From positions 20,490 to 84,489 of the forward strand of contig JAFZKA010000115.1 in the NCBI GenBank assembly GCA_017551925.1: DNA of 64,000 bases. Direction: 5' to 3'. Both the position numbers and the translations under genes were made by a program. Below the pieces are notes generated by a model, which did no database searches, was not told the origin of the DNA, and worked only from the letters and a program-made list of their open reading frames with translations. Source of the DNA: Bacteroidaceae bacterium. Its GTDB lineage: Bacteria; Bacteroidota; Bacteroidia; Bacteroidales; Bacteroidaceae. Of this stretch, positions 1 through 64,000 are shown one piece after another (positions within the stretch are counted from its first letter, which is position 1; each line of letters begins with the position of its first letter).

Positions 1-2
1 AG

Positions 3-2300
3 GCCCGCGCCGTATGGAATACCACAGATCATCATCAGTTAGGCGTAACACAGCCCAACGGAAGCATCTGGCATAACGGACTCTCTTTCTGGTGCCCCAA
101 TGTGAACATTTTCCGTGATCCGCGCTGGGGACGCGGACAGGAGACTCCGGGTGAGGATCCATATCTGAACGCCGTAATGGGAACCCAGACCGTAAAAGGT
201 ATGCAGGGTAATGACAAGAAATACCTCAAACTGCACTCATGCGCCAAGCACTATGCTGTGCACAGCGGTCCCGAGCCGTTACGTCACCAGTTCAACGTGA
301 GCGTATCAGGCCGTGATTTGTGGGAGACATACCTGCCTGCATTCCAGAGTCTGGTAAAGGATGGCAACGTACAGGAGGTTATGTGCGCCTATCAGCGTTA
401 TGAGGGTGAGCCCTGCTGCGCCAGCGACCGTCTGCTGCAGGATATCCTGCGCAACAAGTGGGGTTATAAAGGTCTGGTTGTAACTGACTGCGGCGCCATT
501 GGTGATTTCTTCAACGCCCGTCAGCACGGCACACACAAGGATGCCGCAAGCGCATCGGCCGATGCCGTTCTTTCAGGTGCTGACATAGAGTGCGGTACCA
601 GTTACCGTTCACTGACCCAGGCCATAGAGCAGGGACTTATTACAGAGGCTGACATTGACGTAAGTGTACGCCGTATTCTTAAGGCCCGTTTTGAATTGGG
701 TATGTTTGATCCCGCTGAGAACCTGCCGTGGGCTAATCTCGGACTTGAGGACCTGAGCAGTCCCGCTCATACCGCTCTTGCCAGCAAGGCTGCCCATGAG
801 GCAATAGTTCTGCTTAAGAACAGCAACAACCTGCTGCCTCTCAAAAAGAACATGAAGATTGCTGTTGTAGGTCCTAATGCCGATGACGCACGCGTTATTT
901 TGGGTAACTACAACGGTTATCCGTCAGCAGCCAACACCAAGACCATTCTGGACGGTATCCGTGAGGCTGCTCCAAGTGCGGAGATTATCTATGAAAAGGG
1001 TTGTGACCTGAATGTTCCGTATATCACCAAGCATTACGTTTCAGAGATAAACGGCGGCAAGGGCCTGCACGCTGAGTACTACAACAGCCTTGACTGGACC
1101 GGCAATGTTGCAGCCAAGGTTGACTATGATGAGCCTTTGAGCCTGAACACCACATCACCCGCACTGGCACATGAGGATTGTCCGTGGGAGGATGGCGTTA
1201 ACATGACCGGTTTCTCAGCCAGATATACAGGTAGTTTCATTGCCGATTACACTGGTGATATGGTCTATAATGTACGCGGCAGTTCACGCTACAACTTTAT
1301 AGTAAACGGTGATACCATTGCCAAGAATGCCGGTCAGGGCGGTGGCCGCGGTGGTTTTGGCGGATTCGGTGGTTTCGGCGGCGGCTTTGGCCGTGGTGCT
1401 GCAGCAACCACATTTAAGGTTGAGGCCGGCAAGACATACAATATTTATATTGATCTGGTACAGCCCGAGGCCCGTTCCGCTTCATTTTCATTTGATATCT
1501 ATAGTCGCGGTCCCGTTGATTTTGCAAGCGTTGTAAAGAAAATCTCAAAGGCTGACGTAATAGTTATGGTAAGCGGTATCTCATCAGATATTGAGGGTGA
1601 GGGACATGACCGTTCTGAGATTGAACTCCCTGAAATCCAGCAGCAGTTGCTTGCTGAACTTGACGCTACCGGCAAGCCCATCGTTCTGGTCAACGTATCA
1701 GGCAGCGCCATGGGATTCGGAAACGTTGAGAGCAAGTATGACGCTCTTATCCAGGCATGGTACGGAGGTCAGGCTTGCGGCGAGGCCGTAGCCGATGTCC
1801 TGTTCGGTGACTACAATCCTGCCGGACGCCTGCCGGTTACTTTCTACAAGTCAACAGACCAACTCCCGGATTTCCAGGACTACTCAATGCAGAACCGTAC
1901 CTACCGTTACTTCAAGGGTGAGCCCCTGTATGCATTCGGTTACGGTCTGAGTTACACCACATTCAGTTACGGTGATGCCAAGACAGCAGGCAAGGCTCAG
2001 TCAATGACACTGACCGTTCCTGTTACCAATACCGGTAAGATTGCCGGCGATGAGGTTATTCAGGTCTATGTCAAGTCACTTGATGATGCAGGTGCTCCCA
2101 TCAAGTCACTTGCCGGATTCAACCGCGTTAACATTGCTGCCGGTGAGACCAAGAGTGTCAAGGTTGAACTCAACAAGGATGCTTTCAGTTTCTATGACGA
2201 GGCGACTGACGGACTTAAGTTCAAACCCGGCCGTTACCGTATCCTTTACGGAGGTTCATCACTTGATTCTGACCTCAAGAGTATAGAGGTTACTCTCTGA
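3..2300 (+). CDS. Glycoside hydrolase family 3 (beta-glucosidase/beta-xylosidase type) with PA14-like insert; 5' end lies outside the window
   Basis: The frame of ORF 102..2300 stays open back to base 3 (..GLSFWCPNVNIFRDPRWGRGQETPGEDPYL, GH3 catalytic-domain signature). Also KHYAVHSGPE, VVTDCGAI and the C-terminal GH3 end YRYFKGEPLYAFGYGLSYTTF. A PA14-like segment (HAEYYNS..FSARYTG..) interrupts the fold. Confidence 0.9.
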   Translation, partial: ARAVWNTTDHHQLGVTQPNGSIWHNGLSFWCPNVNIFRDPRWGRGQETPGEDPYLNAVMGTQTVKGMQGNDKKYLKLHSCAKHYAVHSGPEPLRHQFNVSVSGRDLWETYLPAFQSLVKDGNVQEVMCAYQRYEGEPCCASDRLLQDILRNKWGYKGLVVTDCGAIGDFFNARQHGTHKDAASASADAVLSGADIECGTSYRSLTQAIEQGLITEADIDVSVRRILKARFELGMFDPAENLPWANLGLEDLSSPAHTALASKAAHEAIVLLKNSNNLLPLKKNMKIAVVGPNADDARVILGNYNGYPSAANTKTILDGIREAAPSAEIIYEKGCDLNVPYITKHYVSEINGGKGLHAEYYNSLDWTGNVAAKVDYDEPLSLNTTSPALAHEDCPWEDGVNMTGFSARYTGSFIADYTGDMVYNVRGSSRYNFIVNGDTIAKNAGQGGGRGGFGGFGGFGGGFGRGAAATTFKVEAGKTYNIYIDLVQPEARSASFSFDIYSRGPVDFASVVKKISKADVIVMVSGISSDIEGEGHDRSEIELPEIQQQLLAELDATGKPIVLVNVSGSAMGFGNVESKYDALIQAWYGGQACGEAVADVLFGDYNPAGRLPVTFYKSTDQLPDFQDYSMQNRTYRYFKGEPLYAFGYGLSYTTFSYGDAKTAGKAQSMTLTVPVTNTGKIAGDEVIQVYVKSLDDAGAPIKSLAGFNRVNIAAGETKSVKVELNKDAFSFYDEATDGLKFKPGRYRILYGGSSLDSDLKSIEVTL

Positions 2301-2309
2301 TAAGATATA

Positions 2310-2340
2310 GGGATGCTGCCGTGCGGCGGCATCCCTTTTA
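2310..2340 (+). terminator. Rho-independent terminator after the GH3 gene
   Basis: Hairpin gggatgctgcc-gtgc-ggcggcatccc (11 bp including one G-U) followed by tttta, 10 nt after the stop codon. Confidence 0.6.
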
Positions 2341-2376
2341 CATATGTCTTTTTAAGTATAGTCCTATATAATCAAA

Positions 2377-2850
2377 ATGAAAATCAAACAAGTAACTGTA
2401 ATGGTTATGACAATGCTGTGGTGCTTGCCCGGCTTTGCCAGTCTTTCACTTTTAATTCATCTTTCAGACAGCACAGAGATTGTGTGCAGCCTGGCCAAGG
2501 AACCCAAGATGTCTTTCCAGGACAAGTCAATGACATTGTCTTCAATTGACGGAACAGTGGGACAGTGGAACTTTTCTGATGTCGAGTCATGGAACTTTGC
2601 CGACGTTAAGGATGTTGATGCCGTGAATCCTGTAAATGCAGAAAAAGCGCGTATCTTGATTGAGGACGGAAAACTCACCGTTGCCGGAATCAAAGCAGAC
2701 AATATTGCCGTTTATGATGCAGCAGGACGTCTGGTTACTCCAGAACTCAACACCGTTGAGGGCAATATCAGTATTGACATAAACGGTTTAGAAAGAGGTT
2801 CCTATCTGCTTAAGGCAGGCAACAGTTCCATTAAGTTCTTAGTCCAATAA
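2377..2850 (+). CDS. Small secreted protein with T9SS (Por) C-terminal sorting domain
   Basis: ATG start. Hydrophobic N-terminus (MKIKQVTVMVMTMLWCLPGFASL). The C-terminal ~80 aa resemble a T9SS CTD (IAVYDAAGRLV..ISIDINGLERGSYLLKAGNSSIKFLVQ). Confidence 0.6.
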   Translation: MKIKQVTVMVMTMLWCLPGFASLSLLIHLSDSTEIVCSLAKEPKMSFQDKSMTLSSIDGTVGQWNFSDVESWNFADVKDVDAVNPVNAEKARILIEDGKLTVAGIKADNIAVYDAAGRLVTPELNTVEGNISIDINGLERGSYLLKAGNSSIKFLVQ

Positions 2851-2853
2851 TCC

Positions 2854-4848
2854 ATGCAGAATAAATTCCGTTTGCTTGTGGCATTATGTCTCCTTTTTGT
2901 CGCAAGCAGCATCAGAGCACAACAGAATATCTATCTGAATGAGCCTTTTGGCGTGTACAACAGGGTTCGCATTTTCAATGATGTTGATGAGATTACTTAC
3001 GGACCTGACAGTCTGAAGGTCTGGAGTGATGATAAATCTTACGCATTTGATGTGTCTCAAGTAAGTTCAATGGGCTTCCATGAGATGGATCCGTGGCGTG
3101 TCAAGTCAATGCCTGAAAAGTATTGGGCAGATTTTGACTATGACATTGCTTTTCTGGAATCAGACAAGGAGCGTGTCAAGGAAGAGCCTGTGGAGACTGA
3201 TCCGGCAAGTGTGCAATATGATGATTTTGTAGAACACAGCACATGGAGCAAAACCGTCAATATTACCTTTTTTGAGAACAGCGTTTCTGTAACAGGTGAC
3301 ATTGACTCTCTTAACCTGACTATAGAGGGTGCTCATGTGACGGTTCAGACCACAGCCGCCCAAATAAAATACATATTGTCTGGGAACAGCAGTGATGCAG
3401 GCTTTAAACTGTACAGTGAGCGTAAGGCCTATCTGGTATTCAACGGAGTGAATCTTACCAACCCCAGGGGGCCTGTCATAAACAGTCAGTTGAAAAAGCG
3501 CCTGTTTATTGAGATTCCTGAGAATACTGTCAACACCCTTTGTGACGGTGAGACATATGACAAGGTTAAAGGTGAAGATCAGCGCGGCTGTATATTTGCC
3601 GAGGGTAAGATATGTATATCGGGCCAGGGTCAACTCTATGTTACAGCCAACAAAAAATGCGGCATCGCCTCTGACAAATACATTCATATGATGGGCGGTT
3701 TTGTTCATGTAAACGCTAATGCGGAGAAGGGCAAGGCTGTTTATGGACAGGAGAATGTTATCATTGGCGGCGGTGTTTTGAGAACCTGGTGCGGCGGTGC
3801 TGCAGGTAAGGGTATTGCTTCGGACTCATTGCTCTGGATAACAGGTGGCGTGGTAAAGGCAATCACAACGGGAGGCGTCATATGGGACGAAACTGAAGAG
3901 GATTACAGTTCATCCTGCGGAATAAAGAGCAATTGGGATATGGATATCTCAGGAGGTGAGATATACTGTTTCTCAACCGGAACAGGCGGTAAGGGTATCA
4001 GTGCCGGTCACTATGTGGAGATTACCGTCAATGAAAAGATCAAGAAATACTATTACGGCGGTCTGACTATTGCCGATGCCGATATCTATGTCCGCACAAG
4101 CGGAAAACGTATTCCTGAAGAGAAGGAAGAGGACGGGCACGGACACAAGGTGGGTGCCTCAGCTTCACCTAAATGTATCAAGTGCATTGATAAGATGGTC
4201 ATCTATTCAGGTAACATATATGTGAGAGGTTCAGGTGGCGGTGCAGCCGAGGGACTGGAATCAAAGAAACATATAGATATCCATAGCGGTAAGATACGCA
4301 GTTACTGTACTGATGACGGAATGAACTGCTCAGGTTGTGTAATGTATGGCGGCGATGTGCTGATTTGCAGTTCAGAGAACGATGGCCTTGATGCAAGCAG
4401 CCTTAAGATGTATGGCGGTATAATGTATGGCATAGGCAGTTGGGATGCCCAGATGGGTGTGGATACTGACGGCAAGACCTTTGAGATATATGGCGGTGAG
4501 ATAATAGGCGTAGGTGCACGCAGTTGCACACCGCATGGCACCTGCTCTCAGGCCAGCGTATGTTTCTATCTGCCCAAAACCTATTGCAGCGGTGTAGCCG
4601 TGGCCGATGAGGAGGGTAATATAATTACCCAATTCCCAACACCTAATACGTACGATGTCCTGTGCCTGTTTGTAACAAATGACCAGATACAGGTTGGCAA
4701 AAAGTACAAGATACTCAGTTATAAGGATTCATTCAACGATACTCCGGTGGTAGAATATGATTTCTCAATGGAAGAGGAGTATCTGGAGAAAATTGAAGAA
4801 AAATTCATCACACTTGGCAGTAAAAAATCAAAAGAGACAACCAAATGA
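2854..4848 (+). CDS. Exported parallel beta-helix carbohydrate-binding-domain protein (Cthe_2159/DUF4353-like)
   Basis: Signal peptide MQNKFRLLVALCLLFVASSIRAQQ. Repeated GG-x-hydrophobic..DG turns (ISGGEIYCFSTGTGGKGISAG, IHSGKIRSYCTDDGMNCSG, MYGGDVLICSSENDGLDAS, IYGGEIIGVG). Confidence 0.55.
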   Translation: MQNKFRLLVALCLLFVASSIRAQQNIYLNEPFGVYNRVRIFNDVDEITYGPDSLKVWSDDKSYAFDVSQVSSMGFHEMDPWRVKSMPEKYWADFDYDIAFLESDKERVKEEPVETDPASVQYDDFVEHSTWSKTVNITFFENSVSVTGDIDSLNLTIEGAHVTVQTTAAQIKYILSGNSSDAGFKLYSERKAYLVFNGVNLTNPRGPVINSQLKKRLFIEIPENTVNTLCDGETYDKVKGEDQRGCIFAEGKICISGQGQLYVTANKKCGIASDKYIHMMGGFVHVNANAEKGKAVYGQENVIIGGGVLRTWCGGAAGKGIASDSLLWITGGVVKAITTGGVIWDETEEDYSSSCGIKSNWDMDISGGEIYCFSTGTGGKGISAGHYVEITVNEKIKKYYYGGLTIADADIYVRTSGKRIPEEKEEDGHGHKVGASASPKCIKCIDKMVIYSGNIYVRGSGGGAAEGLESKKHIDIHSGKIRSYCTDDGMNCSGCVMYGGDVLICSSENDGLDASSLKMYGGIMYGIGSWDAQMGVDTDGKTFEIYGGEIIGVGARSCTPHGTCSQASVCFYLPKTYCSGVAVADEEGNIITQFPTPNTYDVLCLFVTNDQIQVGKKYKILSYKDSFNDTPVVEYDFSMEEEYLEKIEEKFITLGSKKSKETTK

Positions 4849-7800
4849 AAAAGTTGTTACTCATATCTTTCACATTGCTTTCAAACCTTACTTTGACTGC
4901 ACAGCGCAACTGTGGGTTGTGGCTCAATGAGGTGCCTCTTGTGGCGGACACCGCAGGAACTACCATATATGCTACGGTAGATCCTGCAGTTAACGGTGCC
5001 CTGGTTGGCACGTTACGTTGGGATGAGAACCTTTATGACGGCATAGAATTGAACGGCGTTGCTCTTGAAAACGGCACTAGAAACAATCTCTATGTTCAGA
5101 ACTGGTCAATGAATGCCGTTCATGCCCTGACTGTAAATAATGCTGAAAACAGAGAGTGGAAACTTGTATTCAGCACATTACCTTTTGTGGTCATAGACTG
5201 CCCGTTGAAAGAGATGGACAGGACCTACAGCATGACCAAGGGAACCGAAGGCCATAACAAGAAGTTCCCGGGCTATGTGAGCGTGATTGATGCCCGTTGC
5301 CGTACAAAACTCAAGGATTCTCAGGTAGAGGGTATGGCCTGTTTCAGTTCTGAAATACAGACACGTCTGAGAGGTGCTACAACCGGTTCACAACCCAAGC
5401 AGAGTCTCAATATAGAACTTGTCAAGGATGGTGAGAGTCAGGATGCACATCTTTTGGGATACCGTAAGGATGATGACTGGATATTATCGGCCGAATACCT
5501 TGATTACAGCCGTATGCGCAACCGCGTGCTTATGGATTTGTGGACTGCCGTTGACAAACTCCCTTATGAGACTGACAACAAATACCAGTGCAACGGTACA
5601 CAGGGCGAGTTTGTTGAGGTGTTTATAAACGGTGCCTATTACGGCATGTACTGCTTTACTGACAAGATAGACCGTAAGAAACTGAACCTTAAAAAGACCA
5701 AGGAGGCTACAGATACTGAGCCAGAGGTAAAACGCGGTCTGCTGTGGAAAGCCAACTGGGAGTGCGGTGAGACATATTTGGGCAGTTATGATTCACTCCC
5801 GGCAAATGATTCCTTTTTGTGGCCATATATAAAATCAAAACAGTCATACGGATGGGAACAGAAATATCCTGATGACACTATAACACAGGCGTTCTTTACT
5901 CCTATCTGTGAACTTATGGATTTCTTTGACACCAAGGAGTTCAAGACCACTTACAATGATTGGCTTTATGAGGATAATGTAATTGACTTCATGCTTTTCA
6001 TTCAGGCATTCCAACTGGTGGATAATCAAAAGAAGAACTACTATCTGAGTGTACGCAACATAGATAAGGAGGAAAAGTTCCTCTTTACGCTTTGGGATCT
6101 TGACGGTTCTATAGGTCGTATGGCAGGAGGCAGTGTTTCTTCAAGAGATTCCAAGCAGATGGCATGGGGTGAGAAACTGGGATACCACCACCTGATACAT
6201 ATGTTCAAGACCAAGAAGGAGCGTCCTGATGATTTTGCCACCAAGATGAACAACCGCTGGCAATATCTCTCAACTCATGAACTGTCTCTTGAGAACATCA
6301 GGGCTTTGATGGAAAAATACGCTGACCTGTTTGTCACTTCAGGAGCATGGCAGAGAGAGAGGGCACGCTGGGTACCGACATACAAGAAGGGTGTGGCCAA
6401 AATAACGGAAACTCCTCATGAGGAGGTTGACTCAATGATTGCATTCCTTGAGGTAAACTATGCCATATTCAATGAGAAAATGGAATCTGACAAGTGGACT
6501 CCCCATGGTGTGTACAATGAGGCGGCGTATATCAGTGAAAAGACAGAGACTGTTGACGCACTTTATATAATAGGAAATGATGTTGTTTCAAAGCATGAGG
6601 ACGCTAAAGTAACCATGCAGGGCAGTGTAGATCAGGAACTCGTTGATGATATCAGTGAGATTGACTACAGGGATGGTCAGATGATTCTGGTGCGAAATGA
6701 TGGCGAGCATCCGTATGAATTTGAAGACATAAAGGAGGTCAGGACCAAGCATGTAGGCATTTATCCCACACCGGCTTATATTCCCGATAGCCTGAAACAG
6801 TACTTTGATTTTGATACGCACTATGCTCCCATAAATGAGTTTACCGCAACCAAGGATACGTCATTCGTTGTTCAGCGCACCATAAAGATTACGTTTGACG
6901 GCGATAAGGCTTATGTGAGCGGTAATCTTGACGGCTGCAGCGTTACGGTTGACAGCGCAACCGTCACTTTTGCAACTGAACTTGAAGGTGTGGTGTTACT
7001 TTTGGGCGGAACATCTGACAAGGGAAAGATTGTTATTGACAGCAAGTATCCCTGCAAACTGTCAGCCGTGCAGGGCGGAACCATGCTCTCCAGTATCATT
7101 GCCAATTGTGATCTGACTGTCAACACTCCTTATGCACTGAACTTCTATAATGATGTGTTTGACGGAAAGTGTATCTACACCACTGGCACTGTCACTTTTG
7201 AGGACGGTAATCTCTATTTCCTATTAACTTGCAGCGGCACACTGACTGACGCATCGTTCCCGAAAACGGCAGAACTGGGTGCGCGCGCGGTTCTGGCCAC
7301 AAACATCAATGTCAATGGCGGAAAGATCTGCATCAAGTCAATAGGTCATAATGGTGCCGTCGGTCTGGCTGCAACTGAACAGTTGACAATAAACGGAGGT
7401 AAGAACTATATTGCAACCTATGACGATCCGTTAAAGATAGGCAAGGACCTGGCCATCAACGGTGGTTTTACCTTTACATCAAGTCTCACCAATGACGGAA
7501 CTGATTCAAAGAGTTCCATACACGTGAATGGCGGATTTATCTGCGCCTGCGGCCCGGAGGGCTCTGAGGCGGCATTTGATGTAAAAAGTTTCACTATTAC
7601 CGGCGGAACGGTGATAGGTCTTGCCCATAAATGCGATAAGCCCAAAAAGGCAAAAGAGACAAGCCAGGCTTTCATATTACTTGATTTTTATACTGATTTG
7701 AAACGATATGTGAAGATTGCTGATGCTGATGGTGGTGAGGTGGCTATGCTTGAAATTCAGGCATATCCTACACAGACAATCTTTTATTCTTCGGCTGCAC

Positions 7801-7892
7801 TCGTAAAGGACGGTATCTACACCATCCTTACAGGTGATACTACTGATTCATTGCAGGAATTGACTACGGTGACTGCAATTACTGAGAAATGA
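4845..7892 (+). CDS. CotH kinase-family protein fused to a C-terminal Cthe_2159-like beta-helix domain
   Basis: ATGA overlap with the previous gene and a signal peptide. CotH core KKNYYLSVRNIDKEEKFLFTLWDLDGSIGR. The C-terminal ~380 aa repeat the architecture of 2854..4848 (ITFDGDKAYVSGNLDGCSVTVDSATVTF vs ITFFENSVSVTGDIDSLNLTIEGAHVTV). Confidence 0.75.
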   Translation: MKKLLLISFTLLSNLTLTAQRNCGLWLNEVPLVADTAGTTIYATVDPAVNGALVGTLRWDENLYDGIELNGVALENGTRNNLYVQNWSMNAVHALTVNNAENREWKLVFSTLPFVVIDCPLKEMDRTYSMTKGTEGHNKKFPGYVSVIDARCRTKLKDSQVEGMACFSSEIQTRLRGATTGSQPKQSLNIELVKDGESQDAHLLGYRKDDDWILSAEYLDYSRMRNRVLMDLWTAVDKLPYETDNKYQCNGTQGEFVEVFINGAYYGMYCFTDKIDRKKLNLKKTKEATDTEPEVKRGLLWKANWECGETYLGSYDSLPANDSFLWPYIKSKQSYGWEQKYPDDTITQAFFTPICELMDFFDTKEFKTTYNDWLYEDNVIDFMLFIQAFQLVDNQKKNYYLSVRNIDKEEKFLFTLWDLDGSIGRMAGGSVSSRDSKQMAWGEKLGYHHLIHMFKTKKERPDDFATKMNNRWQYLSTHELSLENIRALMEKYADLFVTSGAWQRERARWVPTYKKGVAKITETPHEEVDSMIAFLEVNYAIFNEKMESDKWTPHGVYNEAAYISEKTETVDALYIIGNDVVSKHEDAKVTMQGSVDQELVDDISEIDYRDGQMILVRNDGEHPYEFEDIKEVRTKHVGIYPTPAYIPDSLKQYFDFDTHYAPINEFTATKDTSFVVQRTIKITFDGDKAYVSGNLDGCSVTVDSATVTFATELEGVVLLLGGTSDKGKIVIDSKYPCKLSAVQGGTMLSSIIANCDLTVNTPYALNFYNDVFDGKCIYTTGTVTFEDGNLYFLLTCSGTLTDASFPKTAELGARAVLATNINVNGGKICIKSIGHNGAVGLAATEQLTINGGKNYIATYDDPLKIGKDLAINGGFTFTSSLTNDGTDSKSSIHVNGGFICACGPEGSEAAFDVKSFTITGGTVIGLAHKCDKPKKAKETSQAFILLDFYTDLKRYVKIADADGGEVAMLEIQAYPTQTIFYSSAALVKDGIYTILTGDTTDSLQELTTVTAITEK

Positions 7893-7914
7893 GATTATAT
7901 CCTAAGGACTACCA

Positions 7915-9408
7915 ATGAACCTTATTCCTTACAAAACAGCACGCAGGATTACGCTGACTGCCGTTCTGACGGTGCTGTTGTTGCCTTTCCAATCTGAAAT
8001 AACCTCTATATCGGCCCAAACCAATGATGCCTTGCCGGTGTTGAGAGTAAGTTTTGATGGCAAGTTCAAGAAAGGTATGACCGAGTACCTGAATGGAAAG
8101 ATGCAGTTGACCGATGTTGACGGATCTGTTGTTGAGTTGCCTGCCATGTTCAAGACTCGTGGTGCAACAGCCGCAAGTTACATGATGAAGCCTTCATTCA
8201 ATATGAAGTTGAAATCTGATGACTATACAGAAGAGGTTGATTCAACGCTTTTGGATTTGAGGTCATGCTCATCATGGATTCTTGATGCTATGGCTATTGA
8301 CCGCATCTGCATGCGCAACCGTGTATGCTTTGATACATGGAATGAGTTCTCGAGACTTCCTTATGAAACTCAATTTGATGGTCGTTATGGCACAATAGGA
8401 CGTTTTGTTGAGGTGTATATCAATGACAAGTACTATGGCATATATTGTCTGAATGACCGTATAAACCGCAAACTGCTGGATCTGAAAAAGACCAAAGTGG
8501 AAAAGGATGGTTCAGTTCAGGTTCGCGGTGTGTTGTATAAGAGTGGTACCTCTGACATCAACCCACAGGAAAAGCCCGGTTATAATGAAGATTCAACGGC
8601 ATGCGTGGTTTCATGGCACAATGCATGGGAATTGACATATCCAGATGAATATGGAGGCGTACAGGCTTGGGAACCTTTGCAGGATGCTTTTACCAACGGT
8701 AAGAATGCCGAGTATATAAAAAAATACTTCTATCTGGAGAATCTGGCAGATTATCAGATTCTAATAATGGCGTTTTCAATCGGTGACAACTGGGGTAACA
8801 AGAATCATTATCTTTCAGTACGCAACATAAACAAGAGCATTGATGATCCTGATCCGGCTGAGGCAGACAAACGTCGTTTTGTCCTTATCCCTTGGGATCT
8901 GGACACCAGTCTGGGCGGCAGATATGATGGCGCATATTATAATGGCACATATTCTGTATGGTCGCTTAAGGATATCAGTAAGAATGCTCTCTATCCGATA
9001 TCGGCCTTAAGTGGAGATGCTGAATACAAAGCCATTCTCAAGCGTCGTTGGCTTGAGGCTCGCCAAGGCGCTTTTTCTGTATGGTCAGTAAAGAATAAAC
9101 TTGAAAAATACCGTGATCTGTTCCTGCAGAGCGGAGCATGGGATAGAATGGTGACATACTTTGACGGCCAGAAAAGCAGGCCAAAGTATGTAAATGACCT
9201 TACTCTTGAAATAGGATTGATAGAGGAGTGGTATGAAGCCCGTTTCCGTGAGATGGATGCCTACTTTGGCACGGAGAATGATGTTGATATCATAACAATG
9301 CCCGGTTCTCAGGAGAAACCCATTTACGACCTGTACGGCCGCAAAATAGAGTCCGATGCCCTTGCTCCCGGCCTCTACATCCGTGATGGTAAGATTGTTG
9401 CGCAGTGA
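7915..9408 (+). CDS. CotH kinase-family protein (exported paralog)
   Basis: Signal-like N-terminus. CotH core GNKNHYLSVRNINKS..RRFVLIPWDLDTSLGG. Colinear with the N-half of 4845..7892 (FVEVYINDKYYGIYCLNDRINRKLLDLKKTK vs FVEVFINGAYYGMYCFTDKIDRKKLNLKKTK). Confidence 0.8.
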   Translation: MNLIPYKTARRITLTAVLTVLLLPFQSEITSISAQTNDALPVLRVSFDGKFKKGMTEYLNGKMQLTDVDGSVVELPAMFKTRGATAASYMMKPSFNMKLKSDDYTEEVDSTLLDLRSCSSWILDAMAIDRICMRNRVCFDTWNEFSRLPYETQFDGRYGTIGRFVEVYINDKYYGIYCLNDRINRKLLDLKKTKVEKDGSVQVRGVLYKSGTSDINPQEKPGYNEDSTACVVSWHNAWELTYPDEYGGVQAWEPLQDAFTNGKNAEYIKKYFYLENLADYQILIMAFSIGDNWGNKNHYLSVRNINKSIDDPDPAEADKRRFVLIPWDLDTSLGGRYDGAYYNGTYSVWSLKDISKNALYPISALSGDAEYKAILKRRWLEARQGAFSVWSVKNKLEKYRDLFLQSGAWDRMVTYFDGQKSRPKYVNDLTLEIGLIEEWYEARFREMDAYFGTENDVDIITMPGSQEKPIYDLYGRKIESDALAPGLYIRDGKIVAQ

Positions 9409-9514
9409 CAATAAGACCGTTCCCTTGTGCCATAAATAAAAGTTGTAAATGCAAATATAAAATAGGAAATCTGTACTTAATCGTTGCAAATGCAACAATA
9501 ATATCACTACGGAT

Positions 9515-10876
9515 TTATTTGCCGATGCAGAAGTGGCTGAAGATGTTGCCTAAGATATCATCGGTGGTGATGTCACCGGTGATTGTTGACAGGTGATGTA
9601 TGCATTGGCGTATGTCCTGACTCAGAAAATCACCTGATATGCGGTCTTGTAGCCCTTGGCGGACACGCTTGATGCACTCCTGCGCCTTTACAAGTGATTC
9701 GTAGTGACGCAGATTGGTCACAATTACATCATGTTGGCTTATCTCAGGAATTGCGGCGGCCTTGACCAGAAGGCTGTTCAACGACTCCATTCCGTATCCG
9801 TATTTGGCTGATATCCATACTTCAGAATCAGAGGGTGTAGTCAACTCTGCCGGATTATCACATTTGTTGTGGACTTTTATCAGATACTTTTCTTCTGCCA
9901 GATTTCTGATTGTGTTCTCTGTTTCAGGGTCAGAGGGGTGGGCCTCATCGGTCATCCATAGTATTATGCTGGCCTCGCGGGCCTTGCGGTATGAGCGCTC
10001 AATGCCCATTGATTCTATTGTATCGGATGTTTGGCGTATTCCTGCGGTGTCAATAAAACGGAACAGTACACCGCCTATGGTGGTTGTGTCCTCAATGCTG
10101 TCACGGGTTGTGCCCTGAATGTCGCTTACCAAAGCGCGGTCATCATGCAGCAGTTGGTTGAGCAGGGTGCTCTTGCCTGTGTTGGTCTCTCCTATGATGG
10201 CCACTGGAACTCCGTTGCGTATGGCATCACCGGTGCTGAATGAGTCAGCGAGGCGCCCTATAATCTGATCTATCTGTTCTGCCAGTTGTTCAAGTTGTGA
10301 GCGGTCGGCAAACTCCACATCCTCCTCACTGAAATCCAACTCAAGTTCAATGAGTGAAGTGAACTGAAGCAACTGGTCACGCAGGTTACGCAGTTCACGG
10401 CTGAATCCGCCCTTCATCTGGTTCATGGCCAGACGGTGTGATGCGGCCGATGTGGATGCAATAAGGTCTGCTACTGCCTCAGCCTGGCTCAGGTCCATTT
10501 TGCCGTCCATGAATGCGCGCTGGGTGAATTCGCCCGGCTCTGCCTGACGGCACCCTGCATTAATAAGCAACTGACAAACCTGCTGGAGTATGTATGTGGA
10601 ACCATGGCATGAAATCTCTGTGCTGTCCTGGCCGGTAAAAGAACGGGGCGCGCGGAATACGCTCACCAGCACATCATCAACAGTATTGCCACAGGCATCA
10701 ACAATCTGTCCGTAACAGAGCGAATAGGGTGCGGCACTTGCAAGCGGATGACGGGATGAGCAGCGGAATATGCTGTCTGTTATGCGGATTGCATCGGGGC
10801 CGCTCACACGTACCACTCCGAGCGCTCCTCCGGCGTGAGTGGCAATTGCACATATTGTATCGTTGAGTTCAGTCAC
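9515..10876 (-). CDS. mnmE: tRNA uridine-5-carboxymethylaminomethyl(34) synthesis GTPase MnmE
   Basis: DTICAIATHAGGALGVVRVSG N-domain, G-domain P-loop IIGETNTGKSTLLN, and the diagnostic C-terminal CIGK. The ORF-track start at 10921 is a TTG that overlaps the upstream gene by 38 nt. An in-frame GTG at 10876 gives MTELNDTICAIAT and removes the overlap. The start is uncertain; the stop is firm. Confidence 0.9.
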   Translation of the reverse strand: MTELNDTICAIATHAGGALGVVRVSGPDAIRITDSIFRCSSRHPLASAAPYSLCYGQIVDACGNTVDDVLVSVFRAPRSFTGQDSTEISCHGSTYILQQVCQLLINAGCRQAEPGEFTQRAFMDGKMDLSQAEAVADLIASTSAASHRLAMNQMKGGFSRELRNLRDQLLQFTSLIELELDFSEEDVEFADRSQLEQLAEQIDQIIGRLADSFSTGDAIRNGVPVAIIGETNTGKSTLLNQLLHDDRALVSDIQGTTRDSIEDTTTIGGVLFRFIDTAGIRQTSDTIESMGIERSYRKAREASIILWMTDEAHPSDPETENTIRNLAEEKYLIKVHNKCDNPAELTTPSDSEVWISAKYGYGMESLNSLLVKAAAIPEISQHDVIVTNLRHYESLVKAQECIKRVRQGLQDRISGDFLSQDIRQCIHHLSTITGDITTDDILGNIFSHFCIGK

Positions 10877-10883
10877 TGCTTGC

Positions 10884-11762
10884 TTAGATGCGGTCAAGTA
10901 CACGGGTAATGAGGCCCTCAAGCAGGGGCTTGTAGTCTGTGTTCATCTCCTTGGCGTAGCGGTTGGCTATTACCATGCAGACTGTCATGGCACGGTGTCC
11001 AAGCAGGGCGGCCATGCCGGCTACGGCTGAACTCTCCATCTCATAGTTGGTTATGCGGTAGCCTTTGTAGTCAAAACTCTCTACCTTGGCATTCTGGTTG
11101 GGATCAGCCAGAGGGGCACGCAGCACTCGTCCCTGCGGGCCGTAGAATCCGTTGCAGGCTATTGTTACGCCGGCAACCATCTTGTCATCACCGGCCATAA
11201 TGCGCTGCAGGAGTTCGGGGTTGGCATTTGCCACATATGGCGCACCGCGTTTGGTTGACCACTCCATGTGGGCTATGAAGGCGCGTTCAAACTCCAGGTC
11301 ACATACCTCATCACGGCCTGCGTAAAAGTTGAGCAGCCCGTCAAAACCTATGCTCTTTACTGAGCAGAGATAGGTGCCAAGAGGCGTGAAAGGCTGCAGT
11401 CCGCCGCAAGTGCCTATGCGTACTATATCAAGTGTGCGGTGTACGGGTTTCTCAGTGCGGGTGGCATAGTCAATGTTGGCCAGAGTGTCCAACTCATTCA
11501 TCACTATGTCAATGTTGTCACAGCCTATGCCGGTAGATTGTACGGTGATGCGTTTGCCTTTATATGTACCTGTTGCTGTGCGGAACTCGCGGTTGCTGAC
11601 TGTGCACTCAACACTGTCAAACATTGCTGCAATGGTATCAACACGGCCGGGGTCACCTACCAGAATAACCTTGTCAGCCAACTGCTCTGGCTTGAGATGC
11701 AGGTGGAAACATGATCCGTCACTGTTTATGATAAGTTCCGATGGGGCAAAATAGGTACTCAT
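10884..11762 (-). CDS. Nucleoside phosphorylase (PNP/UDP family)
   Basis: ATG start. VILVGDPGRV, TVQSTGIGCDNIDIVMNEL, RIGTCGGL and EMESSAVAGMAALLG motifs. Confidence 0.8.
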   Translation of the reverse strand: MSTYFAPSELIINSDGSCFHLHLKPEQLADKVILVGDPGRVDTIAAMFDSVECTVSNREFRTATGTYKGKRITVQSTGIGCDNIDIVMNELDTLANIDYATRTEKPVHRTLDIVRIGTCGGLQPFTPLGTYLCSVKSIGFDGLLNFYAGRDEVCDLEFERAFIAHMEWSTKRGAPYVANANPELLQRIMAGDDKMVAGVTIACNGFYGPQGRVLRAPLADPNQNAKVESFDYKGYRITNYEMESSAVAGMAALLGHRAMTVCMVIANRYAKEMNTDYKPLLEGLITRVLDRI

Positions 11763-11765
11763 ATC

Positions 11766-13208
11766 TTATCGGGTTAGGTAGTTTATTTCAGCAGTACGGA
11801 CATCATTCTCCATTTTTGACACCTGGTTTTCCGCTTTCAGAACCTTGTCTTCATATTCAAGCAGTTGGGCGCGCATTTTCTCTTTCTCCTGCTTGGAGGC
11901 TGCACTGAAATCATCGCGCTGTTTCTCCAGTTTGGCGGCATCGGTCTCATACTGATGTCTCAGTTCTCTGTAACGTTCATACAACTGGGCAGCATCCTTG
12001 TTCTGGAAATCAGACAGTTCATGATATGTGGTAAAATCATCAATCATGAATGTGAATGAACCCTGTTCCGCCTTCTCCGCAAGTTCATACCGAAGCAGGG
12101 TGAGGCGCTGGCGGGCGGCGCGTACGGCATTCAGGTCAGCCTGTGTCTCACTGATTGATACCAGTCTGGCGGCCCTATGAATGGCCAGGGTGTCACCGCC
12201 CTCATAGTTGTATTTCTGTCGGCCCTCTGTGGGTATGAACACATATACGCATACACTGTCCGGAGACTGATTGCGGTCTGTTGCAAACCAGCCCAGGTTG
12301 TTGGTCTCATCAATTACGTACAGGTAATCATTGGCCTCTGAGTTGAACGGCATGCCAATGTTTTCAGGCTTGAGATATTTTCCGGTAGCGCTGTTGTAGC
12401 GCGATACGAATATGTCAAGACCTCCTAATGACTCGCTGCCGGTTGCGGCATAGTAGATTGTTACGCCGTCATTCAGAATAAAGGGGTATCTCAAGTCACC
12501 GTCAGTGTCAAGGCCTCCCAATACGGTTTCATCGGTCCAGCGGTCAAAACTGCGGTACTGGGTGTAAAGGTGAAAACGGCCGTCATTGCCGGGTTTGCTG
12601 TAATATAAGGTCTGTCCCATCTCAGGCAGGAAAGCCTCACCCCGGTCTATATCCTCAAAAAAGTCTGATGTATTTGATATTGAGCCGGTTGACTCTCCCA
12701 GAATATATGAGCCAATCAACTCATCCTTGGCAACCTTGAAACTGTCTATAAAACAGACGCGGCTGGTGTTGCGGACCATGCGGAATACCATCTTTAGGCT
12801 GTCTGCCATGGTCGTGAAACGCGCTTCAAGAGCGGGGTCATGCAGTTCCTTGTCAGTTGAAATGCCGCTTACGAATGCTTCAAAATAGGTTATTGCTGAC
12901 TGATAGTCCTCTTTTTCAAGATAATACTCACCCAGCACACGGTTTGCCTTGAATATCTTTTTATCGGCGGCTTTCTTGAGGTAGGGGATTGCCTTTTCAC
13001 GTTCTCCGGTCTCCATGCAGCAGACTCCGTACCAGTAGTTGCGGCTGGCGTCATCGGGCTTTTGCTTAAGGAACTTGAGCATTATGGGCTTGGCCTTTTC
13101 ATAGTTGCCCTGTGAAAAATAGGTGCGGCCCTGCTGCAGGGTCTGTGCCGATAAGCCCGTGCAGACCAGCAGCAATATCATTGTAAGTCTTATTGTCAAA
13201 TTTTTCAT
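11766..13208 (-). CDS. Exported TPR-repeat / TolB-like beta-propeller (PD40) protein with C-terminal coiled coil
   Basis: The ATG at 13208 gives signal peptide MKNLTIRLTMILLLVCTGLSAQ (the ORF-track start at 13226 is TTG). TPR-like repeats (GNYEKAKPIMLKFLKQKPDD.., YWYGVCCMETGEREKAIPYLKKA). PD40-like segments (GVTIYYAATGSESLGGLDIFVS). Charged coiled-coil tail. Confidence 0.6.
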   Translation of the reverse strand: MKNLTIRLTMILLLVCTGLSAQTLQQGRTYFSQGNYEKAKPIMLKFLKQKPDDASRNYWYGVCCMETGEREKAIPYLKKAADKKIFKANRVLGEYYLEKEDYQSAITYFEAFVSGISTDKELHDPALEARFTTMADSLKMVFRMVRNTSRVCFIDSFKVAKDELIGSYILGESTGSISNTSDFFEDIDRGEAFLPEMGQTLYYSKPGNDGRFHLYTQYRSFDRWTDETVLGGLDTDGDLRYPFILNDGVTIYYAATGSESLGGLDIFVSRYNSATGKYLKPENIGMPFNSEANDYLYVIDETNNLGWFATDRNQSPDSVCVYVFIPTEGRQKYNYEGGDTLAIHRAARLVSISETQADLNAVRAARQRLTLLRYELAEKAEQGSFTFMIDDFTTYHELSDFQNKDAAQLYERYRELRHQYETDAAKLEKQRDDFSAASKQEKEKMRAQLLEYEDKVLKAENQVSKMENDVRTAEINYLTR

Positions 13209-13273
13209 AGTGCCAAAGTTATACAATTTTTTTATTTGCTACTTTTGCGGCCGATAACAAAATACTGTTGAAT

Positions 13274-13642
13274 ATGAAAGGTCTTTGGACAATACTGCTT
13301 CTGGTGATTTCAAACATTCTGATGACATTTGCGTGGTACGGAAACCTTAAACTCCAGGAGATGAAAGTGAGCACGGACTGGCCGCTTATCCTTGTGATTC
13401 TGGCCTCTTGGGGACTGGCTTTCTTTGAGTATTGCGTAATGATTCCGGCCAACCGAATCGGGTCCGATATTACCGGAGGGCCGTTCAATCTGGTTCAACT
13501 CAAGGTCATACAGGAGTGCATATCGCTCATAGTGTTCTCGCTCATTCTGGCGTTCTGCTTCAAAACGCAGTCGCTGCACTGGAACCACCTGGTTTCCTTC
13601 ATATTCCTGGTCATCGCCGTATTCTTTGCTTTCTTGAAGTGA
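13274..13642 (+). CDS. DMT-superfamily small membrane protein (DUF486-like)
   Basis: The ATG at 13274 (the ORF-track start at 13268 is TTG) gives MKGLWTILLLVISNILMTFAWYGNLK. Four predicted TM helices in ~120 aa. Confidence 0.75.
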   Translation: MKGLWTILLLVISNILMTFAWYGNLKLQEMKVSTDWPLILVILASWGLAFFEYCVMIPANRIGSDITGGPFNLVQLKVIQECISLIVFSLILAFCFKTQSLHWNHLVSFIFLVIAVFFAFLK

Positions 13643-13650
13643 TTTTTGTC

Positions 13651-13845
13651 GCTGGAGCATAAGGTGGTCGGGAGTTGATTGCTCCGGGCTACTCCGAACC
13701 CTTCCGATACCTAAACATCGATCGCCTCCCTTTTAATCCCCTTCGGGGCTTAACGGTCGTTGAACGCAGCGATGTTTTTAACGGCATCTCCAGGGCTCTC
13801 CGTTTACGCCCTACACAAGAACTCCCGACCACCTTATACTCCAGC
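13651..13845 (+). ncRNA. Structured GC-rich element, copy 1 (candidate 3'-UTR RNA / sRNA of unknown family)
   Basis: 13651..13676 pairs with 13820..13845 (25 of 26 bp). The 143-nt interior holds the ccccttcgggg hairpin and blocks shared with 31060..31254. It lies 8 nt after the DMT stop and upstream of a separate terminator. Strand is inferred from that context only. Confidence 0.4.
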
Positions 13846-13857
13846 TCTAGAATACAA

Positions 13858-13923
13858 TCGCACCTGCGTAAATAAAAATCCAGTCAATTGCTTGGCTGGA
13901 TTTTTTATCCCACGCAGGTGCGA
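13858..13923. terminator. Nested bidirectional terminator between convergent genes
   Basis: Outer 12-bp stem tcgcacctgcgt/acgcaggtgcga (13858..13869 / 13912..13923). It encloses the inner hairpin aaaaatccag..ctggattttt (13874..13905), which has A- and T-runs on both sides. Confidence 0.7.
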
Positions 13924-13939
13924 TGGATTTAATTCTTAA

Positions 13940-16285
13940 TTATTTAGAGAGTTCAGCGTGCATGGAGGCAGCGGCGCGGCGGCCGTCACCCATGGCCAGG
14001 ATTACGGTAGCACCTCCGCGGACAATGTCACCACCTGCAAAGATTGTGGGTATTGATGACTGCATGTTGTCGTTTACGGCGATGGTGTTCTTGCGGCCCA
14101 GCTCCAAGCCTTCGATTGACTTGGGTACAATCGGGTTGGGGGATACACCTACTGCTACGATTACCATATCAACATCAATTGTGATGGTCTCACCTGTGGG
14201 AACCGGGCTACGGCGTCCGCTTGCATCGGGCTCGCCAAGCTCCATCTTTTCAAGTACAGCCTGCTTTACGCGACCGTTCTCATCACCTATATAGCGGATG
14301 GGGTTGTGCAGAGTCATGAACTCAACACCCTCCTCCTTGGCGTGCTTGACCTCCTCAAGGCGGGCAGGCATCTCCTCCTCACTGCGGCGGTAAACAATCA
14401 TGGCGCGCTCGGCACCCAGACGCAGTGCGGTGCGGACAGAGTCCATAGCGGTGTTACCGCCACCTACTATCATCATCTTCTTACCGAAGGTTACGGGGGT
14501 ATCGGACTCCTTGCTTGCGGCATCCATCAGGTTGACGCGGGTCAGATACTCGTTTGATGACATTATATTGATAAGGTTCTCACCCTCAATGTTCATGAAG
14601 TTGGGCAGACCGGCACCTGAGCCTACGAATATGCCCTTGTAGCCCTCAGCCTCAAGTTCGCTGACCTTAACGGTCTTGCCTATGATGCAGTCCTTAACGA
14701 ACTTGACACCCATCTTCTGCAGGTTCTCAATCTCAACGTCAACAATCTTGTTGGGCAGACGGAACTCAGGAATACCATACTTCAATACACCGCCAATCTC
14801 ATGCAGGGCCTCGAATACGGTTACGTCATAACCGAACTTAGCCATATCACCGGCGAATGACAGTCCTGAAGGACCAGAACCGATGACAGCGATCTTCTTG
14901 CCGTTAGGTGCTGCAACCTCAGGTACTGATATGTTGCCGCTCTCGCGCTCGTAATCAGCAGCAAAGCGCTCCAGATAACCGATGGCAACCGGCTTCTTGC
15001 CCATCTTAAGATGGATACACTTGCTCTCGCACTGCTTCTCCTGCGGGCAAACACGGCCGCATACGGCGGGCAGGGCGCTGGTGTGCTTGAGCACCTTGGC
15101 AGCAGCCAGATAGTTGCCGCGCTCAATATTTTTGATGAATGAAGGAATCTCAATGTTTACGGGGCAGCCCTCCATGCAAGAGGGATTTGCGCAGTCAAGG
15201 CAGCGCTTGGCCTCCAGAAGAGCCTGCTCCTCAGTAAGACCCTGGTTAACCTCCTCCTTGCGGCTGTGACGACGGTAGTCAGGTGCCAACTCGTTCATTA
15301 CGCAGCGCTCAATGGCGGTGCGGTCCTTGGGTTTCATGGTGGCACGCAGGTCAACTCTCCACTGTGCGTTACGGTCGGTCAGAACCTCAATGGGCTCAAC
15401 CTCAGCCTTGGCCTTGCTTCCGCAGCAGCACTCAGCCTTTTCAGCAGCAGGAGCGGCAGCGGCAACTGACTCCTCAAGTTTCTTCATCTCCTCGCGCTCG
15501 GTCTCCTTGAAGGCGCCCATACGCTTCATCATACCGTCCCAGTCAACCTCATGACCGTCAAACTCAGGACCGTCCACACATACAAACTTGGTTTTGCCGC
15601 CTACGCTTACACGGCAGGCACCGCACATACCGGTACCGTCAACCATGATGGTGTTGAGTGAAACATCGGTAGAGATATTATATTTCTGAGTAAGCAGGCA
15701 GCAGAACTTCATCATGATGGCGGGGCCGATGGCGAAGCACTTGTCAACCTTCTCTCTCTGGATAACCTGTTCCATACCTACGGTTACAACGCCCTTGTTG
15801 CCGTATGAACCGTCATCGGTCATTATGATGGTCTCATCGGCATACTTGCGTACCTCATCCTCAAGAATGATAAGTTCCTTGGTGCGGCCTGCAAGAACTG
15901 CTATGACCTTGTTGCCGGCCTCTTTCAAAGCCTTGATGATGGGGAGCATGGGGGCAGTACCTACACCGCCGCCGGCGCACAGTACTGTACCGAAATTTTC
16001 AATATGGGTGGCCTGGCCCAGAGGACCTACTACGTCAGTGATCATATCACCTGCCTCAAGTTTGCAGAGACGGTTGGTTGAAAGACCGATGCGCTGTACA
16101 ACCAAGGTGATGGTGCCGCGCTTGACATCGGAATCAGCGATTGTAAGCGGAATACGCTCACCTTTCTCTCCAATGCGGATGATTACAAAGTGACCGGCCC
16201 TGCGTGATTTTGCTATAAGCGGAGCCTCGACTTCAAACTTGAATACGTTCTCTGAAAACTGTTGTTTGGATACAATCCTGTTCAT
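13940..16285 (-). CDS. Fused PyrK-like (FAD/NAD, 2Fe-2S) + GltD/NfnB-like NADPH-dependent oxidoreductase (annotated in Bacteroides as bifunctional DHOD-B NAD-binding subunit / glutamate synthase small chain)
   Basis: ATG at 16285 (MNRIVSKQQFSENVFKFEV; the ORF-track start at 16336 is TTG). N-half: GHFVIIRIGEKGERIPLTIAD, CGACRV. C-half: Cys clusters CLDCANPSCMEGCPV and CPQEKQCESKC, GSGPSGLSFAGDMAKFGY, IFAGGDIVRGGATVILAMGDGR. Confidence 0.85.
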   Translation of the reverse strand: MNRIVSKQQFSENVFKFEVEAPLIAKSRRAGHFVIIRIGEKGERIPLTIADSDVKRGTITLVVQRIGLSTNRLCKLEAGDMITDVVGPLGQATHIENFGTVLCAGGGVGTAPMLPIIKALKEAGNKVIAVLAGRTKELIILEDEVRKYADETIIMTDDGSYGNKGVVTVGMEQVIQREKVDKCFAIGPAIMMKFCCLLTQKYNISTDVSLNTIMVDGTGMCGACRVSVGGKTKFVCVDGPEFDGHEVDWDGMMKRMGAFKETEREEMKKLEESVAAAAPAAEKAECCCGSKAKAEVEPIEVLTDRNAQWRVDLRATMKPKDRTAIERCVMNELAPDYRRHSRKEEVNQGLTEEQALLEAKRCLDCANPSCMEGCPVNIEIPSFIKNIERGNYLAAAKVLKHTSALPAVCGRVCPQEKQCESKCIHLKMGKKPVAIGYLERFAADYERESGNISVPEVAAPNGKKIAVIGSGPSGLSFAGDMAKFGYDVTVFEALHEIGGVLKYGIPEFRLPNKIVDVEIENLQKMGVKFVKDCIIGKTVKVSELEAEGYKGIFVGSGAGLPNFMNIEGENLINIMSSNEYLTRVNLMDAASKESDTPVTFGKKMMIVGGGNTAMDSVRTALRLGAERAMIVYRRSEEEMPARLEEVKHAKEEGVEFMTLHNPIRYIGDENGRVKQAVLEKMELGEPDASGRRSPVPTGETITIDVDMVIVAVGVSPNPIVPKSIEGLELGRKNTIAVNDNMQSSIPTIFAGGDIVRGGATVILAMGDGRRAAASMHAELSK

Positions 16286-16445
16286 ATTATTGATTATTTC
16301 TCGTCTATTCGATTTTTTGTCGCGCAAAGTTACCAATTAATGTTTTTTGTGATTATATTTGTGTAACCTAATTTTGAACAGGGACTATAATTTTGCATTT
16401 ATTTGCAAAAATACCGTATAACAAATAAGAACATATACAAAACAA

Positions 16446-18383
16446 ATGAGTTATCTGCGTTTTGAAAAGACCCTAATGACCAACTTGGAGGAGACTCTCC
16501 CTAGAGAGATACTGCGGACCAACCGTTCCGGTGCATATCACTGTACCACAATCGTTGACTGCAACACCCGCAAGTATCACGGTCTGCTTGTGGTGCCGCT
16601 GCCGGAGTTGGATGATGAGAACCATGTGCTGCTCTCTTCATTGGATGAAACGGTTATACAGCACGGCGCTGCATTCAACCTTGGTCTTCATCAATATTGG
16701 GGATACAATTTCAGTCCTAAGGGGCACAAGTATATCAGGGAATTCAACTGTGACAAGGTTCCTACAACCATATACCGTGTGGGTGGCGTGCTGCTCAAAA
16801 AGGAGAAACTGTTTGAGCATAATGAAAACCGCATACTTATACGGTACACCTTGCTTGACGCCCATTCTGAGACTACTCTGCGTTTCCAGCCGTTCCTGGC
16901 ATTCCGCAGCGTGCGTCAGTTTACGCATGAGAACAGCAATGCCAGCCGTGAATACCAGATGGTTGAAAACGGCATAAAGACCTCAATGTATCCCGGTTAC
17001 CCTGAACTCTACATGCAGTTCAGCAAGGAGAATGAATTCGTGTTCCGCCCTGACTGGTACCGCAAGTTCGAGTATTCCAAGGAGTTGGAGCGCGGATATG
17101 AGTTTAATGAGGATCTCTATGTTCCCGGATATTTTGAGATGCCCATTAAGAAAGGAGAGAGCATAGTATTCTCTGCCGGCCTGTCAGAGGTCAAGACCAA
17201 GGGACTCAAGCGTACGTTTACCGTTGAGGCCAATGAACGTACCCCGCGTGACAATTTCTATCACTGCCTCAAGAACGCCGCCCACCAGTTCCACAACAAG
17301 GTCGGGGGTCATCATTATATCCTGGCCGGTTATCCGTGGTTCAAGTGCCGTGCGCGTGACATGTTCATCTCGCTGCCCGGACTGACCCTTTCAATCAGGG
17401 AGACAGGTGAATTTGAGAGCGTAATGAATACCGCACAGGAGGCCATACATGCCTTTATCAAGGGCGTGCCCAGTTCTCTCCAGATACATGAGATGGAGCA
17501 TCCCGATGTGTTCCTGTGGGCTGTATGGTGTATCCAGCAGTATGCCAAGAAGGTTTCAAGGGAGCAGGCTTGGACCAGATACGGAAAGTTGCTTATGGAT
17601 ATGATGGATTTCCTGCGTCATAACCGCCATTACAACTTCTTTTTGCACAGCAACGGCCTGGTTCACATAAACGGCAAGGAGAAAGCCGAGACCTGGATGA
17701 ACTCCACAGCCAACGGTGTTCCTGTAATTCCGCGCACAGGCTATGTGGTTGAGATTAACGCTCTCTGGTACAATGCCCTGATGTTTGTGGCAGACCTGAC
17801 AAAGGAGTTCGGCAAGGCTGACTACTCCAAACGTATGGAGGCTCTTGCCGTTCAGGTGGGCAAGTCATTCGTCAAGACATTCGTGAACCAGTACGGTTAC
17901 CTGTATGACTTTGTTGACAAGGATGCTCCTGACTGGAGCGTGCGTCCAAACCAGATATTCGCTGTGGCACTTGATTACTCTCCGCTTGATCTCAAGCAGC
18001 AGAAAGCGGTGGTGGATATTGTGACCAAGGAGTTGCTCACTCCCAAGGGCTTGCGTTCTTTAAGCCCCAAGAGCATGGGTTACAACCCCAACTATGTGGG
18101 TCCGCAGCGTGAACGTGATTACGCCTACCATCAGGGAACAGCATGGCCCTGGCTGGCCGGATTCTACTTTGAGGCATACCTCAAGGTGTTCAAGCACAGC
18201 GGTCTCTCATTTGTGGAGCGCCAGATGATAGGCTATGAGGATGAGATGACATCGCACTGCATAGGCTCGCTGCCTGAACTGTTTGACGGCAATCCGCCGT
18301 TCAAGGGCAGGGGAGCCGTGTCATTCGCAATGAACGTGGCGGAGATTTTGAGAACTATTAAGATGATTAACGAATTTGAGTAA
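16446..18383 (+). CDS. Glycogen debranching enzyme family protein (GDE N-domain + amylo-alpha-1,6-glucosidase)
   Basis: GYPWFKCRARDMFISLPGL, EINALWYNAL, RPNQIFAVAL and YHQGTAWPWL motifs. First gene of a three-gene glycogen cluster. Confidence 0.85.
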   Translation: MSYLRFEKTLMTNLEETLPREILRTNRSGAYHCTTIVDCNTRKYHGLLVVPLPELDDENHVLLSSLDETVIQHGAAFNLGLHQYWGYNFSPKGHKYIREFNCDKVPTTIYRVGGVLLKKEKLFEHNENRILIRYTLLDAHSETTLRFQPFLAFRSVRQFTHENSNASREYQMVENGIKTSMYPGYPELYMQFSKENEFVFRPDWYRKFEYSKELERGYEFNEDLYVPGYFEMPIKKGESIVFSAGLSEVKTKGLKRTFTVEANERTPRDNFYHCLKNAAHQFHNKVGGHHYILAGYPWFKCRARDMFISLPGLTLSIRETGEFESVMNTAQEAIHAFIKGVPSSLQIHEMEHPDVFLWAVWCIQQYAKKVSREQAWTRYGKLLMDMMDFLRHNRHYNFFLHSNGLVHINGKEKAETWMNSTANGVPVIPRTGYVVEINALWYNALMFVADLTKEFGKADYSKRMEALAVQVGKSFVKTFVNQYGYLYDFVDKDAPDWSVRPNQIFAVALDYSPLDLKQQKAVVDIVTKELLTPKGLRSLSPKSMGYNPNYVGPQRERDYAYHQGTAWPWLAGFYFEAYLKVFKHSGLSFVERQMIGYEDEMTSHCIGSLPELFDGNPPFKGRGAVSFAMNVAEILRTIKMINEFE

Positions 18384-18389
18384 GAATAT

Positions 18390-19652
18390 ATGCGCGTATT
18401 GATGTTCGGCTGGGAGTTCCCGCCCCATATTCTGGGAGGATTGGGAACAGCCAGTTTCGGATTGACAAGAGGACTGGCAAATCAGGGGAACGTGGATATA
18501 ACGTTCTGCCTGCCCAAACCGTGGGGCGATGAAGATCAGAGCTTCATGAAGATTGTGGGCATGAACACCGTGCCTGTGGTATGGCGTAATCCTGACAACA
18601 GCATTCTGAAATCAAGGTATCCGTGGATGGATTCAGAGGATTACTACCGTTTCCGTGACCATATTTATTCTGATTTCAGCAATCTGTACACCAATGATCT
18701 GGGTTGCATAGAGTTCTCGGGCCGATATCCGGATAATCTCCATGAGGAGATAAACAACTACTCGATTGTGGCAGGTGTTGTGGCACGCACTGAGCAGTTT
18801 GATATCATTCATTCTCATGACTGGCTTACATATCCCGCAGGCATACATGCCAAGCAGGTGAGCGGCAAACCGTTGGTGATACATGTCCATGCTACTGATT
18901 TTGACCGTAGCCGCGGCAATGTGAATCCTACCGTCTATGCAATTGAAAAGAACGGTATGGACTATGCAGACCATATCATGTGCGTGAGTGAACTGACACG
19001 CCAGACTGTCATCAACAAGTATCATCAGGATCCGCGCAAGGTATCTACCATGCACAATGCAGTGGAACCTCTGCCTCAGGAGATTCAGGACATTGTTCCG
19101 CAAAAGAAACCGCATGAAAAGGTGGTTACTTTCCTGGGACGTATCACCATGCAGAAGGGTCCCGAATACTTTGTCGAGGCTGCAGCACTGGTACTCAAGC
19201 GTACCCATGACATACGTTTCTGCATGGCCGGCAGCGGTGATATGATGAACGCCATGATTCTTATGGCGGCTGACCGCGGTATTGCAGATCGTTTCCATTT
19301 TCCCGGTTTCATGAAAGGCAAACAGGTCTATGAATGCCTCAAGGCAAGTGATGTATATATCATGCCTTCTGTATCGGAACCGTTCGGTATCTCGCCTCTT
19401 GAGGCTATGCAGTGTGAGGTTCCCACCATCATCTCCAAACAGTCAGGCTGCGCTGAGATTCTGGACAAGTGTATCAAGGTGGACTATTGGGACATTCACG
19501 CCATGGCCGATGCCATCTATTCAATCTGCAACTATCCGGCTCTGTACGAGTATCTCAAGGTTGAAGGCAAGAAAGAGGTCGATGCAATCACCTGGGATAA
19601 GGTTGGAGAACGTATTCTGGCACGCTACAAGAAACTGCTGGGTATAAAATGA
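18390..19652 (+). CDS. GT4-family (GT-B) glycosyltransferase, glycogen-synthase-like
   Basis: 6 nt after the previous stop. HSHDWLTYPAG, VTFLGRITMQKG and the E-x7-E motif region SEPFGISPLEAM. Confidence 0.85.
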   Translation: MRVLMFGWEFPPHILGGLGTASFGLTRGLANQGNVDITFCLPKPWGDEDQSFMKIVGMNTVPVVWRNPDNSILKSRYPWMDSEDYYRFRDHIYSDFSNLYTNDLGCIEFSGRYPDNLHEEINNYSIVAGVVARTEQFDIIHSHDWLTYPAGIHAKQVSGKPLVIHVHATDFDRSRGNVNPTVYAIEKNGMDYADHIMCVSELTRQTVINKYHQDPRKVSTMHNAVEPLPQEIQDIVPQKKPHEKVVTFLGRITMQKGPEYFVEAAALVLKRTHDIRFCMAGSGDMMNAMILMAADRGIADRFHFPGFMKGKQVYECLKASDVYIMPSVSEPFGISPLEAMQCEVPTIISKQSGCAEILDKCIKVDYWDIHAMADAIYSICNYPALYEYLKVEGKKEVDAITWDKVGERILARYKKLLGIK

Positions 19653-19679
19653 ACGTAGAATAAAAAGGAGAAACAACAT

Positions 19680-20999
19680 ATGAAAACAATCTGTCTGTAT
19701 TTTGAGATTCATCAGATAATCCATCTCAAGAGGTACCGTTTCTTTGACATTGGCACAGACCATTACTATTTTGATGACTATGCCAATGATACCAGTATAT
19801 CAAATATCGCTGCCAATTCTTATGTTCCGGCTCTGAATACCCTGATCAAGATGGCGCGTGAGAGTGAAGGCGCATTCAAGGTGGCTCTGTCACTCTCCGG
19901 CGTGGGTCTGGAGCAACTGGAGCGTTATGCTCCGCAGGTGATAGACCTGCTGCAGGAACTGAACGGAACCGGATGCGTGGAGTTTATTGCAGAGCCCTAT
20001 TCACACGGCCTGGCTTCACTTGCCCCCAACGGTGAGCAGTCATTCCGTGATGAGGTAAAGCGTCAGGTTGAAAAGATAAACCAACTGTTCGGTCAGAAAC
20101 CAAAAGTGTTCCGCAACTCCAGTCTTATCTATGATGATGAGATAGGCGGTATGGTGGCTGATATGGGATTCAAGGGCATACTTACCGAGGGTGCCAAGCA
20201 TATCCTTGGCTGGAAGAGCCCCCATTATCTGTATCACTGCGTGCAGAACCCCAACCTCAAGGTGTTTACCCGTGACTACAAACTGTCTGATGACATAAGC
20301 CTCAGATTCTCAAATTCATCATGGGAGTCATATCCGCTTATGGCCGATAAGTATGTGGACTGGATTGCCCAGAGCCCTGAGGAGGACGGTGTGTTCAATA
20401 TCTTTATGGAGTTGTGCGCACTTGGCATTTATCAGCCGCTGAGTTCAAACATTCTTGATTTTATGAGCAACCTGCCCAAGGCTGCCAAGGAGCGTGGCAT
20501 AGGTTTCCAGACTCCGTCAGAGGTCATCAAGACACACAAGTCAGTATCAGAGATTGAGGTGCCTTACCCCATGTCTTGGAATGATGAGGAACGCGATGTC
20601 AGTTGCTGGCTGGGTAATGTGATGCAGCGCGAGGCATTCAACAAACTTTACTCAATAGGTGAGCGCGTTATTCTGACAGGTGATAAGCATATCCGTCAGG
20701 ACTGGGATTATCTGCAGGCCAGTAATAACTTCAGGTTCATGACCACCAAGAACAATGCGGTGTCAATGGATCGCGGTATTTACGAGTCACCGTATGATGC
20801 ATTCACCAACTATATGAACATTCTTGGTGATTTCCTGCAGAGAGTGAACTGGGCTCTGCCTCAGGATATTGACACTGAAGAACTCAATGCTTTCCAGACC
20901 ACTATCAGCAATCAGGACAAAAAGATCCAGTCACTTGAAAAACAGGTGGCCAGACTTAAATCGGCTGCTGGAGAGAAAAAGGAGAAGAAAAAGAGTTGA
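19680..20999 (+). CDS. Glycoside hydrolase family 57 (alpha-amylase type)
   Basis: N-terminus ICLYFEIHQIIHLKRYRFFDIG.., FIAEPYSHGLASL. Lysine-rich tail. Sits in the glycogen cluster. Confidence 0.8.
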   Translation: MKTICLYFEIHQIIHLKRYRFFDIGTDHYYFDDYANDTSISNIAANSYVPALNTLIKMARESEGAFKVALSLSGVGLEQLERYAPQVIDLLQELNGTGCVEFIAEPYSHGLASLAPNGEQSFRDEVKRQVEKINQLFGQKPKVFRNSSLIYDDEIGGMVADMGFKGILTEGAKHILGWKSPHYLYHCVQNPNLKVFTRDYKLSDDISLRFSNSSWESYPLMADKYVDWIAQSPEEDGVFNIFMELCALGIYQPLSSNILDFMSNLPKAAKERGIGFQTPSEVIKTHKSVSEIEVPYPMSWNDEERDVSCWLGNVMQREAFNKLYSIGERVILTGDKHIRQDWDYLQASNNFRFMTTKNNAVSMDRGIYESPYDAFTNYMNILGDFLQRVNWALPQDIDTEELNAFQTTISNQDKKIQSLEKQVARLKSAAGEKKEKKKS

Positions 21000-21015
21000 T
21001 TTGAGCAGTGATAAT

Positions 21016-21051
21016 AAAAAGCCTTACGATTTTTTTCGCAAGGCTTTTTTT
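21016..21051. terminator. Bidirectional terminator between GH57 and DUF4270 genes
   Basis: aaaaagccttacg-atttttt-cgcaaggcttttttt. The stem has one mismatch and is flanked by an A-run and a T-run. Confidence 0.6.
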
Positions 21052-21064
21052 ATGTCATGAACTT

Positions 21065-22519
21065 TCAGAAACTTGATCTGATTACCTTGATCTTAATCTT
21101 ATTGTCAGGTCCTCCAATCAGTTTAACCTGATGTATATTCAGGTCCATGCGGTAGTTTATGACTTCTCTCTGTGAACTGACATCGGCTCTGACAGGTACA
21201 AGCACCATTTTATTCCAGTCAGGATGTGCTGCGGCATAGGCCTCTTTTGCTCCTGTGGTTATGTTGTTGCTCTTAATCCAGTCTGCACGGTCGGAATATA
21301 TCTTTTCTACAAGAGCGGCAATATTATCAAAGGTGTATGTGCCGTATTGTGATGCGTAACTTGCCACGAATGTATTTACCTTGTCAACTCCGGTGTTCTT
21401 TTCAAAGAACTCTTTCAGTTTCTCTTTCCTGATGAGCGCAACCGTTGGCGGAACAGAGGGCTTGTATTCATCAGACGGGGTGTTGGCCGATGAGAGTCTT
21501 AACTGGGCTGCGTTCAGAACCGTTGACTCATCTTTCATATCGTCAATGGGCAGGGTTATTTCTGTCAGTATTCCGAACGGGCTGCGGATCCATGTGCATC
21601 CGGTCTCTGCCATCTCGGCTTCAAGACCGCTCCATTTGATTGAATTCAGTTGCAGGACCTCATTGTTGCCTACAAACTCAAGTCTGGGTGATTCCAGTTT
21701 CTCTTTACCGTCTTCATCCTTGGTTATGCATCGGCAATAGACCTCAAGTCTTGAAAAATCAATGTATAAAACGGTGCCGTCACCTTGCGAGCAGCGAACG
21801 TAAAAGCCTTTCATGACATTCTCCATGAATGCCGTAGAGTTGGCAAAGCAATCCTTTCCGCCAGGTTTGTAATAAGTTTCCAGGATTCTCTGGGCAAGAG
21901 TGTCAGGCAGGCTTATTGAAACATAGGGATAGAAATTGCTGTCATATCTCAATGAATCGGCAATCTGCAGATTCCAGCCAGACAGGGTGGCGGTTGCAAG
22001 CGGTTCCTTGTCAAGGTCACAGAATTCGGCGGGATCAAAGTTCGGATAATACTTTGTGTCCGGATCAATAATCTTTTTGAGCGGAAATACCTCAACCTTG
22101 ATTATGTTTGTGGGGTCACCAAAAAAGTCTGAATAATATAACCTTAAGTTTGCGTAATACTTTTTGCGGTCACCAACCTCCTTAACGAACCAGTCTGGAA
22201 ACTTGAAATTACCTATTCCATATACTGAATCAGGGAACTTGTAGTTCTCAAGGCAGTTCAGTTGGGTAAGATATGCAGATTGGAAGGTCGCTCCGCTGTT
22301 GGGCTCGGTATAGCGTCCAAGATTGTACTGTACTGTTTTTACCAGCAGTGAATCAGGTGAAAGGATGGACTTTGTTGTTGCAAAACAGGAATCAGATGTG
22401 ACTTTGATTTCATCACCGTCAGGAATCAGTGAACTGCCCAGACCTGATGTATTGTCATCACATGAGGAAAATAACAAAAGTGCTGAAAAAAAGCTGATAG
22501 CCAGCTTTGAGATATTCAT
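21065..22519 (-). CDS. DUF4270-like lipoprotein
   Basis: Lipobox LLLFSSCDD. Size and position next to the short glycogen synthase and panC match the conserved Bacteroidales arrangement as I remember it. Family call not verified. Confidence 0.5.
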   Translation of the reverse strand: MNISKLAISFFSALLLFSSCDDNTSGLGSSLIPDGDEIKVTSDSCFATTKSILSPDSLLVKTVQYNLGRYTEPNSGATFQSAYLTQLNCLENYKFPDSVYGIGNFKFPDWFVKEVGDRKKYYANLRLYYSDFFGDPTNIIKVEVFPLKKIIDPDTKYYPNFDPAEFCDLDKEPLATATLSGWNLQIADSLRYDSNFYPYVSISLPDTLAQRILETYYKPGGKDCFANSTAFMENVMKGFYVRCSQGDGTVLYIDFSRLEVYCRCITKDEDGKEKLESPRLEFVGNNEVLQLNSIKWSGLEAEMAETGCTWIRSPFGILTEITLPIDDMKDESTVLNAAQLRLSSANTPSDEYKPSVPPTVALIRKEKLKEFFEKNTGVDKVNTFVASYASQYGTYTFDNIAALVEKIYSDRADWIKSNNITTGAKEAYAAAHPDWNKMVLVPVRADVSSQREVINYRMDLNIHQVKLIGGPDNKIKIKVIRSSF

Positions 22520-22533
22520 AGGACAGCGTAGTG

Positions 22534-23337
22534 TCAGATCTTGTTGTAAAAATCGTTTATGATTGAGGCATCCAGGCCCGATGCATCATCGGCAATCACG
22601 GGAACACCCTTGGCTTTTGCGTATTCAATCAGTGAGGCGTCAACCTGTGCTGAATTGCGAATTACGCCGTCAGAAAAATCAATGGCTTTTTTCATCAGGG
22701 CGTTAAAGTCAATCGGGGTCTGGAATGTGCCTTCATCGCCGGGTTTCATATCCTTGGTAAGCAGAATCTCAGGATATCTTTCACTGAAAGTGTTGTTGAA
22801 AGCCTTGTCATAGAGTGAATAAACCACTTTTGAATCACGGAAAGCGGGTTCCTCACTGTATGCGGTCTTGATGTAAAGCGGAATCAGCGCGGGGAGCCAG
22901 CCATGACAGTGGATTATGTCAGGGTTCCAGCGCAGTTTCTTGACGGTTTCCAGCACACCACGTGCAAAGAATATGGTGCGCTCGTCATTATCCTGATACT
23001 CAACACCATCCTTGTCAGACTCCTGCTGACGGTTCTGGAAATAGTCATCATTGTCTATGAAATAGACCTGGATTCTTGCTGACGGGAGTGATGCTACTTT
23101 TATTATGAGCGGATGGTCAGTATCATCAATGATCAGGTTCATACCTGAAAGGCGTATCACCTCATGCAACTGGTTGCGGCGTTCGTTGATAGGGCCCCAT
23201 TTGGGCATAAATGTGCGAATGTCATTTCCAAGTTCCTGAATGCTCTGGGGCAGTTGCTTGCAATAGTCGGCCATTGGAGACTGCCCAACAAAGGGAGAAA
23301 TCCTATCGGCAATGAACAATATCTTTTTTTCACTCAT
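22534..23337 (-). CDS. Short Bacteroidetes-type glycogen/starch synthase-like protein
   Basis: The ATG at 23337 gives MSEKKILFIADRISPFVG (the ORF-track start at 23430 is GTG). IIHCHGWLPALIPLYIK. Divergent from panC. Confidence 0.75.
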   Translation of the reverse strand: MSEKKILFIADRISPFVGQSPMADYCKQLPQSIQELGNDIRTFMPKWGPINERRNQLHEVIRLSGMNLIIDDTDHPLIIKVASLPSARIQVYFIDNDDYFQNRQQESDKDGVEYQDNDERTIFFARGVLETVKKLRWNPDIIHCHGWLPALIPLYIKTAYSEEPAFRDSKVVYSLYDKAFNNTFSERYPEILLTKDMKPGDEGTFQTPIDFNALMKKAIDFSDGVIRNSAQVDASLIEYAKAKGVPVIADDASGLDASIINDFYNKI

Positions 23338-23468
23338 AAGATGTTGAGTCTTTTTGCTTTCAAGAAGCAAAGATATAAAAAAAAATGATGAATTTGGCAA
23401 GCACTTTGGCTGAATCTTTTGAAATCCCACAAATAATAACTTATTTTGCGGACTTTTTCAAAAGTATT

Positions 23469-24317
23469 ATGATTAAGATAATAACAACAGTAAAGGAACT
23501 GAAAGAGACCCTGAAAGTCCGTCGCGATATCGGTAAGACCATCGGTCTGGTACCTACAATGGGTGCTCTTCATGAGGGCCATGCTTCATTGGTACGCCGC
23601 TCTGTGGCTGAAAATGACATAACTGTAGTAAGTGATTTTGTCAATCCTACACAGTTCAATGACAAGAATGACCTTAACAACTATCCCCGCACTATGGATG
23701 CAGACTGCCAACTCCTTGAGAAAGTGGGTGCGCAGTATGTGTTTGCTCCTACGGTAGAGGAAATGTATCCCGAGCCCGATACCCGCGTATTTGACTTTAC
23801 GCCGCTTGACAAGGTCATGGAGGGCCCCAACCGCCCCGGACACTTTAACGGTGTTGCTCAGATTGTAAGCAAACTGTTCTATGCTGTTGAGCCTGACCGC
23901 GCCTATTTTGGCGAGAAGGATTTCCAGCAACTGGCTATCATACGTGAGATGGTTCGTCAACTGGACCTTAAGGTTGAGATTGTGGGCTGCCCCATTGTCC
24001 GTGAGGAGGACGGTATGGCCCTGAGTTCACGCAATATGCTTTTGAGCAAGGCCGAGCGCAAACTGGCCGCCAATATATCACGCACTCTCTTTGAGAGCCG
24101 CTACTACGCACGCCATCATACTCTTGTTTCAACACGCCAGTATGTGATTGATACCATCAACTCATATGACGGGCTTGAGGTTGAGTATTATGAGATTGTT
24201 GACGGACGCACACTGCAGCCTGTTGACAACTGGGATGCTTCAGACTATATCGTGGGCTGCGTTACCGTACACTGCGGCAAGGTACGCCTTATTGACAACA
24301 TTAAATACAAGGAGTGA
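23469..24317 (+). CDS. panC: Pantoate--beta-alanine ligase
   Basis: The ATG at 23469 gives [32 protein letters not shown]. Also [16 protein letters not shown] and ALSSRN. Confidence 0.93.
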
Positions 24318-24643
24318 TGTTACTGACTGTACTCAAATCCAAACTTCACCGCGTTAAGGTGACCGATGCCAATATCAACTACATTGGCAGCATTACTATT
24401 GACGGCAACTGGATGGATGCAGCAGGCATCATTGACGGGGAGCAGGTTCATGTGGTCGATGTCACCAACGGCGCACGTCTGGTTACCTACGTTATCCGCG
24501 GCGAGCGCGGCTCCAAGTGCATCTGCCTTAACGGCGCTGCTGCACGTCTGGTCTCCATTGGTGATACCGTGATCATCATCGCCTACGCCCAGGTAACCCC
24601 CGAAGAAGCCAAAACCTTCAAACCCACGGTCGTTATTCCGTAG
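24317..24643 (+). CDS. panD: Aspartate 1-decarboxylase
   Basis: [29 protein letters not shown] (self-processing Gly-Ser). The ATG at 24317 overlaps the panC TGA by 1 nt (the ORF-track start at 24314 is GTG). Confidence 0.93.
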
Positions 24644-24657
24644 TGATATTTTCAGGG

Positions 24658-24790
24658 AAAACCTTGAAGGGTATAGTCTCCAGAACTACGGCCCTTCGGG
24701 CCTATCCCTCCCACCGCTTCGCGGCGGGCCCCTCCCGTTCACAAGCCCACGGGCGGCCATGGTTCCTGAGACTATACCCTTCAAGGTTTT
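24658..24790 (+). ncRNA. Structured GC-rich element, copy 2 (same architecture as 13651..13845)
   Basis: Perfect 23-bp closing stem, 24658..24680 / 24768..24790. The 87-nt interior has ggcccttcgggcc and ccgcttcgcgg hairpins. It lies between the panD stop and the real terminator. Confidence 0.35.
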
Positions 24791-24842
24791 GGTTCGATTG
24801 GAATCCGAGTTAGTTTTGGAGGGTTTCCATTTGCAGATATAG

Positions 24843-24879
24843 AAAAATTAGCCCCCGCATATTGCGAGGGCTAATTTTT
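24843..24879. terminator. Bidirectional terminator between panD and the mmd operon
   Basis: aaaaattagccc(c)cgc-atatt-gcg(a)gggctaattttt. Long stem with one mismatch and A/T runs on both sides. Confidence 0.75.
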
Positions 24880-24950
24880 ACGCGACTGTAAGGAGCGCCG
24901 TTTGGGTTACCCAAACTAAAAAAATGTCAGGGGTATGCTACTTACAATGC

Positions 24951-26129
24951 TCAACCGAGCATTGTGAGTAGTATTCCTGCAGCGACGGCGGAGCCGATGA
25001 CACCGGCAACGTTCGGGCCCATGGCATGCATGAGCAGGAAGTTGCTGGGGTTCTCCTCCTGGCCGACCTGCTGTGATACGCGTGCAGCCATAGGAACGGC
25101 CGATACGCCTGCAGAGCCGATGAGCGGATTGATCTTCTCCTTTGAGAAGAGGTTCATCAGCTTGGCAAGCAGGATACCGCCTGCGGTACCGCAACCGAAT
25201 GCTACAACACCCATTACCATGATCTTGATTGTGCTCCAGTCAAGGAATGAGCTGGCAGTAGCGGTAGCACCAACGGTGAGACCCAGGAATATTACCACGA
25301 TGTTCATCAACTCATTCTGCATGGTCTTGCTCAGACGGTCCACAACGCCGCACTCCTTTGCAAGGTTACCCAACATTAGGCAGCCGATAAGAGGAGCGGC
25401 ATCGGGCAGGATGAGAGCCACGATGGTGGTGATGGCAATCGGGAATATTATCTTCTCAGTCTTGCTTACGGGACGGAGTTGGCTCATCTTGATGGCACGC
25501 TCCTTCTTGGTGGTCAGGGCACGCATGATAGGCGGCTGGATCACGGGAACAAGGGCCATGTAAGAGTAGGCTGCAATGGCTATCGGGCCAAGCAGTTCAG
25601 GAGCCAGTTTTGATGTCAGGAATATTGATGTAGGACCGTCGGCACCACCTATGATACCTATTGAGCCGGCCTGAGCCTCAGTGAAGCCCATTGAGTTGGC
25701 AGCAAGGAATGTAAGGAAGATGCCCAACTGAGCGGCGGCACCCAGGAGCAGGCTCTTGGGGTTGGCAATCAGCGGACCGAAATCAGTCATGGCACCTACG
25801 CCCATAAAGATGAGGCAGGGATAGACACCGGCTTTTACACCTATATAAAGAATGTCCAGCAGACCGCCTTCACGCATTATGGTTCCATAACTGTGGTAGG
25901 CGGGGCTGTTAGCGTCAAGGAATGCTGTCCAGAGTTCTGAATGATACATTCCTGCACCGGGCAGGTTTGTAAGCAGCATGCCGAATGCGATGGGGAGCAG
26001 CAGAAGCGGCTCATATTGCTTCTTGATGGCCAGGAACAGCAGGAAGAAACTCAAAAGGAGCATAATACCCTGCTGGATGGTCATGTTCATGAAGCCCATC
26101 TGTTCAAAGAATTCCAGAATATCACCCAT
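24951..26129 (-). CDS. Na+-translocating decarboxylase beta subunit (methylmalonyl-CoA/oxaloacetate decarboxylase)
   Basis: Polytopic membrane protein. [17 protein letters not shown] and [17 protein letters not shown] motifs. Confidence 0.9.
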
Positions 26130-26153
26130 TTTCTTTCTGTTTGAAAAGGTTGA

Positions 26154-26882
26154 TTATCCAAGAACCAGGAGCAGATCCTCCTGCATAACGTTCTGACCGG
26201 CGGTTACGGCAATCTTGGTTACTTTACCGTCACGGTCGGCCATGATTGCGTTCTCCATCTTCATGCTCTCAAGAGTGAGCAGAGTGTCACCCTTCTTTAC
26301 ATCCTGTCCTTCTGATACCAGAACCTTGATTATTGAACCGGGCAGGGGGCTTGTTACCTTGTAACCGTCAGCGGGAACACTGGCAGCCTTGGGAGCGGGA
26401 GCAGCCTTGGGAGCCTCTGCCTTAGGTGCAGGTGCTGCGGCGGGAGCGGGTGCAGGAGCGGCAGCAACGGCTGCGGTCTCCAGGTCAAGCAGTTTGTCAT
26501 CCTGCATAACGTTCTTGCCGGGCTCTACATAAACGGACTTTACGGTACCGTCGGCCTCGGCGGTAACGTTGTTCTCCATTTTCATTGACTCCATAGTGAG
26601 CAGTACATCGCCCTTCTTTACAGCCTGACCGGCTTTGACGAGTACCTTTACTATTGAACCGGGCAGCGGACTCTTTACGGTCATCAGGCCGGCGGGGGCT
26701 GCAGCAGCAGGAGCGGCGGCAGCGGCGGGACGGCGTACAGCGGCTGCTGCAGGGGCCTCCTCTTTTTCTAACTCTACCTTGTAGGTCTTGCCGTTTATTG
26801 TTACCTCGGCAAAGTTGTCCTCAAGTTCGTTGACGGCTGCGTTGTACTGCTTGCCGTCTATTGTAAATTTGAATTCCTTCAT
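26154..26882 (-). CDS. Biotin carboxyl-carrier subunit with two tandem biotinyl domains
   Basis: Two copies of the biotinyl-lysine motif (LLTMESMKMENNV and LLTLESMKMENAI). Each sits in a ~70-aa lipoyl/biotinyl fold, and the two are separated by Ala/Pro linkers. Confidence 0.85.
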   Translation of the reverse strand: MKEFKFTIDGKQYNAAVNELEDNFAEVTINGKTYKVELEKEEAPAAAAVRRPAAAAAPAAAAPAGLMTVKSPLPGSIVKVLVKAGQAVKKGDVLLTMESMKMENNVTAEADGTVKSVYVEPGKNVMQDDKLLDLETAAVAAAPAPAPAAAPAPKAEAPKAAPAPKAASVPADGYKVTSPLPGSIIKVLVSEGQDVKKGDTLLTLESMKMENAIMADRDGKVTKIAVTAGQNVMQEDLLLVLG

Positions 26883-26892
26883 AAAAATTTCA

Positions 26893-27255
26893 TTAACGAT
26901 GTAAGTTGTTCATTCCGTAGAGTTTTGAGTTCCAGCCGGAGCGCTCTACTCTCTTGATATGAATCTCAGTGGGTTCCACGTCATGTACTCCGTTGAAGTA
27001 CAGGTGCAGAGCCATTGCAATGGCGGCCAGGTCATTATCGGCCGATGCCTGAGCAGCAGCCGGAGCGGCCTGGGCGGCGGGAGCGGAGATTGCCTTGGGC
27101 TGTGCTACCCCGGGTGCCTTCACTGCATTGCTGACAACTGCACCCAGCAGTTTCAGAATGAAGATAAGCACGACCAGAAGCAGGATAACCATGCAGAATC
27201 CCAGTCCTGTTACCATCCAGACGTGTGACCAGTTTATTAATAATGGTGTCATCAT
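26893..27255 (-). CDS. OadG-family decarboxylase small membrane subunit
   Basis: Single N-terminal TM helix, Ala-rich linker, and position inside the decarboxylase operon. Confidence 0.7.
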   Translation of the reverse strand: MMTPLLINWSHVWMVTGLGFCMVILLLVVLIFILKLLGAVVSNAVKAPGVAQPKAISAPAAQAAPAAAQASADNDLAAIAMALHLYFNGVHDVEPTEIHIKRVERSGWNSKLYGMNNLHR

Positions 27256-27267
27256 AGACTCTGGCGT

Positions 27268-28824
27268 TTAGAGTGGAATGTTGCTGTGTTTCTTGAGCGG
27301 GTTGGTCAGGCGCTTGGTCTGCAGCATCTCAAATGCGCGGATCACGCGGGCACGTGTGAACCTGGGCTCAATTACATCGTCAATATAACCGCGGTTGGCT
27401 GCCTGGTAAGGTGAAGCGAACTTGTCCTTGTAGGCTGCCTCCTTCTCGGCAATGAATTTCTTCTTCTCCTCAGGATCCTCAATTGCCTTGAGAGCCTTGG
27501 CCTCGAGTACTCCTACTGCACCGCTGGCACCCATAACTGCAATCTCGGCATTGGGCCAAGCGTAGCACAGGTCACCGCGCAACTGCTTGCAACTCATTAC
27601 GATGTGTGAACCGCCGTATGACTTACGAACAGTAACGGTTACCTTTGGAACTGTAGCCTCGCCGTATGCGAACATCAGTTTTGCGCCATGATCAATGATA
27701 CCGGCGTACTCCTGACCTGTACCGCACAGGAATCCGGGAACATCGACCAGAGTGAGGATCTGAATGTTGAATGCGTCGCAGAAACGTACAAAACGTGCGG
27801 CCTTGCGGCTGGCGTCGCAGTCAAGAACACCTGCCAGCCAGTTGGGCTGGTTTGCTATGATACCGGTTGAGCGGCCGTTGAAACGGGCAAAACCTACTAT
27901 CACGTTCTTGGCAAAATCCTTGTGAACCTCCATAAAGTCACCGTCATCAACGATAGAGTAGATGATGTCCTTCATATCATAAGGTTTGTTGGGATCATCG
28001 GGAACCATAGAGTTCAGGGCATCCTCCAGACGTGCGGGATCATCCTTGCACTCCTTGAGCGGTGCCTCCTCCATGTTGTTCTGCGGGATGAAACTGATCA
28101 GACGGCGAACCTCCTTAACGGCCTCCTCCTCAGTAGCGGCAACAAAGTGTGTCACACCTGATTTGGTGGCGTGAACGCGGGCACCACCCAACTGCTCAAC
28201 TGTAACGTCCTCACCGGTAACGCTCTTTACAACCTTAGGACCGGTAATGAACATATATGAGTTCTGCTCAGTCATCATGATGAAGTCAGTCAGGGCAGGG
28301 CTATATACAGCACCACCGGCGCAGGGGCCGAATATGACTGAAATCTGGGGAACTACGCCCGATGCCAGAATGTTACGCTCAAAAATCTCAGCGTAACCGG
28401 CCAGAGCGCAAGCGCCCTCCTGGATACGTGCACCGCCTGAATCGTTCAGACCGATGATGGGAGCGCCCATCTTCATGGCCATATCCATCACCTTGCATAT
28501 CTTTTGTGCCATAGTCTCTGACAGAGAACCGCCAATTACTGTGGCATCCTGTGCAAATACAAATACCAGACGGCCGTCAATGGTACCTGAACCAACGGCA
28601 ACGCCGTCACCCAGGAATACCTTCTTTTCCATACCGAAGTCAGTACAACGGTGTGTCAGGAACATATCGACCTCCTCAAATGATCCCTCGTCAAGAAGCA
28701 TGTTTATGCGCTCACGGGCAGTGAAGCAGCCTTTGGCATGATGCTTCTCAACAGCGGCCTCGCCACCACCGGCCATTGCCTTGGCGCGACTATCTACCAG
28801 CTTCTGAAGTTTGCTGTTATCCAT
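27268..28824 (-). CDS. Methylmalonyl-CoA decarboxylase alpha subunit / acyl-CoA carboxyltransferase
   Basis: Carboxyltransferase family: GLNDSGGARIQEG, FGPCAGGAVYSPALTDF, RKSYGGSHIVM. Confidence 0.9.
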   Translation of the reverse strand: MDNSKLQKLVDSRAKAMAGGGEAAVEKHHAKGCFTARERINMLLDEGSFEEVDMFLTHRCTDFGMEKKVFLGDGVAVGSGTIDGRLVFVFAQDATVIGGSLSETMAQKICKVMDMAMKMGAPIIGLNDSGGARIQEGACALAGYAEIFERNILASGVVPQISVIFGPCAGGAVYSPALTDFIMMTEQNSYMFITGPKVVKSVTGEDVTVEQLGGARVHATKSGVTHFVAATEEEAVKEVRRLISFIPQNNMEEAPLKECKDDPARLEDALNSMVPDDPNKPYDMKDIIYSIVDDGDFMEVHKDFAKNVIVGFARFNGRSTGIIANQPNWLAGVLDCDASRKAARFVRFCDAFNIQILTLVDVPGFLCGTGQEYAGIIDHGAKLMFAYGEATVPKVTVTVRKSYGGSHIVMSCKQLRGDLCYAWPNAEIAVMGASGAVGVLEAKALKAIEDPEEKKKFIAEKEAAYKDKFASPYQAANRGYIDDVIEPRFTRARVIRAFEMLQTKRLTNPLKKHSNIPL

Positions 28825-28840
28825 TTTTCTTTATTGTATG

Positions 28841-29254
28841 TTATTTTGGTTGTTCACAAAGTTCTGTCAGCACACCGCATGTGTTCTTGGGGTGCAGGAA
28901 TCCTATCATCAGGTTCTCTGCTCCCTTGCGAGGCTGAACGTCAATCAGACGAATGCCTGCAGCCTCGGCCTCCTTAAGGGCCTCAGCCACATTCTCCACA
29001 TTGAAGGCAACGTGGTGTATGCCACCCTTGCCGCCGTTCTTCTCAATGAACTTGGCAATTGTTGACTCAGGGCAGGTGGGCTCCAGGAGTTCAATCTTGG
29101 TCTGGCCAACCTTGAAGAAAGCGGTCTTTACCTTCTGGTCTGCAACTTCCTCAATGCTGTAGCACTTGCTGCCTGTCAAAAACTCAAAGAACGGCATTGT
29201 CTCCTCAAGTGAGGTAACGGCTATGCCTAAATGCTCAATGTGTGTAGGTTTCAT
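28841..29254 (-). CDS. mce: Methylmalonyl-CoA epimerase (VOC family)
   Basis: The ATG at 29254 gives MKPTHIEHLGIAVTSLEE. Also GGIHHVAF. An upstream ATG at 29323 adds 23 non-conserved residues. Confidence 0.85.
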   Translation of the reverse strand: MKPTHIEHLGIAVTSLEETMPFFEFLTGSKCYSIEEVADQKVKTAFFKVGQTKIELLEPTCPESTIAKFIEKNGGKGGIHHVAFNVENVAEALKEAEAAGIRLIDVQPRKGAENLMIGFLHPKNTCGVLTELCEQPK

Positions 29255-29366
29255 AATTGTCTTGTAATTATTGTTAGTTACTTGTTTGATTCCTAGTTTG
29301 CATAGGTTTGCAAAGATACTCATTTTACCTTATAGTAAAAAAGAAAAGAATCTTAAAAAAGGCCCG

Positions 29367-30941
29367 TTAATCAGCGAGCCTTTCCATTGTCCATTTATCG
29401 TTTACCTTGGTGGTCTTGTATGTTATACCGTCGATGAGGTAGAATGTGGTTGCTCCAGCCTCACTCTTTACATCATATATCATTTCTGTATCTTTGGTAA
29501 TGGCCTTGCCGCCAATCTTTGAATTGTCAAATGACAAATAGCTTTTGAAGTCTTCATATTCAGCACCACTTTTAAACTCGGAACAGAATGCGACTTTATC
29601 AAATTGGCACGCATCAAAGGCCGCTGTGAACGACTTGCGGTTCTCATTTTGTGATGGGAATCTTACAATAAACTCTTCATCGCCTTCCAAAGAATTAAAC
29701 GTACAGCCTTTATGCGTTGATGATAATACCTCTTTTTTGAAACAAGGTGACCAGATTACAAAATGCTTGGCATTGAAGGTACAGTTCTCACTGTTTACCG
29801 GCAGGTAAATTTCACTCCACTCATTTTGATCAACTTCAAGATCTTCATATTCGCCTGTTTCATCATTCAATATCACAGCTTTGGCAAGATCGACAGTGAC
29901 ATTGGTAAGTTTATTGAAATTAAACAAATAGATTTCCTGATGAGTCAGATTCACCTTTCCTCCCGGACTTTTATAACCTTTGTTGATAATGGTCGCATTG
30001 CCCTCACCTGTAACGTTAATCATAGGTATATTTGTGTTCCAAGGTGCATTTATGCTTGCTTTTGCGCCGTCAGCGATGATTATATCCACTTCAGTATCTG
30101 ATGGCTGGGTGGCTGACCAAACAGCAATCGTTCCATAATTTCCGTCATTGTTCTTGATGATTTTTCCTTTCTGAACGTAGTAGTAATCATCGTTTTTGGG
30201 CGAGTCTGTGACCTCGTTTTTAAATACGTTGGGATTTTTGACTCCTTCATTACAAATATTGAGATCACCTAAGAATCCAAGTACCTTACCGCCTTCCTTT
30301 ACGGCAACATTGCCATCATTCAACAGCAACCAGTTTACAGTTATACCATTTCCGATAATCAGGGCATCGGTTGCTGTTACAGATGTCAGTTCGTTGATGG
30401 TTGCAGTGCCGGTTTTTGCTTTCAGGGTAACAGTAGTGGCTGGCATATTCAGATTCAAGTCAATGTCTGACAAGCCGGAGGTGATATTCAGCTCCACCTT
30501 GTTCTGGGCAGCTACGGCAGGACCGGTAGCACCCTTGGCCTGAATTACCAGGGGAACATCTGTAGAAAGTGGATTGGTGAATTTTACAACGACTTTAGCT
30601 TTGCCGGTAGGATTATTGCTCAGATAATCACAAAGCGGAAGGCTTATTGTGTGATCGCTTTCGCTTGCCTTGAGAGATGGCGCGTCGATGGTAATCACGT
30701 AGTCTTTAGCAGCTCGCAATGAATCGCTGATATCGCTTGCAATCTGCGTCAACATATTGTCTACGTCAGAAAGTGTGTTTGCAACAATAGTAGCACCATC
30801 AACTGTCTTGATCACTTCTGGATTCTTCAATTCGTATTCGGGATCATCCAATTTGTCTTTATCGCAACAGCCTGTTACTGTTAAACCTGCAAGCATGGTT
30901 GCAACAACCACAGCCTTGCTTAGTAAATACTTTGTTGTCAT
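29367..30941 (-). CDS. Hypothetical lipoprotein (no family recognised)
   Basis: Lipobox AGLTVTGCC. AT-rich relative to the adjacent mmd operon. Confidence 0.5.
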   Translation of the reverse strand: MTTKYLLSKAVVVATMLAGLTVTGCCDKDKLDDPEYELKNPEVIKTVDGATIVANTLSDVDNMLTQIASDISDSLRAAKDYVITIDAPSLKASESDHTISLPLCDYLSNNPTGKAKVVVKFTNPLSTDVPLVIQAKGATGPAVAAQNKVELNITSGLSDIDLNLNMPATTVTLKAKTGTATINELTSVTATDALIIGNGITVNWLLLNDGNVAVKEGGKVLGFLGDLNICNEGVKNPNVFKNEVTDSPKNDDYYYVQKGKIIKNNDGNYGTIAVWSATQPSDTEVDIIIADGAKASINAPWNTNIPMINVTGEGNATIINKGYKSPGGKVNLTHQEIYLFNFNKLTNVTVDLAKAVILNDETGEYEDLEVDQNEWSEIYLPVNSENCTFNAKHFVIWSPCFKKEVLSSTHKGCTFNSLEGDEEFIVRFPSQNENRKSFTAAFDACQFDKVAFCSEFKSGAEYEDFKSYLSFDNSKIGGKAITKDTEMIYDVKSEAGATTFYLIDGITYKTTKVNDKWTMERLAD

Positions 30942-30996
30942 AGGTTTATGAAAAAATTAATCGTGAATTCTGTTTTAGAGTGCAACTTTTCAAAGC

Positions 30997-31004
30997 CAAA
31001 ATTA
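30997..31004 (-). promoter_or_regulatory. Candidate Bacteroidetes -7 box (TAATTTTG) for the lipoprotein gene
   Basis: The reverse complement of caaaatta matches TAnnTTTG, ~55 nt upstream of the ATG at 30941. No clear -33 TTTG, and the context is AT-rich so a chance match is possible. Confidence 0.3.
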
Positions 31005-31008
31005 AAAA

Positions 31009-31016
31009 TAGTTTTG
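31009..31016 (+). promoter_or_regulatory. Candidate -7 box (TAGTTTTG) upstream of structured element copy 3
   Basis: tagttttg matches TAnnTTTG, with 43 nt between the box and the start of the closing stem at 31060. Confidence 0.3.
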
Positions 31017-31059
31017 CAATAATCCGTACGAATTAGGGGCAGTTCATTTGGTGGGCAAC

Positions 31060-31254
31060 GCAGAACTGACAGTTTGGGGAGCCGAACCCTCCACGGCTAC
31101 GCCATACCTTTACGGACCCTAAACGGCGAACTCCTCCATCATAACCACCTACGGTGTCTATTCGTCGTCGGACATGCGCCGTTTTTAACGGGGTCCTCCC
31201 AAGGCCTGGCGCTATACGCCGTGTCACTGATGCTCCCCAAACTGTCAGTTCTGC
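31060..31254 (+). ncRNA. Structured GC-rich element, copy 3 (homologous to 13651..13845)
   Basis: Perfect 23-bp stem, 31060..31082 / 31232..31254. The interior shares colinear blocks with copy 1 (ccgaaccct, atacct, ctaaac, gtttttaacgg, tacgcc) at near-identical spacing. Confidence 0.4.
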
Positions 31255-31333
31255 TTCTGCAAATCGCAGGCTTTGTCTGCAGTAGAATGACACAAAGGGA
31301 CCGGTTCCCTGTGCCTACAAGCATGCTCTTGTG

Positions 31334-31726
31334 TCACTTGGTCTTGGTGTCCAAAGAACCATATTCCGGTATTGGATTTTCACATACATAATGGTTATCT
31401 GTCATATTAATCATATATTCTTTCTCTTCTTCTATTAGATTCCCAATTATAGCTATGTCCAATGCCTTTTCTATAGAACTGATTGTATCAAGTGTCAGAT
31501 TCTCGTTTCCTTTAAGAAGTAAAGACACATATTGCTGAGTACAACCCAGTTTCTCTGCAAGTTCTTTTTGGGTCATACCAAGTTCTTTCATTTTTGCTCT
31601 CATTTTGATTGCAATCTGATAGGAATACTTGAGCCAACTCCAATTGTCTCTGCGCCAAGTGGCTTCCTCCTTCCATTTGGACGGGGTGTAACTTTTATTA
31701 GCCTTTACTACTTCAATTGCTTTCAT
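31334..31726 (-). CDS. XRE-family helix-turn-helix protein (HigA-like antitoxin)
   Basis: LGMTQKELAEKLGCTQQYVSLLLKGNENLTLDTISSIEKAL. Overlaps the upstream toxin-like ORF by 14 nt. Confidence 0.8.
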   Translation of the reverse strand: MKAIEVVKANKSYTPSKWKEEATWRRDNWSWLKYSYQIAIKMRAKMKELGMTQKELAEKLGCTQQYVSLLLKGNENLTLDTISSIEKALDIAIIGNLIEEEKEYMINMTDNHYVCENPIPEYGSLDTKTK

Positions 31727-32348
31727 CCTCTTTTAAATCTTTAAGTCCTTCTATATCTACTGCACCCTGTTGTATCAGGAAATTTCTAACTTTCTCCATT
31801 TTTATCAGCTCAATCTCCGTATGTTGTCTCTCTTGCATGGTTTGAGTAAGCTTTATGGCCCCTCCAGTAATCAGATAAGATTGTGGTTCCAGTTTCAAAG
31901 CATACAAACGCAACCAAGATGAGTGTCCTGAATTGTATTTTCCTTTAGCTTTTTCTTTTCCCAGAGTCAATTCTGCCGTTCTGGAATTATTTAACGGGCG
32001 GAAAAGTTGGTCAAGGTTTGCATCTGGTGAGATATCCAAGACAAGACATTGTAAGGTGTTTGCGTCATAAATAGTGTCATAAATGGCTTTACCTATATCA
32101 GTTATATGAAAATAAGAACTGAGGTCGCCAATGTTCTTTTCAAAGAATTCTTCCAACCAATCAATATCATTCCAGTCTCTAAATGTCAGAGTAAGAATAT
32201 TGTCTGCATCACCATCATAATGTACGGCCCACAGTTTTCCGTTTCCTGTAATATCTTCAAATTTCATATTGCAAAGATGTGAACAAGTTTTGGATTGTAC
32301 AAGTCTTCGCTTGTTTTTTGACACAAAAGGGTCGTATCCCTGTGCCAT
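31713..32348 (-). CDS. RelE/HigB (gp49)-like toxin with long N-terminal extension
   Basis: The C-terminal half (SWLRLYALKLEPQSYLITGGAIKLTQTMQERQ) resembles gp49/HigB toxins. Toxin-first order with an XRE partner. An alternative ATG at 32267 (MKFEDITG..) would leave more room for the divergent promoters. Confidence 0.55.
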   Translation of the reverse strand: MAQGYDPFVSKNKRRLVQSKTCSHLCNMKFEDITGNGKLWAVHYDGDADNILTLTFRDWNDIDWLEEFFEKNIGDLSSYFHITDIGKAIYDTIYDANTLQCLVLDISPDANLDQLFRPLNNSRTAELTLGKEKAKGKYNSGHSSWLRLYALKLEPQSYLITGGAIKLTQTMQERQHTEIELIKMEKVRNFLIQQGAVDIEGLKDLKEDESN

Positions 32349-32406
32349 TTTTTCTTTTTTCTATATATTTGAACTGACTTTACTCCAACCACTTTCTATT
32401 GGGATT

Positions 32407-33918
32407 ATGAGACATATAGGACTACATATTGTTTTAATGACGCTTTCTGTTTTGTTTTTCAGTTGTCAGAAAGAAGAGAATGAAATAGTTAGGGTTGAAG
32501 TTGAAGCAGTTTCGCTTGGCCGGCAAGAATTGACACTATACATTGGGGATACATGCGTTTTGACTGCTAATGTTGTTCCCGTTAACGCAACAGATAAGAC
32601 TATAAAATGGCAATCAGACAGACCTGATATTGCAACAGTCAATAATGGTCTTGTCAGAGCTGTTAAGACAGGCAATGCTATTATTACAGCATCAGCCGGC
32701 GGCATTCAGTCGCAGTGCAGAGTGACGGTTTTAAAGTCATCGGCTTTCTTGTTCGGAACGATGTCAACTGATGCTTCAATTATTAATGGAGCGGGTGGTG
32801 CTACATCCATTTCAGTTACTGCTGACAGCGCATGGGCTTTGGTGACAAATGAAAACTGGTTAACGGTGTCACCTTCATCGGGTCAGGCTGGAACACATGT
32901 TATAACAATCACAACATCAAGGAATTCAACGGGTAAAGATAGGAACGGAGTTATAGCGTTAACTCCCGGCAGCCAATCACAAAAATTGGCTGTATGCCAA
33001 AGACCTAACATATATGAAAGGAGGCAAGTGGTTTCAGGTAACGTTTCAAATGCAGTTAAATTGACCTATTCAGGAACTGAATGGAATTATATTTATTCAA
33101 TACTGCCTTATCCTAAATCAAATTTATATCAGGATATAAAATCAGTAAACATAAATGGTGCTACTATATATGACTGCCCAGACAGTGTAAACAGTTATAT
33201 TGTAACATACCTGACCGGTGATGATATTCCTATGTCAGGTAATAATACTATCGTGGAAAATATTTCCACTGTTGCATATGAAGTTACTGCACACTTGAAT
33301 CTTATCAACAACATACCTCCTTATGACCAAAATTCAGTAGAATGTAAAAAATATTTGGGTAAAGAGGATGGGGATTTAGTCGATCCAACAAATTCATCTA
33401 TCGTATCGGTAGCAAACAATTTATGGAATGATTCAAACGGGAATCTGATAGATTATGCTCGTCGTTGTTATGAATGGACAGCTAAAAATATGTCATATGG
33501 TAATATGTACACCGGTCTACATACAATAACTGAATTAATGCGAACCAAGAGGGGGGATTGTGGTAACTTCAGTTCCGTGTTCATTTCACTGCTTAGGTCA
33601 AAAGGAATTCCCGCAAGACATATTGTAATGATTTCGCCGCAAGAAAGCGGCTATCATGTCAGGGCAGAATTCTATATACCTGCCTATGGTTGGATTCCAG
33701 CTGACCCCACGTTTAAGAACAGCAATCCCAGTGGTGATTTCTTTGGTAAATTCACTGGAAAATATATTGTCATGTCATTGGGCATTAATTCTATTATCAA
33801 GGATCCATACGGTAATGATTACATAGTTCCATTATTGCAGAATTATTATTATTGGTATTGGTGGCATAATGAAGGCAGTTATATGAATTTTGAACATATT
33901 TTCTCTAAGTTCAATTGA
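32407..33918 (+). CDS. Lipoprotein with Big_2, BACON-like and C-terminal transglutaminase-like domains
   Basis: The ATG at 32407 gives MRHIGLHIVLMTLSVLFFSCQ (lipobox). Big_2: LTANVVPVNATDKTIKWQSDRPDIATVNNGLVRAVKTGNAIITA. TGase core: RGDCGNFSSVFISLLRSKGIPARHI..YHVRAEFYIPAYGWIPADPT. Confidence 0.8.
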   Translation: MRHIGLHIVLMTLSVLFFSCQKEENEIVRVEVEAVSLGRQELTLYIGDTCVLTANVVPVNATDKTIKWQSDRPDIATVNNGLVRAVKTGNAIITASAGGIQSQCRVTVLKSSAFLFGTMSTDASIINGAGGATSISVTADSAWALVTNENWLTVSPSSGQAGTHVITITTSRNSTGKDRNGVIALTPGSQSQKLAVCQRPNIYERRQVVSGNVSNAVKLTYSGTEWNYIYSILPYPKSNLYQDIKSVNINGATIYDCPDSVNSYIVTYLTGDDIPMSGNNTIVENISTVAYEVTAHLNLINNIPPYDQNSVECKKYLGKEDGDLVDPTNSSIVSVANNLWNDSNGNLIDYARRCYEWTAKNMSYGNMYTGLHTITELMRTKRGDCGNFSSVFISLLRSKGIPARHIVMISPQESGYHVRAEFYIPAYGWIPADPTFKNSNPSGDFFGKFTGKYIVMSLGINSIIKDPYGNDYIVPLLQNYYYWYWWHNEGSYMNFEHIFSKFN

Positions 33919-34105
33919 TATTTGCATCCATTGTTAATATAATACTTTCGTTAAACTTTGATACTAATACTCACACCCTATCGTACTAAGTTCACTGCAG
34001 TTGGATAACTATTCAAAATCTTTATAACTTTGTCAAAGAACTGTAATCAAAGGATATATGAAGAAGTTGGAAAATATCGTTCTCTTAAATAGAATAGAAT
34101 TTGAT

Positions 34106-34495
34106 ATGAAAAGGATTATTTTTATAATGTTCTGCGTGGTGTCACCGTTATTAAGTTGCGACAAAAATTCTAATGAAACAGCAGAATACTATGTCAAGTA
34201 TGAGATGAGCGCAACAACACGATATGCAAGAGAAGAAAGAACCATTTTGGTTAATATGGAAAATGGGGTTAAGAAATATGACACCGACTTAAATCCATTC
34301 TCTGAGACTTTTGGACCGTTTCCTAAAGGTTTTAATGCAAATATATCGATTAATTATAAGAGTGGTGAAAGTGCAGGTTCCACAACTACTATTTTAAAGA
34401 TATATGTTGCTAGGGGTCAAGAACCTTTTTCTTTAAAAGCAGAAACAATAAGCAGTTCCAAAACCGTGTCAGTTTCTTATATAATTGATTATTGA
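34106..34495 (+). CDS. Small hypothetical lipoprotein
   Basis: MKRIIFIMFCVVSPLLSCDK lipobox at the internal ATG 34106. A longer ORF starts at ATG 34058. Confidence 0.5.
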   Translation: MKRIIFIMFCVVSPLLSCDKNSNETAEYYVKYEMSATTRYAREERTILVNMENGVKKYDTDLNPFSETFGPFPKGFNANISINYKSGESAGSTTTILKIYVARGQEPFSLKAETISSSKTVSVSYIIDY

Positions 34496-34886
34496 TATAC
34501 TATGACGCCAATCCTATCTTTTACGTAAACAGAGCTTTGAACATTGCGTCAGTTAGCATCACCGGAGAAGTGGGCACAGTGTCGTTTTTTTTCTGCAGAA
34601 TTGATAGCCTTTTCTGCAAACATACGAGGTTAAACAATAACTCGCAGAACCGAAATAGTTTTGGTACTGTTTCGACCGCTACGATGGTACCGATTGACCG
34701 ATACTATCAGATCAGCAATAATAGATTTAAAAACCTTTATTATTCCAAGTTTTCCATTAACTCTAATACATTTATACATCATTGAACACACCAATATCCG
34801 GACAAAGAAGAGTAGATTAAAGTTTAATAGACACCAACAGGGTTCAACTTTTACACCTTATTCATAATAACATTTACTTTTTTACT

Positions 34887-34894
34887 TATTTTTG
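34887..34894 (+). promoter_or_regulatory. Candidate -7 box (TATTTTTG) for the caspase operon
   Basis: Matches TAnnTTTG ~105 nt upstream of ATG 35001. No convincing -33 element. Confidence 0.25.
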
Positions 34895-35000
34895 CATTTG
34901 ATCTAGCGTGATTTCTAACCAGCATTGTTTTTTCAGTGTCATGATAGAAACAGTGGGTCTTGTTCCTATATTCTATTGTCAACAGAAGAAAGTGGTCGAT

Positions 35001-36824
35001 ATGAAAAAAGGATTAACCTTCTTTTTACTAGCCGGGTTGCTATTGTCCTTAGCCGCGAAAGTCGCCGCACAATCAGCAGTAACCAATGTCATTACATTCA
35101 GCTTGGAAGACGTTAGTGATTTATTCATGCCTCCTGAACTGTATGTTGACGTTGATTTTATTGATGATAATGAGAATCGTATTCTGGAAGCTCGTGAAAA
35201 AGGCATTATAAGGCTTGTCCTATCTAATCGTGGTGGTGATGCAGATTACGTTACTGCTTCCATAACACCTGGATCCAAATATCGTGGATTAAATATAGAA
35301 AAGACACAAGTGGTTACAAGCATTAAGGGTGATGAAGAAACCACAATTGATTTTCCTATTTCTGCGTCTATAGATATTCCTACAGACACATTGCTTTTTA
35401 CTATCAAGGTATCAGAGCCAATGGGCTTTGATATAGTCGCATCAATGGTTCTATCCACTTTTGAGTATCAAAAATCTAAAATTGAAATGCAGGGTGTTTC
35501 AATAGTAGATGCTGGTAGAGGATTGAGAGCAAAGAATAACAATCCTGATGGTATGGTCCAGAAAAGTGAGGTAGTTAGAGCATATGTTTCCCTACAAAAC
35601 ACAGGTAGTGGTATTGCCAATGACGTACAGTATACAATTACTTCAAAAGACCAGAATGTCATACTCATGAATGAAAGCGGCAATGTCCCGTCAATTAATG
35701 GAACAATTGACCATATGTTGTCTGGTGAGACTCAAGAAGTGTCTTTCCGCATGAGTGTAAACAATAATTATAAGGCATCATCAGAGTTCCTTCCTGTTTT
35801 TATAACGGTTAAGGAAAAAGAGGACTTCGGCAATCTTGCTTCTACAGTTATCCCGATTCCTCTTGATAAGACTCCGGCAGAACCCAAAATAGTGGACATC
35901 AAGGGCGAGAAAGAAAAACTGCTCGCTTCACTTCAGATGACAAAAGTTTCTTCCGATGACGGGCGTGTTTCATTCAATAAAAACATCCGTGATATTAGTA
36001 TTGCGCCTTCAGGCGAACCAATATACAAAGATGCTGTAGCCATAGTAATTGGTGCCGAAAAGAACTCATATGGAGTTGCACCTGCGCCATATGCTGCAAG
36101 GGATGCAAAAGTGATGGCCAACTATTTTAAGAACGCACTTGGCATAAGTGATGAAAACATTAAACTTAGGACTGATAATGAGGTTACCAAAAATGAATTA
36201 AGTGATTTGCTTGATTCTCGCTATGGATATTTGTCAAGAGTCGTTGAGCCGGGTAAAACTGATGTATTTGTATACTATTCCGGTCATGGAATCCCTGATG
36301 TCGCTAGTGATGGTAGCCAAGACATATATCTTTTCCCATATGATGCCAGAAAGGAATTGGTCAAAGACCGTGGCTATAGTTTGAATAAGCTGTATGCCGA
36401 TTTGAATTCTCTGAATGCACGTTCTGTTACCGTCATTCTTGATGCTTGCTTCAGTGGGTCATCAAGGCAAACAGTCACATATGAATCTGAGAATATCAGC
36501 AATGAAAAAGGCATTCGTATTTCAATGCCGCAAATGACAAATAGGCCTTGGGATACGAATCCTAATTTCAGAGTATTCACTTCATCTACTGAGGATCAAA
36601 CATCCTTGGGTTATGATCAATCACAATCCGGACTGTTTACTTATTTCTTGGCAACAGGTTTACAGGGTGACGCAGATAAAGATGGAGACGGAACAATACG
36701 ATTCAATGAACTTGTTGATTTTGTTACAACAAATGTTTCTAATGAATCACAGAAGATTCGTGGTGGTGCTCAAAGTCCCCAATTCTATGGAGACGGTAAC
36801 TTTATAATTGAAAAGATCAAATGA
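35001..36824 (+). CDS. Exported caspase-family (peptidase C14) protein with N-terminal Ig/CARDB-like domains
   Basis: The ATG at 35001 gives signal peptide MKKGLTFFLLAGLLLSLAAKVAAQS. Catalytic His in VFVYYSGHGIP and Cys in VILDACFSGSS, with typical spacing. Confidence 0.85.
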   Translation: MKKGLTFFLLAGLLLSLAAKVAAQSAVTNVITFSLEDVSDLFMPPELYVDVDFIDDNENRILEAREKGIIRLVLSNRGGDADYVTASITPGSKYRGLNIEKTQVVTSIKGDEETTIDFPISASIDIPTDTLLFTIKVSEPMGFDIVASMVLSTFEYQKSKIEMQGVSIVDAGRGLRAKNNNPDGMVQKSEVVRAYVSLQNTGSGIANDVQYTITSKDQNVILMNESGNVPSINGTIDHMLSGETQEVSFRMSVNNNYKASSEFLPVFITVKEKEDFGNLASTVIPIPLDKTPAEPKIVDIKGEKEKLLASLQMTKVSSDDGRVSFNKNIRDISIAPSGEPIYKDAVAIVIGAEKNSYGVAPAPYAARDAKVMANYFKNALGISDENIKLRTDNEVTKNELSDLLDSRYGYLSRVVEPGKTDVFVYYSGHGIPDVASDGSQDIYLFPYDARKELVKDRGYSLNKLYADLNSLNARSVTVILDACFSGSSRQTVTYESENISNEKGIRISMPQMTNRPWDTNPNFRVFTSSTEDQTSLGYDQSQSGLFTYFLATGLQGDADKDGDGTIRFNELVDFVTTNVSNESQKIRGGAQSPQFYGDGNFIIEKIK

Positions 36825-37672
36825 GGATACGTATATTACTTTTAGCTGTGTGTTTGGGGTCAACAATTCAATTGTCGTCACAAACATCAGAGCATGTTAA
36901 GGCTCCATATCCGGATGAGGTAACTATTGGAGCTGCGACAGTTGCTCGTGATGGACGTACTTTAATTGTTGATTACTCAATTAGATTGGGCGCAAATGTA
37001 CGTTGGTGTAAGGTGGATCTTTACCAGAGTACTGATGGGGGTAAGACTTTTACAAACATATCATCATCAAAAGGACTATCAGGTGACTTAGGGAAAATAT
37101 CTGAAAGTGGTTCCAAAGAAATCAGATATGATATCTCTGGCGTAAAAGAACAACTTTCTGGTAAAAGGCTTGTTTATAAAGTTGAAGTCAAGAATAAAGA
37201 TATTGTCAAAAGAGAGTTATTGTTGTCCGGTGTCGCTTCTTTGTATCCCAATATGTCTTACGGAGTAATGATCGGCACAGTAAAGAAGGCCGGCTTTTAT
37301 CTTAAGGCCAGGAGTGATTTCAATTTCATCTCATCTTCATATAGTTGTAATAGTGATGGCGATTTGGAAACAGGTGGAAAAATCTGGACTACAGGTGTAG
37401 AATCAAGAAGTCGCATGGTTGTTACAGGTGGTATGCTTTTCCATGTACGCAACTGGTTTTACCCATATATAGGTGCCGGTTATGGATCCAAGCAATTATA
37501 CATACAAGATACTCAGAATAATTGGGCGACAGTTTCTGATCTATCATATCAAGGAGTTTCACTCGATGCTGGTTTTCTGTTCAAGTTTAACAAAATAGTT
37601 TTGTCAGCAGCAGTTTGCAACACCGCCTTCAAATACACTGAAGCAGAAATTGGAATTGGTCTTATGTTTTAA
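36821..37672 (+). CDS. Outer-membrane beta-barrel protein with N-terminal Ig-like domain (hypothetical)
   Basis: ATGA overlap with the caspase gene and a signal peptide. The C-terminal half has alternating amphipathic strands and ends ..EAEIGIGLMF (terminal Phe). Confidence 0.5.
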   Translation: MRIRILLLAVCLGSTIQLSSQTSEHVKAPYPDEVTIGAATVARDGRTLIVDYSIRLGANVRWCKVDLYQSTDGGKTFTNISSSKGLSGDLGKISESGSKEIRYDISGVKEQLSGKRLVYKVEVKNKDIVKRELLLSGVASLYPNMSYGVMIGTVKKAGFYLKARSDFNFISSSYSCNSDGDLETGGKIWTTGVESRSRMVVTGGMLFHVRNWFYPYIGAGYGSKQLYIQDTQNNWATVSDLSYQGVSLDAGFLFKFNKIVLSAAVCNTAFKYTEAEIGIGLMF

Positions 37673-37683
37673 AAACAAGAACA

Positions 37684-40600
37684 ATGAGAGTTAGAACTTT
37701 TTTGGCACTTGCAGTAGTCGCCTTTTCCACATTGAATATTGGATGTGATGAAGAGACGAAGCAACTGAATATATCCAATTTTGAGAAGCCAACCATCTCG
37801 ATAGATTCCGTTACTATTTCAACAAGTAATCTTGGGATAGTATTGTCCGGTTCATATAAAACCGTAAACAGTGATGAGAAAATATCAGAATGTGGTTTTT
37901 ATTACTATTCAGAAAAGAATAAGGATTCCATCATTAAAACGCCAGTTGCTATAGTCAATAATACTTTTTCTGTTTCATTGCTATTGAAAGACTATGGAAC
38001 AACTTATTATTACAAAGCTTATATCTCAAACGGTGTATATTCAATTGAATCTGAAGAAAAGTCTTTCAAACTTCTGGACTTAAAAGATTATGTAAGGATT
38101 TCCAGTCCTGGTATAGTTTCATCAAATAGTGGGACTGTTATTCTTAAAAGTGATATCAATCAGGCAAGTGGTGTCAACATAACTGAGAAAGGAGTGATTG
38201 TGGGCGCAACAGAGCAATTGACAATAGATTCAACACATTATGTGGATAAATCACAATCTTCTACAATTAATGTCACGGTTAATGAATTAGCGATAGGTTC
38301 TAAGTACTATTTCCGGTCATACATAAAGGATGGCGAATATCTTGCATATAGCAACACAAACAGTTTTATTCCACATGCAGTACCTTCTATTTCCACGGTT
38401 CAAGTTAACAATATAGACTATTATTCAGCATACTCGGGGGGATATAATATTTGCAGTAATGGCTTGGATATTATCTCAAAGGGTATAGTGTGGAGCAAAA
38501 CAGTTAATCCAACAGTTGGCAACTCTTATATCAAGTCATTAGACATCTCTGATGAAAAAGAATTTACATGCCAACTAACCGATCTAGACCCAGGTATCAC
38601 ATATTATGTTCGTGCATTTGCCATCAACAGTGATGGTACAGGATATGGCGAAGAATTCTCTTTCGCAACCATTGCCTTAAAGAGGCCAACCATAAGCACT
38701 GACTCTATATGGGACATAACAAGTTCATCGGTAAAGGTTAGTGGTAAGGTTATTTCGGACGGTGGTACCTCTGTTACAGAAAGAGGCATTGTGTTGGGTA
38801 CATCTCATAATCCCACAGTCGAATCAGGGACTAAAACAATTTCTGGCAACGGCTTAGGTGGCTTTACATGCTCATTCTCGGAACTTTTGCCAGGAACAAC
38901 CTATTATGTTAGAGCTTATGCTATTAACTCTGTTGGTGTAGAATATGGTGCTGAGAATTCATTTACTACAAATACTACTCTTCCAACAGTAAACTCTATC
39001 AGCGCATCTGATATTACGTCTTCATCTGCCGTGATAAGTGGTGCTGTTACTGCAGCAGGCGGTACCAGTGTAACAGAGCGTGGAATAGTTTGGAGTACAT
39101 CTGATAATCCTACAATTGAAAATAATAAAAAGATTTCAGGTGATGGATTGGGAGAGTTCTCTGTCACATTATCAGATTTGGCATTTGCTACAACTTATTT
39201 CGTGCGTGCATATGCAATCAATTCAGTAGGTGTTTCCTATGGTAGTTCGGTCAGCTTTACTACAAATGCTATTTTACCAGTATTATCCACTGCGTCAATT
39301 ACGTCAATAACTAGTAACTCTGCGGTTTCTGGAGGCGAAATAACAAGTGATGGCGGTGCTACAGTAACAGCCCGTGGTGTGGTATGGAACAAAGAGGAGA
39401 ATCCCACAACAGAGCTTTCAACAAAAACAACTGATGGCACAGGCTCAGGCTCATTCTCATCAAGTATTACAGGTCTTGAGCCAGGCATAACATATCACGT
39501 TCGTGCCTACGCCACCAATTCAATAGGAACAGCTTATGGCCCCGATGAATCATTCACCACATTAACAACAATTCCTTCTGTTATAACATCTGCAGCATCT
39601 GATATATCACCCACCACCGCAACAGTGGCTGGTAACGTAACAGCTACAGGTGGAGCAGAAGTTACAGAACGCGGTATTGTTTGGGGTACAACAGAAAGTC
39701 CTACAGTGGATGATAATAAAGAAATCAGCGGTAAAGGTCATGGTGAGTTCTCTGTTGCTCTATCAAATCTTACTATTGCTACTACCTATTATGCTCGTGC
39801 ATATGCAGTTAATTCAGTCGGCGTTGCATATGGCAATATGGTACAGTTTACAACTGGAATGGTAAAGCCTACAATCTCAACAGTTTCTGTTACATCCATA
39901 ACAAGCAGTTCTGCTATATCGGGCGGCAATATAACAAGTGATGGAGGTTCAACGGTCACTGCTCGCGGTGTGGTATGGAGTACTGATAATAATCCTAATA
40001 TAGAACTAACCACAAAAACGGCCGATGGTACAGGCTCTGGAGTTTTTTCATCGAATATCACTGGTCTTGAGCCAGGCGTAACATATTATGTTCGTGCATA
40101 TGCCACTAATTCCATAGGCACCTCTTATGGTTCAGAGGAGTCATTCACGACAAAGCCTATTCTATCAACAGTCAGCACTTCAAGTGCTTCAGAGATTACT
40201 TCATCATCCTTCAAGATAGGAGGTAATGTGACAGCTACAGGTGGTGCTGATGTTACCGAACGTGGTGTTGTTTGGGGAACAAGTGAAGATCCGACCATAG
40301 ATGACAATAAAAAAACTAGCGGAAAAGGACTTGGAGAATTCTCTGTTACTCTATCAGAGCTGACGTTTGCAACAACATACTACGTTCGTGCTTATGCAGT
40401 AAACGCTGCAGGTGTTTCTTACGGCAGTACTATAGCCGTTACAACTAATGCAATCTTAGCAGAATTGTCAACTGCATCAATAACATCAATTACCAGTAGT
40501 TCTGCTGTGTCTGGAGGTAATATTTCCAGTGACGGTGGCGCAATAGTTTCGGCACGTGGTGTGGTATGGAGTACAGAAAAGGATCCTACTATTAGTCTTT

Positions 40601-41682
40601 CAACTAAAACGGCTGATGGCACTGGCAGTGGCTCGTTCACATCAAACATATCAGGTCTTGAACCGGGTGTAAAATATTACGTCCGTGCATATGCCACTAA
40701 CTCTAAAGGAACATCTTATGGCTCAGAAGAGTCATTCACAACAAAGCCCATTTTATCAACAGTCAGTACTTCAAGTGCATCAGATATTACTTCTTCATCC
40801 TTTAAGATTGGAGGTAATGTAACAGCTTCAGGTGGTGCAGATATTACTGAACGTGGTGTCGTTTGGGATACAACAGAGGAACCAACCATAGATGACAATA
40901 AAAAATCCAGCGGAGAAGGTCTTGGAGAGTTTACTGTTACATTGTCAGAATTAACGTTTGCAACTACATACTATGTTCGTGCATATGCGGTAAATTCTGC
41001 AGGTGTATCATATGGCAATTCTGTAACAGTTACAACAGAGGCAATCTTACCTGAATTGTCAACAGTATCAATAACATCAATTACCAGTAGTTCTGCTGTG
41101 TCTGGAGGTAATATTTCCAGTGACGGTGGTGCAATAGTTACGGCACGTGGTGTGGTATGGAGTACAGAAAAGGAGCCAACTATAAATCTTACTACAAAAA
41201 CGGTTGATGGTACAGGATCGGGAGAATTCTCATCAAACATCACTGGTCTTGAACCGGGTGTAACATATTATGTCCGTGCATATGCCACTAACTCTATAGG
41301 CACTGCTTATGGCACTGAAGTATCATTCACAGCTGATATTAATCTGCCTTCTGTAACTACAAATTCTGTATCATCTGTTTCGTCAACTACTATCAGTATT
41401 GGTGGCAACGTAACAAGTGAGGGAGGTGGTAGTGTAATAGCAAGAGGTGTAGTATGGAGCACAACAGAGAATCCAACAGTAGAATTGACCACAAAAACTG
41501 CAGATGGCTCAGGCTACGGATCCTACACCAGTTCAATCACAGAACTTCAGCCAAACACAGTTTACTACATCAGGGCTTATGCAACCAATGCTAAAGGCAC
41601 CGCTTACGGAGAACAGGTCACAGTTCAAACCAAAGCTCAAGGTAGTAATGAAGATGTAGGAAATGAAGATTATGAATGGTAA
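37684..41682 (+). CDS. 1332-aa surface lipoprotein made of 13 Fn3/Ig-like beta-sandwich repeats
   Basis: Lipobox STLNIGCDE. Thirteen repeats, each ending in a TxYY[VFI]RAYAxNxxG..YG..xxFTT-type motif and containing [RK]G[IV]VW[SG]T..NPT. Confidence 0.8.
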   Translation: MRVRTFLALAVVAFSTLNIGCDEETKQLNISNFEKPTISIDSVTISTSNLGIVLSGSYKTVNSDEKISECGFYYYSEKNKDSIIKTPVAIVNNTFSVSLLLKDYGTTYYYKAYISNGVYSIESEEKSFKLLDLKDYVRISSPGIVSSNSGTVILKSDINQASGVNITEKGVIVGATEQLTIDSTHYVDKSQSSTINVTVNELAIGSKYYFRSYIKDGEYLAYSNTNSFIPHAVPSISTVQVNNIDYYSAYSGGYNICSNGLDIISKGIVWSKTVNPTVGNSYIKSLDISDEKEFTCQLTDLDPGITYYVRAFAINSDGTGYGEEFSFATIALKRPTISTDSIWDITSSSVKVSGKVISDGGTSVTERGIVLGTSHNPTVESGTKTISGNGLGGFTCSFSELLPGTTYYVRAYAINSVGVEYGAENSFTTNTTLPTVNSISASDITSSSAVISGAVTAAGGTSVTERGIVWSTSDNPTIENNKKISGDGLGEFSVTLSDLAFATTYFVRAYAINSVGVSYGSSVSFTTNAILPVLSTASITSITSNSAVSGGEITSDGGATVTARGVVWNKEENPTTELSTKTTDGTGSGSFSSSITGLEPGITYHVRAYATNSIGTAYGPDESFTTLTTIPSVITSAASDISPTTATVAGNVTATGGAEVTERGIVWGTTESPTVDDNKEISGKGHGEFSVALSNLTIATTYYARAYAVNSVGVAYGNMVQFTTGMVKPTISTVSVTSITSSSAISGGNITSDGGSTVTARGVVWSTDNNPNIELTTKTADGTGSGVFSSNITGLEPGVTYYVRAYATNSIGTSYGSEESFTTKPILSTVSTSSASEITSSSFKIGGNVTATGGADVTERGVVWGTSEDPTIDDNKKTSGKGLGEFSVTLSELTFATTYYVRAYAVNAAGVSYGSTIAVTTNAILAELSTASITSITSSSAVSGGNISSDGGAIVSARGVVWSTEKDPTISLSTKTADGTGSGSFTSNISGLEPGVKYYVRAYATNSKGTSYGSEESFTTKPILSTVSTSSASDITSSSFKIGGNVTASGGADITERGVVWDTTEEPTIDDNKKSSGEGLGEFTVTLSELTFATTYYVRAYAVNSAGVSYGNSVTVTTEAILPELSTVSITSITSSSAVSGGNISSDGGAIVTARGVVWSTEKEPTINLTTKTVDGTGSGEFSSNITGLEPGVTYYVRAYATNSIGTAYGTEVSFTADINLPSVTTNSVSSVSSTTISIGGNVTSEGGGSVIARGVVWSTTENPTVELTTKTADGSGYGSYTSSITELQPNTVYYIRAYATNAKGTAYGEQVTVQTKAQGSNEDVGNEDYEW
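40150..41331 (+). repeat. Two tandem 591-bp (two-domain) DNA units inside the 1332-aa gene
   Basis: The units start with acaaagcc at 40150 and 40741. 40476..40583 versus 41067..41174 is 106/108 identical. More diverged units with the same period extend upstream. Confidence 0.85.
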
Positions 41683-41773
41683 TTTTTATGATCGTGATAG
41701 ATTTGTTTTTCGTTATCCCTATATATGTTCAGAAAGCAAAAAATAATCATAAACCAATTTAACAATTCAAATT

Positions 41774-42406
41774 ATGAAAAAGATTATCACAGTATTGATG
41801 GCAGCTATGATGATTATAACATCTTCATATGCTCAGACTTCAAAAGAACTTAAACAGATTGCCAAAGAAGCAAAAAAAGAAGCTAAGCAATTTAAAAAAG
41901 AAGGCTGGTTAGTGGCACCTGGGCAACTTCCATTGGAAGAGCAGTTCAAAACTTCATATTCAATGAAGAAGGAGAGGGATGATAATGGGTTGCCTAAATA
42001 TATTTTTGGTGAGGCAATGTCTGTAGGCGAAATTTATGATGCTGCAAGCCGCAATGCAAAACAGCTGGCAACAGAAGATCTTGCATCACGTATTCAAACA
42101 GAAGTTACAAACTTAATAGAGACTACCGTAGCAAACGAACAAATCTCTCAAGATGATGCATCTTCATTAGCCCGTTACGTGAATGCTGGTAAAAGTCTTA
42201 TAGTTCAACGTATAGGCAGGACCATTTCTGTCGTGGAATGTTACAGGACACAAAAGAATGGAACAATACAGGTAAGATCTATTTTGGCTTATAATGAAAA
42301 GATGGCGATGGAAGCAGCTAAAGCCGTAATTAAAAAACAACTTGAAGAAAAAGGCCAGGATCTTCACGAGCAGCTTGATGCAATTTGGGATCAATACGGA
42401 AAATAA
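41774..42406 (+). CDS. Exported LPP20-like protein (hypothetical)
   Basis: Signal peptide MKKIITVLMAAMMIITSSYAQ. Lys-rich helix followed by an alpha/beta domain resembling LPP20-family lipoproteins. Weak call. Confidence 0.4.
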   Translation: MKKIITVLMAAMMIITSSYAQTSKELKQIAKEAKKEAKQFKKEGWLVAPGQLPLEEQFKTSYSMKKERDDNGLPKYIFGEAMSVGEIYDAASRNAKQLATEDLASRIQTEVTNLIETTVANEQISQDDASSLARYVNAGKSLIVQRIGRTISVVECYRTQKNGTIQVRSILAYNEKMAMEAAKAVIKKQLEEKGQDLHEQLDAIWDQYGK

Positions 42407-43290
42407 TGAAGAAGATAATTCTTATTCTGGCGCTAATAGTTGCTCCTTTGATGCTGTCAGCACAAAAAACGCTGACAGCATCAGGGAGTTATACTTACAA
42501 CGCTCCTACAAACATCAGTCTGGATCAGGCTAAATCCATTGCTTTGGAACGTGCCAAGAATGAGATTATTGCTGAACATTTTGGCACTATTGTTGGAGTC
42601 AATAATTATACTGAAGTATCAAATATTGATGGAAAATCATCAGTAAAGTATCTTTCACTAGGTGAAAGTGAAGTTCGTGGTGAATGGATAGAAACCATAG
42701 GCAAACCTGATTACAAGGTCAAATATGAGAAAAACTTCCAGGTAATCACTGTTACCGTTGAAGGTACAATTAGAGAGTTAACTTCTGCTAAGGTCAATTT
42801 CTCCGCCAAGGTTCTTAGAAATGGTGTCGAAGACCGTTTTGAAAGTGACTCCTTTAAGGATGGTGATGATATATACATCTCATTTGAATCTCCAGTTTCC
42901 GGTTACCTGGCTATCTTCTTGTATGATCAGGAAGGTATCAACAGACTACTTCCTATGCCCGCAAGTTCTGAAGGTAGTTATTTGGTTCAAGGAGGTGAAA
43001 AACAGGTGTTCTTTAAGCAAATATTAAATCAGTATTCTCCCTCAGCCGGTACTACAGTAGAGACCGTAAAGAGCATATATCATTTGGTGAGCACTTCAGA
43101 AAGTGAACTTAACCGTATATACATAATCTTCTCACCTAACAAATTTACACGTCCTAATGATACTGTCGGCTCTCAAGAAGATCTTCTGCCTTCATTATCA
43201 TTTGAGTCTTTCCAAAAATGGCTTTCCCGCAGTCGGAAACAGGATGTTGAGATGGCCGTGATAGAGCAAGATATAACTATCAGTAAATAA
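42406..43290 (+). CDS. Exported LPP20-like + DUF4384 domain protein
   Basis: TAATG junction at 42404..42408. Signal peptide MKKIILILALIVAPLMLSAQ. DUF4384-like segment FKDGDDIYISFESPVSGYLAIFLYDQEGINRLLP. Confidence 0.55.
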   Translation: MKKIILILALIVAPLMLSAQKTLTASGSYTYNAPTNISLDQAKSIALERAKNEIIAEHFGTIVGVNNYTEVSNIDGKSSVKYLSLGESEVRGEWIETIGKPDYKVKYEKNFQVITVTVEGTIRELTSAKVNFSAKVLRNGVEDRFESDSFKDGDDIYISFESPVSGYLAIFLYDQEGINRLLPMPASSEGSYLVQGGEKQVFFKQILNQYSPSAGTTVETVKSIYHLVSTSESELNRIYIIFSPNKFTRPNDTVGSQEDLLPSLSFESFQKWLSRSRKQDVEMAVIEQDITISK

Positions 43291-43295
43291 AGACT

Positions 43296-44753
43296 ATGAA
43301 AAGAACTATCTTCATATTGCTGTTGCTTCCATTTTTTTCTGGTCTTAGGGCTCAGACTGGATCCTTCCGTGAACAGTATGAACGATTCCAGCAGGAGGCA
43401 ATGACTACTTATTCAAACTTCCGCAATGAATGCAATCGCAAGTATGTTGAGTTCTTACTCCAAGCATGGGAAGAGTTCCATTCATTGCCAGAAATTCCAC
43501 AACCTGTCGAAGAGGATGTACCTCCTGTCAAATATGAGGATGATTCAACTCCTATAAAAGACAACGAAGTGGTTCATGAAGAGGTAGTGATCAAACAAGA
43601 AAAGGAACAGCTCAAGCCAGAACCTGTGGAGCCCATCAAAGAGACTCCAGTAGTTAAACCTGAGTCGTTCTCATTCACATTCTACAACACTCCAATGCAG
43701 ATTCGTGCTGGACAGAAACAGCGTTTTACGCTTTCTTCTTTATCAGAACGAGAATTATCAAACACTTGGGAAAAACTATGTAGTTCTGAATATGACAATA
43801 TTGTAATTGATTGTCTTCAATTAAGAGAAAAATATAACCTGTGCGACTGGGCTTATCTTCAGATGATCCAATCTTTTGCCAAATCATTCCTTAAAGGTAA
43901 GAATGAATCTACGTTACTGATTGCTTACATATATAGTCAGTGCGGCTATAAAATGCGATTGGGATTAGATGACAAGGATTTATACATGTTATTTGGTAGC
44001 AAATATGAAATCTATGATAGGCCTTACTATGTAATTGACGGTTCAAATTATTATCCTTTAGAAGGTAGTCCCAAGGAAATAAGAATAGCCAATTATAGTT
44101 TCCCTAAGGAAGTGGATTTATCGTTGGCCGTATCGCAAGAACCTACATTATCTGTAACGCAGTCTCCACTCCGTTCTTTAAAGTCAAGAGATTATCCGGT
44201 AACGGCAACATGTTCTGTTAACAAGAACTTGTTGGACTTCTTTACAGATTACCCCACTTCTCAAGTTAATGGTGATCCCATGACAAGATGGGCATTATAC
44301 GCTCAGACACCGCTTGATAAATTATCAAAAGAGCAGTTGTATCCGGTTCTTAAGAAGGCTATTGCGGATAAGACACAGACAGAAGCCGTCAATATTTTGC
44401 TGAACTTTGTCCAAACAGCTTTTGTATATGAGTATGATGATAAAGTCTGGGGCGGTGACCGTGCCTTCTTTGCTGAGGAAACGCTCTACTATCCATACTG
44501 TGATTGTGAAGACCGCTCCATCATGTTCTCTCATCTGGTTCGTGAACTGGTGGGCTTAGATGTTTTGTTACTTTATTATCCAAATCATCTTTGTACTGCT
44601 GTAAAGTTTACTGTTCCAATGCAAGGTGATTATCTCAATGTCTCATCAGGTAAATACTATATCTGTGACCCAACTTACATAGGGGCGCCAATTGGTGTGG
44701 TTATGCCGGATTATAAAAACACAAAACCAAAAGCAATATTACTGGATAAATGA
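43296..44753 (+). CDS. Exported transglutaminase-fold (Cys-His-Asp) protein, paralog A
   Basis: Signal peptide. C-terminal YCDCEDRSIMFSHLV..YYPNHLCTAV..YYICDPTYIGAPIG. Colinear with 45716..47176. Confidence 0.6.
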   Translation: MKRTIFILLLLPFFSGLRAQTGSFREQYERFQQEAMTTYSNFRNECNRKYVEFLLQAWEEFHSLPEIPQPVEEDVPPVKYEDDSTPIKDNEVVHEEVVIKQEKEQLKPEPVEPIKETPVVKPESFSFTFYNTPMQIRAGQKQRFTLSSLSERELSNTWEKLCSSEYDNIVIDCLQLREKYNLCDWAYLQMIQSFAKSFLKGKNESTLLIAYIYSQCGYKMRLGLDDKDLYMLFGSKYEIYDRPYYVIDGSNYYPLEGSPKEIRIANYSFPKEVDLSLAVSQEPTLSVTQSPLRSLKSRDYPVTATCSVNKNLLDFFTDYPTSQVNGDPMTRWALYAQTPLDKLSKEQLYPVLKKAIADKTQTEAVNILLNFVQTAFVYEYDDKVWGGDRAFFAEETLYYPYCDCEDRSIMFSHLVRELVGLDVLLLYYPNHLCTAVKFTVPMQGDYLNVSSGKYYICDPTYIGAPIGVVMPDYKNTKPKAILLDK

Positions 44754-45340
44754 GGCTCTTAAATTTTAGCAGGAAAGACTTCGCTTCTTGGTCTGATGAC
44801 CGGATGGTTTCCGAATTAATAAGCGGAAATCAGGATGCTATTGTCTGGTTCTTCTATACAAAGTATTCAGCCACATTCCAGTATCATATATTCAAACTGT
44901 TTAATTACAAGGTTGATATCAATGACCTTGTTGATGAGTTCTTCCTTTATCTGTATGAAAATGATTGGAAGCGCCTTCGCTCATTTGACTCTACTCAGGC
45001 TTCGTTAAACACCTGGATTTCTACAGTTTCTTATCGTTTTTTCAGAGATTATAAGCAGTCAGTGATAGATTCTGATGGCGATAGTCCTACAAATGATATG
45101 TGGGACTCAACTTATTCTGATTGGGTGAGCAGTTGTGATGCAGGCATAATGATGGATGTTAACAATGCAATTAACCAGATTAAGAATGAGAGAGACAAGC
45201 AGATTGCATCGCGGTTGTTTTTGGAAGATAAGGAATATGAATCTGTTGCTCAGGAGTTCGGTCTTACGGTAGATTATGTATATACCGTCAAGAATAGGCT
45301 AATTAAACAGTTAAGAACAACTTTAAAAGATTACAATTAA
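44750..45340 (+). CDS. ECF-type RNA polymerase sigma-70 family factor
   Basis: ATGA overlap with the previous gene. Region 2-like LVDEFFLYLYENDWKRLRSFDSTQASLNTWISTVSYRFFRDY. Region 4 HTH EYESVAQEFGLTVDYVYTVKNRLIKQLR. Confidence 0.8.
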   Translation: MRLLNFSRKDFASWSDDRMVSELISGNQDAIVWFFYTKYSATFQYHIFKLFNYKVDINDLVDEFFLYLYENDWKRLRSFDSTQASLNTWISTVSYRFFRDYKQSVIDSDGDSPTNDMWDSTYSDWVSSCDAGIMMDVNNAINQIKNERDKQIASRLFLEDKEYESVAQEFGLTVDYVYTVKNRLIKQLRTTLKDYN

Positions 45341-45341
45341 A

Positions 45342-45713
45342 ATGAATGAGGAACTGCAAATAAATGAAGCCGCTCGTTTGGCGGGTACAAAAGCACCTGT
45401 ACAGATGTCACAGGCTCGGGCTCGTGATTTTGTCTCCAAAACATTGGGTACAGCAAATAAAAAGTCCTCGTTCAGGAATTTCTATTTGCAGAAGCCGGTG
45501 TATGCTTGGGGCAGTACCGTCCTTGCTGCAGCCGCATGTTTTTTGATTGCATTCTTTGTCCTTAAACCTTCCAATGGTTCAATTGATCAATTCGGTCAGC
45601 CAGGTAGATTTATGGAGAATCAGTCCAATCATGCAGGGATATCGGTTGTCGATAGCACATTAATTGAGTCATCTGATTCAATTGAAATAACAGTTGTAGA
45701 AACTATTGAGTAG
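45342..45713 (+). CDS. Putative anti-sigma factor (single-pass membrane protein)
   Basis: Starts 1 nt after the sigma gene. One TM helix (WGSTVLAAAACFLIAFFVL). Call rests on position only. Confidence 0.5.
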   Translation: MNEELQINEAARLAGTKAPVQMSQARARDFVSKTLGTANKKSSFRNFYLQKPVYAWGSTVLAAAACFLIAFFVLKPSNGSIDQFGQPGRFMENQSNHAGISVVDSTLIESSDSIEITVVETIE

Positions 45714-45715
45714 AA

Positions 45716-47176
45716 ATGAGTAAACGCTTCTGGCATATAATAATCATCTTGTGCCTACATGTTGTAGCGCAGGCACAGGTGTCTGATTTCCGCAGAGCAT
45801 TTGATGAATTCACTGCGAATGCCAGAACATCATATAACACATTCTCCGATTCAGTTAACGCCGTTTTTGCTGAAGCACTGAAAGAGGATTGGTCAAAATA
45901 TAAAACAGAGGATGCAATTGAGCGGTCTTCAGTTCCGGAACCTACCGAAGCTCCTGTTGTCACAGGCAAAGAGCAACCGTCCAATAGATCGATTAATGTG
46001 TTGGATGAAAAGGAAATCACTCCTACTCAGTTGCCAGTTTCTGCCGATACTGTCAAATGGGAAACATCTGCAGCACCTACATTTGATACACGTTATGTCC
46101 GTTTCACATTCTTCGATTCAGAACAGGTTATACAGATTCCCAGAGAATATGGAACTTTCCATCCAAGCGGAATATCTGAGGTTGACGTTTCCGTATTCTG
46201 GAAACGCTTGAGTGATTATGACTATCGTACCATCTTGTCTGAATGTACTAAGTTGCGGGGAGCCTATGGCTATAATGATTGGGCGTTGTTGCTATGGGTA
46301 AAAGCTCTATCTGGTGCCATATTCAAGGAGAACATAAACTCGGAACAAACAATCTTCTCCATATTTGTTCTAAATCAATTGGGCCTAATGACAAAGGTTG
46401 CCAGGGTGGATAAAGAACTCATAATGCTGTTCTCTTCTCAACAAACAATATACTCTCGCAAGTTTATTGTAGTTGACACATATCCGTATTATACAGTCGA
46501 GGAATCTTCCCCGGCTGATGATGTTTTTACATACGCCACTAAGATGACTGTTGATTCACGCCCTTTGGATATGCATTTCAATGGCATAATGCAGTTAGGT
46601 AGTAAGGCTTCTTATAAGACCTATCACAAGTATTCAAGTTTACTTAATCGTGAACTAACATTACCAATAAGTACATCAGTAACATCATTCTACAGTCATT
46701 ATCCTCAACTTGATGTAAATATCTATGCTTCAGCAACTCCTAACGAGTCTTTCTCATCAAGTTTATTGGATAGCATTCGTCCTGCATTAATAGGGAAATC
46801 AGAATTAGAATCCGTAAACTTCTTGCTCCAGTTCTGTCAGAAACAGTTTGATTATAAAACAGATCTTGAGCAGTTCGGATATGAAAAACCATTCTTCCTG
46901 GAAGAGAATTTCGTATATGACTATAATGATTGCGAAGACCGTTCAATACTGTTCTCATATTTAGTAACTACTCTTCTACAGAGACCAGTAATATTTCTCG
47001 ATTATCCTGGTCATGTAGCTGCAGCAGTTAATCTTTCAGAGGAAATCAAGGGTGATTTCGTTAAACTAGGAGATAACAAATACTACATATGTGATCCCAC
47101 TTACATAGGGGCATCGGTCGGAATGACTATTCCGGAATATAAAAATCAATCTGTCAGAGTATGGAAAATCCGTTGA
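45716..47176 (+). CDS. Exported transglutaminase-fold (Cys-His-Asp) protein, paralog B
   Basis: Signal peptide MSKRFWHIIIILCLHVVAQAQ. YNDCEDRSILFSYLV..DYPGHVAAAV..YYICDPTYIGASVG. Confidence 0.6.
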   Translation: MSKRFWHIIIILCLHVVAQAQVSDFRRAFDEFTANARTSYNTFSDSVNAVFAEALKEDWSKYKTEDAIERSSVPEPTEAPVVTGKEQPSNRSINVLDEKEITPTQLPVSADTVKWETSAAPTFDTRYVRFTFFDSEQVIQIPREYGTFHPSGISEVDVSVFWKRLSDYDYRTILSECTKLRGAYGYNDWALLLWVKALSGAIFKENINSEQTIFSIFVLNQLGLMTKVARVDKELIMLFSSQQTIYSRKFIVVDTYPYYTVEESSPADDVFTYATKMTVDSRPLDMHFNGIMQLGSKASYKTYHKYSSLLNRELTLPISTSVTSFYSHYPQLDVNIYASATPNESFSSSLLDSIRPALIGKSELESVNFLLQFCQKQFDYKTDLEQFGYEKPFFLEENFVYDYNDCEDRSILFSYLVTTLLQRPVIFLDYPGHVAAAVNLSEEIKGDFVKLGDNKYYICDPTYIGASVGMTIPEYKNQSVRVWKIR

Positions 47177-47178
47177 AA

Positions 47179-50100
47179 ATGAAACATATATCACTGTTAT
47201 TCATAGCTGTGGGCTTATTAATTTTTGGCAGCTGCCTAGAGGATAATAAGAGACTTATTTCTATAGAAGAAGACAATACTGTCCCCTTGCATTTTTATGC
47301 TAGGATAGAGTCTCAACCCGATTCCGCAGCTACTAAATCGGCTTTAAGCGGAACATCTACTGATGCTATCCGTAAAGTATTGTGGGAGCCGGCAGATAGT
47401 ATATATGTCACAAACGGTTCAACAAGTGCCAGATTCAATAATGTATTTGAGGAGAATTCAGATGTCGCAGATTTTTCAGGTAAAATAGCATTAGGAACCA
47501 CATATTATGCAGCCTTCCCTTATGGTATAGTATCTGGTTTTGAAGCTTCAAAATTCCAACTTACGTTACCAACAATTCAGCCGTATAAAGTTGATGGCGT
47601 TGGTTCTGAAAGTTTTCCAATGGTGGCTCAGTGTGTTGATAACATTTTTGAATTCAAAAATCTCTGTGGTATTTTGGTCCTTAATCTTACTGGCAATGCA
47701 TCCATTGATTCAATACGCTTTTCAGGAACAGATGATACAGATAAACCTATAAAAGTTTCTGGCGCAGCAAACGTCAACGCAACATATGTAGATATCCCAA
47801 GTTTGGAATTAGATTCCACATCAGTCGATTATGTCCTTTTGAACTGTATAGGTTCTGACGGAAGAGGCGTTACACTTAGTTCAACTACGCCAACTCCTTT
47901 CCATATAGTATTGCCAGCGACTGACTATGCCCATTTTACAGTGGTAATTTATTCTTCTGATCGCAGGAAGATGACAATTAACTCAAAGAAGCCTCTTTCA
48001 ATAAAGAGATCAAAGCGTACTACTGCATCAAATATAGAATACCTGATTGATGATCCTGAATATGAATTCATAGATTTAGGTTTAAGTGTTAACTGGGCTA
48101 CATTCAATGTGGGTGCTTACTATCCAGAGGAGTTTGGTAGTTACTACGCATGGGGTGAAACAACCACCAAGAGCATATATAATTGGTCAACGTATAAGTA
48201 TTGTAATGGGAAGTATAATACACTTACAAAGTATTGCAATAATCCTGAATTTGGCTACAACGGTTTTACTGATGGAAAAGATACTTTAGATTTTATAGAT
48301 GATGTTGCTCGTGTGCAATGGAAAGGCGAATGGCGTATACCAACTATTGATGAATTTAATGAGCTACGAGATAATTGTACAATAATAAATACAACCTTAA
48401 ATGGAGTGAATGGATATTTATTTACAAGTAATGTATCCAAATATAAAGATAAATCTATTTTCATTCCAACTGCTGGATATTATAAAGGGGTAGAAATTAT
48501 TGATCGCGGAACTGTAGCCTATTATAGCACTAACACGTTAATGCTACCTGATGAGAATCCTGCTGTTCCTGAAGTGTTCTTGTTATCCCCCAAGAACAAT
48601 AATTCTTATGCGTCAGGGCGCAGTAATGGATGGCCAATACGTCCTGTATATCCTTCTAATGAATGGCTTGACAAAACAACAATTTCAATAGATAAAGAAG
48701 CTTTATCGTTAAGGCTGGAAGAAAAAAACACTTTAACAGCTGTCATGAAATATGATGCTGATACGGTAATTTATAATATCACATGGTCGTCAGATCACCC
48801 AGAAATTGCTTCTGTTTCATCAAATGGAATGGTTACTGGCTTATCAGCAGGTACTGCAATAATAACTGCTTCTTCTCATGGAAAAAAATCAACTTGTACA
48901 GTGAATGTCAATGGACCTGTATATCAATACGTTGATTTAGGCTTAAGTGTAAACTGGGCTACTTTTAATGTTGGTGCATATGCTCCTGAAGAATATGGAA
49001 ATTATTATGCTTGGGGTGAGATTGCAACTACAACTAGATATGAATCATCAACATCAAAGTGGTGGAATACTTCTAAATATCAACAATATCATTCTACTCT
49101 TGATCCAGAAGATGATGTGGCTCATGTGAAATGGGGTGATAATTGGCGTATGCCTACTGCATCAGAATTTAAAGAATTGCTTGATTATTGCAATGTATCC
49201 CCAACTACAATAAACGGCATAGGAGGTTGGAAATTTATAAGTAAAAAAGAAGGTTATACAGATAAATCCATTTTCTTACCTTATGGGGGATACCGTCAAG
49301 ATTATAATTTAAACTATCTGGGATCTAATGGCTATTACTGGTCAAGCACCTCATGCACAGAAGGATCATACATAAAATATTATGCGGGATACTTGTGGTT
49401 TAAACGTGAAGGGATGGGAGATATATCGTATAATGAGAGGTATATTGGTAGAAATGTTCGCCCCGTTTATCCAAAACAGAATGTAACATCTATTTTGTTG
49501 AACAAGAGCGAAGCAACTTTGGCTGTTGGGAAAAATGACAGCCTTGTTGCTACTATAAAAGATGGCAACAACACTATTCAAAGTATAGTATTTTGGTCGT
49601 CTAATAACACAGATATTGTCACTGTCGATGCAAATGGAAAAATAACAGCAGTTGCTATAGGTGAAGCTGTAATAACTGCAGAATGTCAAGGGAAAACCGC
49701 AACGTGTACTGTAACAACAACACTCCCAGAACCAGAATATGTTGATCTGGGCTTAAGTGTAAACTGGGCTACATTCAACGTCGGTGCTCATTTCCCAGAA
49801 GAACATGGTAATTATTATGCATGGGGTGAGATAAATACCAAATCTAGTTATACATGGTCTAATTACAAATGGAATACTGGTAGTAATAATACAGGGTTTA
49901 CAAAGTATTGTGTTGATAGCTATTATGGTGATGGCGGTTTGGTAGATTACTTAACAACTTTGAGTACTGAAGATGATGCCGCCAGTAACACATGGGGTGG
50001 AGATTGGCGTATGCCTTCAAATGATGAAATATACGAACTCATCAATAACTGCACATGGGTGTGGACAACATATAAAGATATAAATGGCTATTTGATAACA

Positions 50101-52920
50101 AGCAAAATACAGGGTTATACAAACAATAATATATTCTTACCAGTAACAGGCGAGTTTGCAGATAAATTATACGATAATACAACAGAAGGATATTATTGGT
50201 CAAATTCATTAAGTCCGGAAGGATATGGAAAGTCATCCACTTCTTGGGGTCTACGTATAAATAAAGATTACTATACTAAGAGTAGTTATATGAGAAATGA
50301 AGGTTTTGCCATTCGTGCTGTAACGCCTTCAGAAACTTGGCTGAACAATGTATCAATCGCACTTAACTATAACTCACAAACAGTTGTAATGAGAGATTCA
50401 TGTGATCTAATAGCAACTGTAAAACACTGCAATGATGTGATTAACAGAAAAGTCACTTGGTCCTCCACAAATCCGTCTATTGCTACAGTTAGCGAAACTG
50501 GTGTAGTTACAGGTATAACTGTAGGTACCACTCTTATAACCGCCACATGTTTAGGTAAAACTGCAACATGCACAATTACAGTAACTCTTCCTGAACCAAA
50601 ATATGTGGATTTAGGCCTAAGCGTCAACTGGGCTACTTTTAATATTGGTTCCCATTTCCCAGAAGAAAGTGGTGATTATTATGCTTGGGGTGAAACAGAA
50701 ATTATTAGTGTTAGTGATTGGGCTAATTACAAATACTGCAATGGTACGAAGAAAACACTTACAAAATACAATACAATCAAGGATTATGGTACTGTTGATA
50801 ATGTAACTGTTCTTAGTATGGTAGATGATGTGGCTGCCAATGTATGGGGTGGAAATTGGCGTTTACCCACTAAGGAAGAAATAGAAGAACTTATAAACAA
50901 TTGCAATTGGACATGGACAACTCTAAATGATATTTATGGTTACGTTGTTAAGAGTACAATAAGTGGTTATACTGATCAAATGATTTTCTTACCAGCAGCA
51001 GGATATTATTATGACTCTTCTCATAATTTGCAAGTTGGCAATAAAGGATACTATTGGTCAAGTTCACTCTATTCAGAAGGTCCTGATTTATCATGGATTA
51101 TTGCAACAGGTTCTAATGAAATAAAAACAGCCAAGAGTGAACGTATAACCGGTCATTCGGTACGTCCTGTTTGTACGTCTGAAACATGGTTGAGTAATGT
51201 ATCAATATCACTTAATAGTAATTCTCAAACCATAATTCAGGGCTCTTCAAATACATTAATTGCTACAGTAAAACATAATAATGATATAATAGACCGTGTA
51301 GTTTCATGGTCTTCCAGCAATCCAAGCATTGCTACTGTAGATAACAATGGTGTAGTTATCGGATTATCAGCAGGTTCCACCATTGTTACGGCAACATGTT
51401 TGAATAAGTCTGTTTCATGTTCTATAACTATAATAGAACCTCAATATGATTATGTTGATTTAGGTCTCAGTGTCAATTGGGCAACCTTTAATGTAGGAGC
51501 AAATAATCCAAAAGAATATGGCGATTATTTCGCTTGGGGAGAAATTGAACCGTATTATGAAACTGGTTATGCAATGGAAAATCCTCAATCACATTGGAAA
51601 GCAGGGAAAACTAACGGTTATAATTGGTCTTCTTACAAATGGGGTGATCCAAATAACTTGACAAAATATAACACGCAGAATGACAAGGGTATTGTTGATA
51701 ATAAAACTAGTCTTGACCTTGAAGATGATGTTGCACATATTAAATGGGGCAATAACTGGCGTATGCCAACAAAGGAAGAATGGAAAGAATTAAAAAACAA
51801 CTGTACATGGACATATATTTCGGATGGTGTTAATGCATACCGTGTAACTAGTAATGTCCCAGGATATGAAGGAAATTCTATATTATTGCCGTTTGGTGGT
51901 CATCGCTATGAAGCAAGTCTTAATAGTGTAGATATAGCGGGGTATTATTGGGCCAGTTCTATATTGACAAACATGCCGGGCGAATCATATTCCGTATTAT
52001 TAAATATTAGTAAAGCAAATGTGGATGATGATATGAGTCGTTGTGTCGGTTATTCGGTTAGACCTGTATTAACTTCTGGGACATGGATAAACGATTTATC
52101 AATAAATCTCAATGTAAATAATGTATCATTATTTGTCTACGAAACTATAGAACTCTCAGCAACTGTTAAGAAAGGTAATGATATAATAGATCGGGAAGTT
52201 TCATGGGCATCCAGCAATACAAGTATTGCATCGGTCGATAATAATGGCGTGGTAACTGGTATATCAGAAGGCTCTGCAATAATCTCTGCTACATGTTTGA
52301 GTAAAACCGTAACATGTATTGTGACTGTATCTGCTCCCGAATATGTAGATTTAGGCTTAAGCGTAAAATGGGCAACAAGTAACGTAGGCGCTAATAATCC
52401 AGAGGAATATGGGGATTGTTACGCTTGGGGCGAAATTGAAACCAAAGGTGGTACATATACATGGGATTCTTACAAATATGATAATGGGACGTATAATAAC
52501 ATACGATTAACCAAATATTGCACAAATAAAAACTATGGATACAATAATTTTGTAGATAACAAGATGGTTCTTGACCTTGAAGACGATGTAGCACATGTCA
52601 AATGGGGCGGAAATTGGCGTATGCCCACCTATGCGGAAATAGCTGAACTTAGTAGTAATTGCACTTTTTTATGGACAGAAAGGAATGGTGTAGAAGGTTA
52701 TCTCGTAACTAGTAACGTTTCTGGTTATACAGGTCGATCTATCTTCCTTCCGCTTCAATCCGAAGAGAATAATAAATATTGGACAAGTACTCTGTATCAA
52801 AAAAGTCAGAGTTCCTATTCTGGAGCTGCCTGGACTTTTAAGTATGGTGAATCGGATAACATAGGAATAATGTACTATGACCGCTATAATAAAGGTCTTG
52901 TACGCCCAGTTTGTCCATAA
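47179..52920 (+). CDS. Giant lipoprotein: fimbrillin-like N-domain + 6 lectin-like (FISUMP/DUF1566-like) modules alternating with 5 Big_2 domains
   Basis: The ATG at 47179 gives MKHISLLFIAVGLLIFGSCLED (lipobox). Six copies of VDLGLSVNWATFNVGA..PEE.G.YYAWGE...WRMPT..E..EL...GYYWSS. Five Big_2 domains (e.g. VTWSSTNPSIATVSETGVVTGITVGTTLITATC). Confidence 0.8.
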   Translation: MKHISLLFIAVGLLIFGSCLEDNKRLISIEEDNTVPLHFYARIESQPDSAATKSALSGTSTDAIRKVLWEPADSIYVTNGSTSARFNNVFEENSDVADFSGKIALGTTYYAAFPYGIVSGFEASKFQLTLPTIQPYKVDGVGSESFPMVAQCVDNIFEFKNLCGILVLNLTGNASIDSIRFSGTDDTDKPIKVSGAANVNATYVDIPSLELDSTSVDYVLLNCIGSDGRGVTLSSTTPTPFHIVLPATDYAHFTVVIYSSDRRKMTINSKKPLSIKRSKRTTASNIEYLIDDPEYEFIDLGLSVNWATFNVGAYYPEEFGSYYAWGETTTKSIYNWSTYKYCNGKYNTLTKYCNNPEFGYNGFTDGKDTLDFIDDVARVQWKGEWRIPTIDEFNELRDNCTIINTTLNGVNGYLFTSNVSKYKDKSIFIPTAGYYKGVEIIDRGTVAYYSTNTLMLPDENPAVPEVFLLSPKNNNSYASGRSNGWPIRPVYPSNEWLDKTTISIDKEALSLRLEEKNTLTAVMKYDADTVIYNITWSSDHPEIASVSSNGMVTGLSAGTAIITASSHGKKSTCTVNVNGPVYQYVDLGLSVNWATFNVGAYAPEEYGNYYAWGEIATTTRYESSTSKWWNTSKYQQYHSTLDPEDDVAHVKWGDNWRMPTASEFKELLDYCNVSPTTINGIGGWKFISKKEGYTDKSIFLPYGGYRQDYNLNYLGSNGYYWSSTSCTEGSYIKYYAGYLWFKREGMGDISYNERYIGRNVRPVYPKQNVTSILLNKSEATLAVGKNDSLVATIKDGNNTIQSIVFWSSNNTDIVTVDANGKITAVAIGEAVITAECQGKTATCTVTTTLPEPEYVDLGLSVNWATFNVGAHFPEEHGNYYAWGEINTKSSYTWSNYKWNTGSNNTGFTKYCVDSYYGDGGLVDYLTTLSTEDDAASNTWGGDWRMPSNDEIYELINNCTWVWTTYKDINGYLITSKIQGYTNNNIFLPVTGEFADKLYDNTTEGYYWSNSLSPEGYGKSSTSWGLRINKDYYTKSSYMRNEGFAIRAVTPSETWLNNVSIALNYNSQTVVMRDSCDLIATVKHCNDVINRKVTWSSTNPSIATVSETGVVTGITVGTTLITATCLGKTATCTITVTLPEPKYVDLGLSVNWATFNIGSHFPEESGDYYAWGETEIISVSDWANYKYCNGTKKTLTKYNTIKDYGTVDNVTVLSMVDDVAANVWGGNWRLPTKEEIEELINNCNWTWTTLNDIYGYVVKSTISGYTDQMIFLPAAGYYYDSSHNLQVGNKGYYWSSSLYSEGPDLSWIIATGSNEIKTAKSERITGHSVRPVCTSETWLSNVSISLNSNSQTIIQGSSNTLIATVKHNNDIIDRVVSWSSSNPSIATVDNNGVVIGLSAGSTIVTATCLNKSVSCSITIIEPQYDYVDLGLSVNWATFNVGANNPKEYGDYFAWGEIEPYYETGYAMENPQSHWKAGKTNGYNWSSYKWGDPNNLTKYNTQNDKGIVDNKTSLDLEDDVAHIKWGNNWRMPTKEEWKELKNNCTWTYISDGVNAYRVTSNVPGYEGNSILLPFGGHRYEASLNSVDIAGYYWASSILTNMPGESYSVLLNISKANVDDDMSRCVGYSVRPVLTSGTWINDLSINLNVNNVSLFVYETIELSATVKKGNDIIDREVSWASSNTSIASVDNNGVVTGISEGSAIISATCLSKTVTCIVTVSAPEYVDLGLSVKWATSNVGANNPEEYGDCYAWGEIETKGGTYTWDSYKYDNGTYNNIRLTKYCTNKNYGYNNFVDNKMVLDLEDDVAHVKWGGNWRMPTYAEIAELSSNCTFLWTERNGVEGYLVTSNVSGYTGRSIFLPLQSEENNKYWTSTLYQKSQSSYSGAAWTFKYGESDNIGIMYYDRYNKGLVRPVCP
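48073..52917 (+). repeat. Six ~810-890-bp coding repeat modules
   Basis: The conserved ga[tc][tc]t[ag]gg[tc][tc]t[aac]ag[tc]gt..aa[ac]tgggc motif starts at 48073, 48934, 49744, 50608, 51457 and 52348. Confidence 0.8.
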
Positions 52921-53032
52921 GGCAAACTATCTACGTAAGTCTTAATTAATTATTACATTATAAGCCGCCCCTGAGCGCTCAAAAGTACTCAAAGGCGGCT
53001 TTCCAATCAAAGGAACAATCACCCCAAGGCCA

Positions 53033-53194
53033 TCATTCCCCTTCCCCCTCAATCTCCACAAACCGCGCCTCAATAACCGTATCCCGGTAAATATCCACGC
53101 TACTCTCCCGGCTGTTATCAGACCAGAATCTGCTATGCCATCCGGCAAACCGCCATCCTTCATTAGGCGTAGCAATCAGATCAACTCGCTCATC
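53033..53194 (-). pseudogene. C-terminal fragment resembling an InlB B-repeat / Listeria-Bacteroides repeat domain
   Basis: ..AYDERVDLIATPNEGWRFAGWHSRFW..SVDIYRDTVIEARF resembles the A.P..GY.F.GW pattern. No credible N-terminus. Abuts the putative IS66 end. Confidence 0.25.
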
Positions 53195-53578
53195 GTAAGC
53201 ATTCGATAAAGTACAGGTATTAGTACCTAATAGTAGCAACAACAGTAGTTACATCTTGCACCTTTATATGTAACTGCTGTTGTTGTCTTATTGTAGTTTT
53301 ACTATTGCTTCTCCTGTTTCTCTTTTTTCAGGATTGCCTCGGGGTGCCTGTTTATCCATTTATGTGGCAGCATCTGTAGCAGTTCCTCCTTTGTTGCCTT
53401 TGATTGATACGGCATGTCTGCAATCACGCTGTTCAGATAGAGCCTGGGGTTCACGTTATGCGCCTTGCAGGTTGCAAGCAGCGAACAGATGACAGCCATG
53501 TTTCCCGCCGCCTCGTGATTGCCGCAGAAGAGGTAGTTGTTTCTGCCCAGGGTTATCGGGCCTGGCCCCTTTTGTACC
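53195..53578 (-). mobile_element. IS66-family remnant (transposase C-terminal ~90 codons plus probable terminal region)
   Basis: The minus-strand translation GPGPITLGRNNYLFCGNHEAAGNMAVICSLLATCKAHNVNPRLYLNSVIADM matches the conserved IS66 TnpC C-terminus, with stop at 53302. The upstream part is missing and the AbiEii stop abuts at 53579. gtaagc at 53195 could be the GTAA-type IS end. An 18-bp hairpin lies at 53237..53285. Confidence 0.7.
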
Positions 53579-54634
53579 TTATAATAATTGGCTGATTTTT
53601 GCCCAATAATAGAATGCCTCTGGCTGTGCCAAACGCAACTTGTTCAGTTTGTTGGTCACCGTCGGCTGCAGGTCGGTGGCTTCCATAGCGGGGGCATAGG
53701 TCTGGATGGTATCAGCTCCTTTCTCAATTGCGGTGGCCAGGTATGCTGCCTTGGCGGCATCGGTTATGGCATTTTCTATGTAGTATTTGTTCTGATACAT
53801 AAAAGGGCGTATAAAATTGATACCCTTTTGCAGTGCATCAAAATCACCTTGTCCGGCTTTACCTCTTGTGGCAAGGCATAATGCGGTATCGCGTATGTCC
53901 TGGAATACCGGTGCCGCATCGGCAGGCAGATGCTTATATGCCAGTTCTATTGGAACTATCCGGTCAAACACCTTCTTTACTGTGGCCAGGCTTGTCATGT
54001 TGTCAAACAGACGGCCCACGTCATAGAGTTGCTTAATCACTTCCACAAACTTGGGGTTCCCGTTCTTATAGTATGGTATGCCCGATGTGTTGGGCGCAAA
54101 GGCGGTCAGCTTGTCGGCAAGAATATCATTGACAGAAGGTATCTGTACCGTCATGGGCTCGCCTTCTACGAGTATGAACGGACTCTCCACTTTCAGGGTT
54201 TCAACCTTCTCATATTGGGCATCTTCATAAAGTATGTCCAACAGAATGGTTTCAGTCCGTTCCGTTTGTGACAAGTACGCTACTCTGTAGTGCAGTTTCT
54301 CATGTGATTTTGGTACTGCCGTTCCGCGCTGCTCACGTTCTATCGTCTCACGGCCTATAAAACCGTATTCCGGGAATTTTGCCAGATACTTCTCTATATC
54401 AGTACCAGGTGGGCATACTATATCCACATCTATGCTCAGTCTGTGCAGGCCGGAACCCAGCAGGAGCATCAGGCATGATCCGCCCTTCCATATATAAGGA
54501 CAGCCTGATTCACTGAGCATATTCACAAGTGAAAAAGCCCGGATAACCTTCTCAATAAGGTTCAAATCGTTGTAATGTAAGCGGTTGCTTACTGTTTCAA
54601 TCCATTCTTTGGTAAAACATTCTTTGCGTATCAT
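53579..54634 (-). CDS. AbiEii/AbiGii-family nucleotidyltransferase toxin (type IV TA / abortive infection)
   Basis: YIWKGGSCLMLLLGSGLHRLSIDVDIVCP matches the GGTAL..R.S.D.D motif of DUF1814/AbiEii. 4-nt overlap with the upstream AbiEi-like gene. Confidence 0.75.
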   Translation of the reverse strand: MIRKECFTKEWIETVSNRLHYNDLNLIEKVIRAFSLVNMLSESGCPYIWKGGSCLMLLLGSGLHRLSIDVDIVCPPGTDIEKYLAKFPEYGFIGRETIEREQRGTAVPKSHEKLHYRVAYLSQTERTETILLDILYEDAQYEKVETLKVESPFILVEGEPMTVQIPSVNDILADKLTAFAPNTSGIPYYKNGNPKFVEVIKQLYDVGRLFDNMTSLATVKKVFDRIVPIELAYKHLPADAAPVFQDIRDTALCLATRGKAGQGDFDALQKGINFIRPFMYQNKYYIENAITDAAKAAYLATAIEKGADTIQTYAPAMEATDLQPTVTNKLNKLRLAQPEAFYYWAKISQLL

Positions 54635-55344
54635 AGTATGTATGGTTTTATTGCGGCGGTTATTTCCTGCAGTTTGCCGCGGCGGCCGGCGTAACGCAAT
54701 AAGCGTGACTGGTTGACGGTAAAAAGACTGAATGCGTTCTCAATCATATATTGCCATTCGCCTCCCTGCAGGTAATTAAAGTCTTCATCACATAATGTAT
54801 CAACAAGCAGTTTCTCCAGTGTTGGCATTGGAATGCCAGATTCCACAGTGATGGGTGAACCTGATATAATGGACTTGATTATTATTCCGGGCTGGGACAG
54901 ATCTATGTAGTTCTGCATAACTTCACGTGATGGCTTAAGCCACACTTTATCACTTGTTTCCTTCAGTCTGTGGAACAATATCTCAGTCAGTTCACGCGGA
55001 ACTTCAATGTAAGTCACCGCGTTGTATGCAAGATGATGCAGTAGCGGCGACAGGATAGTACCATTGTAATAACAAGTCTTGGCAGATGGATAAATTTTGT
55101 TAATCTCCTTTGCCAGTGTTATCAGATTTTCGCCCGGTTCATTCCGGAACTCCTGCTTCCCCTGGACAGAATAAACACCACGTCCCGTACGGAACAACTT
55201 ACCTTCAACAGTCAGTTTATGGAGTGTCCAGTTTACGGTTGTCTCTGTAAAACCACTATACGCGGCATCAAGAAGCAAATTCGCTGCTCGGAATGCATCC
55301 TTCTTGGATGAATACTCAATTATATATTTTTCGCAACTTGTCAT
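54631..55344 (-). CDS. AbiEi-family antitoxin/transcriptional regulator
   Basis: N-terminal winged-helix (TVNWTLHKLTVEGKLFRTGRGVYSV) and its position upstream of AbiEii. The ATG at 55344 is preferred. A longer ORF starts at ATG 55413. Confidence 0.65.
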   Translation of the reverse strand: MTSCEKYIIEYSSKKDAFRAANLLLDAAYSGFTETTVNWTLHKLTVEGKLFRTGRGVYSVQGKQEFRNEPGENLITLAKEINKIYPSAKTCYYNGTILSPLLHHLAYNAVTYIEVPRELTEILFHRLKETSDKVWLKPSREVMQNYIDLSQPGIIIKSIISGSPITVESGIPMPTLEKLLVDTLCDEDFNYLQGGEWQYMIENAFSLFTVNQSRLLRYAGRRGKLQEITAAIKPYIL

Positions 55345-55455
55345 AGCGGCGCAAAGATAACTATAAAATGTCAATATTTCAATAAATTGACAAAATATAG
55401 CGAAGTGATTCATATTAATTAGGTATTAATTGGTTAAACTTCATGATATCAATAA

Positions 55456-55503
55456 CAAAGGGTGCTCCAATCTGACACCTAATGCCTGGCGGAACACCCT
55501 TTG
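55456..55503. promoter_or_regulatory. Inverted repeat upstream of the abiE pair (candidate operator)
   Basis: caaagggtgctcc (55456..55468) and ggaacaccctttg (55491..55503) are complementary at 12 of 13 positions, with a 22-nt spacer. Confidence 0.3.
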
Positions 55504-55710
55504 GTATCAGATACTGCAAAAGTAGTAAATTTTGTCTGCAGTAGGGCTCTTTCCGTGGACAAAATCTTCACCATTTTTTCTATGAGAAACTGGGTTACAC
55601 CATAGACCCCTCATGCCCTCAGATTCAAGGCGACACATTCTGCTGAATCCGCATGACCAAACCCATTTGACGCAAAAGGATCGCATCCCTGTATCACAGT
55701 TGTAAAAAGA

Positions 55711-55860
55711 TCAGAACGTGGCGGCCAGCCATTCTCCAAAGAAGCGGTCGTAAATGATATAGCCGTTATCGGAACGATAAATGACCTCATCGTCAATCAG
55801 GCGTGAAAGTGCGCTTTTTACGCTGCTGGTTGCGGTGAGGCCGTATGTAAAGTTCTGATT
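55711..55860 (-). pseudogene. C-terminal fragment of an ATPase-associated (DUF234-like) winged-helix domain
   Basis: The minus-strand frame reads ..FTYGLTATSSVKSALSRLIDDEVIYRSDNGYIIYDRFFGEWLAATF*. It has no start codon and an in-frame stop ~60 codons upstream. Confidence 0.3.
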
Positions 55861-55896
55861 TTGGTTGTCACTTTTTTGTCTTAAGACTAAACCAAG

Positions 55897-55926
55897 TTGA
55901 CAGGTATTAAAAAAGTGTTATATTTG
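55897..55926 (+). promoter_or_regulatory. Candidate promoter of the ParE-type TA pair
   Basis: ttgaca (55897..55902), a 16-nt spacer, then tatatttg (55919..55926). The second box fits both TATAAT-like and Bacteroidetes TAnnTTTG consensus. The ATG lies 33 nt downstream. Confidence 0.45.
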
Positions 55927-55958
55927 CAATATCTAATCACTAAAAGTAAAGACGCAAA

Positions 55959-56234
55959 ATGAGTACAACTACATTACAAGGCTTGTTGGATTATCTGACC
56001 GGCACTCTTAGCACAAGCAATATGCTTTGGCTTAGTGAGCGGTTGACTGACTATGCCAAGAAAAATGAAGAACAGCACCTAAAACCTTACACCATGGAGG
56101 AGATTCGTGCACGTATAGCAGAAGCAGAACGCGAATCGGCTGCGGGACTTGGAATTGACAGCGAAGAGATGGTCCGTGAGTTGGAAGCTGAATTTGCAGA
56201 AGAAGACATGAAAGACACAAACAAGTTAAAATAG
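55959..56234 (+). CDS. Putative antitoxin of the ParE/RelE pair (acidic C-terminus)
   Basis: 91 aa. Its stop is 1 nt before the toxin ATG. Contains the segment PYTMEEIRARIAEAERESAAG.. Confidence 0.55.
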   Translation: MSTTTLQGLLDYLTGTLSTSNMLWLSERLTDYAKKNEEQHLKPYTMEEIRARIAEAERESAAGLGIDSEEMVRELEAEFAEEDMKDTNKLK

Positions 56235-56235
56235 T

Positions 56236-56544
56236 ATGAAAGTAATCTGGATGCCATTTGCTCAAAACGAAGTTAGAAAAACAGCCCGATACATTAATAA
56301 AGAATTTGGAAAAGAAAGCAGAGACCAATTCATTAGTGAGGTCCGTAAAGTAAACCGCCTATTAGGTGAAAATCCTAATTTGGGTAAGCCGGAACCATTG
56401 CTTGCAGATTATGCAAAGAAGTATCGCAGTTATGTTATGAGTCATCTGAACAAAGTAGTTTATTGGATTTCAGATAACCAGATTGAGGTTGTGGATTTCT
56501 GGGATGTCCGCCGTGATCCTACTACCTTAAAGAATCAAATATAG
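56236..56544 (+). CDS. Type II toxin, RelE/ParE family
   Basis: MKVIWMPFAQNEVRKTARYI..NPNLGKPEP..YRSYVMSHLNKVVYWISDNQIEVVDFWDVRRDP. Typical ParE/RelE size and pattern. Confidence 0.8.
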   Translation: MKVIWMPFAQNEVRKTARYINKEFGKESRDQFISEVRKVNRLLGENPNLGKPEPLLADYAKKYRSYVMSHLNKVVYWISDNQIEVVDFWDVRRDPTTLKNQI

Positions 56545-56560
56545 CAATCGCAGTTCTATA

Positions 56561-57358
56561 TCATTTCAACCCCCAAACTGAGAGGCTGTAGGTGGATTCG
56601 GTGCGGGATTCTATGTCATCGGGCAGGGCGGGGAAGAAATCAAGGCCGGTGCGGGATTCTACCTCATTGACGGTCAGGGCGTAGGTGGAAAGGGGCTTGT
56701 GGCCGGCTTTGTTTTCCATTATGAAGCCTATTGACTCGTAGCCGAATGCGGTTTGCACCAGGAGTACCTTGTAGAAGGCGTTGGGGATGGTTACCTGGTT
56801 GGCGCCAATTGTGCCTAAAGGCTTGTCAGTTACTATGGGGCCGCAGGTTACGTAGATTCTGGAGTATCTGTTGGCGCAGTCGCGTACCAGTTCCTCAAGG
56901 GCTTTCCAATCACCGCTGTTCAGGTTGTGGTTCTGGGGGCAGATGTTGGTAAAGTAGAAACTTTCATGCATCATCTGCTCGGTCAGTTTCATATCGGCGG
57001 CAGGTGCCATGTGGCCGCGGTCCCAGCCGGAGTTGCGGTAGTCGTTGTCATCGGCCTGGGCGCCTTTGAAATTGGGGTCTATGCGGAAATGGTTGGAGCG
57101 CTCATTGGTGCCTGAAACCTCCTGGTCAGTGAGTTCATAGGCCACCCATTCGGGGATACGCATCTTTTCATTCTGTACCGCCTCATAGCCTTGATATACC
57201 AGATGCTTTTTGTACGATGCCGGCGTATAAGCGGGAATTTCCAACTTATCCTGTATCTGACCGCCTGTCTGTGAGGTGGTCTTGCACCACTGCAGAATTG
57301 CGCAGATTACAATGAGCAGCAGTATTTCAACTAAACGTGTGGAGGTCCTTTTTTTCAT
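56561..57358 (-). CDS. DNA/RNA non-specific endonuclease (NucA/EndoG beta-beta-alpha-Me family)
   Basis: Signal anchor. Catalytic motif SGWDRGHMAPAAD. NICPQNHNLNSG. Confidence 0.85.
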   Translation of the reverse strand: MKKRTSTRLVEILLLIVICAILQWCKTTSQTGGQIQDKLEIPAYTPASYKKHLVYQGYEAVQNEKMRIPEWVAYELTDQEVSGTNERSNHFRIDPNFKGAQADDNDYRNSGWDRGHMAPAADMKLTEQMMHESFYFTNICPQNHNLNSGDWKALEELVRDCANRYSRIYVTCGPIVTDKPLGTIGANQVTIPNAFYKVLLVQTAFGYESIGFIMENKAGHKPLSTYALTVNEVESRTGLDFFPALPDDIESRTESTYSLSVWGLK

Positions 57359-57382
57359 ACTGCAAAGTTAGTGCTAATTTTG

Positions 57383-57417
57383 AAAAAAAGTGCAATTGGG
57401 GACTGTCCCCAATTGCA
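57383..57417 (-). terminator. Rho-independent terminator of the TonB-dependent receptor gene
   Basis: 12-bp stem tgcaattgggga/tccccaattgca with a 3-nt loop, immediately after the stop codon. On the minus strand it is followed by TTTTTTT. Confidence 0.8.
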
Positions 57418-59835
57418 TCATTTTCCCAGATTGGCAATGATGCGAACGTTGAACTGGCGGCCGGTCAGGTAGTTGGGCACAGCAAACTGGGTGTTGGTTA
57501 TGTCTGTAATCCAGTAGTATGAGTTCACGTTGTTTATTCCAAGCAGGTTAAGGCCGTCAACTCCAACCCATATGTCCTTGAAAAATCCTGACTTGCCGTA
57601 AATGTGCGGATGCTTGCTGTAATCAAAGATCTTGTATGACAGACCTATATCAACGCGCTTGTAGGCGGGGGCGCGGAATGTCTGCTGCTCACGTCCGCTG
57701 TGGGTGGGGCCGAAGGGCAGGCCGTCGGCCAGTGAGCATCGGAGTGACATTTTCCAGTAATCGCGGCGCGGAAAGACATCAGTAAAGTACAGTGACAGAT
57801 TGTACAACTGGTCTGTGGGGCGGGGGAGCCACTTGCCGCCTATGTTCTCACGGGTGTCCATGAGTGAGAATGTGAGCCATGATGCAGTGCCGGGTACGAA
57901 CTCTCCGTACAGTTTCATGTCAATGCCGGCGGCATAGCCGTAGGCACAGTTCTCTCCGTAGTAAACTATCCTGACATTGTCAACATTGTACGGAATCAGG
58001 CGGTCCAGTTTCTTGTAATAGATCTCAGTGGTGAACTTGAACGGGCGTCCCAGCGCAATGAAATCATAGTCTCCTCCAAGCACAACCTGAATGGAGCGTT
58101 GCGAGCGTATGTTACTGTTAAGGTTGACCTGATATATGCCGCCCACGTTCACGGTGTCTTTTATCTCCTTATAGAACGGCGTCTGGTAATATATTCCGGT
58201 TGAGAATCTGAAAGTGAGGTTCTCATTGCTCTCAGGCACGAAACTGGTTATGAGTCTGGGGCTTACGGTCAGTTCTTTGTTCCAACTCCACCAGGTGCCT
58301 CTTACTCCCGCATTAAGCGTTATTATGCCTGCGGGCAGTCTGAAACGGTATGTATCCTCAACGTATGTTGAAACTTTGCTGTTTGAAAGTTCCTGAACTG
58401 ATTTGAGCGCGTAGATCATCTCCATGGGGCCTGATTGCGTGTAGGGCAGGGTGTAGCCCGCAGAGTCACGCATCTCCCATTCACGCATGCGGTCCGATAC
58501 GCTCTCATATCTGTACTCCGCGCCCCAGCCAATGGTGCCTGCCACGGCGGTTTCATGCATGCCGCTTATCTTTGCTGTAACCACATTTGATTTGAGGCGG
58601 TTACGTGCATGCTGCATAAAGGAGCCTACAGCCATCTTGTCATCGGCGCCGCTATCATCAAGCCAGTACTGACTCAGAATGTCATATGACTCGCTCTCAT
58701 GGCTTTCAAAGGTTGACAGGTTGAAACGGTATATGGAGTTGTCCTGAATGCGTTTTATGTCAAGCGCACCGAAAAGGGTGTTGAACTTGTCACTTTCCCA
58801 ACCCTCATAATAGACCTTGAAATTGAGCGGATTGTCTGATGTACCGAAACTGGTGCTGCGGTCCGTTGGCGTGAAATTGTAGCGGTTTACGGCCGCATTG
58901 CCTATAAAGCCTATGTCCCATTTGCTGTTGGGGGTCCAACTGATGTATGTCTGGTAATCCAGAAACGAGGGGTCATATTCACCTTTAGTGTCAAGCGTTC
59001 CCAGAAGGTAACCGGTGGTCTTGTAGCGTACGCTGCCTGAAAAACTGAACTTGTCACCACCTGCGCCCACGTATGCACTTGCGCCCAGAAGGCTGGCTGT
59101 GAGTACTGATTCAAATCCTTTTGGCTTACGGTACGTTATGTCCAGAACCGATGACATGCGGTCACCGTAAGAGACTCCCCATCCGCCGGTTGAGAACTTG
59201 ATTGATTCAACCATGTCAGGGTTGATGAAACTGAGTCCCTCCTGCTGACCTGCGCGTACCAGCAGCGGGCGCAGTATCTCAGTGCCGTTCACATAAACGC
59301 TGTTCTCATCAAAGTTTCCGCCGCGCACGTTATACTGGCTGCTCAGTTCATTATGAGTGCTCACTCCGGCCTGTGAGGCGATGATTGATTCTACAGAGCC
59401 GCCGTTGGCATCGGCATTGAAACGGAGTCCCTGGGCCTCAATCTGCTGCATTCCGTTTGTCTGACGCCGGTTGGCCCTTATGTCCACGTTCTCAAGGGTG
59501 TAGTTTGATGTGGGGAGCATTATGTTAAGATTCACGGTGTCTTGCGGACTGACCAGGGTATGACGGCGTGTCTCATGGCCGATCATGCGGAAAACCAGTC
59601 TGATTGTATCTGACTGTGTGTTGATGTTGAATGAATACTCGCCTTTCAGGTTGGTCATGGCGGAGTGGAGCGTGCGCTCCTCATTGACGGTGGCCAGTTC
59701 AACAGGTTGCCCGGCCTCATCATAGACCCGTCCGTAGATATGCACGCGGCGTGCCTGCAGGGGTATTGCCAGACACAAAAACAACAGGAGCGCAAGCATG
59801 CGCCCCGCACCGTATATGCGTGATGCCTTATTCAT
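57418..59835 (-). CDS. TonB-dependent receptor with N-terminal carboxypeptidase-regulatory-like domain
   Basis: Signal peptide. GRVYDEAGQPVELATV (CarbopepD_reg-like), a plug region, a long beta-barrel, and a C-terminal aromatic-rich strand (FNVRIIANLGK). Confidence 0.8.
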   Translation of the reverse strand: MNKASRIYGAGRMLALLLFLCLAIPLQARRVHIYGRVYDEAGQPVELATVNEERTLHSAMTNLKGEYSFNINTQSDTIRLVFRMIGHETRRHTLVSPQDTVNLNIMLPTSNYTLENVDIRANRRQTNGMQQIEAQGLRFNADANGGSVESIIASQAGVSTHNELSSQYNVRGGNFDENSVYVNGTEILRPLLVRAGQQEGLSFINPDMVESIKFSTGGWGVSYGDRMSSVLDITYRKPKGFESVLTASLLGASAYVGAGGDKFSFSGSVRYKTTGYLLGTLDTKGEYDPSFLDYQTYISWTPNSKWDIGFIGNAAVNRYNFTPTDRSTSFGTSDNPLNFKVYYEGWESDKFNTLFGALDIKRIQDNSIYRFNLSTFESHESESYDILSQYWLDDSGADDKMAVGSFMQHARNRLKSNVVTAKISGMHETAVAGTIGWGAEYRYESVSDRMREWEMRDSAGYTLPYTQSGPMEMIYALKSVQELSNSKVSTYVEDTYRFRLPAGIITLNAGVRGTWWSWNKELTVSPRLITSFVPESNENLTFRFSTGIYYQTPFYKEIKDTVNVGGIYQVNLNSNIRSQRSIQVVLGGDYDFIALGRPFKFTTEIYYKKLDRLIPYNVDNVRIVYYGENCAYGYAAGIDMKLYGEFVPGTASWLTFSLMDTRENIGGKWLPRPTDQLYNLSLYFTDVFPRRDYWKMSLRCSLADGLPFGPTHSGREQQTFRAPAYKRVDIGLSYKIFDYSKHPHIYGKSGFFKDIWVGVDGLNLLGINNVNSYYWITDITNTQFAVPNYLTGRQFNVRIIANLGK

Positions 59836-59850
59836 TCAATGAATAAACGT

Positions 59851-59881
59851 AAAAAACGCCGCGAACGTATATCCGCGGCGC
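59851..59881 (-). terminator. Rho-independent terminator after the outer-membrane barrel gene
   Basis: On the minus strand, gcgccgcg-gatatacgtt-cgcggcg followed by TTTTTT. Confidence 0.65.
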
Positions 59882-59906
59882 TTAATTTATAACGTTTGCA
59901 AACAGG

Positions 59907-60791
59907 TTACTTTGCAGTGAAATAGCGTATATAGCCTATCTGGATAGATATAAAGTCTATATCCCTTGAAATGTTGAACTGTGAGATATGTGCGTTGCTG
60001 CCGGTATCCTCCTTATGCTGCTTGGTGTATCCGTATGTTGCACCGATGATAGGAATGCTGACCGTCAGGGCGCTGTTGTCCTTAAGTTTCACGGCTACGC
60101 CGGCAGCCAGTTTCAGGCCTGCCGACCAGATGTTTGAAACACGTTCCTGCTCTGTCAGGTAATTGGTTTCAGATGTATGGACCTTTCGGGTCTCCTCTTC
60201 ACCTGTTTCAGGATCAATATAGGTCTCTTTTACATAATCTTTGGTAGGACATGATGTAACTTTGCTGTAATCACCGAACATACGCAGTTCACCGAATACG
60301 CCGAATGTCCTGCTTCCAAAGAAAGACTGGTATTTCCTTAAGGCCATTGACACTCCCCATGAGTTCTTTTTGATGCTTCGGCTGGCTATGGTGTAGTTAT
60401 GTTCATCTCCAAACAGTTTATCCAGAAAATCATATTTCCTCAGATCCAGTTTCAGGTCTGTCTCCAGTTTATATCCGCTGTAATCAAGACGTATGTCAAG
60501 GGACAGGTCATCGGCATAAAAGAAAGAGAAACTGGGAGATACGTTGTATTTTGTGAATTCTCCGTTGCCAATGTTTAACATTGAGAGAATGGCGTAACCG
60601 TCACCGCTAAGGGGGTCTTCACCACCCACGTTTATGCTGCGATAACCGCCTGAAATACCTATTGCCTTGTTTCCTTTGGGAATGAAAACCGTACCTGCCG
60701 TTCCCGGTTCTGAATATCGGTCAAGTATTCCTTGAGCACTTGCCACAACGGCAGCCAGAAGCATGGTTGCTGTAAAAAATAGTCTCTTCAT
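59907..60791 (-). CDS. Outer-membrane beta-barrel protein (hypothetical)
   Basis: Signal peptide MKRLFFTATMLLAAVVASAQ. Alternating beta-strand pattern throughout. Confidence 0.5.
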   Translation of the reverse strand: MKRLFFTATMLLAAVVASAQGILDRYSEPGTAGTVFIPKGNKAIGISGGYRSINVGGEDPLSGDGYAILSMLNIGNGEFTKYNVSPSFSFFYADDLSLDIRLDYSGYKLETDLKLDLRKYDFLDKLFGDEHNYTIASRSIKKNSWGVSMALRKYQSFFGSRTFGVFGELRMFGDYSKVTSCPTKDYVKETYIDPETGEEETRKVHTSETNYLTEQERVSNIWSAGLKLAAGVAVKLKDNSALTVSIPIIGATYGYTKQHKEDTGSNAHISQFNISRDIDFISIQIGYIRYFTAK

Positions 60792-60886
60792 ATCAGAATT
60801 AATTGTTAGTAGGTTTTGTCGTGATGTTCAAATATAGCGTTTTTTTGCGACAATGATTATCTTTGCACATTATATAAAACAGAATT

Positions 60887-61414
60887 ATGGAAAAGTTCAG
60901 TGATTTGATAGCAACGCGCCGCAGCATGCGCAAGTTTACTGATGAGAAATTGACTGAAGAGCAGAAAAAGACCATCTTGAGGGCAGCACTGATATCACCT
61001 ACCGCCAAGAACAACCGCGGATGGGAGTTTGTTACGGTTGAGGACAGGGCTGTGCTTGAGGCGCTCTCCAAGTGCCGTGCCATGGGATCAGGTTTCCTGG
61101 GCGAGGCTGCGTTTGCTGTTGTGGTGCTGGGTGATCCCTCCAAGACTGATTGCTGGATTGAGGACTGCTCCATTGCGGCAATCAATATGCAGATGCAGGC
61201 TGAGGATCTGGGCCTGGGCAGTTGCTGGTGCCATATGCGCGGCCGTGCCGATGCCGATGGCAAGAGTACCAAGCAGACCCTTATGGAACTGTTGGGTATT
61301 CCGGAGCAGTATGAACCGGAGTGCATAATAGGCGTGGGCTACAAGAACATGGAGCGCAAACCTTATGAGGATGACAAGATAGAGTGGACCAAGGTTCATA
61401 ACGGAAAATTCTGA
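60887..61414 (+). CDS. Nitroreductase-family protein
   Basis: IATRRSMRKFTDEKLTEEQ.., PTAKNNRGWEFV, DCSIAAINMQM. Confidence 0.85.
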   Translation: MEKFSDLIATRRSMRKFTDEKLTEEQKKTILRAALISPTAKNNRGWEFVTVEDRAVLEALSKCRAMGSGFLGEAAFAVVVLGDPSKTDCWIEDCSIAAINMQMQAEDLGLGSCWCHMRGRADADGKSTKQTLMELLGIPEQYEPECIIGVGYKNMERKPYEDDKIEWTKVHNGKF

Positions 61415-61416
61415 GA

Positions 61417-62187
61417 ATGAGGATAGTATTGGTGGGAGCGGGTCGCGTGGCCTCATGTATGGGGCCGCGGCTTAAGCAGGCGGGATGCGTCATTGCAGGC
61501 GTATTCAGCCGTACTCCCGGCCATGCTCAGGCTCTGGCCGATGCCCTTGGTGCGCCGGCATTCAGCAGCCTTGAGCATCTGCCCGCGGCCGATATCTATC
61601 TTACCATGCTCACCGATGATGCTCTGGTGCAACTGGCACCTGACATTGTGCGGGGCAGGGAGCAGGCGCTGTTCCTGCATACCGCGGGCAGCGTGGATAT
61701 GGATGTATGGAAGGCAGCGGGTGCCGTGCGTTACGGCGTGATGTACGCCATGCAGACCTTTACAAAGGGCGTGCAGGTTGACTGGCAGCAGGTGCCTGTA
61801 TTCATTGAGGGCAGCAGCCCCAAGGAACTGGAGAGTGTGCGTGAACTTGCGCAGGGCTTGTCAGCCAGTGTCACTCCGCTCAGTTCAAAAGGCAGAAAGA
61901 AACTCCACATAGCAGCGGTGTTTGCCTGCAATTTTGCAAACCACATGTATGCCATAAGTGAGCAACTGCTCAATGAAGAAGGGGTGCCTTTCAGCGTAAT
62001 GCTGCCGCTGGTACGTGAAACAGCCCGCAAGGTTGAGGGCATCAGCCCGTTGAAAGCCCAGACGGGACCGGCCGTGCGCGGTGACCGCAAGGTGATAGGT
62101 GAACATCTGGAACTGCTTAAGGAACATCCTGAACTGGCTGATATCTATCGGCTCGTTTCAATTGACATAAACAAAGAACTCAAATGA
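61417..62187 (+). CDS. Rossmann-fold DUF2520-type (NADP oxidoreductase-like) protein
   Basis: [23 protein letters not shown] dinucleotide-binding motif. C-terminal TGPAVRGD. Confidence 0.7.
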
Positions 62188-62702
62188 TAAACTACGATCT
62201 TAACGCTATCAGGGCCCTGATTTTTGACGTTGACGGGGTACTCAGCAAATCGGTTATGAACCTTTCACCCAGCGGTGACCCCGTGCGTACGGTGAATGTC
62301 AAGGACGGCTATGCCATGCAGTTGGCAGTCAAGATGGGCCTGCACCTGTGCATCATTACCGGAGCCCGTGTTGAGGAGGTCCGCAAACGCTATGAGGGCC
62401 TTGGCATAAAGGATGTCTATATTGCATCAAGCATCAAGATCAATGATTTCAATGAGTTTGTTGCCAGGTATGACCTCAAGCCTGACGAGATTCTCTATAT
62501 GGGTGATGACATTCCTGACTGGCAGGTAATGAGCAAGTGCGGCTTGCCCTGCTGTCCGGCTGATGCATGCCCTGAGATACAGAAACTCTGCAAATACGTT
62601 TCACCGTACAACGGCGGTGAGGGCTGCGTGCGTGATGTGTTGGAGCACGTACTCAAAGTGCAGGGCAAATGGATGAAAGATGATCACGCATTCGGCTGGT
62701 AA
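62184..62702 (+). CDS. kdsC: 3-deoxy-D-manno-octulosonate 8-phosphate phosphatase (HAD-IIIA)
   Basis: [11 protein letters not shown] (DxD nucleophile motif), [19 protein letters not shown] overlap with the previous gene. Confidence 0.85.
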
Positions 62703-62704
62703 AG

Positions 62705-63286
62705 ATGGAGTTTCCCTATAAGATAGTTCTGGCGTCAAATTCTCCCCGCAGGCGTGAACTGCTGGCAGGGTTGGGAATAGACTTTACCGTCAGGGTGATT
62801 GGCGGCATTGATGAGTCATGGCCCAAAGAACTCAAGGGCGAAGATATTCCGCTTTACATATCGCGTGAAAAATCCGCCCCATATAAGTCACAGATTGCCC
62901 CTGATGAACTAGTCATTACCGCCGATACCATTGTCTATGTTGACGGTAAGGTGTTGGGCAAGCCCGCTGACAAGGCCGATGCCGTACGTATGCTGCGCCT
63001 TATCTCAGGCCGATGGCATGAGGTGATAACGGGTGTTACTCTTATGACCGCAGACCGTGAGCGCAGTTTTGCAGTCACCACCAAGGTCAAGTTCTGCAAT
63101 CTTACTGAAGAGGAGATTCTCCGATACGTGGAGAGCGGTCTGCCTATGGATAAGGCCGGCGCCTACGGAATCCAGGAATGGATAGGTTTTGTGGGCGTTG
63201 AGGCCATTGAGGGCAGTTACTTTAATGTGGTCGGCCTGCCTGTGCAGCGGCTCTATCGCGAATTACTGTTGTTTTGCAGTCAATAA
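62705..63286 (+). CDS. maf: Maf-family nucleoside triphosphate pyrophosphatase
   Basis: IVLASNSPRRRELL, ADTIV, KAGAYGIQE. Confidence 0.9.
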   Translation: MEFPYKIVLASNSPRRRELLAGLGIDFTVRVIGGIDESWPKELKGEDIPLYISREKSAPYKSQIAPDELVITADTIVYVDGKVLGKPADKADAVRMLRLISGRWHEVITGVTLMTADRERSFAVTTKVKFCNLTEEEILRYVESGLPMDKAGAYGIQEWIGFVGVEAIEGSYFNVVGLPVQRLYRELLLFCSQ

Positions 63287-63303
63287 ACAATCAAATATTA
63301 ATT

Positions 63304-64000
63304 ATGAAAACTAAATCACTTTTACTAACCTTGACCGCTGCTCTGTCGGCTCAACTGTTCGCCCAGAACCCGATTATCAGCACGGTATTTACTCCAGACC
63401 CGGCGCCTTTTGTATATGGTGACAAGGTCTATCTGTTCACTGATCATGATGAGGACGGCCGCAACCGTGACTTCAACATGAAAGACTGGATGGTGTTCAG
63501 CACCGAGGATATGGTCAACTGGACCTATCTGGGCACCCAGGTTACCACCGCAACATTCAAGTGGGCCCGTCAGGGACAGCGCGCATGGGCCTGCCAGGCC
63601 GTTGAGCGCAACGGCAAATGGTACTGGTACGTATGCTGTAACAAGGCCACCGGCGGCGACGCCCTTGCTGTTGCCGTGGCCGATGACCCGCAAGGTCCCT
63701 GGACCGACGGCATAGGCGGTCCGCTTGCCGAGGGATTCGGATTCATCGACCCCACGGTCTTTATTGATGATGACGGCCGTGCATATCTGTTCTGGGGCAA
63801 CAAGGGCCTGTGGTACGGTGAACTGAATGATGATATGGTATCATTCAAGAACGGCTGGCAGGAGGTTCCGGGATACCATGACCCCGAGTGCTTTGGTGAA
63901 CTCCAGTCCAAGATGAACTGGGCCAAAGGTCAGAATGAGATGATGACCCAGTATGAGGAGGGACCGTGGGTAATGAAACGTAACGGCACCTACTACATAT
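63304..64000 (+). CDS. Glycoside hydrolase family 43 (3' end outside the window)
   Basis: The ATG at 63304 gives signal peptide MKTKSLLLTLTAALSAQLFAQ, then NPIISTVFTPDPAPFVYGDKVYLFTDHDE.., FIDPTVFIDDDGRAYLFWG, EGPWVMKRNGTYYI. The frame is open to the window edge, which is why it is absent from the ORF track. Confidence 0.85.
   Translation, partial: MKTKSLLLTLTAALSAQLFAQNPIISTVFTPDPAPFVYGDKVYLFTDHDEDGRNRDFNMKDWMVFSTEDMVNWTYLGTQVTTATFKWARQGQRAWACQAVERNGKWYWYVCCNKATGGDALAVAVADDPQGPWTDGIGGPLAEGFGFIDPTVFIDDDGRAYLFWGNKGLWYGELNDDMVSFKNGWQEVPGYHDPECFGELQSKMNWAKGQNEMMTQYEEGPWVMKRNGTYYI

Follow-up and report, generated by a model that had tools for sequence, protein, structure and literature searches.

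We describe a previously uncatalogued, high-copy family of hairpin elements of uncultured rumen and hindgut Bacteroidales, two members of which lie in a 64,000-nt stretch of a Bacteroidaceae genome (hereafter, the window). Sequence comparisons firmly show that the family is new and abundant, and the compensatory changes in its paired positions argue firmly that it is a structured single-stranded nucleic acid, either RNA or single-stranded DNA (ssDNA), under strong selection or correction for pairing. What sets it apart is a two-turn helix with a sequence-free middle that must be paired and is exchanged as a whole. Our leading reading, which we hold tentatively, is that the element is a non-autonomous hairpin repeat of the REPIN/MITE type that would act in the form of one folded strand, by a small margin more probably ssDNA than RNA.

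Two copies of a 195-nt hairpin in the window

Copy 1 occupies positions 13651–13845 and copy 2 positions 31060–31254; each is a 195-nt rod-shaped hairpin whose folded strand is the minus strand of the window. The original prediction had placed long inverted repeats at both sites, and a repeat search returned exactly these: 26 nt at 13651–13676 and 13820–13845 (96% complementary, 143-nt gap) for copy 1, and 23 nt at 31060–31082 and 31232–31254 (100% complementary, 149-nt gap) for copy 2. By simple arithmetic, about 4 × 10−7 perfect 23-bp inverted repeats within 400 nt are expected by chance in 64 kb. The two interiors are homologous, as had been claimed (blastn, 68.4% identity over 98 nt, E = 8 × 10−4), and the collinear blocks and spacings listed for them are present. 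A profile made from the two cores matched just these two sites in the 64-kb window. The covariance model R1 described below scored copy 1 at 183.1 bits (E = 6 × 10−43, over 13641–13855) and copy 2 at 199.2 bits (E = 8 × 10−47), and found no third copy in the window.

On the minus strand, the 5′ arm of the basal helix of copy 1, GCTGGAGTATAAGGTGGTCGGGAGTT (13820–13845), forms 26 bp with the 3′ arm (13651–13676); the lone c/a mismatch of this stem on the plus strand is a G·U pair on the minus strand. In copy 2, the 5′ arm GCAGAACTGACAGTTTGGGGAGC (31232–31254, minus strand) and the 3′ arm (31060–31082, minus strand) form a perfect 23-bp helix that has the layout of the family, namely the base GCNGRAC, a variable middle and the top TTTGGGGAG. 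Both interiors carry, again on the minus strand, a conserved CCGTTAAAAAC block (13774–13784 in copy 1 and 31181–31191 in copy 2) and a conserved GTTTAGG block (13710–13716 and 31118–31124). In copy 1 the former provides the GUUAA side of an asymmetric internal loop and the latter faces it with one unpaired A. The rods end in apical hairpins with a C(GNA)G triloop, CCCC-GAA-GGGG in copy 1 (13738–13748, minus strand) and CACC-GUA-GGUG in copy 2 (31146–31156, minus strand), so that the apical stem covaries between the copies (CCCC/GGGG versus CACC/GGUG).

A 16-nt leader precedes the helix on the folded strand. That of copy 1, GCGATTGTATTCTAGA (13846–13861, minus strand), is degenerate and matches the family motif poorly, whereas that of copy 2, CCTGCGATTTGCAGAA (31255–31270, minus strand), retains TTTGCAGRA from the family leader and has its invariant A right beside the helix. 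The window also holds a perfect solo leader motif, GTTTCCATTTGCAG, at 24823–24836 on the plus strand, which is followed by a terminator-like hairpin only and by no rod. A related yet distinct hairpin element lies nearby at 24658–24790; it has 36-nt arms and a different core and went undetected by R1, and its arms are homologous to an outer helix that surrounds some rod copies elsewhere.

Copy 1 starts 8 nt past the stop codon of the DMT_6 gene (TGA, 13640–13642), as had been noted; Pfam confirmed the gene ending at 13642, and from the far side of the element an oxidoreductase gene converges on it. The separate nested hairpin reported to follow the element was also confirmed. It lies outside the element at 13858–13923, between the two convergent genes, and has T-runs on both strands; it looks like a bidirectional terminator.

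An abundant family in gut Bacteroidales

Genomes were scanned with a pattern of three conserved blocks, which yielded six true copies in four metagenome-assembled genomes (MAGs) of Bacteroidaceae/Bacteroidales, three of the copies in one MAG; a further match, L038, proved to be a chance match and was rejected. By their record titles, one of the four MAGs is from rumen and one from horse faeces. We built R1 from eight copies, the two of the window and these six, and it found one more copy, 2.8 kb from one of the MAG copies. Scanning metagenome contigs with a second pattern gave at least 120 loci, and R1 made 108 strong matches in 100 of the listed loci and 24 in the other 20. The search for additional copies that the original prediction had proposed has thereby yielded at least ~130 further copies in Bacteroidales genomes and metagenomes, mostly from rumen or horse faeces by record or sample names. 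Several contigs of 60–135 kb carry two or three copies each, from which we estimate a density of about one copy per 30–60 kb. The genome to which the window belongs was seen in metagenome assemblies only, which are of ruminant gut origin by their sample names.

Phage and plasmid collections, and a second scan of viral contigs, contained no element. A first viral-contig scan with a two-block pattern had given 27 matches, which we attribute to chance, as none of them fits the core profile. Rfam 15 returned nothing at the gathering score on the elements of the window or of 13 other loci, and at E ≤ 10 gave only spurious matches of miRNA or snoRNA type, which fell on the neighbouring terminator or on the stem. 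The original prediction had matched the element to no known RNA family, and Rfam bears this out; nor was the family described in the literature that we searched.

One strand folds as a covarying rod

RNA folding of both copies predicts that each 195-nt element forms one continuous rod, and not the short local hairpins that had been proposed for its interior. The minimum free energies of the minus strand were −103.6 and −108.2 kcal/mol for copies 1 and 2, compared with −81.7 and −96.7 kcal/mol for the plus strand, an asymmetry of ~11–22 kcal/mol. With DNA parameters, the two strands compared at −56.2 against −54.3 kcal/mol, an asymmetry far smaller than with RNA parameters.

We found strong covariation in support of this fold. 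RNAalifold on eight MAFFT-aligned copies predicted 64 pairs, 30 of which showed compensatory double changes. In an alignment of 108 distinct copies, standard pairs made up 96.3% of cells, compared with 76.7% after shuffling and 38–48% after the partners were slid. Both sides changed at 54 of the 64 pairs, and the covariation score was 0.469, against 0.138 after shuffling and ~0.05 after sliding. Because the 108-copy alignment was fitted to the covariance model, the eight-sequence result serves as an independent check. The covariation that the original prediction had called for is thus present, and its proposal of a structured element with a conserved core and a closing helix held by compensatory change is well supported. 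The strand had been read the other way round: G·U pairs outnumber A·C mismatches by 356 to 42 in the family alignment, and therefore the folded strand is the minus strand of the window. Two G·U pairs are fixed (94 and 97 of ~100 copies). Wobble is scarce in the basal helix, where ~2,100 cells hold 55 G·U pairs and 70 other mismatches.

The folded-strand consensus reads ATTTGCAGGA for the leader, GCCGGACTATCGGTTTGGGGAGCATCAGTGGAGAGGCGTAAGCGGAGGGCCCTGGAGGATCCCGTTAAGAACGGCGCTTCGTTTAACGACCGTTAGGCCCCGAAGGGGACTAAAAGGGAGGCGTTCGACGTTTAGGGTCCGGAGGGGTCCGGAGTAGCCTCGGAACGTTGTCTCCCCAAACCGATAGTCCGGC for the rod and GGTGCTTAAA for the tail. Rod length is 191–196 nt in 92 of 107 copies (~85%). Above the basal helix, short helices are parted by GGA/GGA internal loops; the rod also has two asymmetric loops in which GU(U)AA faces a single A, and one larger loop that contains AACGAC and GGGAGG. 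About three-quarters of the copies end in an apical loop of the form C(GNA)G. An insertion variant at five loci bears two extra mini-hairpins at the GGAGUAGCC loop, and these also have GNA triloops, which are classic loops of very stable DNA mini-hairpins and are unusual for RNA.

A basal helix with conserved ends and a free middle

The original prediction held that the closing stems of the two copies are unrelated in sequence. This is wrong for the stem as a whole, because its base and top are conserved across copies (GCNGGAC over the first 7 bp and TTTGGGGAS over the last ~9 bp), but it holds for a middle of ~8–10 bp. The middle is hypervariable: with few exceptions, each of its positions shows every one of the four pair types, and its pairing is almost always perfect. 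Of 107 copies, 66 have an unbroken basal helix of 22–26 bp; 40 of these helices measure 22 bp and 19 measure 23 bp. Judged from these alignments, its length is fixed at 22–23 bp, or two helical turns.

Comparisons between copies indicate that the stem middle is decoupled from the remainder of the element. Pairs of copies with cores 85–95% identical have essentially unrelated stem middles, and even cores that are 93–99% identical can bear completely different ones. L050 and L103, for example, differ at 2 of ~150 core positions and have different stems, the similarity stopping sharply at GGAG/CTCC; three further pairs likewise combine a near-identical core with a different stem. We also compared copies at two orthologous loci, beside genes that we take to be aspS and tyrS from their translations (the N-terminal translation for tyrS). 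At these loci, codon third positions were 0.63–0.79 identical and the core 0.64–0.95, and the stem middle was either kept (~0.9 identity) or wholly different (0.2–0.4). This bimodality indicates discrete replacement and not gradual drift. The variable stem segments had no matches elsewhere in the 64-kb window.

One explanation, which we consider doubtful but worth stating, is that the family represents a new class of bacterial hairpin element, in which the basal helix would be a module of free sequence whose pairing must be perfect and which is rewritten in one piece. Hairpin-templated synthesis, with one arm serving as the template for the other while the element is copied or replaced, might bring this about. 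Alternatively, the helix might function as double-stranded RNA that RNase III dices into locus-specific small RNAs. In either case, the conserved core and the one-sided leader could be the handle for a Bacteroidales enzyme.

Another account, and the main rival to a repeat, is a family of stand-alone small-RNA genes. We regard this as possible but less probable than the repeat, with which it is compatible. The RNA would be transcribed from a non-canonical promoter in the leader, its first base being the invariant A that adjoins the helix; RNase III would cut the perfect 22–23-bp basal helix to release a core RNA of ~150 nt, whose GGA/GGA and GUUAA/A loops might bind or sequester a protein. The closing helix has the length that an RNase III substrate needs, as the original prediction pointed out, and its fixed two turns with a free middle, which suit an RNase III site or processing stalk, speak for a small RNA. 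So do the strand-specific fold, the fixed G·U pairs and the much greater stability of the minus strand with RNA than with DNA energy parameters. The GNA triloops and the number of copies count against it, since dozens of copies per genome would be unusual for a small RNA.

Leader, tail and genomic context

Further evidence on a small-RNA gene comes from the flanks. The conserved leader, gTTtCcnTTTGCAGgA, lies 5′ of the helix on the folded strand only. It has TTTG at −9 to −6 and A at −1 (95 of 101 copies), which is the spacing of the Bacteroidetes −7 box and start site, and this asymmetric arrangement favours a transcribed unit. However, C (87%) stands where the −7 box has its conserved A, and the −33 element is missing, so that the leader would be a non-canonical promoter at most; in some copies it is also enclosed by an outer helix. 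On the 3′ side, a GGWG tail is followed by an A-rich tract and not by a conserved terminator, an intrinsic terminator past the rod being rare (6 of 100 copies). The exact sequence TTCCNTTTGCAG always occurs at an element in the ~1.2 Mb of fetched loci.

Three other features of the leader were considered. A 5′ hairpin of the form GCAAA...TTTGC was rejected, as its complementarity (4.65) equalled that of permuted partners (4.63 ± 0.08). A sigma-54 reading was rejected by inspection, with a GG-to-GC spacing of 9 (the sigma-54 consensus has 10) and GG missing in most copies. A putative pseudoknot between the leader and GGAAC was set aside, its columns being too conserved for covariation.

No canonical Bacteroidetes promoter was found upstream of the element. 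Canonical TAnnTTTG promoters are plentiful in the flanks, with 36 and 42 pointing outward to the neighbouring genes, yet only 7 of 97 copies have one pointing into the element in sense and 10 have one in antisense. Strong terminators show the opposite arrangement, 31 facing inward and 9 outward. The copies are intergenic, with 1 of 107 lying within an ORF call, and their orientation is random over ~100 copies, matching the upstream gene in 43 cases and opposing it in 44, and matching the downstream gene in 48 and opposing it in 47. Outward promoters, inward terminators and random orientation together place the element between transcription units; it is no UTR element. We searched the neighbourhoods for a recurrent gene family (reverse transcriptase, transposase or integrase) and found none; the largest cluster covered 7 of ~110 loci. 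By these measures, the copies are shown to be independent of their neighbouring genes.

These data bear directly on the proposal, part of the original prediction, of a 3′-UTR element acting in cis on the upstream gene (DMT_6 for copy 1), which we now consider highly improbable. Copy 1 does lie between the DMT_6 stop codon and the terminator, and the DMT transcript probably reads through it. This transcript would, however, carry the plus strand, the poorer folder; orientation and gene context are random over the family; and at the DMT locus, the element is missing from close relatives whose DMT protein is identical and whose entire spacer differs.

Orientation relative to GC skew was 46 versus 37 (p = 0.45), indicating no bias with respect to the replication strand, which agrees with a small-RNA gene. 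This counts against ssDNA transposition, since transposition of the IS200/IS605 type usually shows such a bias. Among the loci listed, oppositely oriented pairs on the same contig were head-to-head in eight of eight cases and never tail-to-tail, as divergent transcription units would be; the independent cases number fewer than eight, because some of the loci are orthologous.

Persistence and turnover of copies

Near the likely aspS, the likely tyrS and other genes, the element has held its position and orientation across ~25% synonymous divergence. Although the copies are deeply diverged (cores ~75% identical), almost all are intact. This combination of divergence, intactness and retention at orthologous loci resembles the outcome of selection on each copy more than that of selfish turnover, and intact, equally oriented copies at orthologous loci would also be expected of small-RNA genes.

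Other observations point to recent movement. Full-length copies that are 95–98% identical occur between unrelated flanks, for example L092 and L078. At L046, upstream of the likely tyrS, a complete new element is followed by the 3′ half of the resident element that is seen in L094 and L102. Near-identical copies come from metagenome assemblies, and therefore some could be chimeric joins at the repeat; L064 is an apparent recombinant or assembly chimera across the element, and contig breaks often fall inside the element. No clean empty site was recovered among the relatives compared, the locus adjoining copy 2 being filled in all of them, and by-eye inspection of the borders of short and long forms revealed no direct repeats indicative of a target-site duplication.

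Several copies are trailed by one to four extra 3′-arm units of ~41 nt, some with a different variable segment, and a minority (an estimated one in ten) lie within an additional outer helix, for which there are at least three unrelated sequences. These structures raise the question of whether the family consists of functionless long quasi-palindromes that are perfected by template switching and by gene conversion between copies and are tolerated in non-transcribed spacers. Perfect stems with few wobble pairs, outer palindromic extensions of unrelated sequence, tandem duplication of arm units, cores that are homogenised while stem middles are not, and a location between inward terminators and outward promoters all fit this idea. 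It nevertheless seems improbable to us. Unpaired motifs (GUUAA, the GGA loops, GGAGG and the leader) are conserved across at least ~130 diverged copies, the fixed lengths of the rod and of the helix would be unexplained, and correction of double-stranded DNA would give no bias of G·U over A·C on one strand.

The long form is inverted at one orthologous locus, which raises a further question, namely whether the element is a substrate of site-specific recombination, either as an attC-like single-strand fold or as an invertible segment between inverted repeats. A strand-specific fold whose structure is more conserved than its sequence would suit such a substrate, as would the perfect identity of the arms, which strand exchange requires. 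We nonetheless judge this very unlikely. Orientation is conserved at four other orthologous loci, and cassette arrays, an R/L box layout at the hairpin base and a nearby integrase or invertase are all missing. Inversion would also change little, because what lies inside is again a rod and lacks a canonical promoter. At 195 nt, the element exceeds attC sites, which measure 57–141 nt.

Comparison with known systems

The closest resemblance is to hairpin-forming dispersed repeats. Like the REPIN or REP-BIME repeats that accompany RAYT transposases in Proteobacteria, the element occurs in many extragenic copies with one long hairpin per unit, persists in its lineage over the long term, has no internal gene, folds in a single-strand-specific manner and contains a conserved GTAG motif, here the internal GGAGTAGCC. 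It differs in being about twice as long and hosted by Bacteroidales, in having deeply diverged copies with compensatory changes where REPINs cluster around a master sequence, and in combining a conserved interior with a partly variable stem, the reverse of a REPIN. The strict REP/REPIN architecture of two inverted 20–40-nt REP palindromes with a terminal GTAG does not describe a 195-nt rod with an internal GTAG, and the 64-kb window contains no RAYT gene.

The palindromic MITEs (Correia/NEMIS in Neisseria, ERIC in enterobacteria and RUP/BOX in pneumococci) are likewise dispersed intergenic repeats of 100–200 nt, palindromic over their whole length, that form long hairpins as single strands and show presence/absence polymorphism between strains, and Correia hairpins are RNase III substrates. 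The original prediction had set the MITE reading aside, which was too strong: the family is small, non-coding, dispersed, intergenic and high in copy number (at least ~130 copies), near-identical copies lie at unrelated loci, and the terminal repeats are partly conserved, with 8–10 hypervariable base pairs between GCNGGAC and TTTGGGGAS. The prediction stood in so far as no target-site duplication, matching IS element or autonomous partner was seen; no transposase adjoins the two copies of the window, and the neighbourhoods of the family's copies have no recurrent gene family. Unlike palindromic MITEs, the family combines these partly conserved termini with a one-sided leader and with pairing that covariation supports in old copies.

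Other systems resemble the element in part. RNase III processing stalks in rRNA, in some small RNAs and in phage RNA precursors share the structured core and the paired helix of about two turns and free sequence, but the rod, known from DNA alone, occurs in dozens of copies and lacks both a conserved promoter and a conserved terminator. Integron attC sites share the functioning of one folded strand, structural conservation above that of sequence, and conserved unpaired bases; they were rejected on rod length (191–196 nt), on the position of the GTT/AAC blocks, which lie mid-rod and not at the foot, on the isolated or head-to-head arrangement of copies, and on the lack of a nearby integrase. 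A retron msr-msd was rejected as well, since a closing repeat is present but there is no reverse transcriptase by the window copies and no conserved neighbour gene. As for an inverton, there is the one inverted orthologous locus, with orientation fixed at four others and no canonical promoter inside. The 6S, Bacteroides-1/-2, Bacteroidales-1 and Y RNA-like RNAs are similar in size (~190 nt), and 6S and Y RNA have a closing stem; these are single-copy genes, however, and none of their models reaches E ≤ 10 on the element. Measured against Rfam families, attC sites, retrons, the REP/REPIN architecture and UTR elements, the rod family fits none, and it shares only the generic properties of MITEs; it is best filed with the hairpin-forming dispersed repeats.

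Discussion

The copies are many and dispersed, some are recent arrivals at new loci, and residents have been replaced in place. Together with nested palindromic extensions, missing promoter and terminator signals, scarce wobble in the basal helix and GNA triloops, this leads us to favour a REPIN/MITE-like repeat. An enzyme whose gene lies at another place in the genome would act on the folded single strand, with the two conserved boxes of the two-turn basal helix and the asymmetric leader forming the recognition and cleavage module. Copies would spread into new intergenic sites and would also overwrite resident copies in place. Such overwriting could keep old loci filled by intact hairpins while the free part of the stem turns over.

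Several observations weigh against this reading. We found no trans-acting enzyme or autonomous parent in the window or in the neighbourhoods of the copies, and the borders gave neither a target-site duplication nor a clean empty site. On the choice between DNA and RNA, the observations point both ways. GNA triloops, scarce wobble in the basal helix and the lack of a conserved promoter or terminator hint at DNA, whereas the fixed G·U pairs, the much larger fold-energy asymmetry with RNA parameters, and a leader whose TTTG and A are spaced like a −7 box and start site argue against it.

Bacteroidales of the rumen and hindgut rank with the most abundant bacteria of the gut, and at about one copy per 30–60 kb this family, absent from Rfam 15, appears to be among their commonest non-coding features. 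Its covariation support is among the strongest obtainable, and its design is unusual, with a conserved core, a two-turn helix whose sequence-free middle is always paired, a leader on one side only and outer helices nested around some copies. If the element acts as RNA, it would represent a new and abundant class of non-coding RNA; if it is a DNA hairpin repeat, it would point to a novel mobilising enzyme in Bacteroidales. Either way, its copies break metagenome assemblies and may create chimeric joins, and they could serve as markers for strain typing.

Inversion and apparent replacement of the element at shared loci

Comparison of the same locus in different genomes and metagenome contigs (numbered with L) suggested that the rod-shaped hairpin element can be exchanged, and showed that it can be turned around. 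At the DMT locus of a related strain (L032:3370-3600), the place of copy 1 (13651-13845 in the window, 8 nt after the DMT_6 stop) is taken by another GC-rich spacer, about 235 nt long, which contains hairpins of its own and a nested terminator. The DMT intergenic spacer has been swapped wholesale between strains with an identical DMT protein. At L046:2268-2810, a complete new element precedes the 3' half of the earlier, resident copy, as judged against the same locus in L094 and L102, and this arrangement looks like an element replacement caught midway. Read from its translation, the gene downstream of the element in these three contigs is likely to encode tyrosyl-tRNA synthetase. The long form, in which an extra outer helix encloses the rod, lies between the same two flanks in L124 as in L144 and L044 but in opposite orientation, and has therefore inverted across its outer inverted repeats between related genomes.

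Insertions, tandem units and head-to-head pairs

In one rod subfamily (L048, L082, L096, L083:5553-5750 and L113), the GGAGUAGCC loop is enlarged by an insert of about 45 nt with the sequence TTTTGCGTAGCAAAA...GGCTACGCGCAGCGTAGCC; the triloops of the two mini-hairpins that this insert adds are GTA and GCA. Other copies are followed on their 3' side by one to four additional tandem units of about 41 nt, each composed of AACGTTG, a 3' arm and GGWG (L123:915-1080, L111, L063, L084, L105, L141 and L097). These units are identical in L123, but their variable segment differs in L084, L105 and L141.

Rods also occur as closely spaced head-to-head pairs, with the leaders that precede the basal helix facing each other 30-236 nt apart (L130:1562-2023, L150:1715-2164, L062:1442-2107 and L159:2945-3567). 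Among the matches listed, none of the eight oppositely oriented pairs was tail-to-tail. The Rfam search of the fetched loci detected an ordinary FMN riboswitch (L039:6050-6164) and an ordinary TPP riboswitch (L062:9576-9669), and was therefore functioning.

A second hairpin element, a solo leader and a low-GC island

The window holds a second kind of hairpin element at 24658-24790, where a search with the rod covariance model gave no match. Its 36-nt arms are 89% complementary and homologous to the outer helix enclosing some rod copies at other loci; they enclose an H1-like stem and, where a rod would have its own core, a different one consisting of about 60 nt of small hairpins. Folding is predicted to be highly favourable (-74.2 kcal/mol, z = -7.3), and L078:1-170 is a truncated relative. 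At 24823-24836 (+) stands a perfect leader motif, GTTTCCATTTGCAG, with no rod downstream and a terminator-like hairpin alone at about 24850-24880, whereas all other exact leader matches in 1.2 Mb of fetched loci adjoin a rod.

Immediately beside copy 2 (31060-31254, minus strand) begins a low-GC island (about 31300-53000; GC 35-42%, compared with about 50% elsewhere). Among its products are an HTH protein, a protein with a caspase domain and giant surface proteins with Fn3 and Big_2 (1332 and 1919 aa); several of its ORFs had no Pfam match. This island was probably acquired horizontally.

Follow-up and report, generated by a model that had tools for sequence, protein, structure and literature searches.

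A conserved envelope gene cluster of gut Bacteroidales combines an exported caspase with LapG-like proteins predicted from models and appears to be controlled by its own sigma factor

We analysed a 64,000-nucleotide stretch of DNA from a Bacteroidaceae bacterium (the window) and found that ten adjacent genes, here numbered G1 to G10, form a genuine, conserved and uncharacterised envelope cluster of gut Bacteroidales. Judging from the sequence, the cluster appears to be switched on by its own sigma factor through a bipartite motif, TGATAGA-N16-CCTATAT. The genes fall into two units. Unit 1 encodes an exported caspase (G1), a probable small outer-membrane barrel (G2) and a predicted surface lipoprotein with 13 Fn3-like repeats (G3); unit 2 encodes the exported protein G4, the DUF4384 protein G5, the LapG-like protein G6, the ECF-type sigma factor G7, the candidate anti-sigma factor G8, the G6 paralogue G9 and the giant lipoprotein G10. 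Our preferred reading, to which we give about an even chance of being right, is that these are two G7-driven units whose exported cysteine proteases process, mature or release giant adhesins.

All ten open reading frames lie on the + strand at the positions given in an earlier note on this DNA, and the junctions listed there (−4, +11, +91, −1, +5, −4, +1, +2 and +2 nt) were reproduced exactly; these figures use ATG starts, at 35001 for G1, 42406 for G5 and 47179 for G10. With those starts, nine of the ten products are exact sequences in public protein collections, NCBI MBR5936451-59 of a Bacteroidaceae MAG among them. Homologues were found for each of the ten genes, and the set as such is seen again in other genomes. 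The catalytic motifs quoted earlier for G1, G6 and G9 are all present and intact. We read the export signals of all ten products by eye, and the earlier claim that every product except the sigma factor carries a signal peptide, lipobox or transmembrane helix stood: G1, G2, G4, G5, G6 and G9 each carry a cleavable signal peptide with A/S-Q at its end, G3 (IGC21DEE) and G10 (GSC19LED) have a lipobox followed by acidic residues, G8 has a single transmembrane helix (residues 53–78), and G7 has no export signal. The cluster region is a low-GC island (0.36–0.40, versus 0.45–0.52 in the flanks). At its end, a hairpin at 52962..53001 (+ strand), 42 nt past the G10 stop and followed by UUUCC, is a candidate terminator of unit 2; its RNA fold reached −21.6 kcal/mol (z = −5.1), with none of 200 shuffles equally stable, and its long loop kept a consensus terminator scan from detecting it. 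Beyond the cluster region lies a toxin-antitoxin pair that Pfam identified as AbiEii/DUF6577 (AbiE-like).

Control of the cluster appears to center on G7 (44750..45340, + strand; 196 aa), which had been called a sigma factor and was supported as a divergent ECF-type member of the sigma-70 family. It matched TIGR02937 over model positions 6–164 of 165 (E = 1.4e-10), and all seven of its orthologues matched the same model (best E = 1.2e-13); Pfam Sigma70_r2 gave an E-value of 0.007. Like other ECF factors, the two-domain G7 aligns with the ECF model at full length and is followed by a gene for a single-pass membrane protein, G8 (45342..45713, + strand; 123 aa; transmembrane helix at about residues 53–78). 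Unlike typical pairs, G7 scored just under the NCBIfam cut-off (41.1 bits against 42.9), its gene sits in the middle of a unit, overlapping G6 by 4 nt, and G8 carries no recognisable anti-sigma domain. Because G8 had no Pfam or NCBIfam match, its candidate role as the anti-sigma factor of G7 is proposed from position and topology. Across the family, the cytoplasmic N-terminus and a periplasmic tail of ~45 aa are conserved in the alignment, and a G8-type gene with a product of 109–129 aa follows the sigma gene in eight of the nine sigma-containing loci, the ninth (L008) having an ORF of 228 aa.

The 30-bp motif, whose two halves are spaced like −35 and −10 elements, occurs exactly twice in the 64 kb, against 0.05 matches expected. 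Copy 1 (34942..34971, + strand) is a candidate ECF promoter that ends 30 nt upstream of the G1 ATG, and copy 2 (41695..41724, + strand) lies in the 91-nt gap between G3 and G4 and ends 50 nt upstream of the G4 ATG. Of the further sigma-containing loci with the region upstream of G4 on the contig, 8 of 8 (L005, L008, L017, L085, L087, L088, L089 and L091) have the motif in front of the G4 homologue, whereas it was found there in 0 of about 47 sigma-less loci. A conserved bipartite motif upstream of the sigma-bearing unit is also what autoregulated ECF pairs have. The motif sequence differs from theirs, being unlike the common ECF pattern of a −35 ‘AAC’ and a −10 ‘CGT’, and it could instead bind a regulator other than G7. 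The Bacteroides housekeeping −7 consensus is TAnnTTTG; a regex scan placed one match, TATTTTTG, upstream of unit 1 (34887..34894, + strand), and copy 2 of the motif overlaps another at 41698. Because the motif stands in front of both G1 and G4, we read the ten genes as two co-regulated units and not as the one coupled operon proposed earlier from their spacing. Each unit has its own motif copy, and the two modules occur in swapped order elsewhere.

The caspase family assignment of G1 (35001..36824, + strand; 607 aa) is secure at the sequence level. Behind a signal peptide and an N-terminal region of ~320 aa, which matches a segment of the MXAN_5808 peptidase family in NCBIfam, residues 346–596 matched PF00656 with an E-value of 3.7e-17 (63.2 bits; cut-off 21.4). 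An NCBIfam caspase model also matched, and NCBI names the protein ‘caspase family protein’. The motifs YYSGH429G and LDAC483FSG hold the catalytic dyad (His429, codon 36285–36287; Cys483, codon 36447–36449), which did not vary across 39 aligned caspases from such clusters, so that the fold and dyad read earlier from the sequence were both borne out. Residues 559–570 form an EF-hand-like loop, and a PDB profile search with G1 returned weak matches to MALT1 (E about 3e-3).

G6 (43296..44753, + strand; 485 aa) is the hallmark of the cluster class. Its layout comprises an N-terminal helix, a Pro-rich linker, an alpha/beta domain and a C-terminal transglutaminase/LapG-like domain, and its triad, Cys404-His431-Asp458, was invariant in 41 sequences. 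The assignment of a transglutaminase-like fold to G6 and its paralogue was upheld by structure and by the Cys-His-Asp triad, but at the sequence level it stayed below threshold. The AlphaFold2 model of G6 (pLDDT 88.8) found LapG at six of the first seven Foldseek ranks (4u65_E, 4fgq, 4fgp), followed by PNGase, TG2/3, 3isr and 3kd4; all top matches have the transglutaminase fold, with E-values of about 1e-2. On the sequence side, Transglut_core (PF01841) matched the C-terminus alone with a best E-value of 0.027, and was sub-threshold in 14 of the 41 family members (best 0.0095). An hhalign comparison of G6 with the window’s own Transglut_core protein was not significant, the Pfam matches included no BTLCP-family entry, either for the C-terminal domain (E ≤ 10) or for the 41 members (E ≤ 1), and LapG was not matched at E ≤ 1 in a PDB profile search with G6. 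The model thus suggests that the C-terminal domain of G6 has a LapG-like/transglutaminase fold closest to that of LapG.

The paralogue G9 (45716..47176, + strand; 486 aa) shares 30% identity with G6 (BLASTP E = 1e-68) and retains the triad as Cys406-His433-Asp460. Proteins of the G9 type adjoin sigma/anti-sigma genes in L005, L017, L008 and L085–L091, and in the loci examined this subfamily was seen only beside such a pair. The 485-aa family as a whole is large: it comprises 2,867 clusters at 50% identity, a scan of one genome per GTDB species gave at least 579 matches confirmed by tblastn, and members occur in cultured Segatella copri, Bacteroides muris, B. finegoldii and Parabacteroides. No Pfam model exists for it, and we found no description of it in the literature searched.

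Two exported proteins recur with this family. G4 (41774..42406, + strand; 210 aa) has a signal peptide that ends in AQ, a Lys-rich helical N-terminus and a core at residues 75–205; it lacks a lipobox, and it recurs beside the G6 family, in 50 of the 84 loci of that family. An earlier description of G4 as LPP20-like was weakly to moderately supported. The G4 profile aligned by hhalign with a B. finegoldii ‘LPP20 family lipoprotein’ (probability 69%, E = 4.3e-5), a reference that takes its name from PGAP and itself comes from a G6 cluster, but Pfam LPP20 (PF02169) was found in only 1 of 42 G4 homologues (E = 0.002), and G4 itself had no Pfam match. On these alignments the G4 core is possibly LPP20-like; the corresponding likeness of the G5 N-terminus had an hhalign probability of 8%. 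G5 (42406..43290, + strand; 294 aa) had been assigned a DUF4384 domain, and the assignment was supported at the level of the family: the G5 match to PF14326 fell under the cut-off (E = 4.5e-5; 23.9 bits, cut-off 27), and 36 of 37 homologues matched (best E = 9.5e-9). G5 is present in 46 of the 84 loci.

The remaining products point to the cell surface. G2 (36821..37672, + strand; 283 aa) is an exported protein with an N-terminal domain of ~120 aa and a Gly-rich C-terminal region ending in GIGLMF. It matched OMP_b-brl (PF13505) with an E-value of 0.041, and two of eight homologues also matched (best 2.5e-4); the homologues share a conserved Gly pattern and an invariant terminal Phe. A G2-type barrel gene lies directly upstream of that for a large repeat lipoprotein in 8 of 8 loci, and in all of the giant proteins after the barrel, acidic residues come after the lipobox Cys. 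From its profile match, Gly pattern and position, G2 is probably a small outer-membrane beta-barrel. G3 (37684..41682, + strand; 1,332 aa; lipobox Cys21-DEE) matched fn3 and related Pfam models and carries 13 YYxRAY repeat marks, and its DNA has repeats with periods of 297 and 591 nt. Its homologues adjoin G2-like barrels in other loci, and G3 is predicted to be surface-exposed. G10 (47179..52920, + strand; 1,913 aa; lipobox Cys19-LED) begins with a module of two sandwiches (residues 1–298), followed by six FISUMP/Lcl_C modules alternating with five Big_2 domains (Pfam Big_2 ×5 and Lcl_C; NCBIfam FISUMP).

That these genes co-occur in other Bacteroidales genomes, as the earlier note had expected, was confirmed. 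The G6 family closes variable envelope clusters, most often in the order G4–DUF4384–caspase–G6; a caspase is present in 49 of the 84 loci, and the G4-G5-caspase-G6 core in about 46–50. The window holds a rarer, extended variant with sigma, anti-sigma, second paralogue, barrel, giant lipoproteins and caspase, which was found with its modules shuffled in about ten other loci; L005, L085, L087, L088, L089, L091 and L008 have the full set in differing orders. Giant lipoproteins and the barrel accompanied the sigma variant in 8 of 8 loci with enough flanking sequence. Accessory genes in other variants encode CHASE2, WD40, Sel1 and PEGA domains. Small outer-membrane barrels with added domains (PEGA plus barrel, CarboxypepD_reg plus barrel, and G2) occur in at least 25 G6 loci, and in five loci the caspase gene and G6 are separated by a gene for a YkuD L,D-transpeptidase. 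The core cluster lies amid housekeeping genes in many genomes. At L087, SIR2_2 and PLDc_2 genes stand beside the caspase gene, and integrase genes are near L090.

These neighborhoods resemble those of C14 orthocaspases and metacaspases, in which a C14 domain with a His/Cys dyad is accompanied by DUF4384, CHASE2, WD40, Sel1/TPR, PEGA or FGE-sulfatase domains; the same partner domains recur across the cluster variants. The difference is that in the present clusters each partner is an exported protein of its own, encoded at a fixed place, and not a fusion to a cytoplasmic caspase, and that the clusters always end in the G6 family. The association of DUF4384 with caspases has been noted in the cyanobacterial orthocaspase literature (PMC7475262, PMC8283722).

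The Lap system of Pseudomonas and Legionella offers a second comparison. LapG is a transglutaminase-like cysteine protease of the BTLCP class that acts on the giant adhesin LapA. Similarly, the solved structures closest to the periplasmic Cys-His-Asp domain of G6 are those of LapG, and G6 is encoded beside giant repetitive surface adhesins and an outer-membrane component and has DCED around its catalytic Cys, which we take to resemble BTLCPs. In contrast to the Lap system, the cluster has neither a LapD/c-di-GMP receptor nor type I secretion genes, it would be controlled by an ECF sigma factor and not by c-di-GMP, its adhesins are lipoproteins and not RTX proteins, and G6 and G9, which fall under all Pfam thresholds, have an extra N-terminal region of ~340 aa. 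G3 and G10 also lack an N-terminal TAAG-type cleavage site: LapA-type TAAG/PAAG is found once in each protein, at residue 456 in G3 and at residue 1272 in G10, far from the N-termini.

We propose that an envelope signal would free G7 from G8; G9, which is always adjacent, may trigger this by cutting the short conserved periplasmic tail of G8. G7 would then transcribe both units from the TGATAGA-N16-CCTATAT promoters and, because the G7-driven units include G7’s own gene, this would produce positive feedback. The products may build a surface layer of giant repeat adhesins, in which G3 and G10 would be lipoproteins with an acidic surface-export signal, partnered with the barrel G2. The caspase G1 and the LapG-like G6, with G4 and G5 as accessory proteins, would process, mature or release these adhesins, a functional parallel to the action of LapG on LapA. 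Giant lipoproteins are missing from the surroundings of most G6-family loci, and therefore adhesins cannot be the universal substrate; the G4-G5-caspase-G6 core, far more widespread than the giants, probably has a more general envelope-protein substrate, and the ECF variant may have recruited the core to the adhesins. It counts against adhesin processing that lipoproteins flipped to the outer leaflet would be out of reach of periplasmic proteases.

The wide spread of the core is also the starting point of a different explanation, in which G4, G5, the caspase and G6/G9 are a periplasmic proteolytic module for sensing or quality control and the giants are cargo of the regulon and not substrates. 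In the ECF variant its output would be transcription, with G9 or the caspase cutting G8 as a site-1 protease. This would fit the absence of giant proteins beside the core in most loci, the restriction of G9-type paralogues to sigma/anti-sigma pairs, the short conserved tail of G8, and the CHASE2, WD40, Sel1 and PEGA accessories, which are typical sensor or scaffold domains. Against it, the presence of barrel and giants with the sigma variant in all eight loci argues that they are integral and not incidental, and G8 cleavage is hypothetical; we consider this account unlikely, though it deserves to be kept in mind. The earlier note had favored a fiber like type V pili, in which caspase G1 would trim the lipidated N-terminus of G10 and the transglutaminase-fold proteins would cross-link or trim subunits. 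In Bacteroidia, the FimA/Mfa lipoprotein prepilins of type V pili are matured by Arg-gingipain, a protease of clan CD, family C25, and many C14 orthocaspases cleave after Arg or Lys. The fimbrillin-like start assigned to G10 was weakly supported. The AlphaFold2 model of the module (pLDDT 78) has two beta-sandwiches, and its sole significant Foldseek match was the P. gingivalis tip pilin Mfa3 (5nf4_A; E = 4.5e-5, probability 1.0), but the TM-score was 0.32, no other type V pilin structure was among the matches, and no Pfam fimbrillin (even at E ≤ 10) or PDB sequence matched. Residues 34–43 form an N-terminal strand, followed by a disordered loop ending at Arg65, which is invariant in the alignment of eight module sequences; this is the topology expected of a type V prepilin cleavage site, and the cluster does encode a clan CD protease. 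On this model, residues 1–298 of G10 are weakly type-V-pilin-like. The module has only seven homologues among 5.8 billion proteins and therefore is not a conserved part of the system; neither G3 nor the giant proteins of sister loci contain it, and in G10 what comes behind it is 1,600 aa of FISUMP/Big_2 repeats and not the C-terminal donor strand of a type V pilin. The 31–56 kb region was found to have no pilin genes of the stalk, anchor or usher-like kinds. G1 is a C14 protease and not a C25 one, and it probably acts in the periplasm instead of being secreted by a T9SS. Cross-linking by the transglutaminase-fold proteins was likewise unsupported, the structures nearest G6 being proteases and not cross-linking enzymes. 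As for the caspase being a dedicated pilin maturase, that claim was not supported: 49 of 84 loci have a caspase versus 8 with a G10-like match, and those eight matches are to the repeat domains and not to the pilin-like module. Support for a pilus maturase is at best weak, and we regard the pilus explanation as improbable.

Two further explanations are less probable again. One is that G6-family clusters remodel the links between outer membrane and peptidoglycan, with the transglutaminase/papain-fold enzyme and the caspase cutting the tethers that would bind barrel proteins with periplasmic domains to the wall. The barrels with added domains in at least 25 loci and the five YkuD genes would suit such a role, which we judge very improbable: YkuD is missing from the window and from most loci, Pfam and NCBIfam found no peptidoglycan-binding domain in any window protein, and the structural neighbors of G6 are protein-directed enzymes. 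Least probable of all is a conflict or defense system (phage defense or inter-bacterial antagonism) on a horizontally acquired island. The low GC content, the downstream toxin-antitoxin pair, a weak PADLOC caspase match for G1 (9.6e-10) and the neighbors of L087 and L090 point that way, but the effector-like proteins are all exported and none is cytoplasmic, the cluster contains no defense-type NTPase, nuclease or sensor, nine of the ten proteins had no PADLOC match, and the core sits among housekeeping genes in many genomes.

The adhesin-processing reading can be extended. A bolder version, which we think quite unlikely, holds that in the ECF variant the exported caspase and LapG-like system signals by cutting the short periplasmic tail of a new type of anti-sigma factor and also matures or sheds the giant surface lipoprotein adhesins; this maturation may include trimming pilin-like modules of their lipidated N-terminus. 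Members of the Bacteroidales are dominant in the mammalian gut, and it is their surface proteins that govern adhesion, immune recognition and phage sensitivity. If the proposal is true, the cluster would be a previously unrecognised periplasmic cysteine-protease system in gut Bacteroidales, with a LapG-like family for which Pfam offers no model. Processing of surface adhesins or an anti-sigma factor by exported caspases and LapG-like proteases would constitute a new pathway of envelope proteolysis, and bacterial caspase homologues would gain a concrete role beyond cell death and defense. The system would also be a candidate maturase of type V pilin-like proteins in species without gingipains, for which we know of no identified maturase. 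The motif TGATAGA-N16-CCTATAT offers a direct and cheap experimental handle on cluster control; at L091 a second copy lies 33 nt upstream of the caspase gene, mirroring the arrangement in the window.

All ten open reading frames at window 35001–52920 lie on the + strand, and the junctions reported in the earlier note (−4, +11, +91, −1, +5, −4, +1, +2 and +2 nt) were reproduced exactly with its ATG starts. With those starts, nine of the ten products (G1–G10, in gene order) were exact matches to entries in public protein collections. These included NCBI MBR5936451–59 from a Bacteroidaceae MAG, which are named ‘caspase family protein’, ‘DUF4384 domain-containing protein’ and ‘sigma-70 family RNA polymerase sigma factor’, and are otherwise hypothetical. 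Read by eye, the N-terminal sequences indicated signal-peptidase-I type leaders with A/S-Q ends for G1, G2, G4, G5, G6 and G9, a lipobox followed by acidic residues for the giant lipoproteins G3 and G10, and one transmembrane helix for the candidate anti-sigma factor G8; no export signal was recognized in the N-terminus of the sigma factor G7. Thus, the claim that every product except the sigma factor carries a leader, lipobox or transmembrane helix held. GC content was 0.36–0.40 in the cluster versus 0.45–0.52 around it, with housekeeping genes on both sides.

The catalytic strings quoted earlier for the caspase and for both 485-aa paralogues were all present in the sequence. Caspase G1 matched PF00656 at 63.2 bits (cut-off 21.4) and its residues H429 and C483 were invariant among 39 cluster-associated homologues, which bore out the caspase-fold call; judged by sequence, its membership of the C14 family is secure. 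A search of the PDB with the G1 sequence found nothing, and a search with the caspase family profile was swamped by the Sel1 repeats of some members, leaving weak matches to MALT1. Residues 559–570 of G1 (window 36675–36710), DKDGDGTIRFNE, look like a canonical EF-hand loop of 12 residues (Pfam EF-hand_1, E 0.0028). Control by Ca2+ is known for metacaspases and for LapG, and by analogy with these enzymes the loop hints at Ca2+ control of G1.

The DUF4384 call gained support at family level: G5 itself fell just under the cut-off, and 36 of its 37 orthologues matched. G7 is probably a divergent ECF-type sigma factor; its alignment to the ECF superfamily model spanned the whole protein and scored 41.1 bits against a cut-off of 42.9, and all seven orthologues tested matched the model (best 1.2e-13). 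Searches of Pfam, NCBIfam and PADLOC returned nothing for G2, G4, G6, G8 or G9. Orthologues of G8 have in common a conserved cytoplasmic N-terminus, a single transmembrane helix and a short periplasmic tail that is conserved as well (residues 79–123 in G8). Matches of G2 to outer membrane beta-barrels were weak; its glycine pattern is conserved and its C-terminal Phe invariant. For G4, described earlier as LPP20-like, a profile alignment to the PGAP-named ‘LPP20 family lipoprotein’ of a related B. finegoldii cluster (69% probability, E 4.3e-5) spoke for the likeness and the lack of a Pfam match against it, leaving it plausible, not established. Profiles of the G4, G5 and G6 families found no match in the PDB. 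Lipoprotein G3 contains 13 Fn3-like repeats, and in G10 six FISUMP/Lcl_C modules alternate with five Big_2 domains.

The 485-aa proteins G6 and G9 share 30% identity (E 1e-68), and no Pfam or NCBIfam model covers either of them. From 41 sequences, AlphaFold2 gave a confident model of G6 (pLDDT 88.8, pTM 0.86). Its best PDB structure matches were to LapG, a transglutaminase-like cysteine protease of the periplasm that frees the adhesin LapA, followed by PNGase, transglutaminases 2 and 3, and two putative Bacteroidetes cysteine proteases. Since the match is confined to the C-terminal ~150 residues, the E-values were modest (8e-3 and upwards). Residues C404, H431 and D458 are invariant throughout the G6 family, whose commonest sub-threshold Pfam match was Transglut_core (14/41 members); the catalytic Cys of G9 is C406. 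The transglutaminase fold proposed earlier is therefore backed by structure and motif, whereas sequence does not support membership of the family. An hhalign comparison of the G6 family with the Transglut_core lipoprotein encoded at window 32407–33918 aligned the catalytic Cys and was not significant. The family is large: a word-indexed search gave more than 3,966 matches, clustering at 50% identity gave 2,867 clusters (1,395 of them at E ≤ 1e-30), and a one-genome-per-species GTDB scan gave at least 579 tblastn-confirmed matches.

We analysed 84 loci, each centred on a G6 homologue, and the cluster genes co-occurred in other genomes as the earlier note would have it: 50 loci have a G4 homologue, 46 a G5 homologue and 49 a caspase, most commonly in the order G4-G5-(x)-caspase(s)-(y)-G6. 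Chance adjacency was ruled out because synteny is kept at 37–65% protein identity. Elsewhere G6 is accompanied by a ~630-aa protein and a PEGA+OMP-barrel protein, by DUF6175 with LPP20-type proteins, by CHASE2, WD40, Sel1, FGE-sulfatase/PEGA or YkuD proteins, or by CarboxypepD_reg+barrel proteins. Partners are swapped between architectures; therefore, G6 is the constant element of a variable class of envelope clusters. One such locus lies in the cultured human-gut species B. finegoldii (NZ_OY725910.1, 93830–101055), where genes annotated hypothetical, DUF6175, LPP20 (625 aa), LPP20 (193 aa) and hypothetical are closed by a G6-family gene; this 101-kb sequence is labelled a ‘plasmid’ and carries dprA and other housekeeping genes. 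Besides B. finegoldii, the core cluster has cultured carriers in Segatella copri HDD05 (L041), Bacteroides muris and Parabacteroides acidifaciens, whereas the window comes from an uncultured MAG.

The window cluster belongs to an extended variant in which the sigma factor, the anti-sigma factor and a G9-type paralogue always occur together (loci L005, L008, L017 and L085–L091). Giant lipoproteins of Fn3 or Big_2/FISUMP type were present in every sigma locus with enough flanking sequence, as was a caspase except in L085, whose analysed flank breaks off within the last giant gene; six of the eight loci with enough flank have a G2-like barrel. Locus L005 has the order G4-G5-G6-sigma-anti-sigma-G9-barrel-Fn3 (1,539 aa)-caspase, and L087 and L089 resemble it; the giant protein of L088 is of Big_2/Lcl_C type, and L091 has its giant proteins upstream, like the window. 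In all eight cases the barrel gene is followed directly by a large lipoprotein gene, and in every large lipoprotein adjoining a barrel the lipidated Cys is followed by acidic residues, as in the surface-export signal of Bacteroidetes. The conserved cluster combines exported proteins of cysteine-protease fold with accessory proteins, a probable outer membrane barrel and giant lipoproteins. In L087 (14699–18311), SIR2_2-like and PLDc_2 genes stand on either side of the caspase gene, and in L090 (5019–8267) three tandem phage-integrase genes adjoin a truncated cluster; this unrelated cargo suggests that the extended variant resides in recombination-prone, island-like regions.

A bipartite motif, TGATAGA-N16-CCTATAT, emerged when upstream regions were compared; the 64-kb window has exactly two matches to it (0.05 expected by chance), each on the + strand. 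One copy (34942–34971) lies 30 nt before the G1 ATG, and the other (41695–41724) lies in the G3–G4 gap, 50 nt before the G4 ATG. In eight sigma loci the motif recurs with the same spacing, 11–60 nt before the true start of the G4 homologue, with no mismatch in L005, one in L008, L085, L088 and L089, two in L017, and three in L087 and L091, which have a common variant, TGTAAGATT...TTCC. In L091 a further copy stands 33 nt before the caspase gene, an arrangement like that of the window, and none of the sigma-less loci has the motif upstream of the G4 homologue. This is strong comparative evidence for a cis-acting element that goes with the sigma factor encoded in the cluster, and the motif probably links G1–G3 and G4–G10 to this dedicated ECF-type factor. 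Because the motif stands before both, and because the modules are shuffled elsewhere, we set aside the single ten-gene operon proposed earlier in favour of two co-regulated units. Matches to TAnnTTTG, the Bacteroides housekeeping −7 box, also occur upstream of both units, and a stable hairpin follows G10. A sigma-70 consensus scan of the window was uninformative (88 sites versus 73 expected), and terminators were at chance level.

A motif-like sequence, AGATAGATTTGAAyGG...ATTACTATAA, also occurs within the sigma gene, ~310 nt from its start, in all orthologues (L085, L087–L091); the window copy is TGATAGATTCTGATGGCGATAGTCCTACAA (45063–45092). It encodes a conserved peptide, KIDLNGLITIS, so conservation of the protein alone may account for it; it may also be an internal promoter that serves the anti-sigma gene and G9.

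We give roughly even chances to a mechanism of sigma-controlled adhesin display with proteolytic processing or release. An envelope signal would inactivate G8, possibly through cutting of its tail by G9; G7 would then switch on both units, its own gene included; the barrel would help display the giant lipoproteins; and the periplasmic proteases would process or release them, by analogy with LapG and LapA. Neither G3 nor G10 showed a LapA-type cleavage motif close to its N-terminus. A protease module that serves sensing or quality control, and for which the adhesins are no more than cargo, is rather unlikely, remodelling of outer membrane–peptidoglycan tethers is highly improbable, and we lend hardly any credence to a defence or conflict system.

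The earlier note had proposed that the caspase matures a pilin-like G10, which we consider improbable. The first 300 residues of G10 had no match in Pfam or PDB sequence searches and only seven homologues among 5.8 billion proteins. Their AlphaFold model (pLDDT 78) comprises two beta-sandwiches, and its sole significant Foldseek match was Mfa3, a tip pilin of P. gingivalis (E 4.5e-5, TM 0.32). The model also predicts an N-terminal strand and then a disordered loop up to an invariant Arg65, reminiscent of a prepilin cleavage site. Against pilus maturation, the module is shared neither with G3 nor with the giant protein of L073, the cluster lacks stalk or anchor pilin genes, and caspases stand beside G6 in dozens of loci without a G10-module protein. 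Maturation cannot explain the cluster class; for G10 specifically it may still apply.

Four known systems are the closest analogues. The Lap system shares the enzyme fold and the adhesin logic, whereas every other part differs; type V pili offer a weak structural echo. Orthocaspase domain neighbourhoods contain the same partner domains, which in the cluster are separate exported proteins, and the fourth analogue is the ECF sigma/anti-sigma pair. No description of the cluster was found in the literature searched on DUF4384, caspase, Bacteroides, transglutaminase-like and ECF. We conclude that it is probably an ECF-controlled cluster of surface proteins and proteases, built on a large protein family without a Pfam model, and its regulatory prediction (sigma factor plus motif) is open to immediate testing.

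The low-GC stretch spans window 31000–55500 (GC 0.36–0.43; flanking housekeeping genes 0.45–0.52), with methylmalonyl-CoA carboxyltransferase and epimerase-like genes on its left and a non-specific endonuclease on its right. No tRNA or integrase was found at the stretch, no att-like direct repeats flank it, and an Rfam search of the window gave no RNA family. At its left edge, between a 524-aa ORF and an HTH gene, sits a perfect 23-bp inverted repeat (31060–31082/31232–31254, arms 149 nt apart). At 31334–32348 (− strand) the HTH_3 (Cro/C1-type) gene overlaps a 211-aa gene without a family match; the two face away from the cluster and may be a toxin-antitoxin-like or regulator pair. Two further + strand lipoprotein genes of this low-GC island, each preceded by a TAnnTTTG box, encode a bona fide Transglut_core protein (E 1.3e-20) with Big_2 and BACON domains (32407–33918) and a 145-aa protein of no family (34058–34495); loci L071, L072 and L081 have, close to their G6 genes, Transglut_core/Big_2 proteins of weak similarity. 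Directly downstream of the cluster (53579–55413, − strand) are genes for an AbiEii nucleotidyltransferase toxin and for a DUF6577 (AbiEi-like) protein, which resemble a toxin-antitoxin pair of type IV or an abortive-infection pair. A second lower-GC segment (~0.45; 2854–9408, + strand) adjoins a GH3 glycosidase gene; its products are a Cthe_2159 carbohydrate-binding-like protein and two members of the CotH kinase family, of 1,015 and 497 aa.
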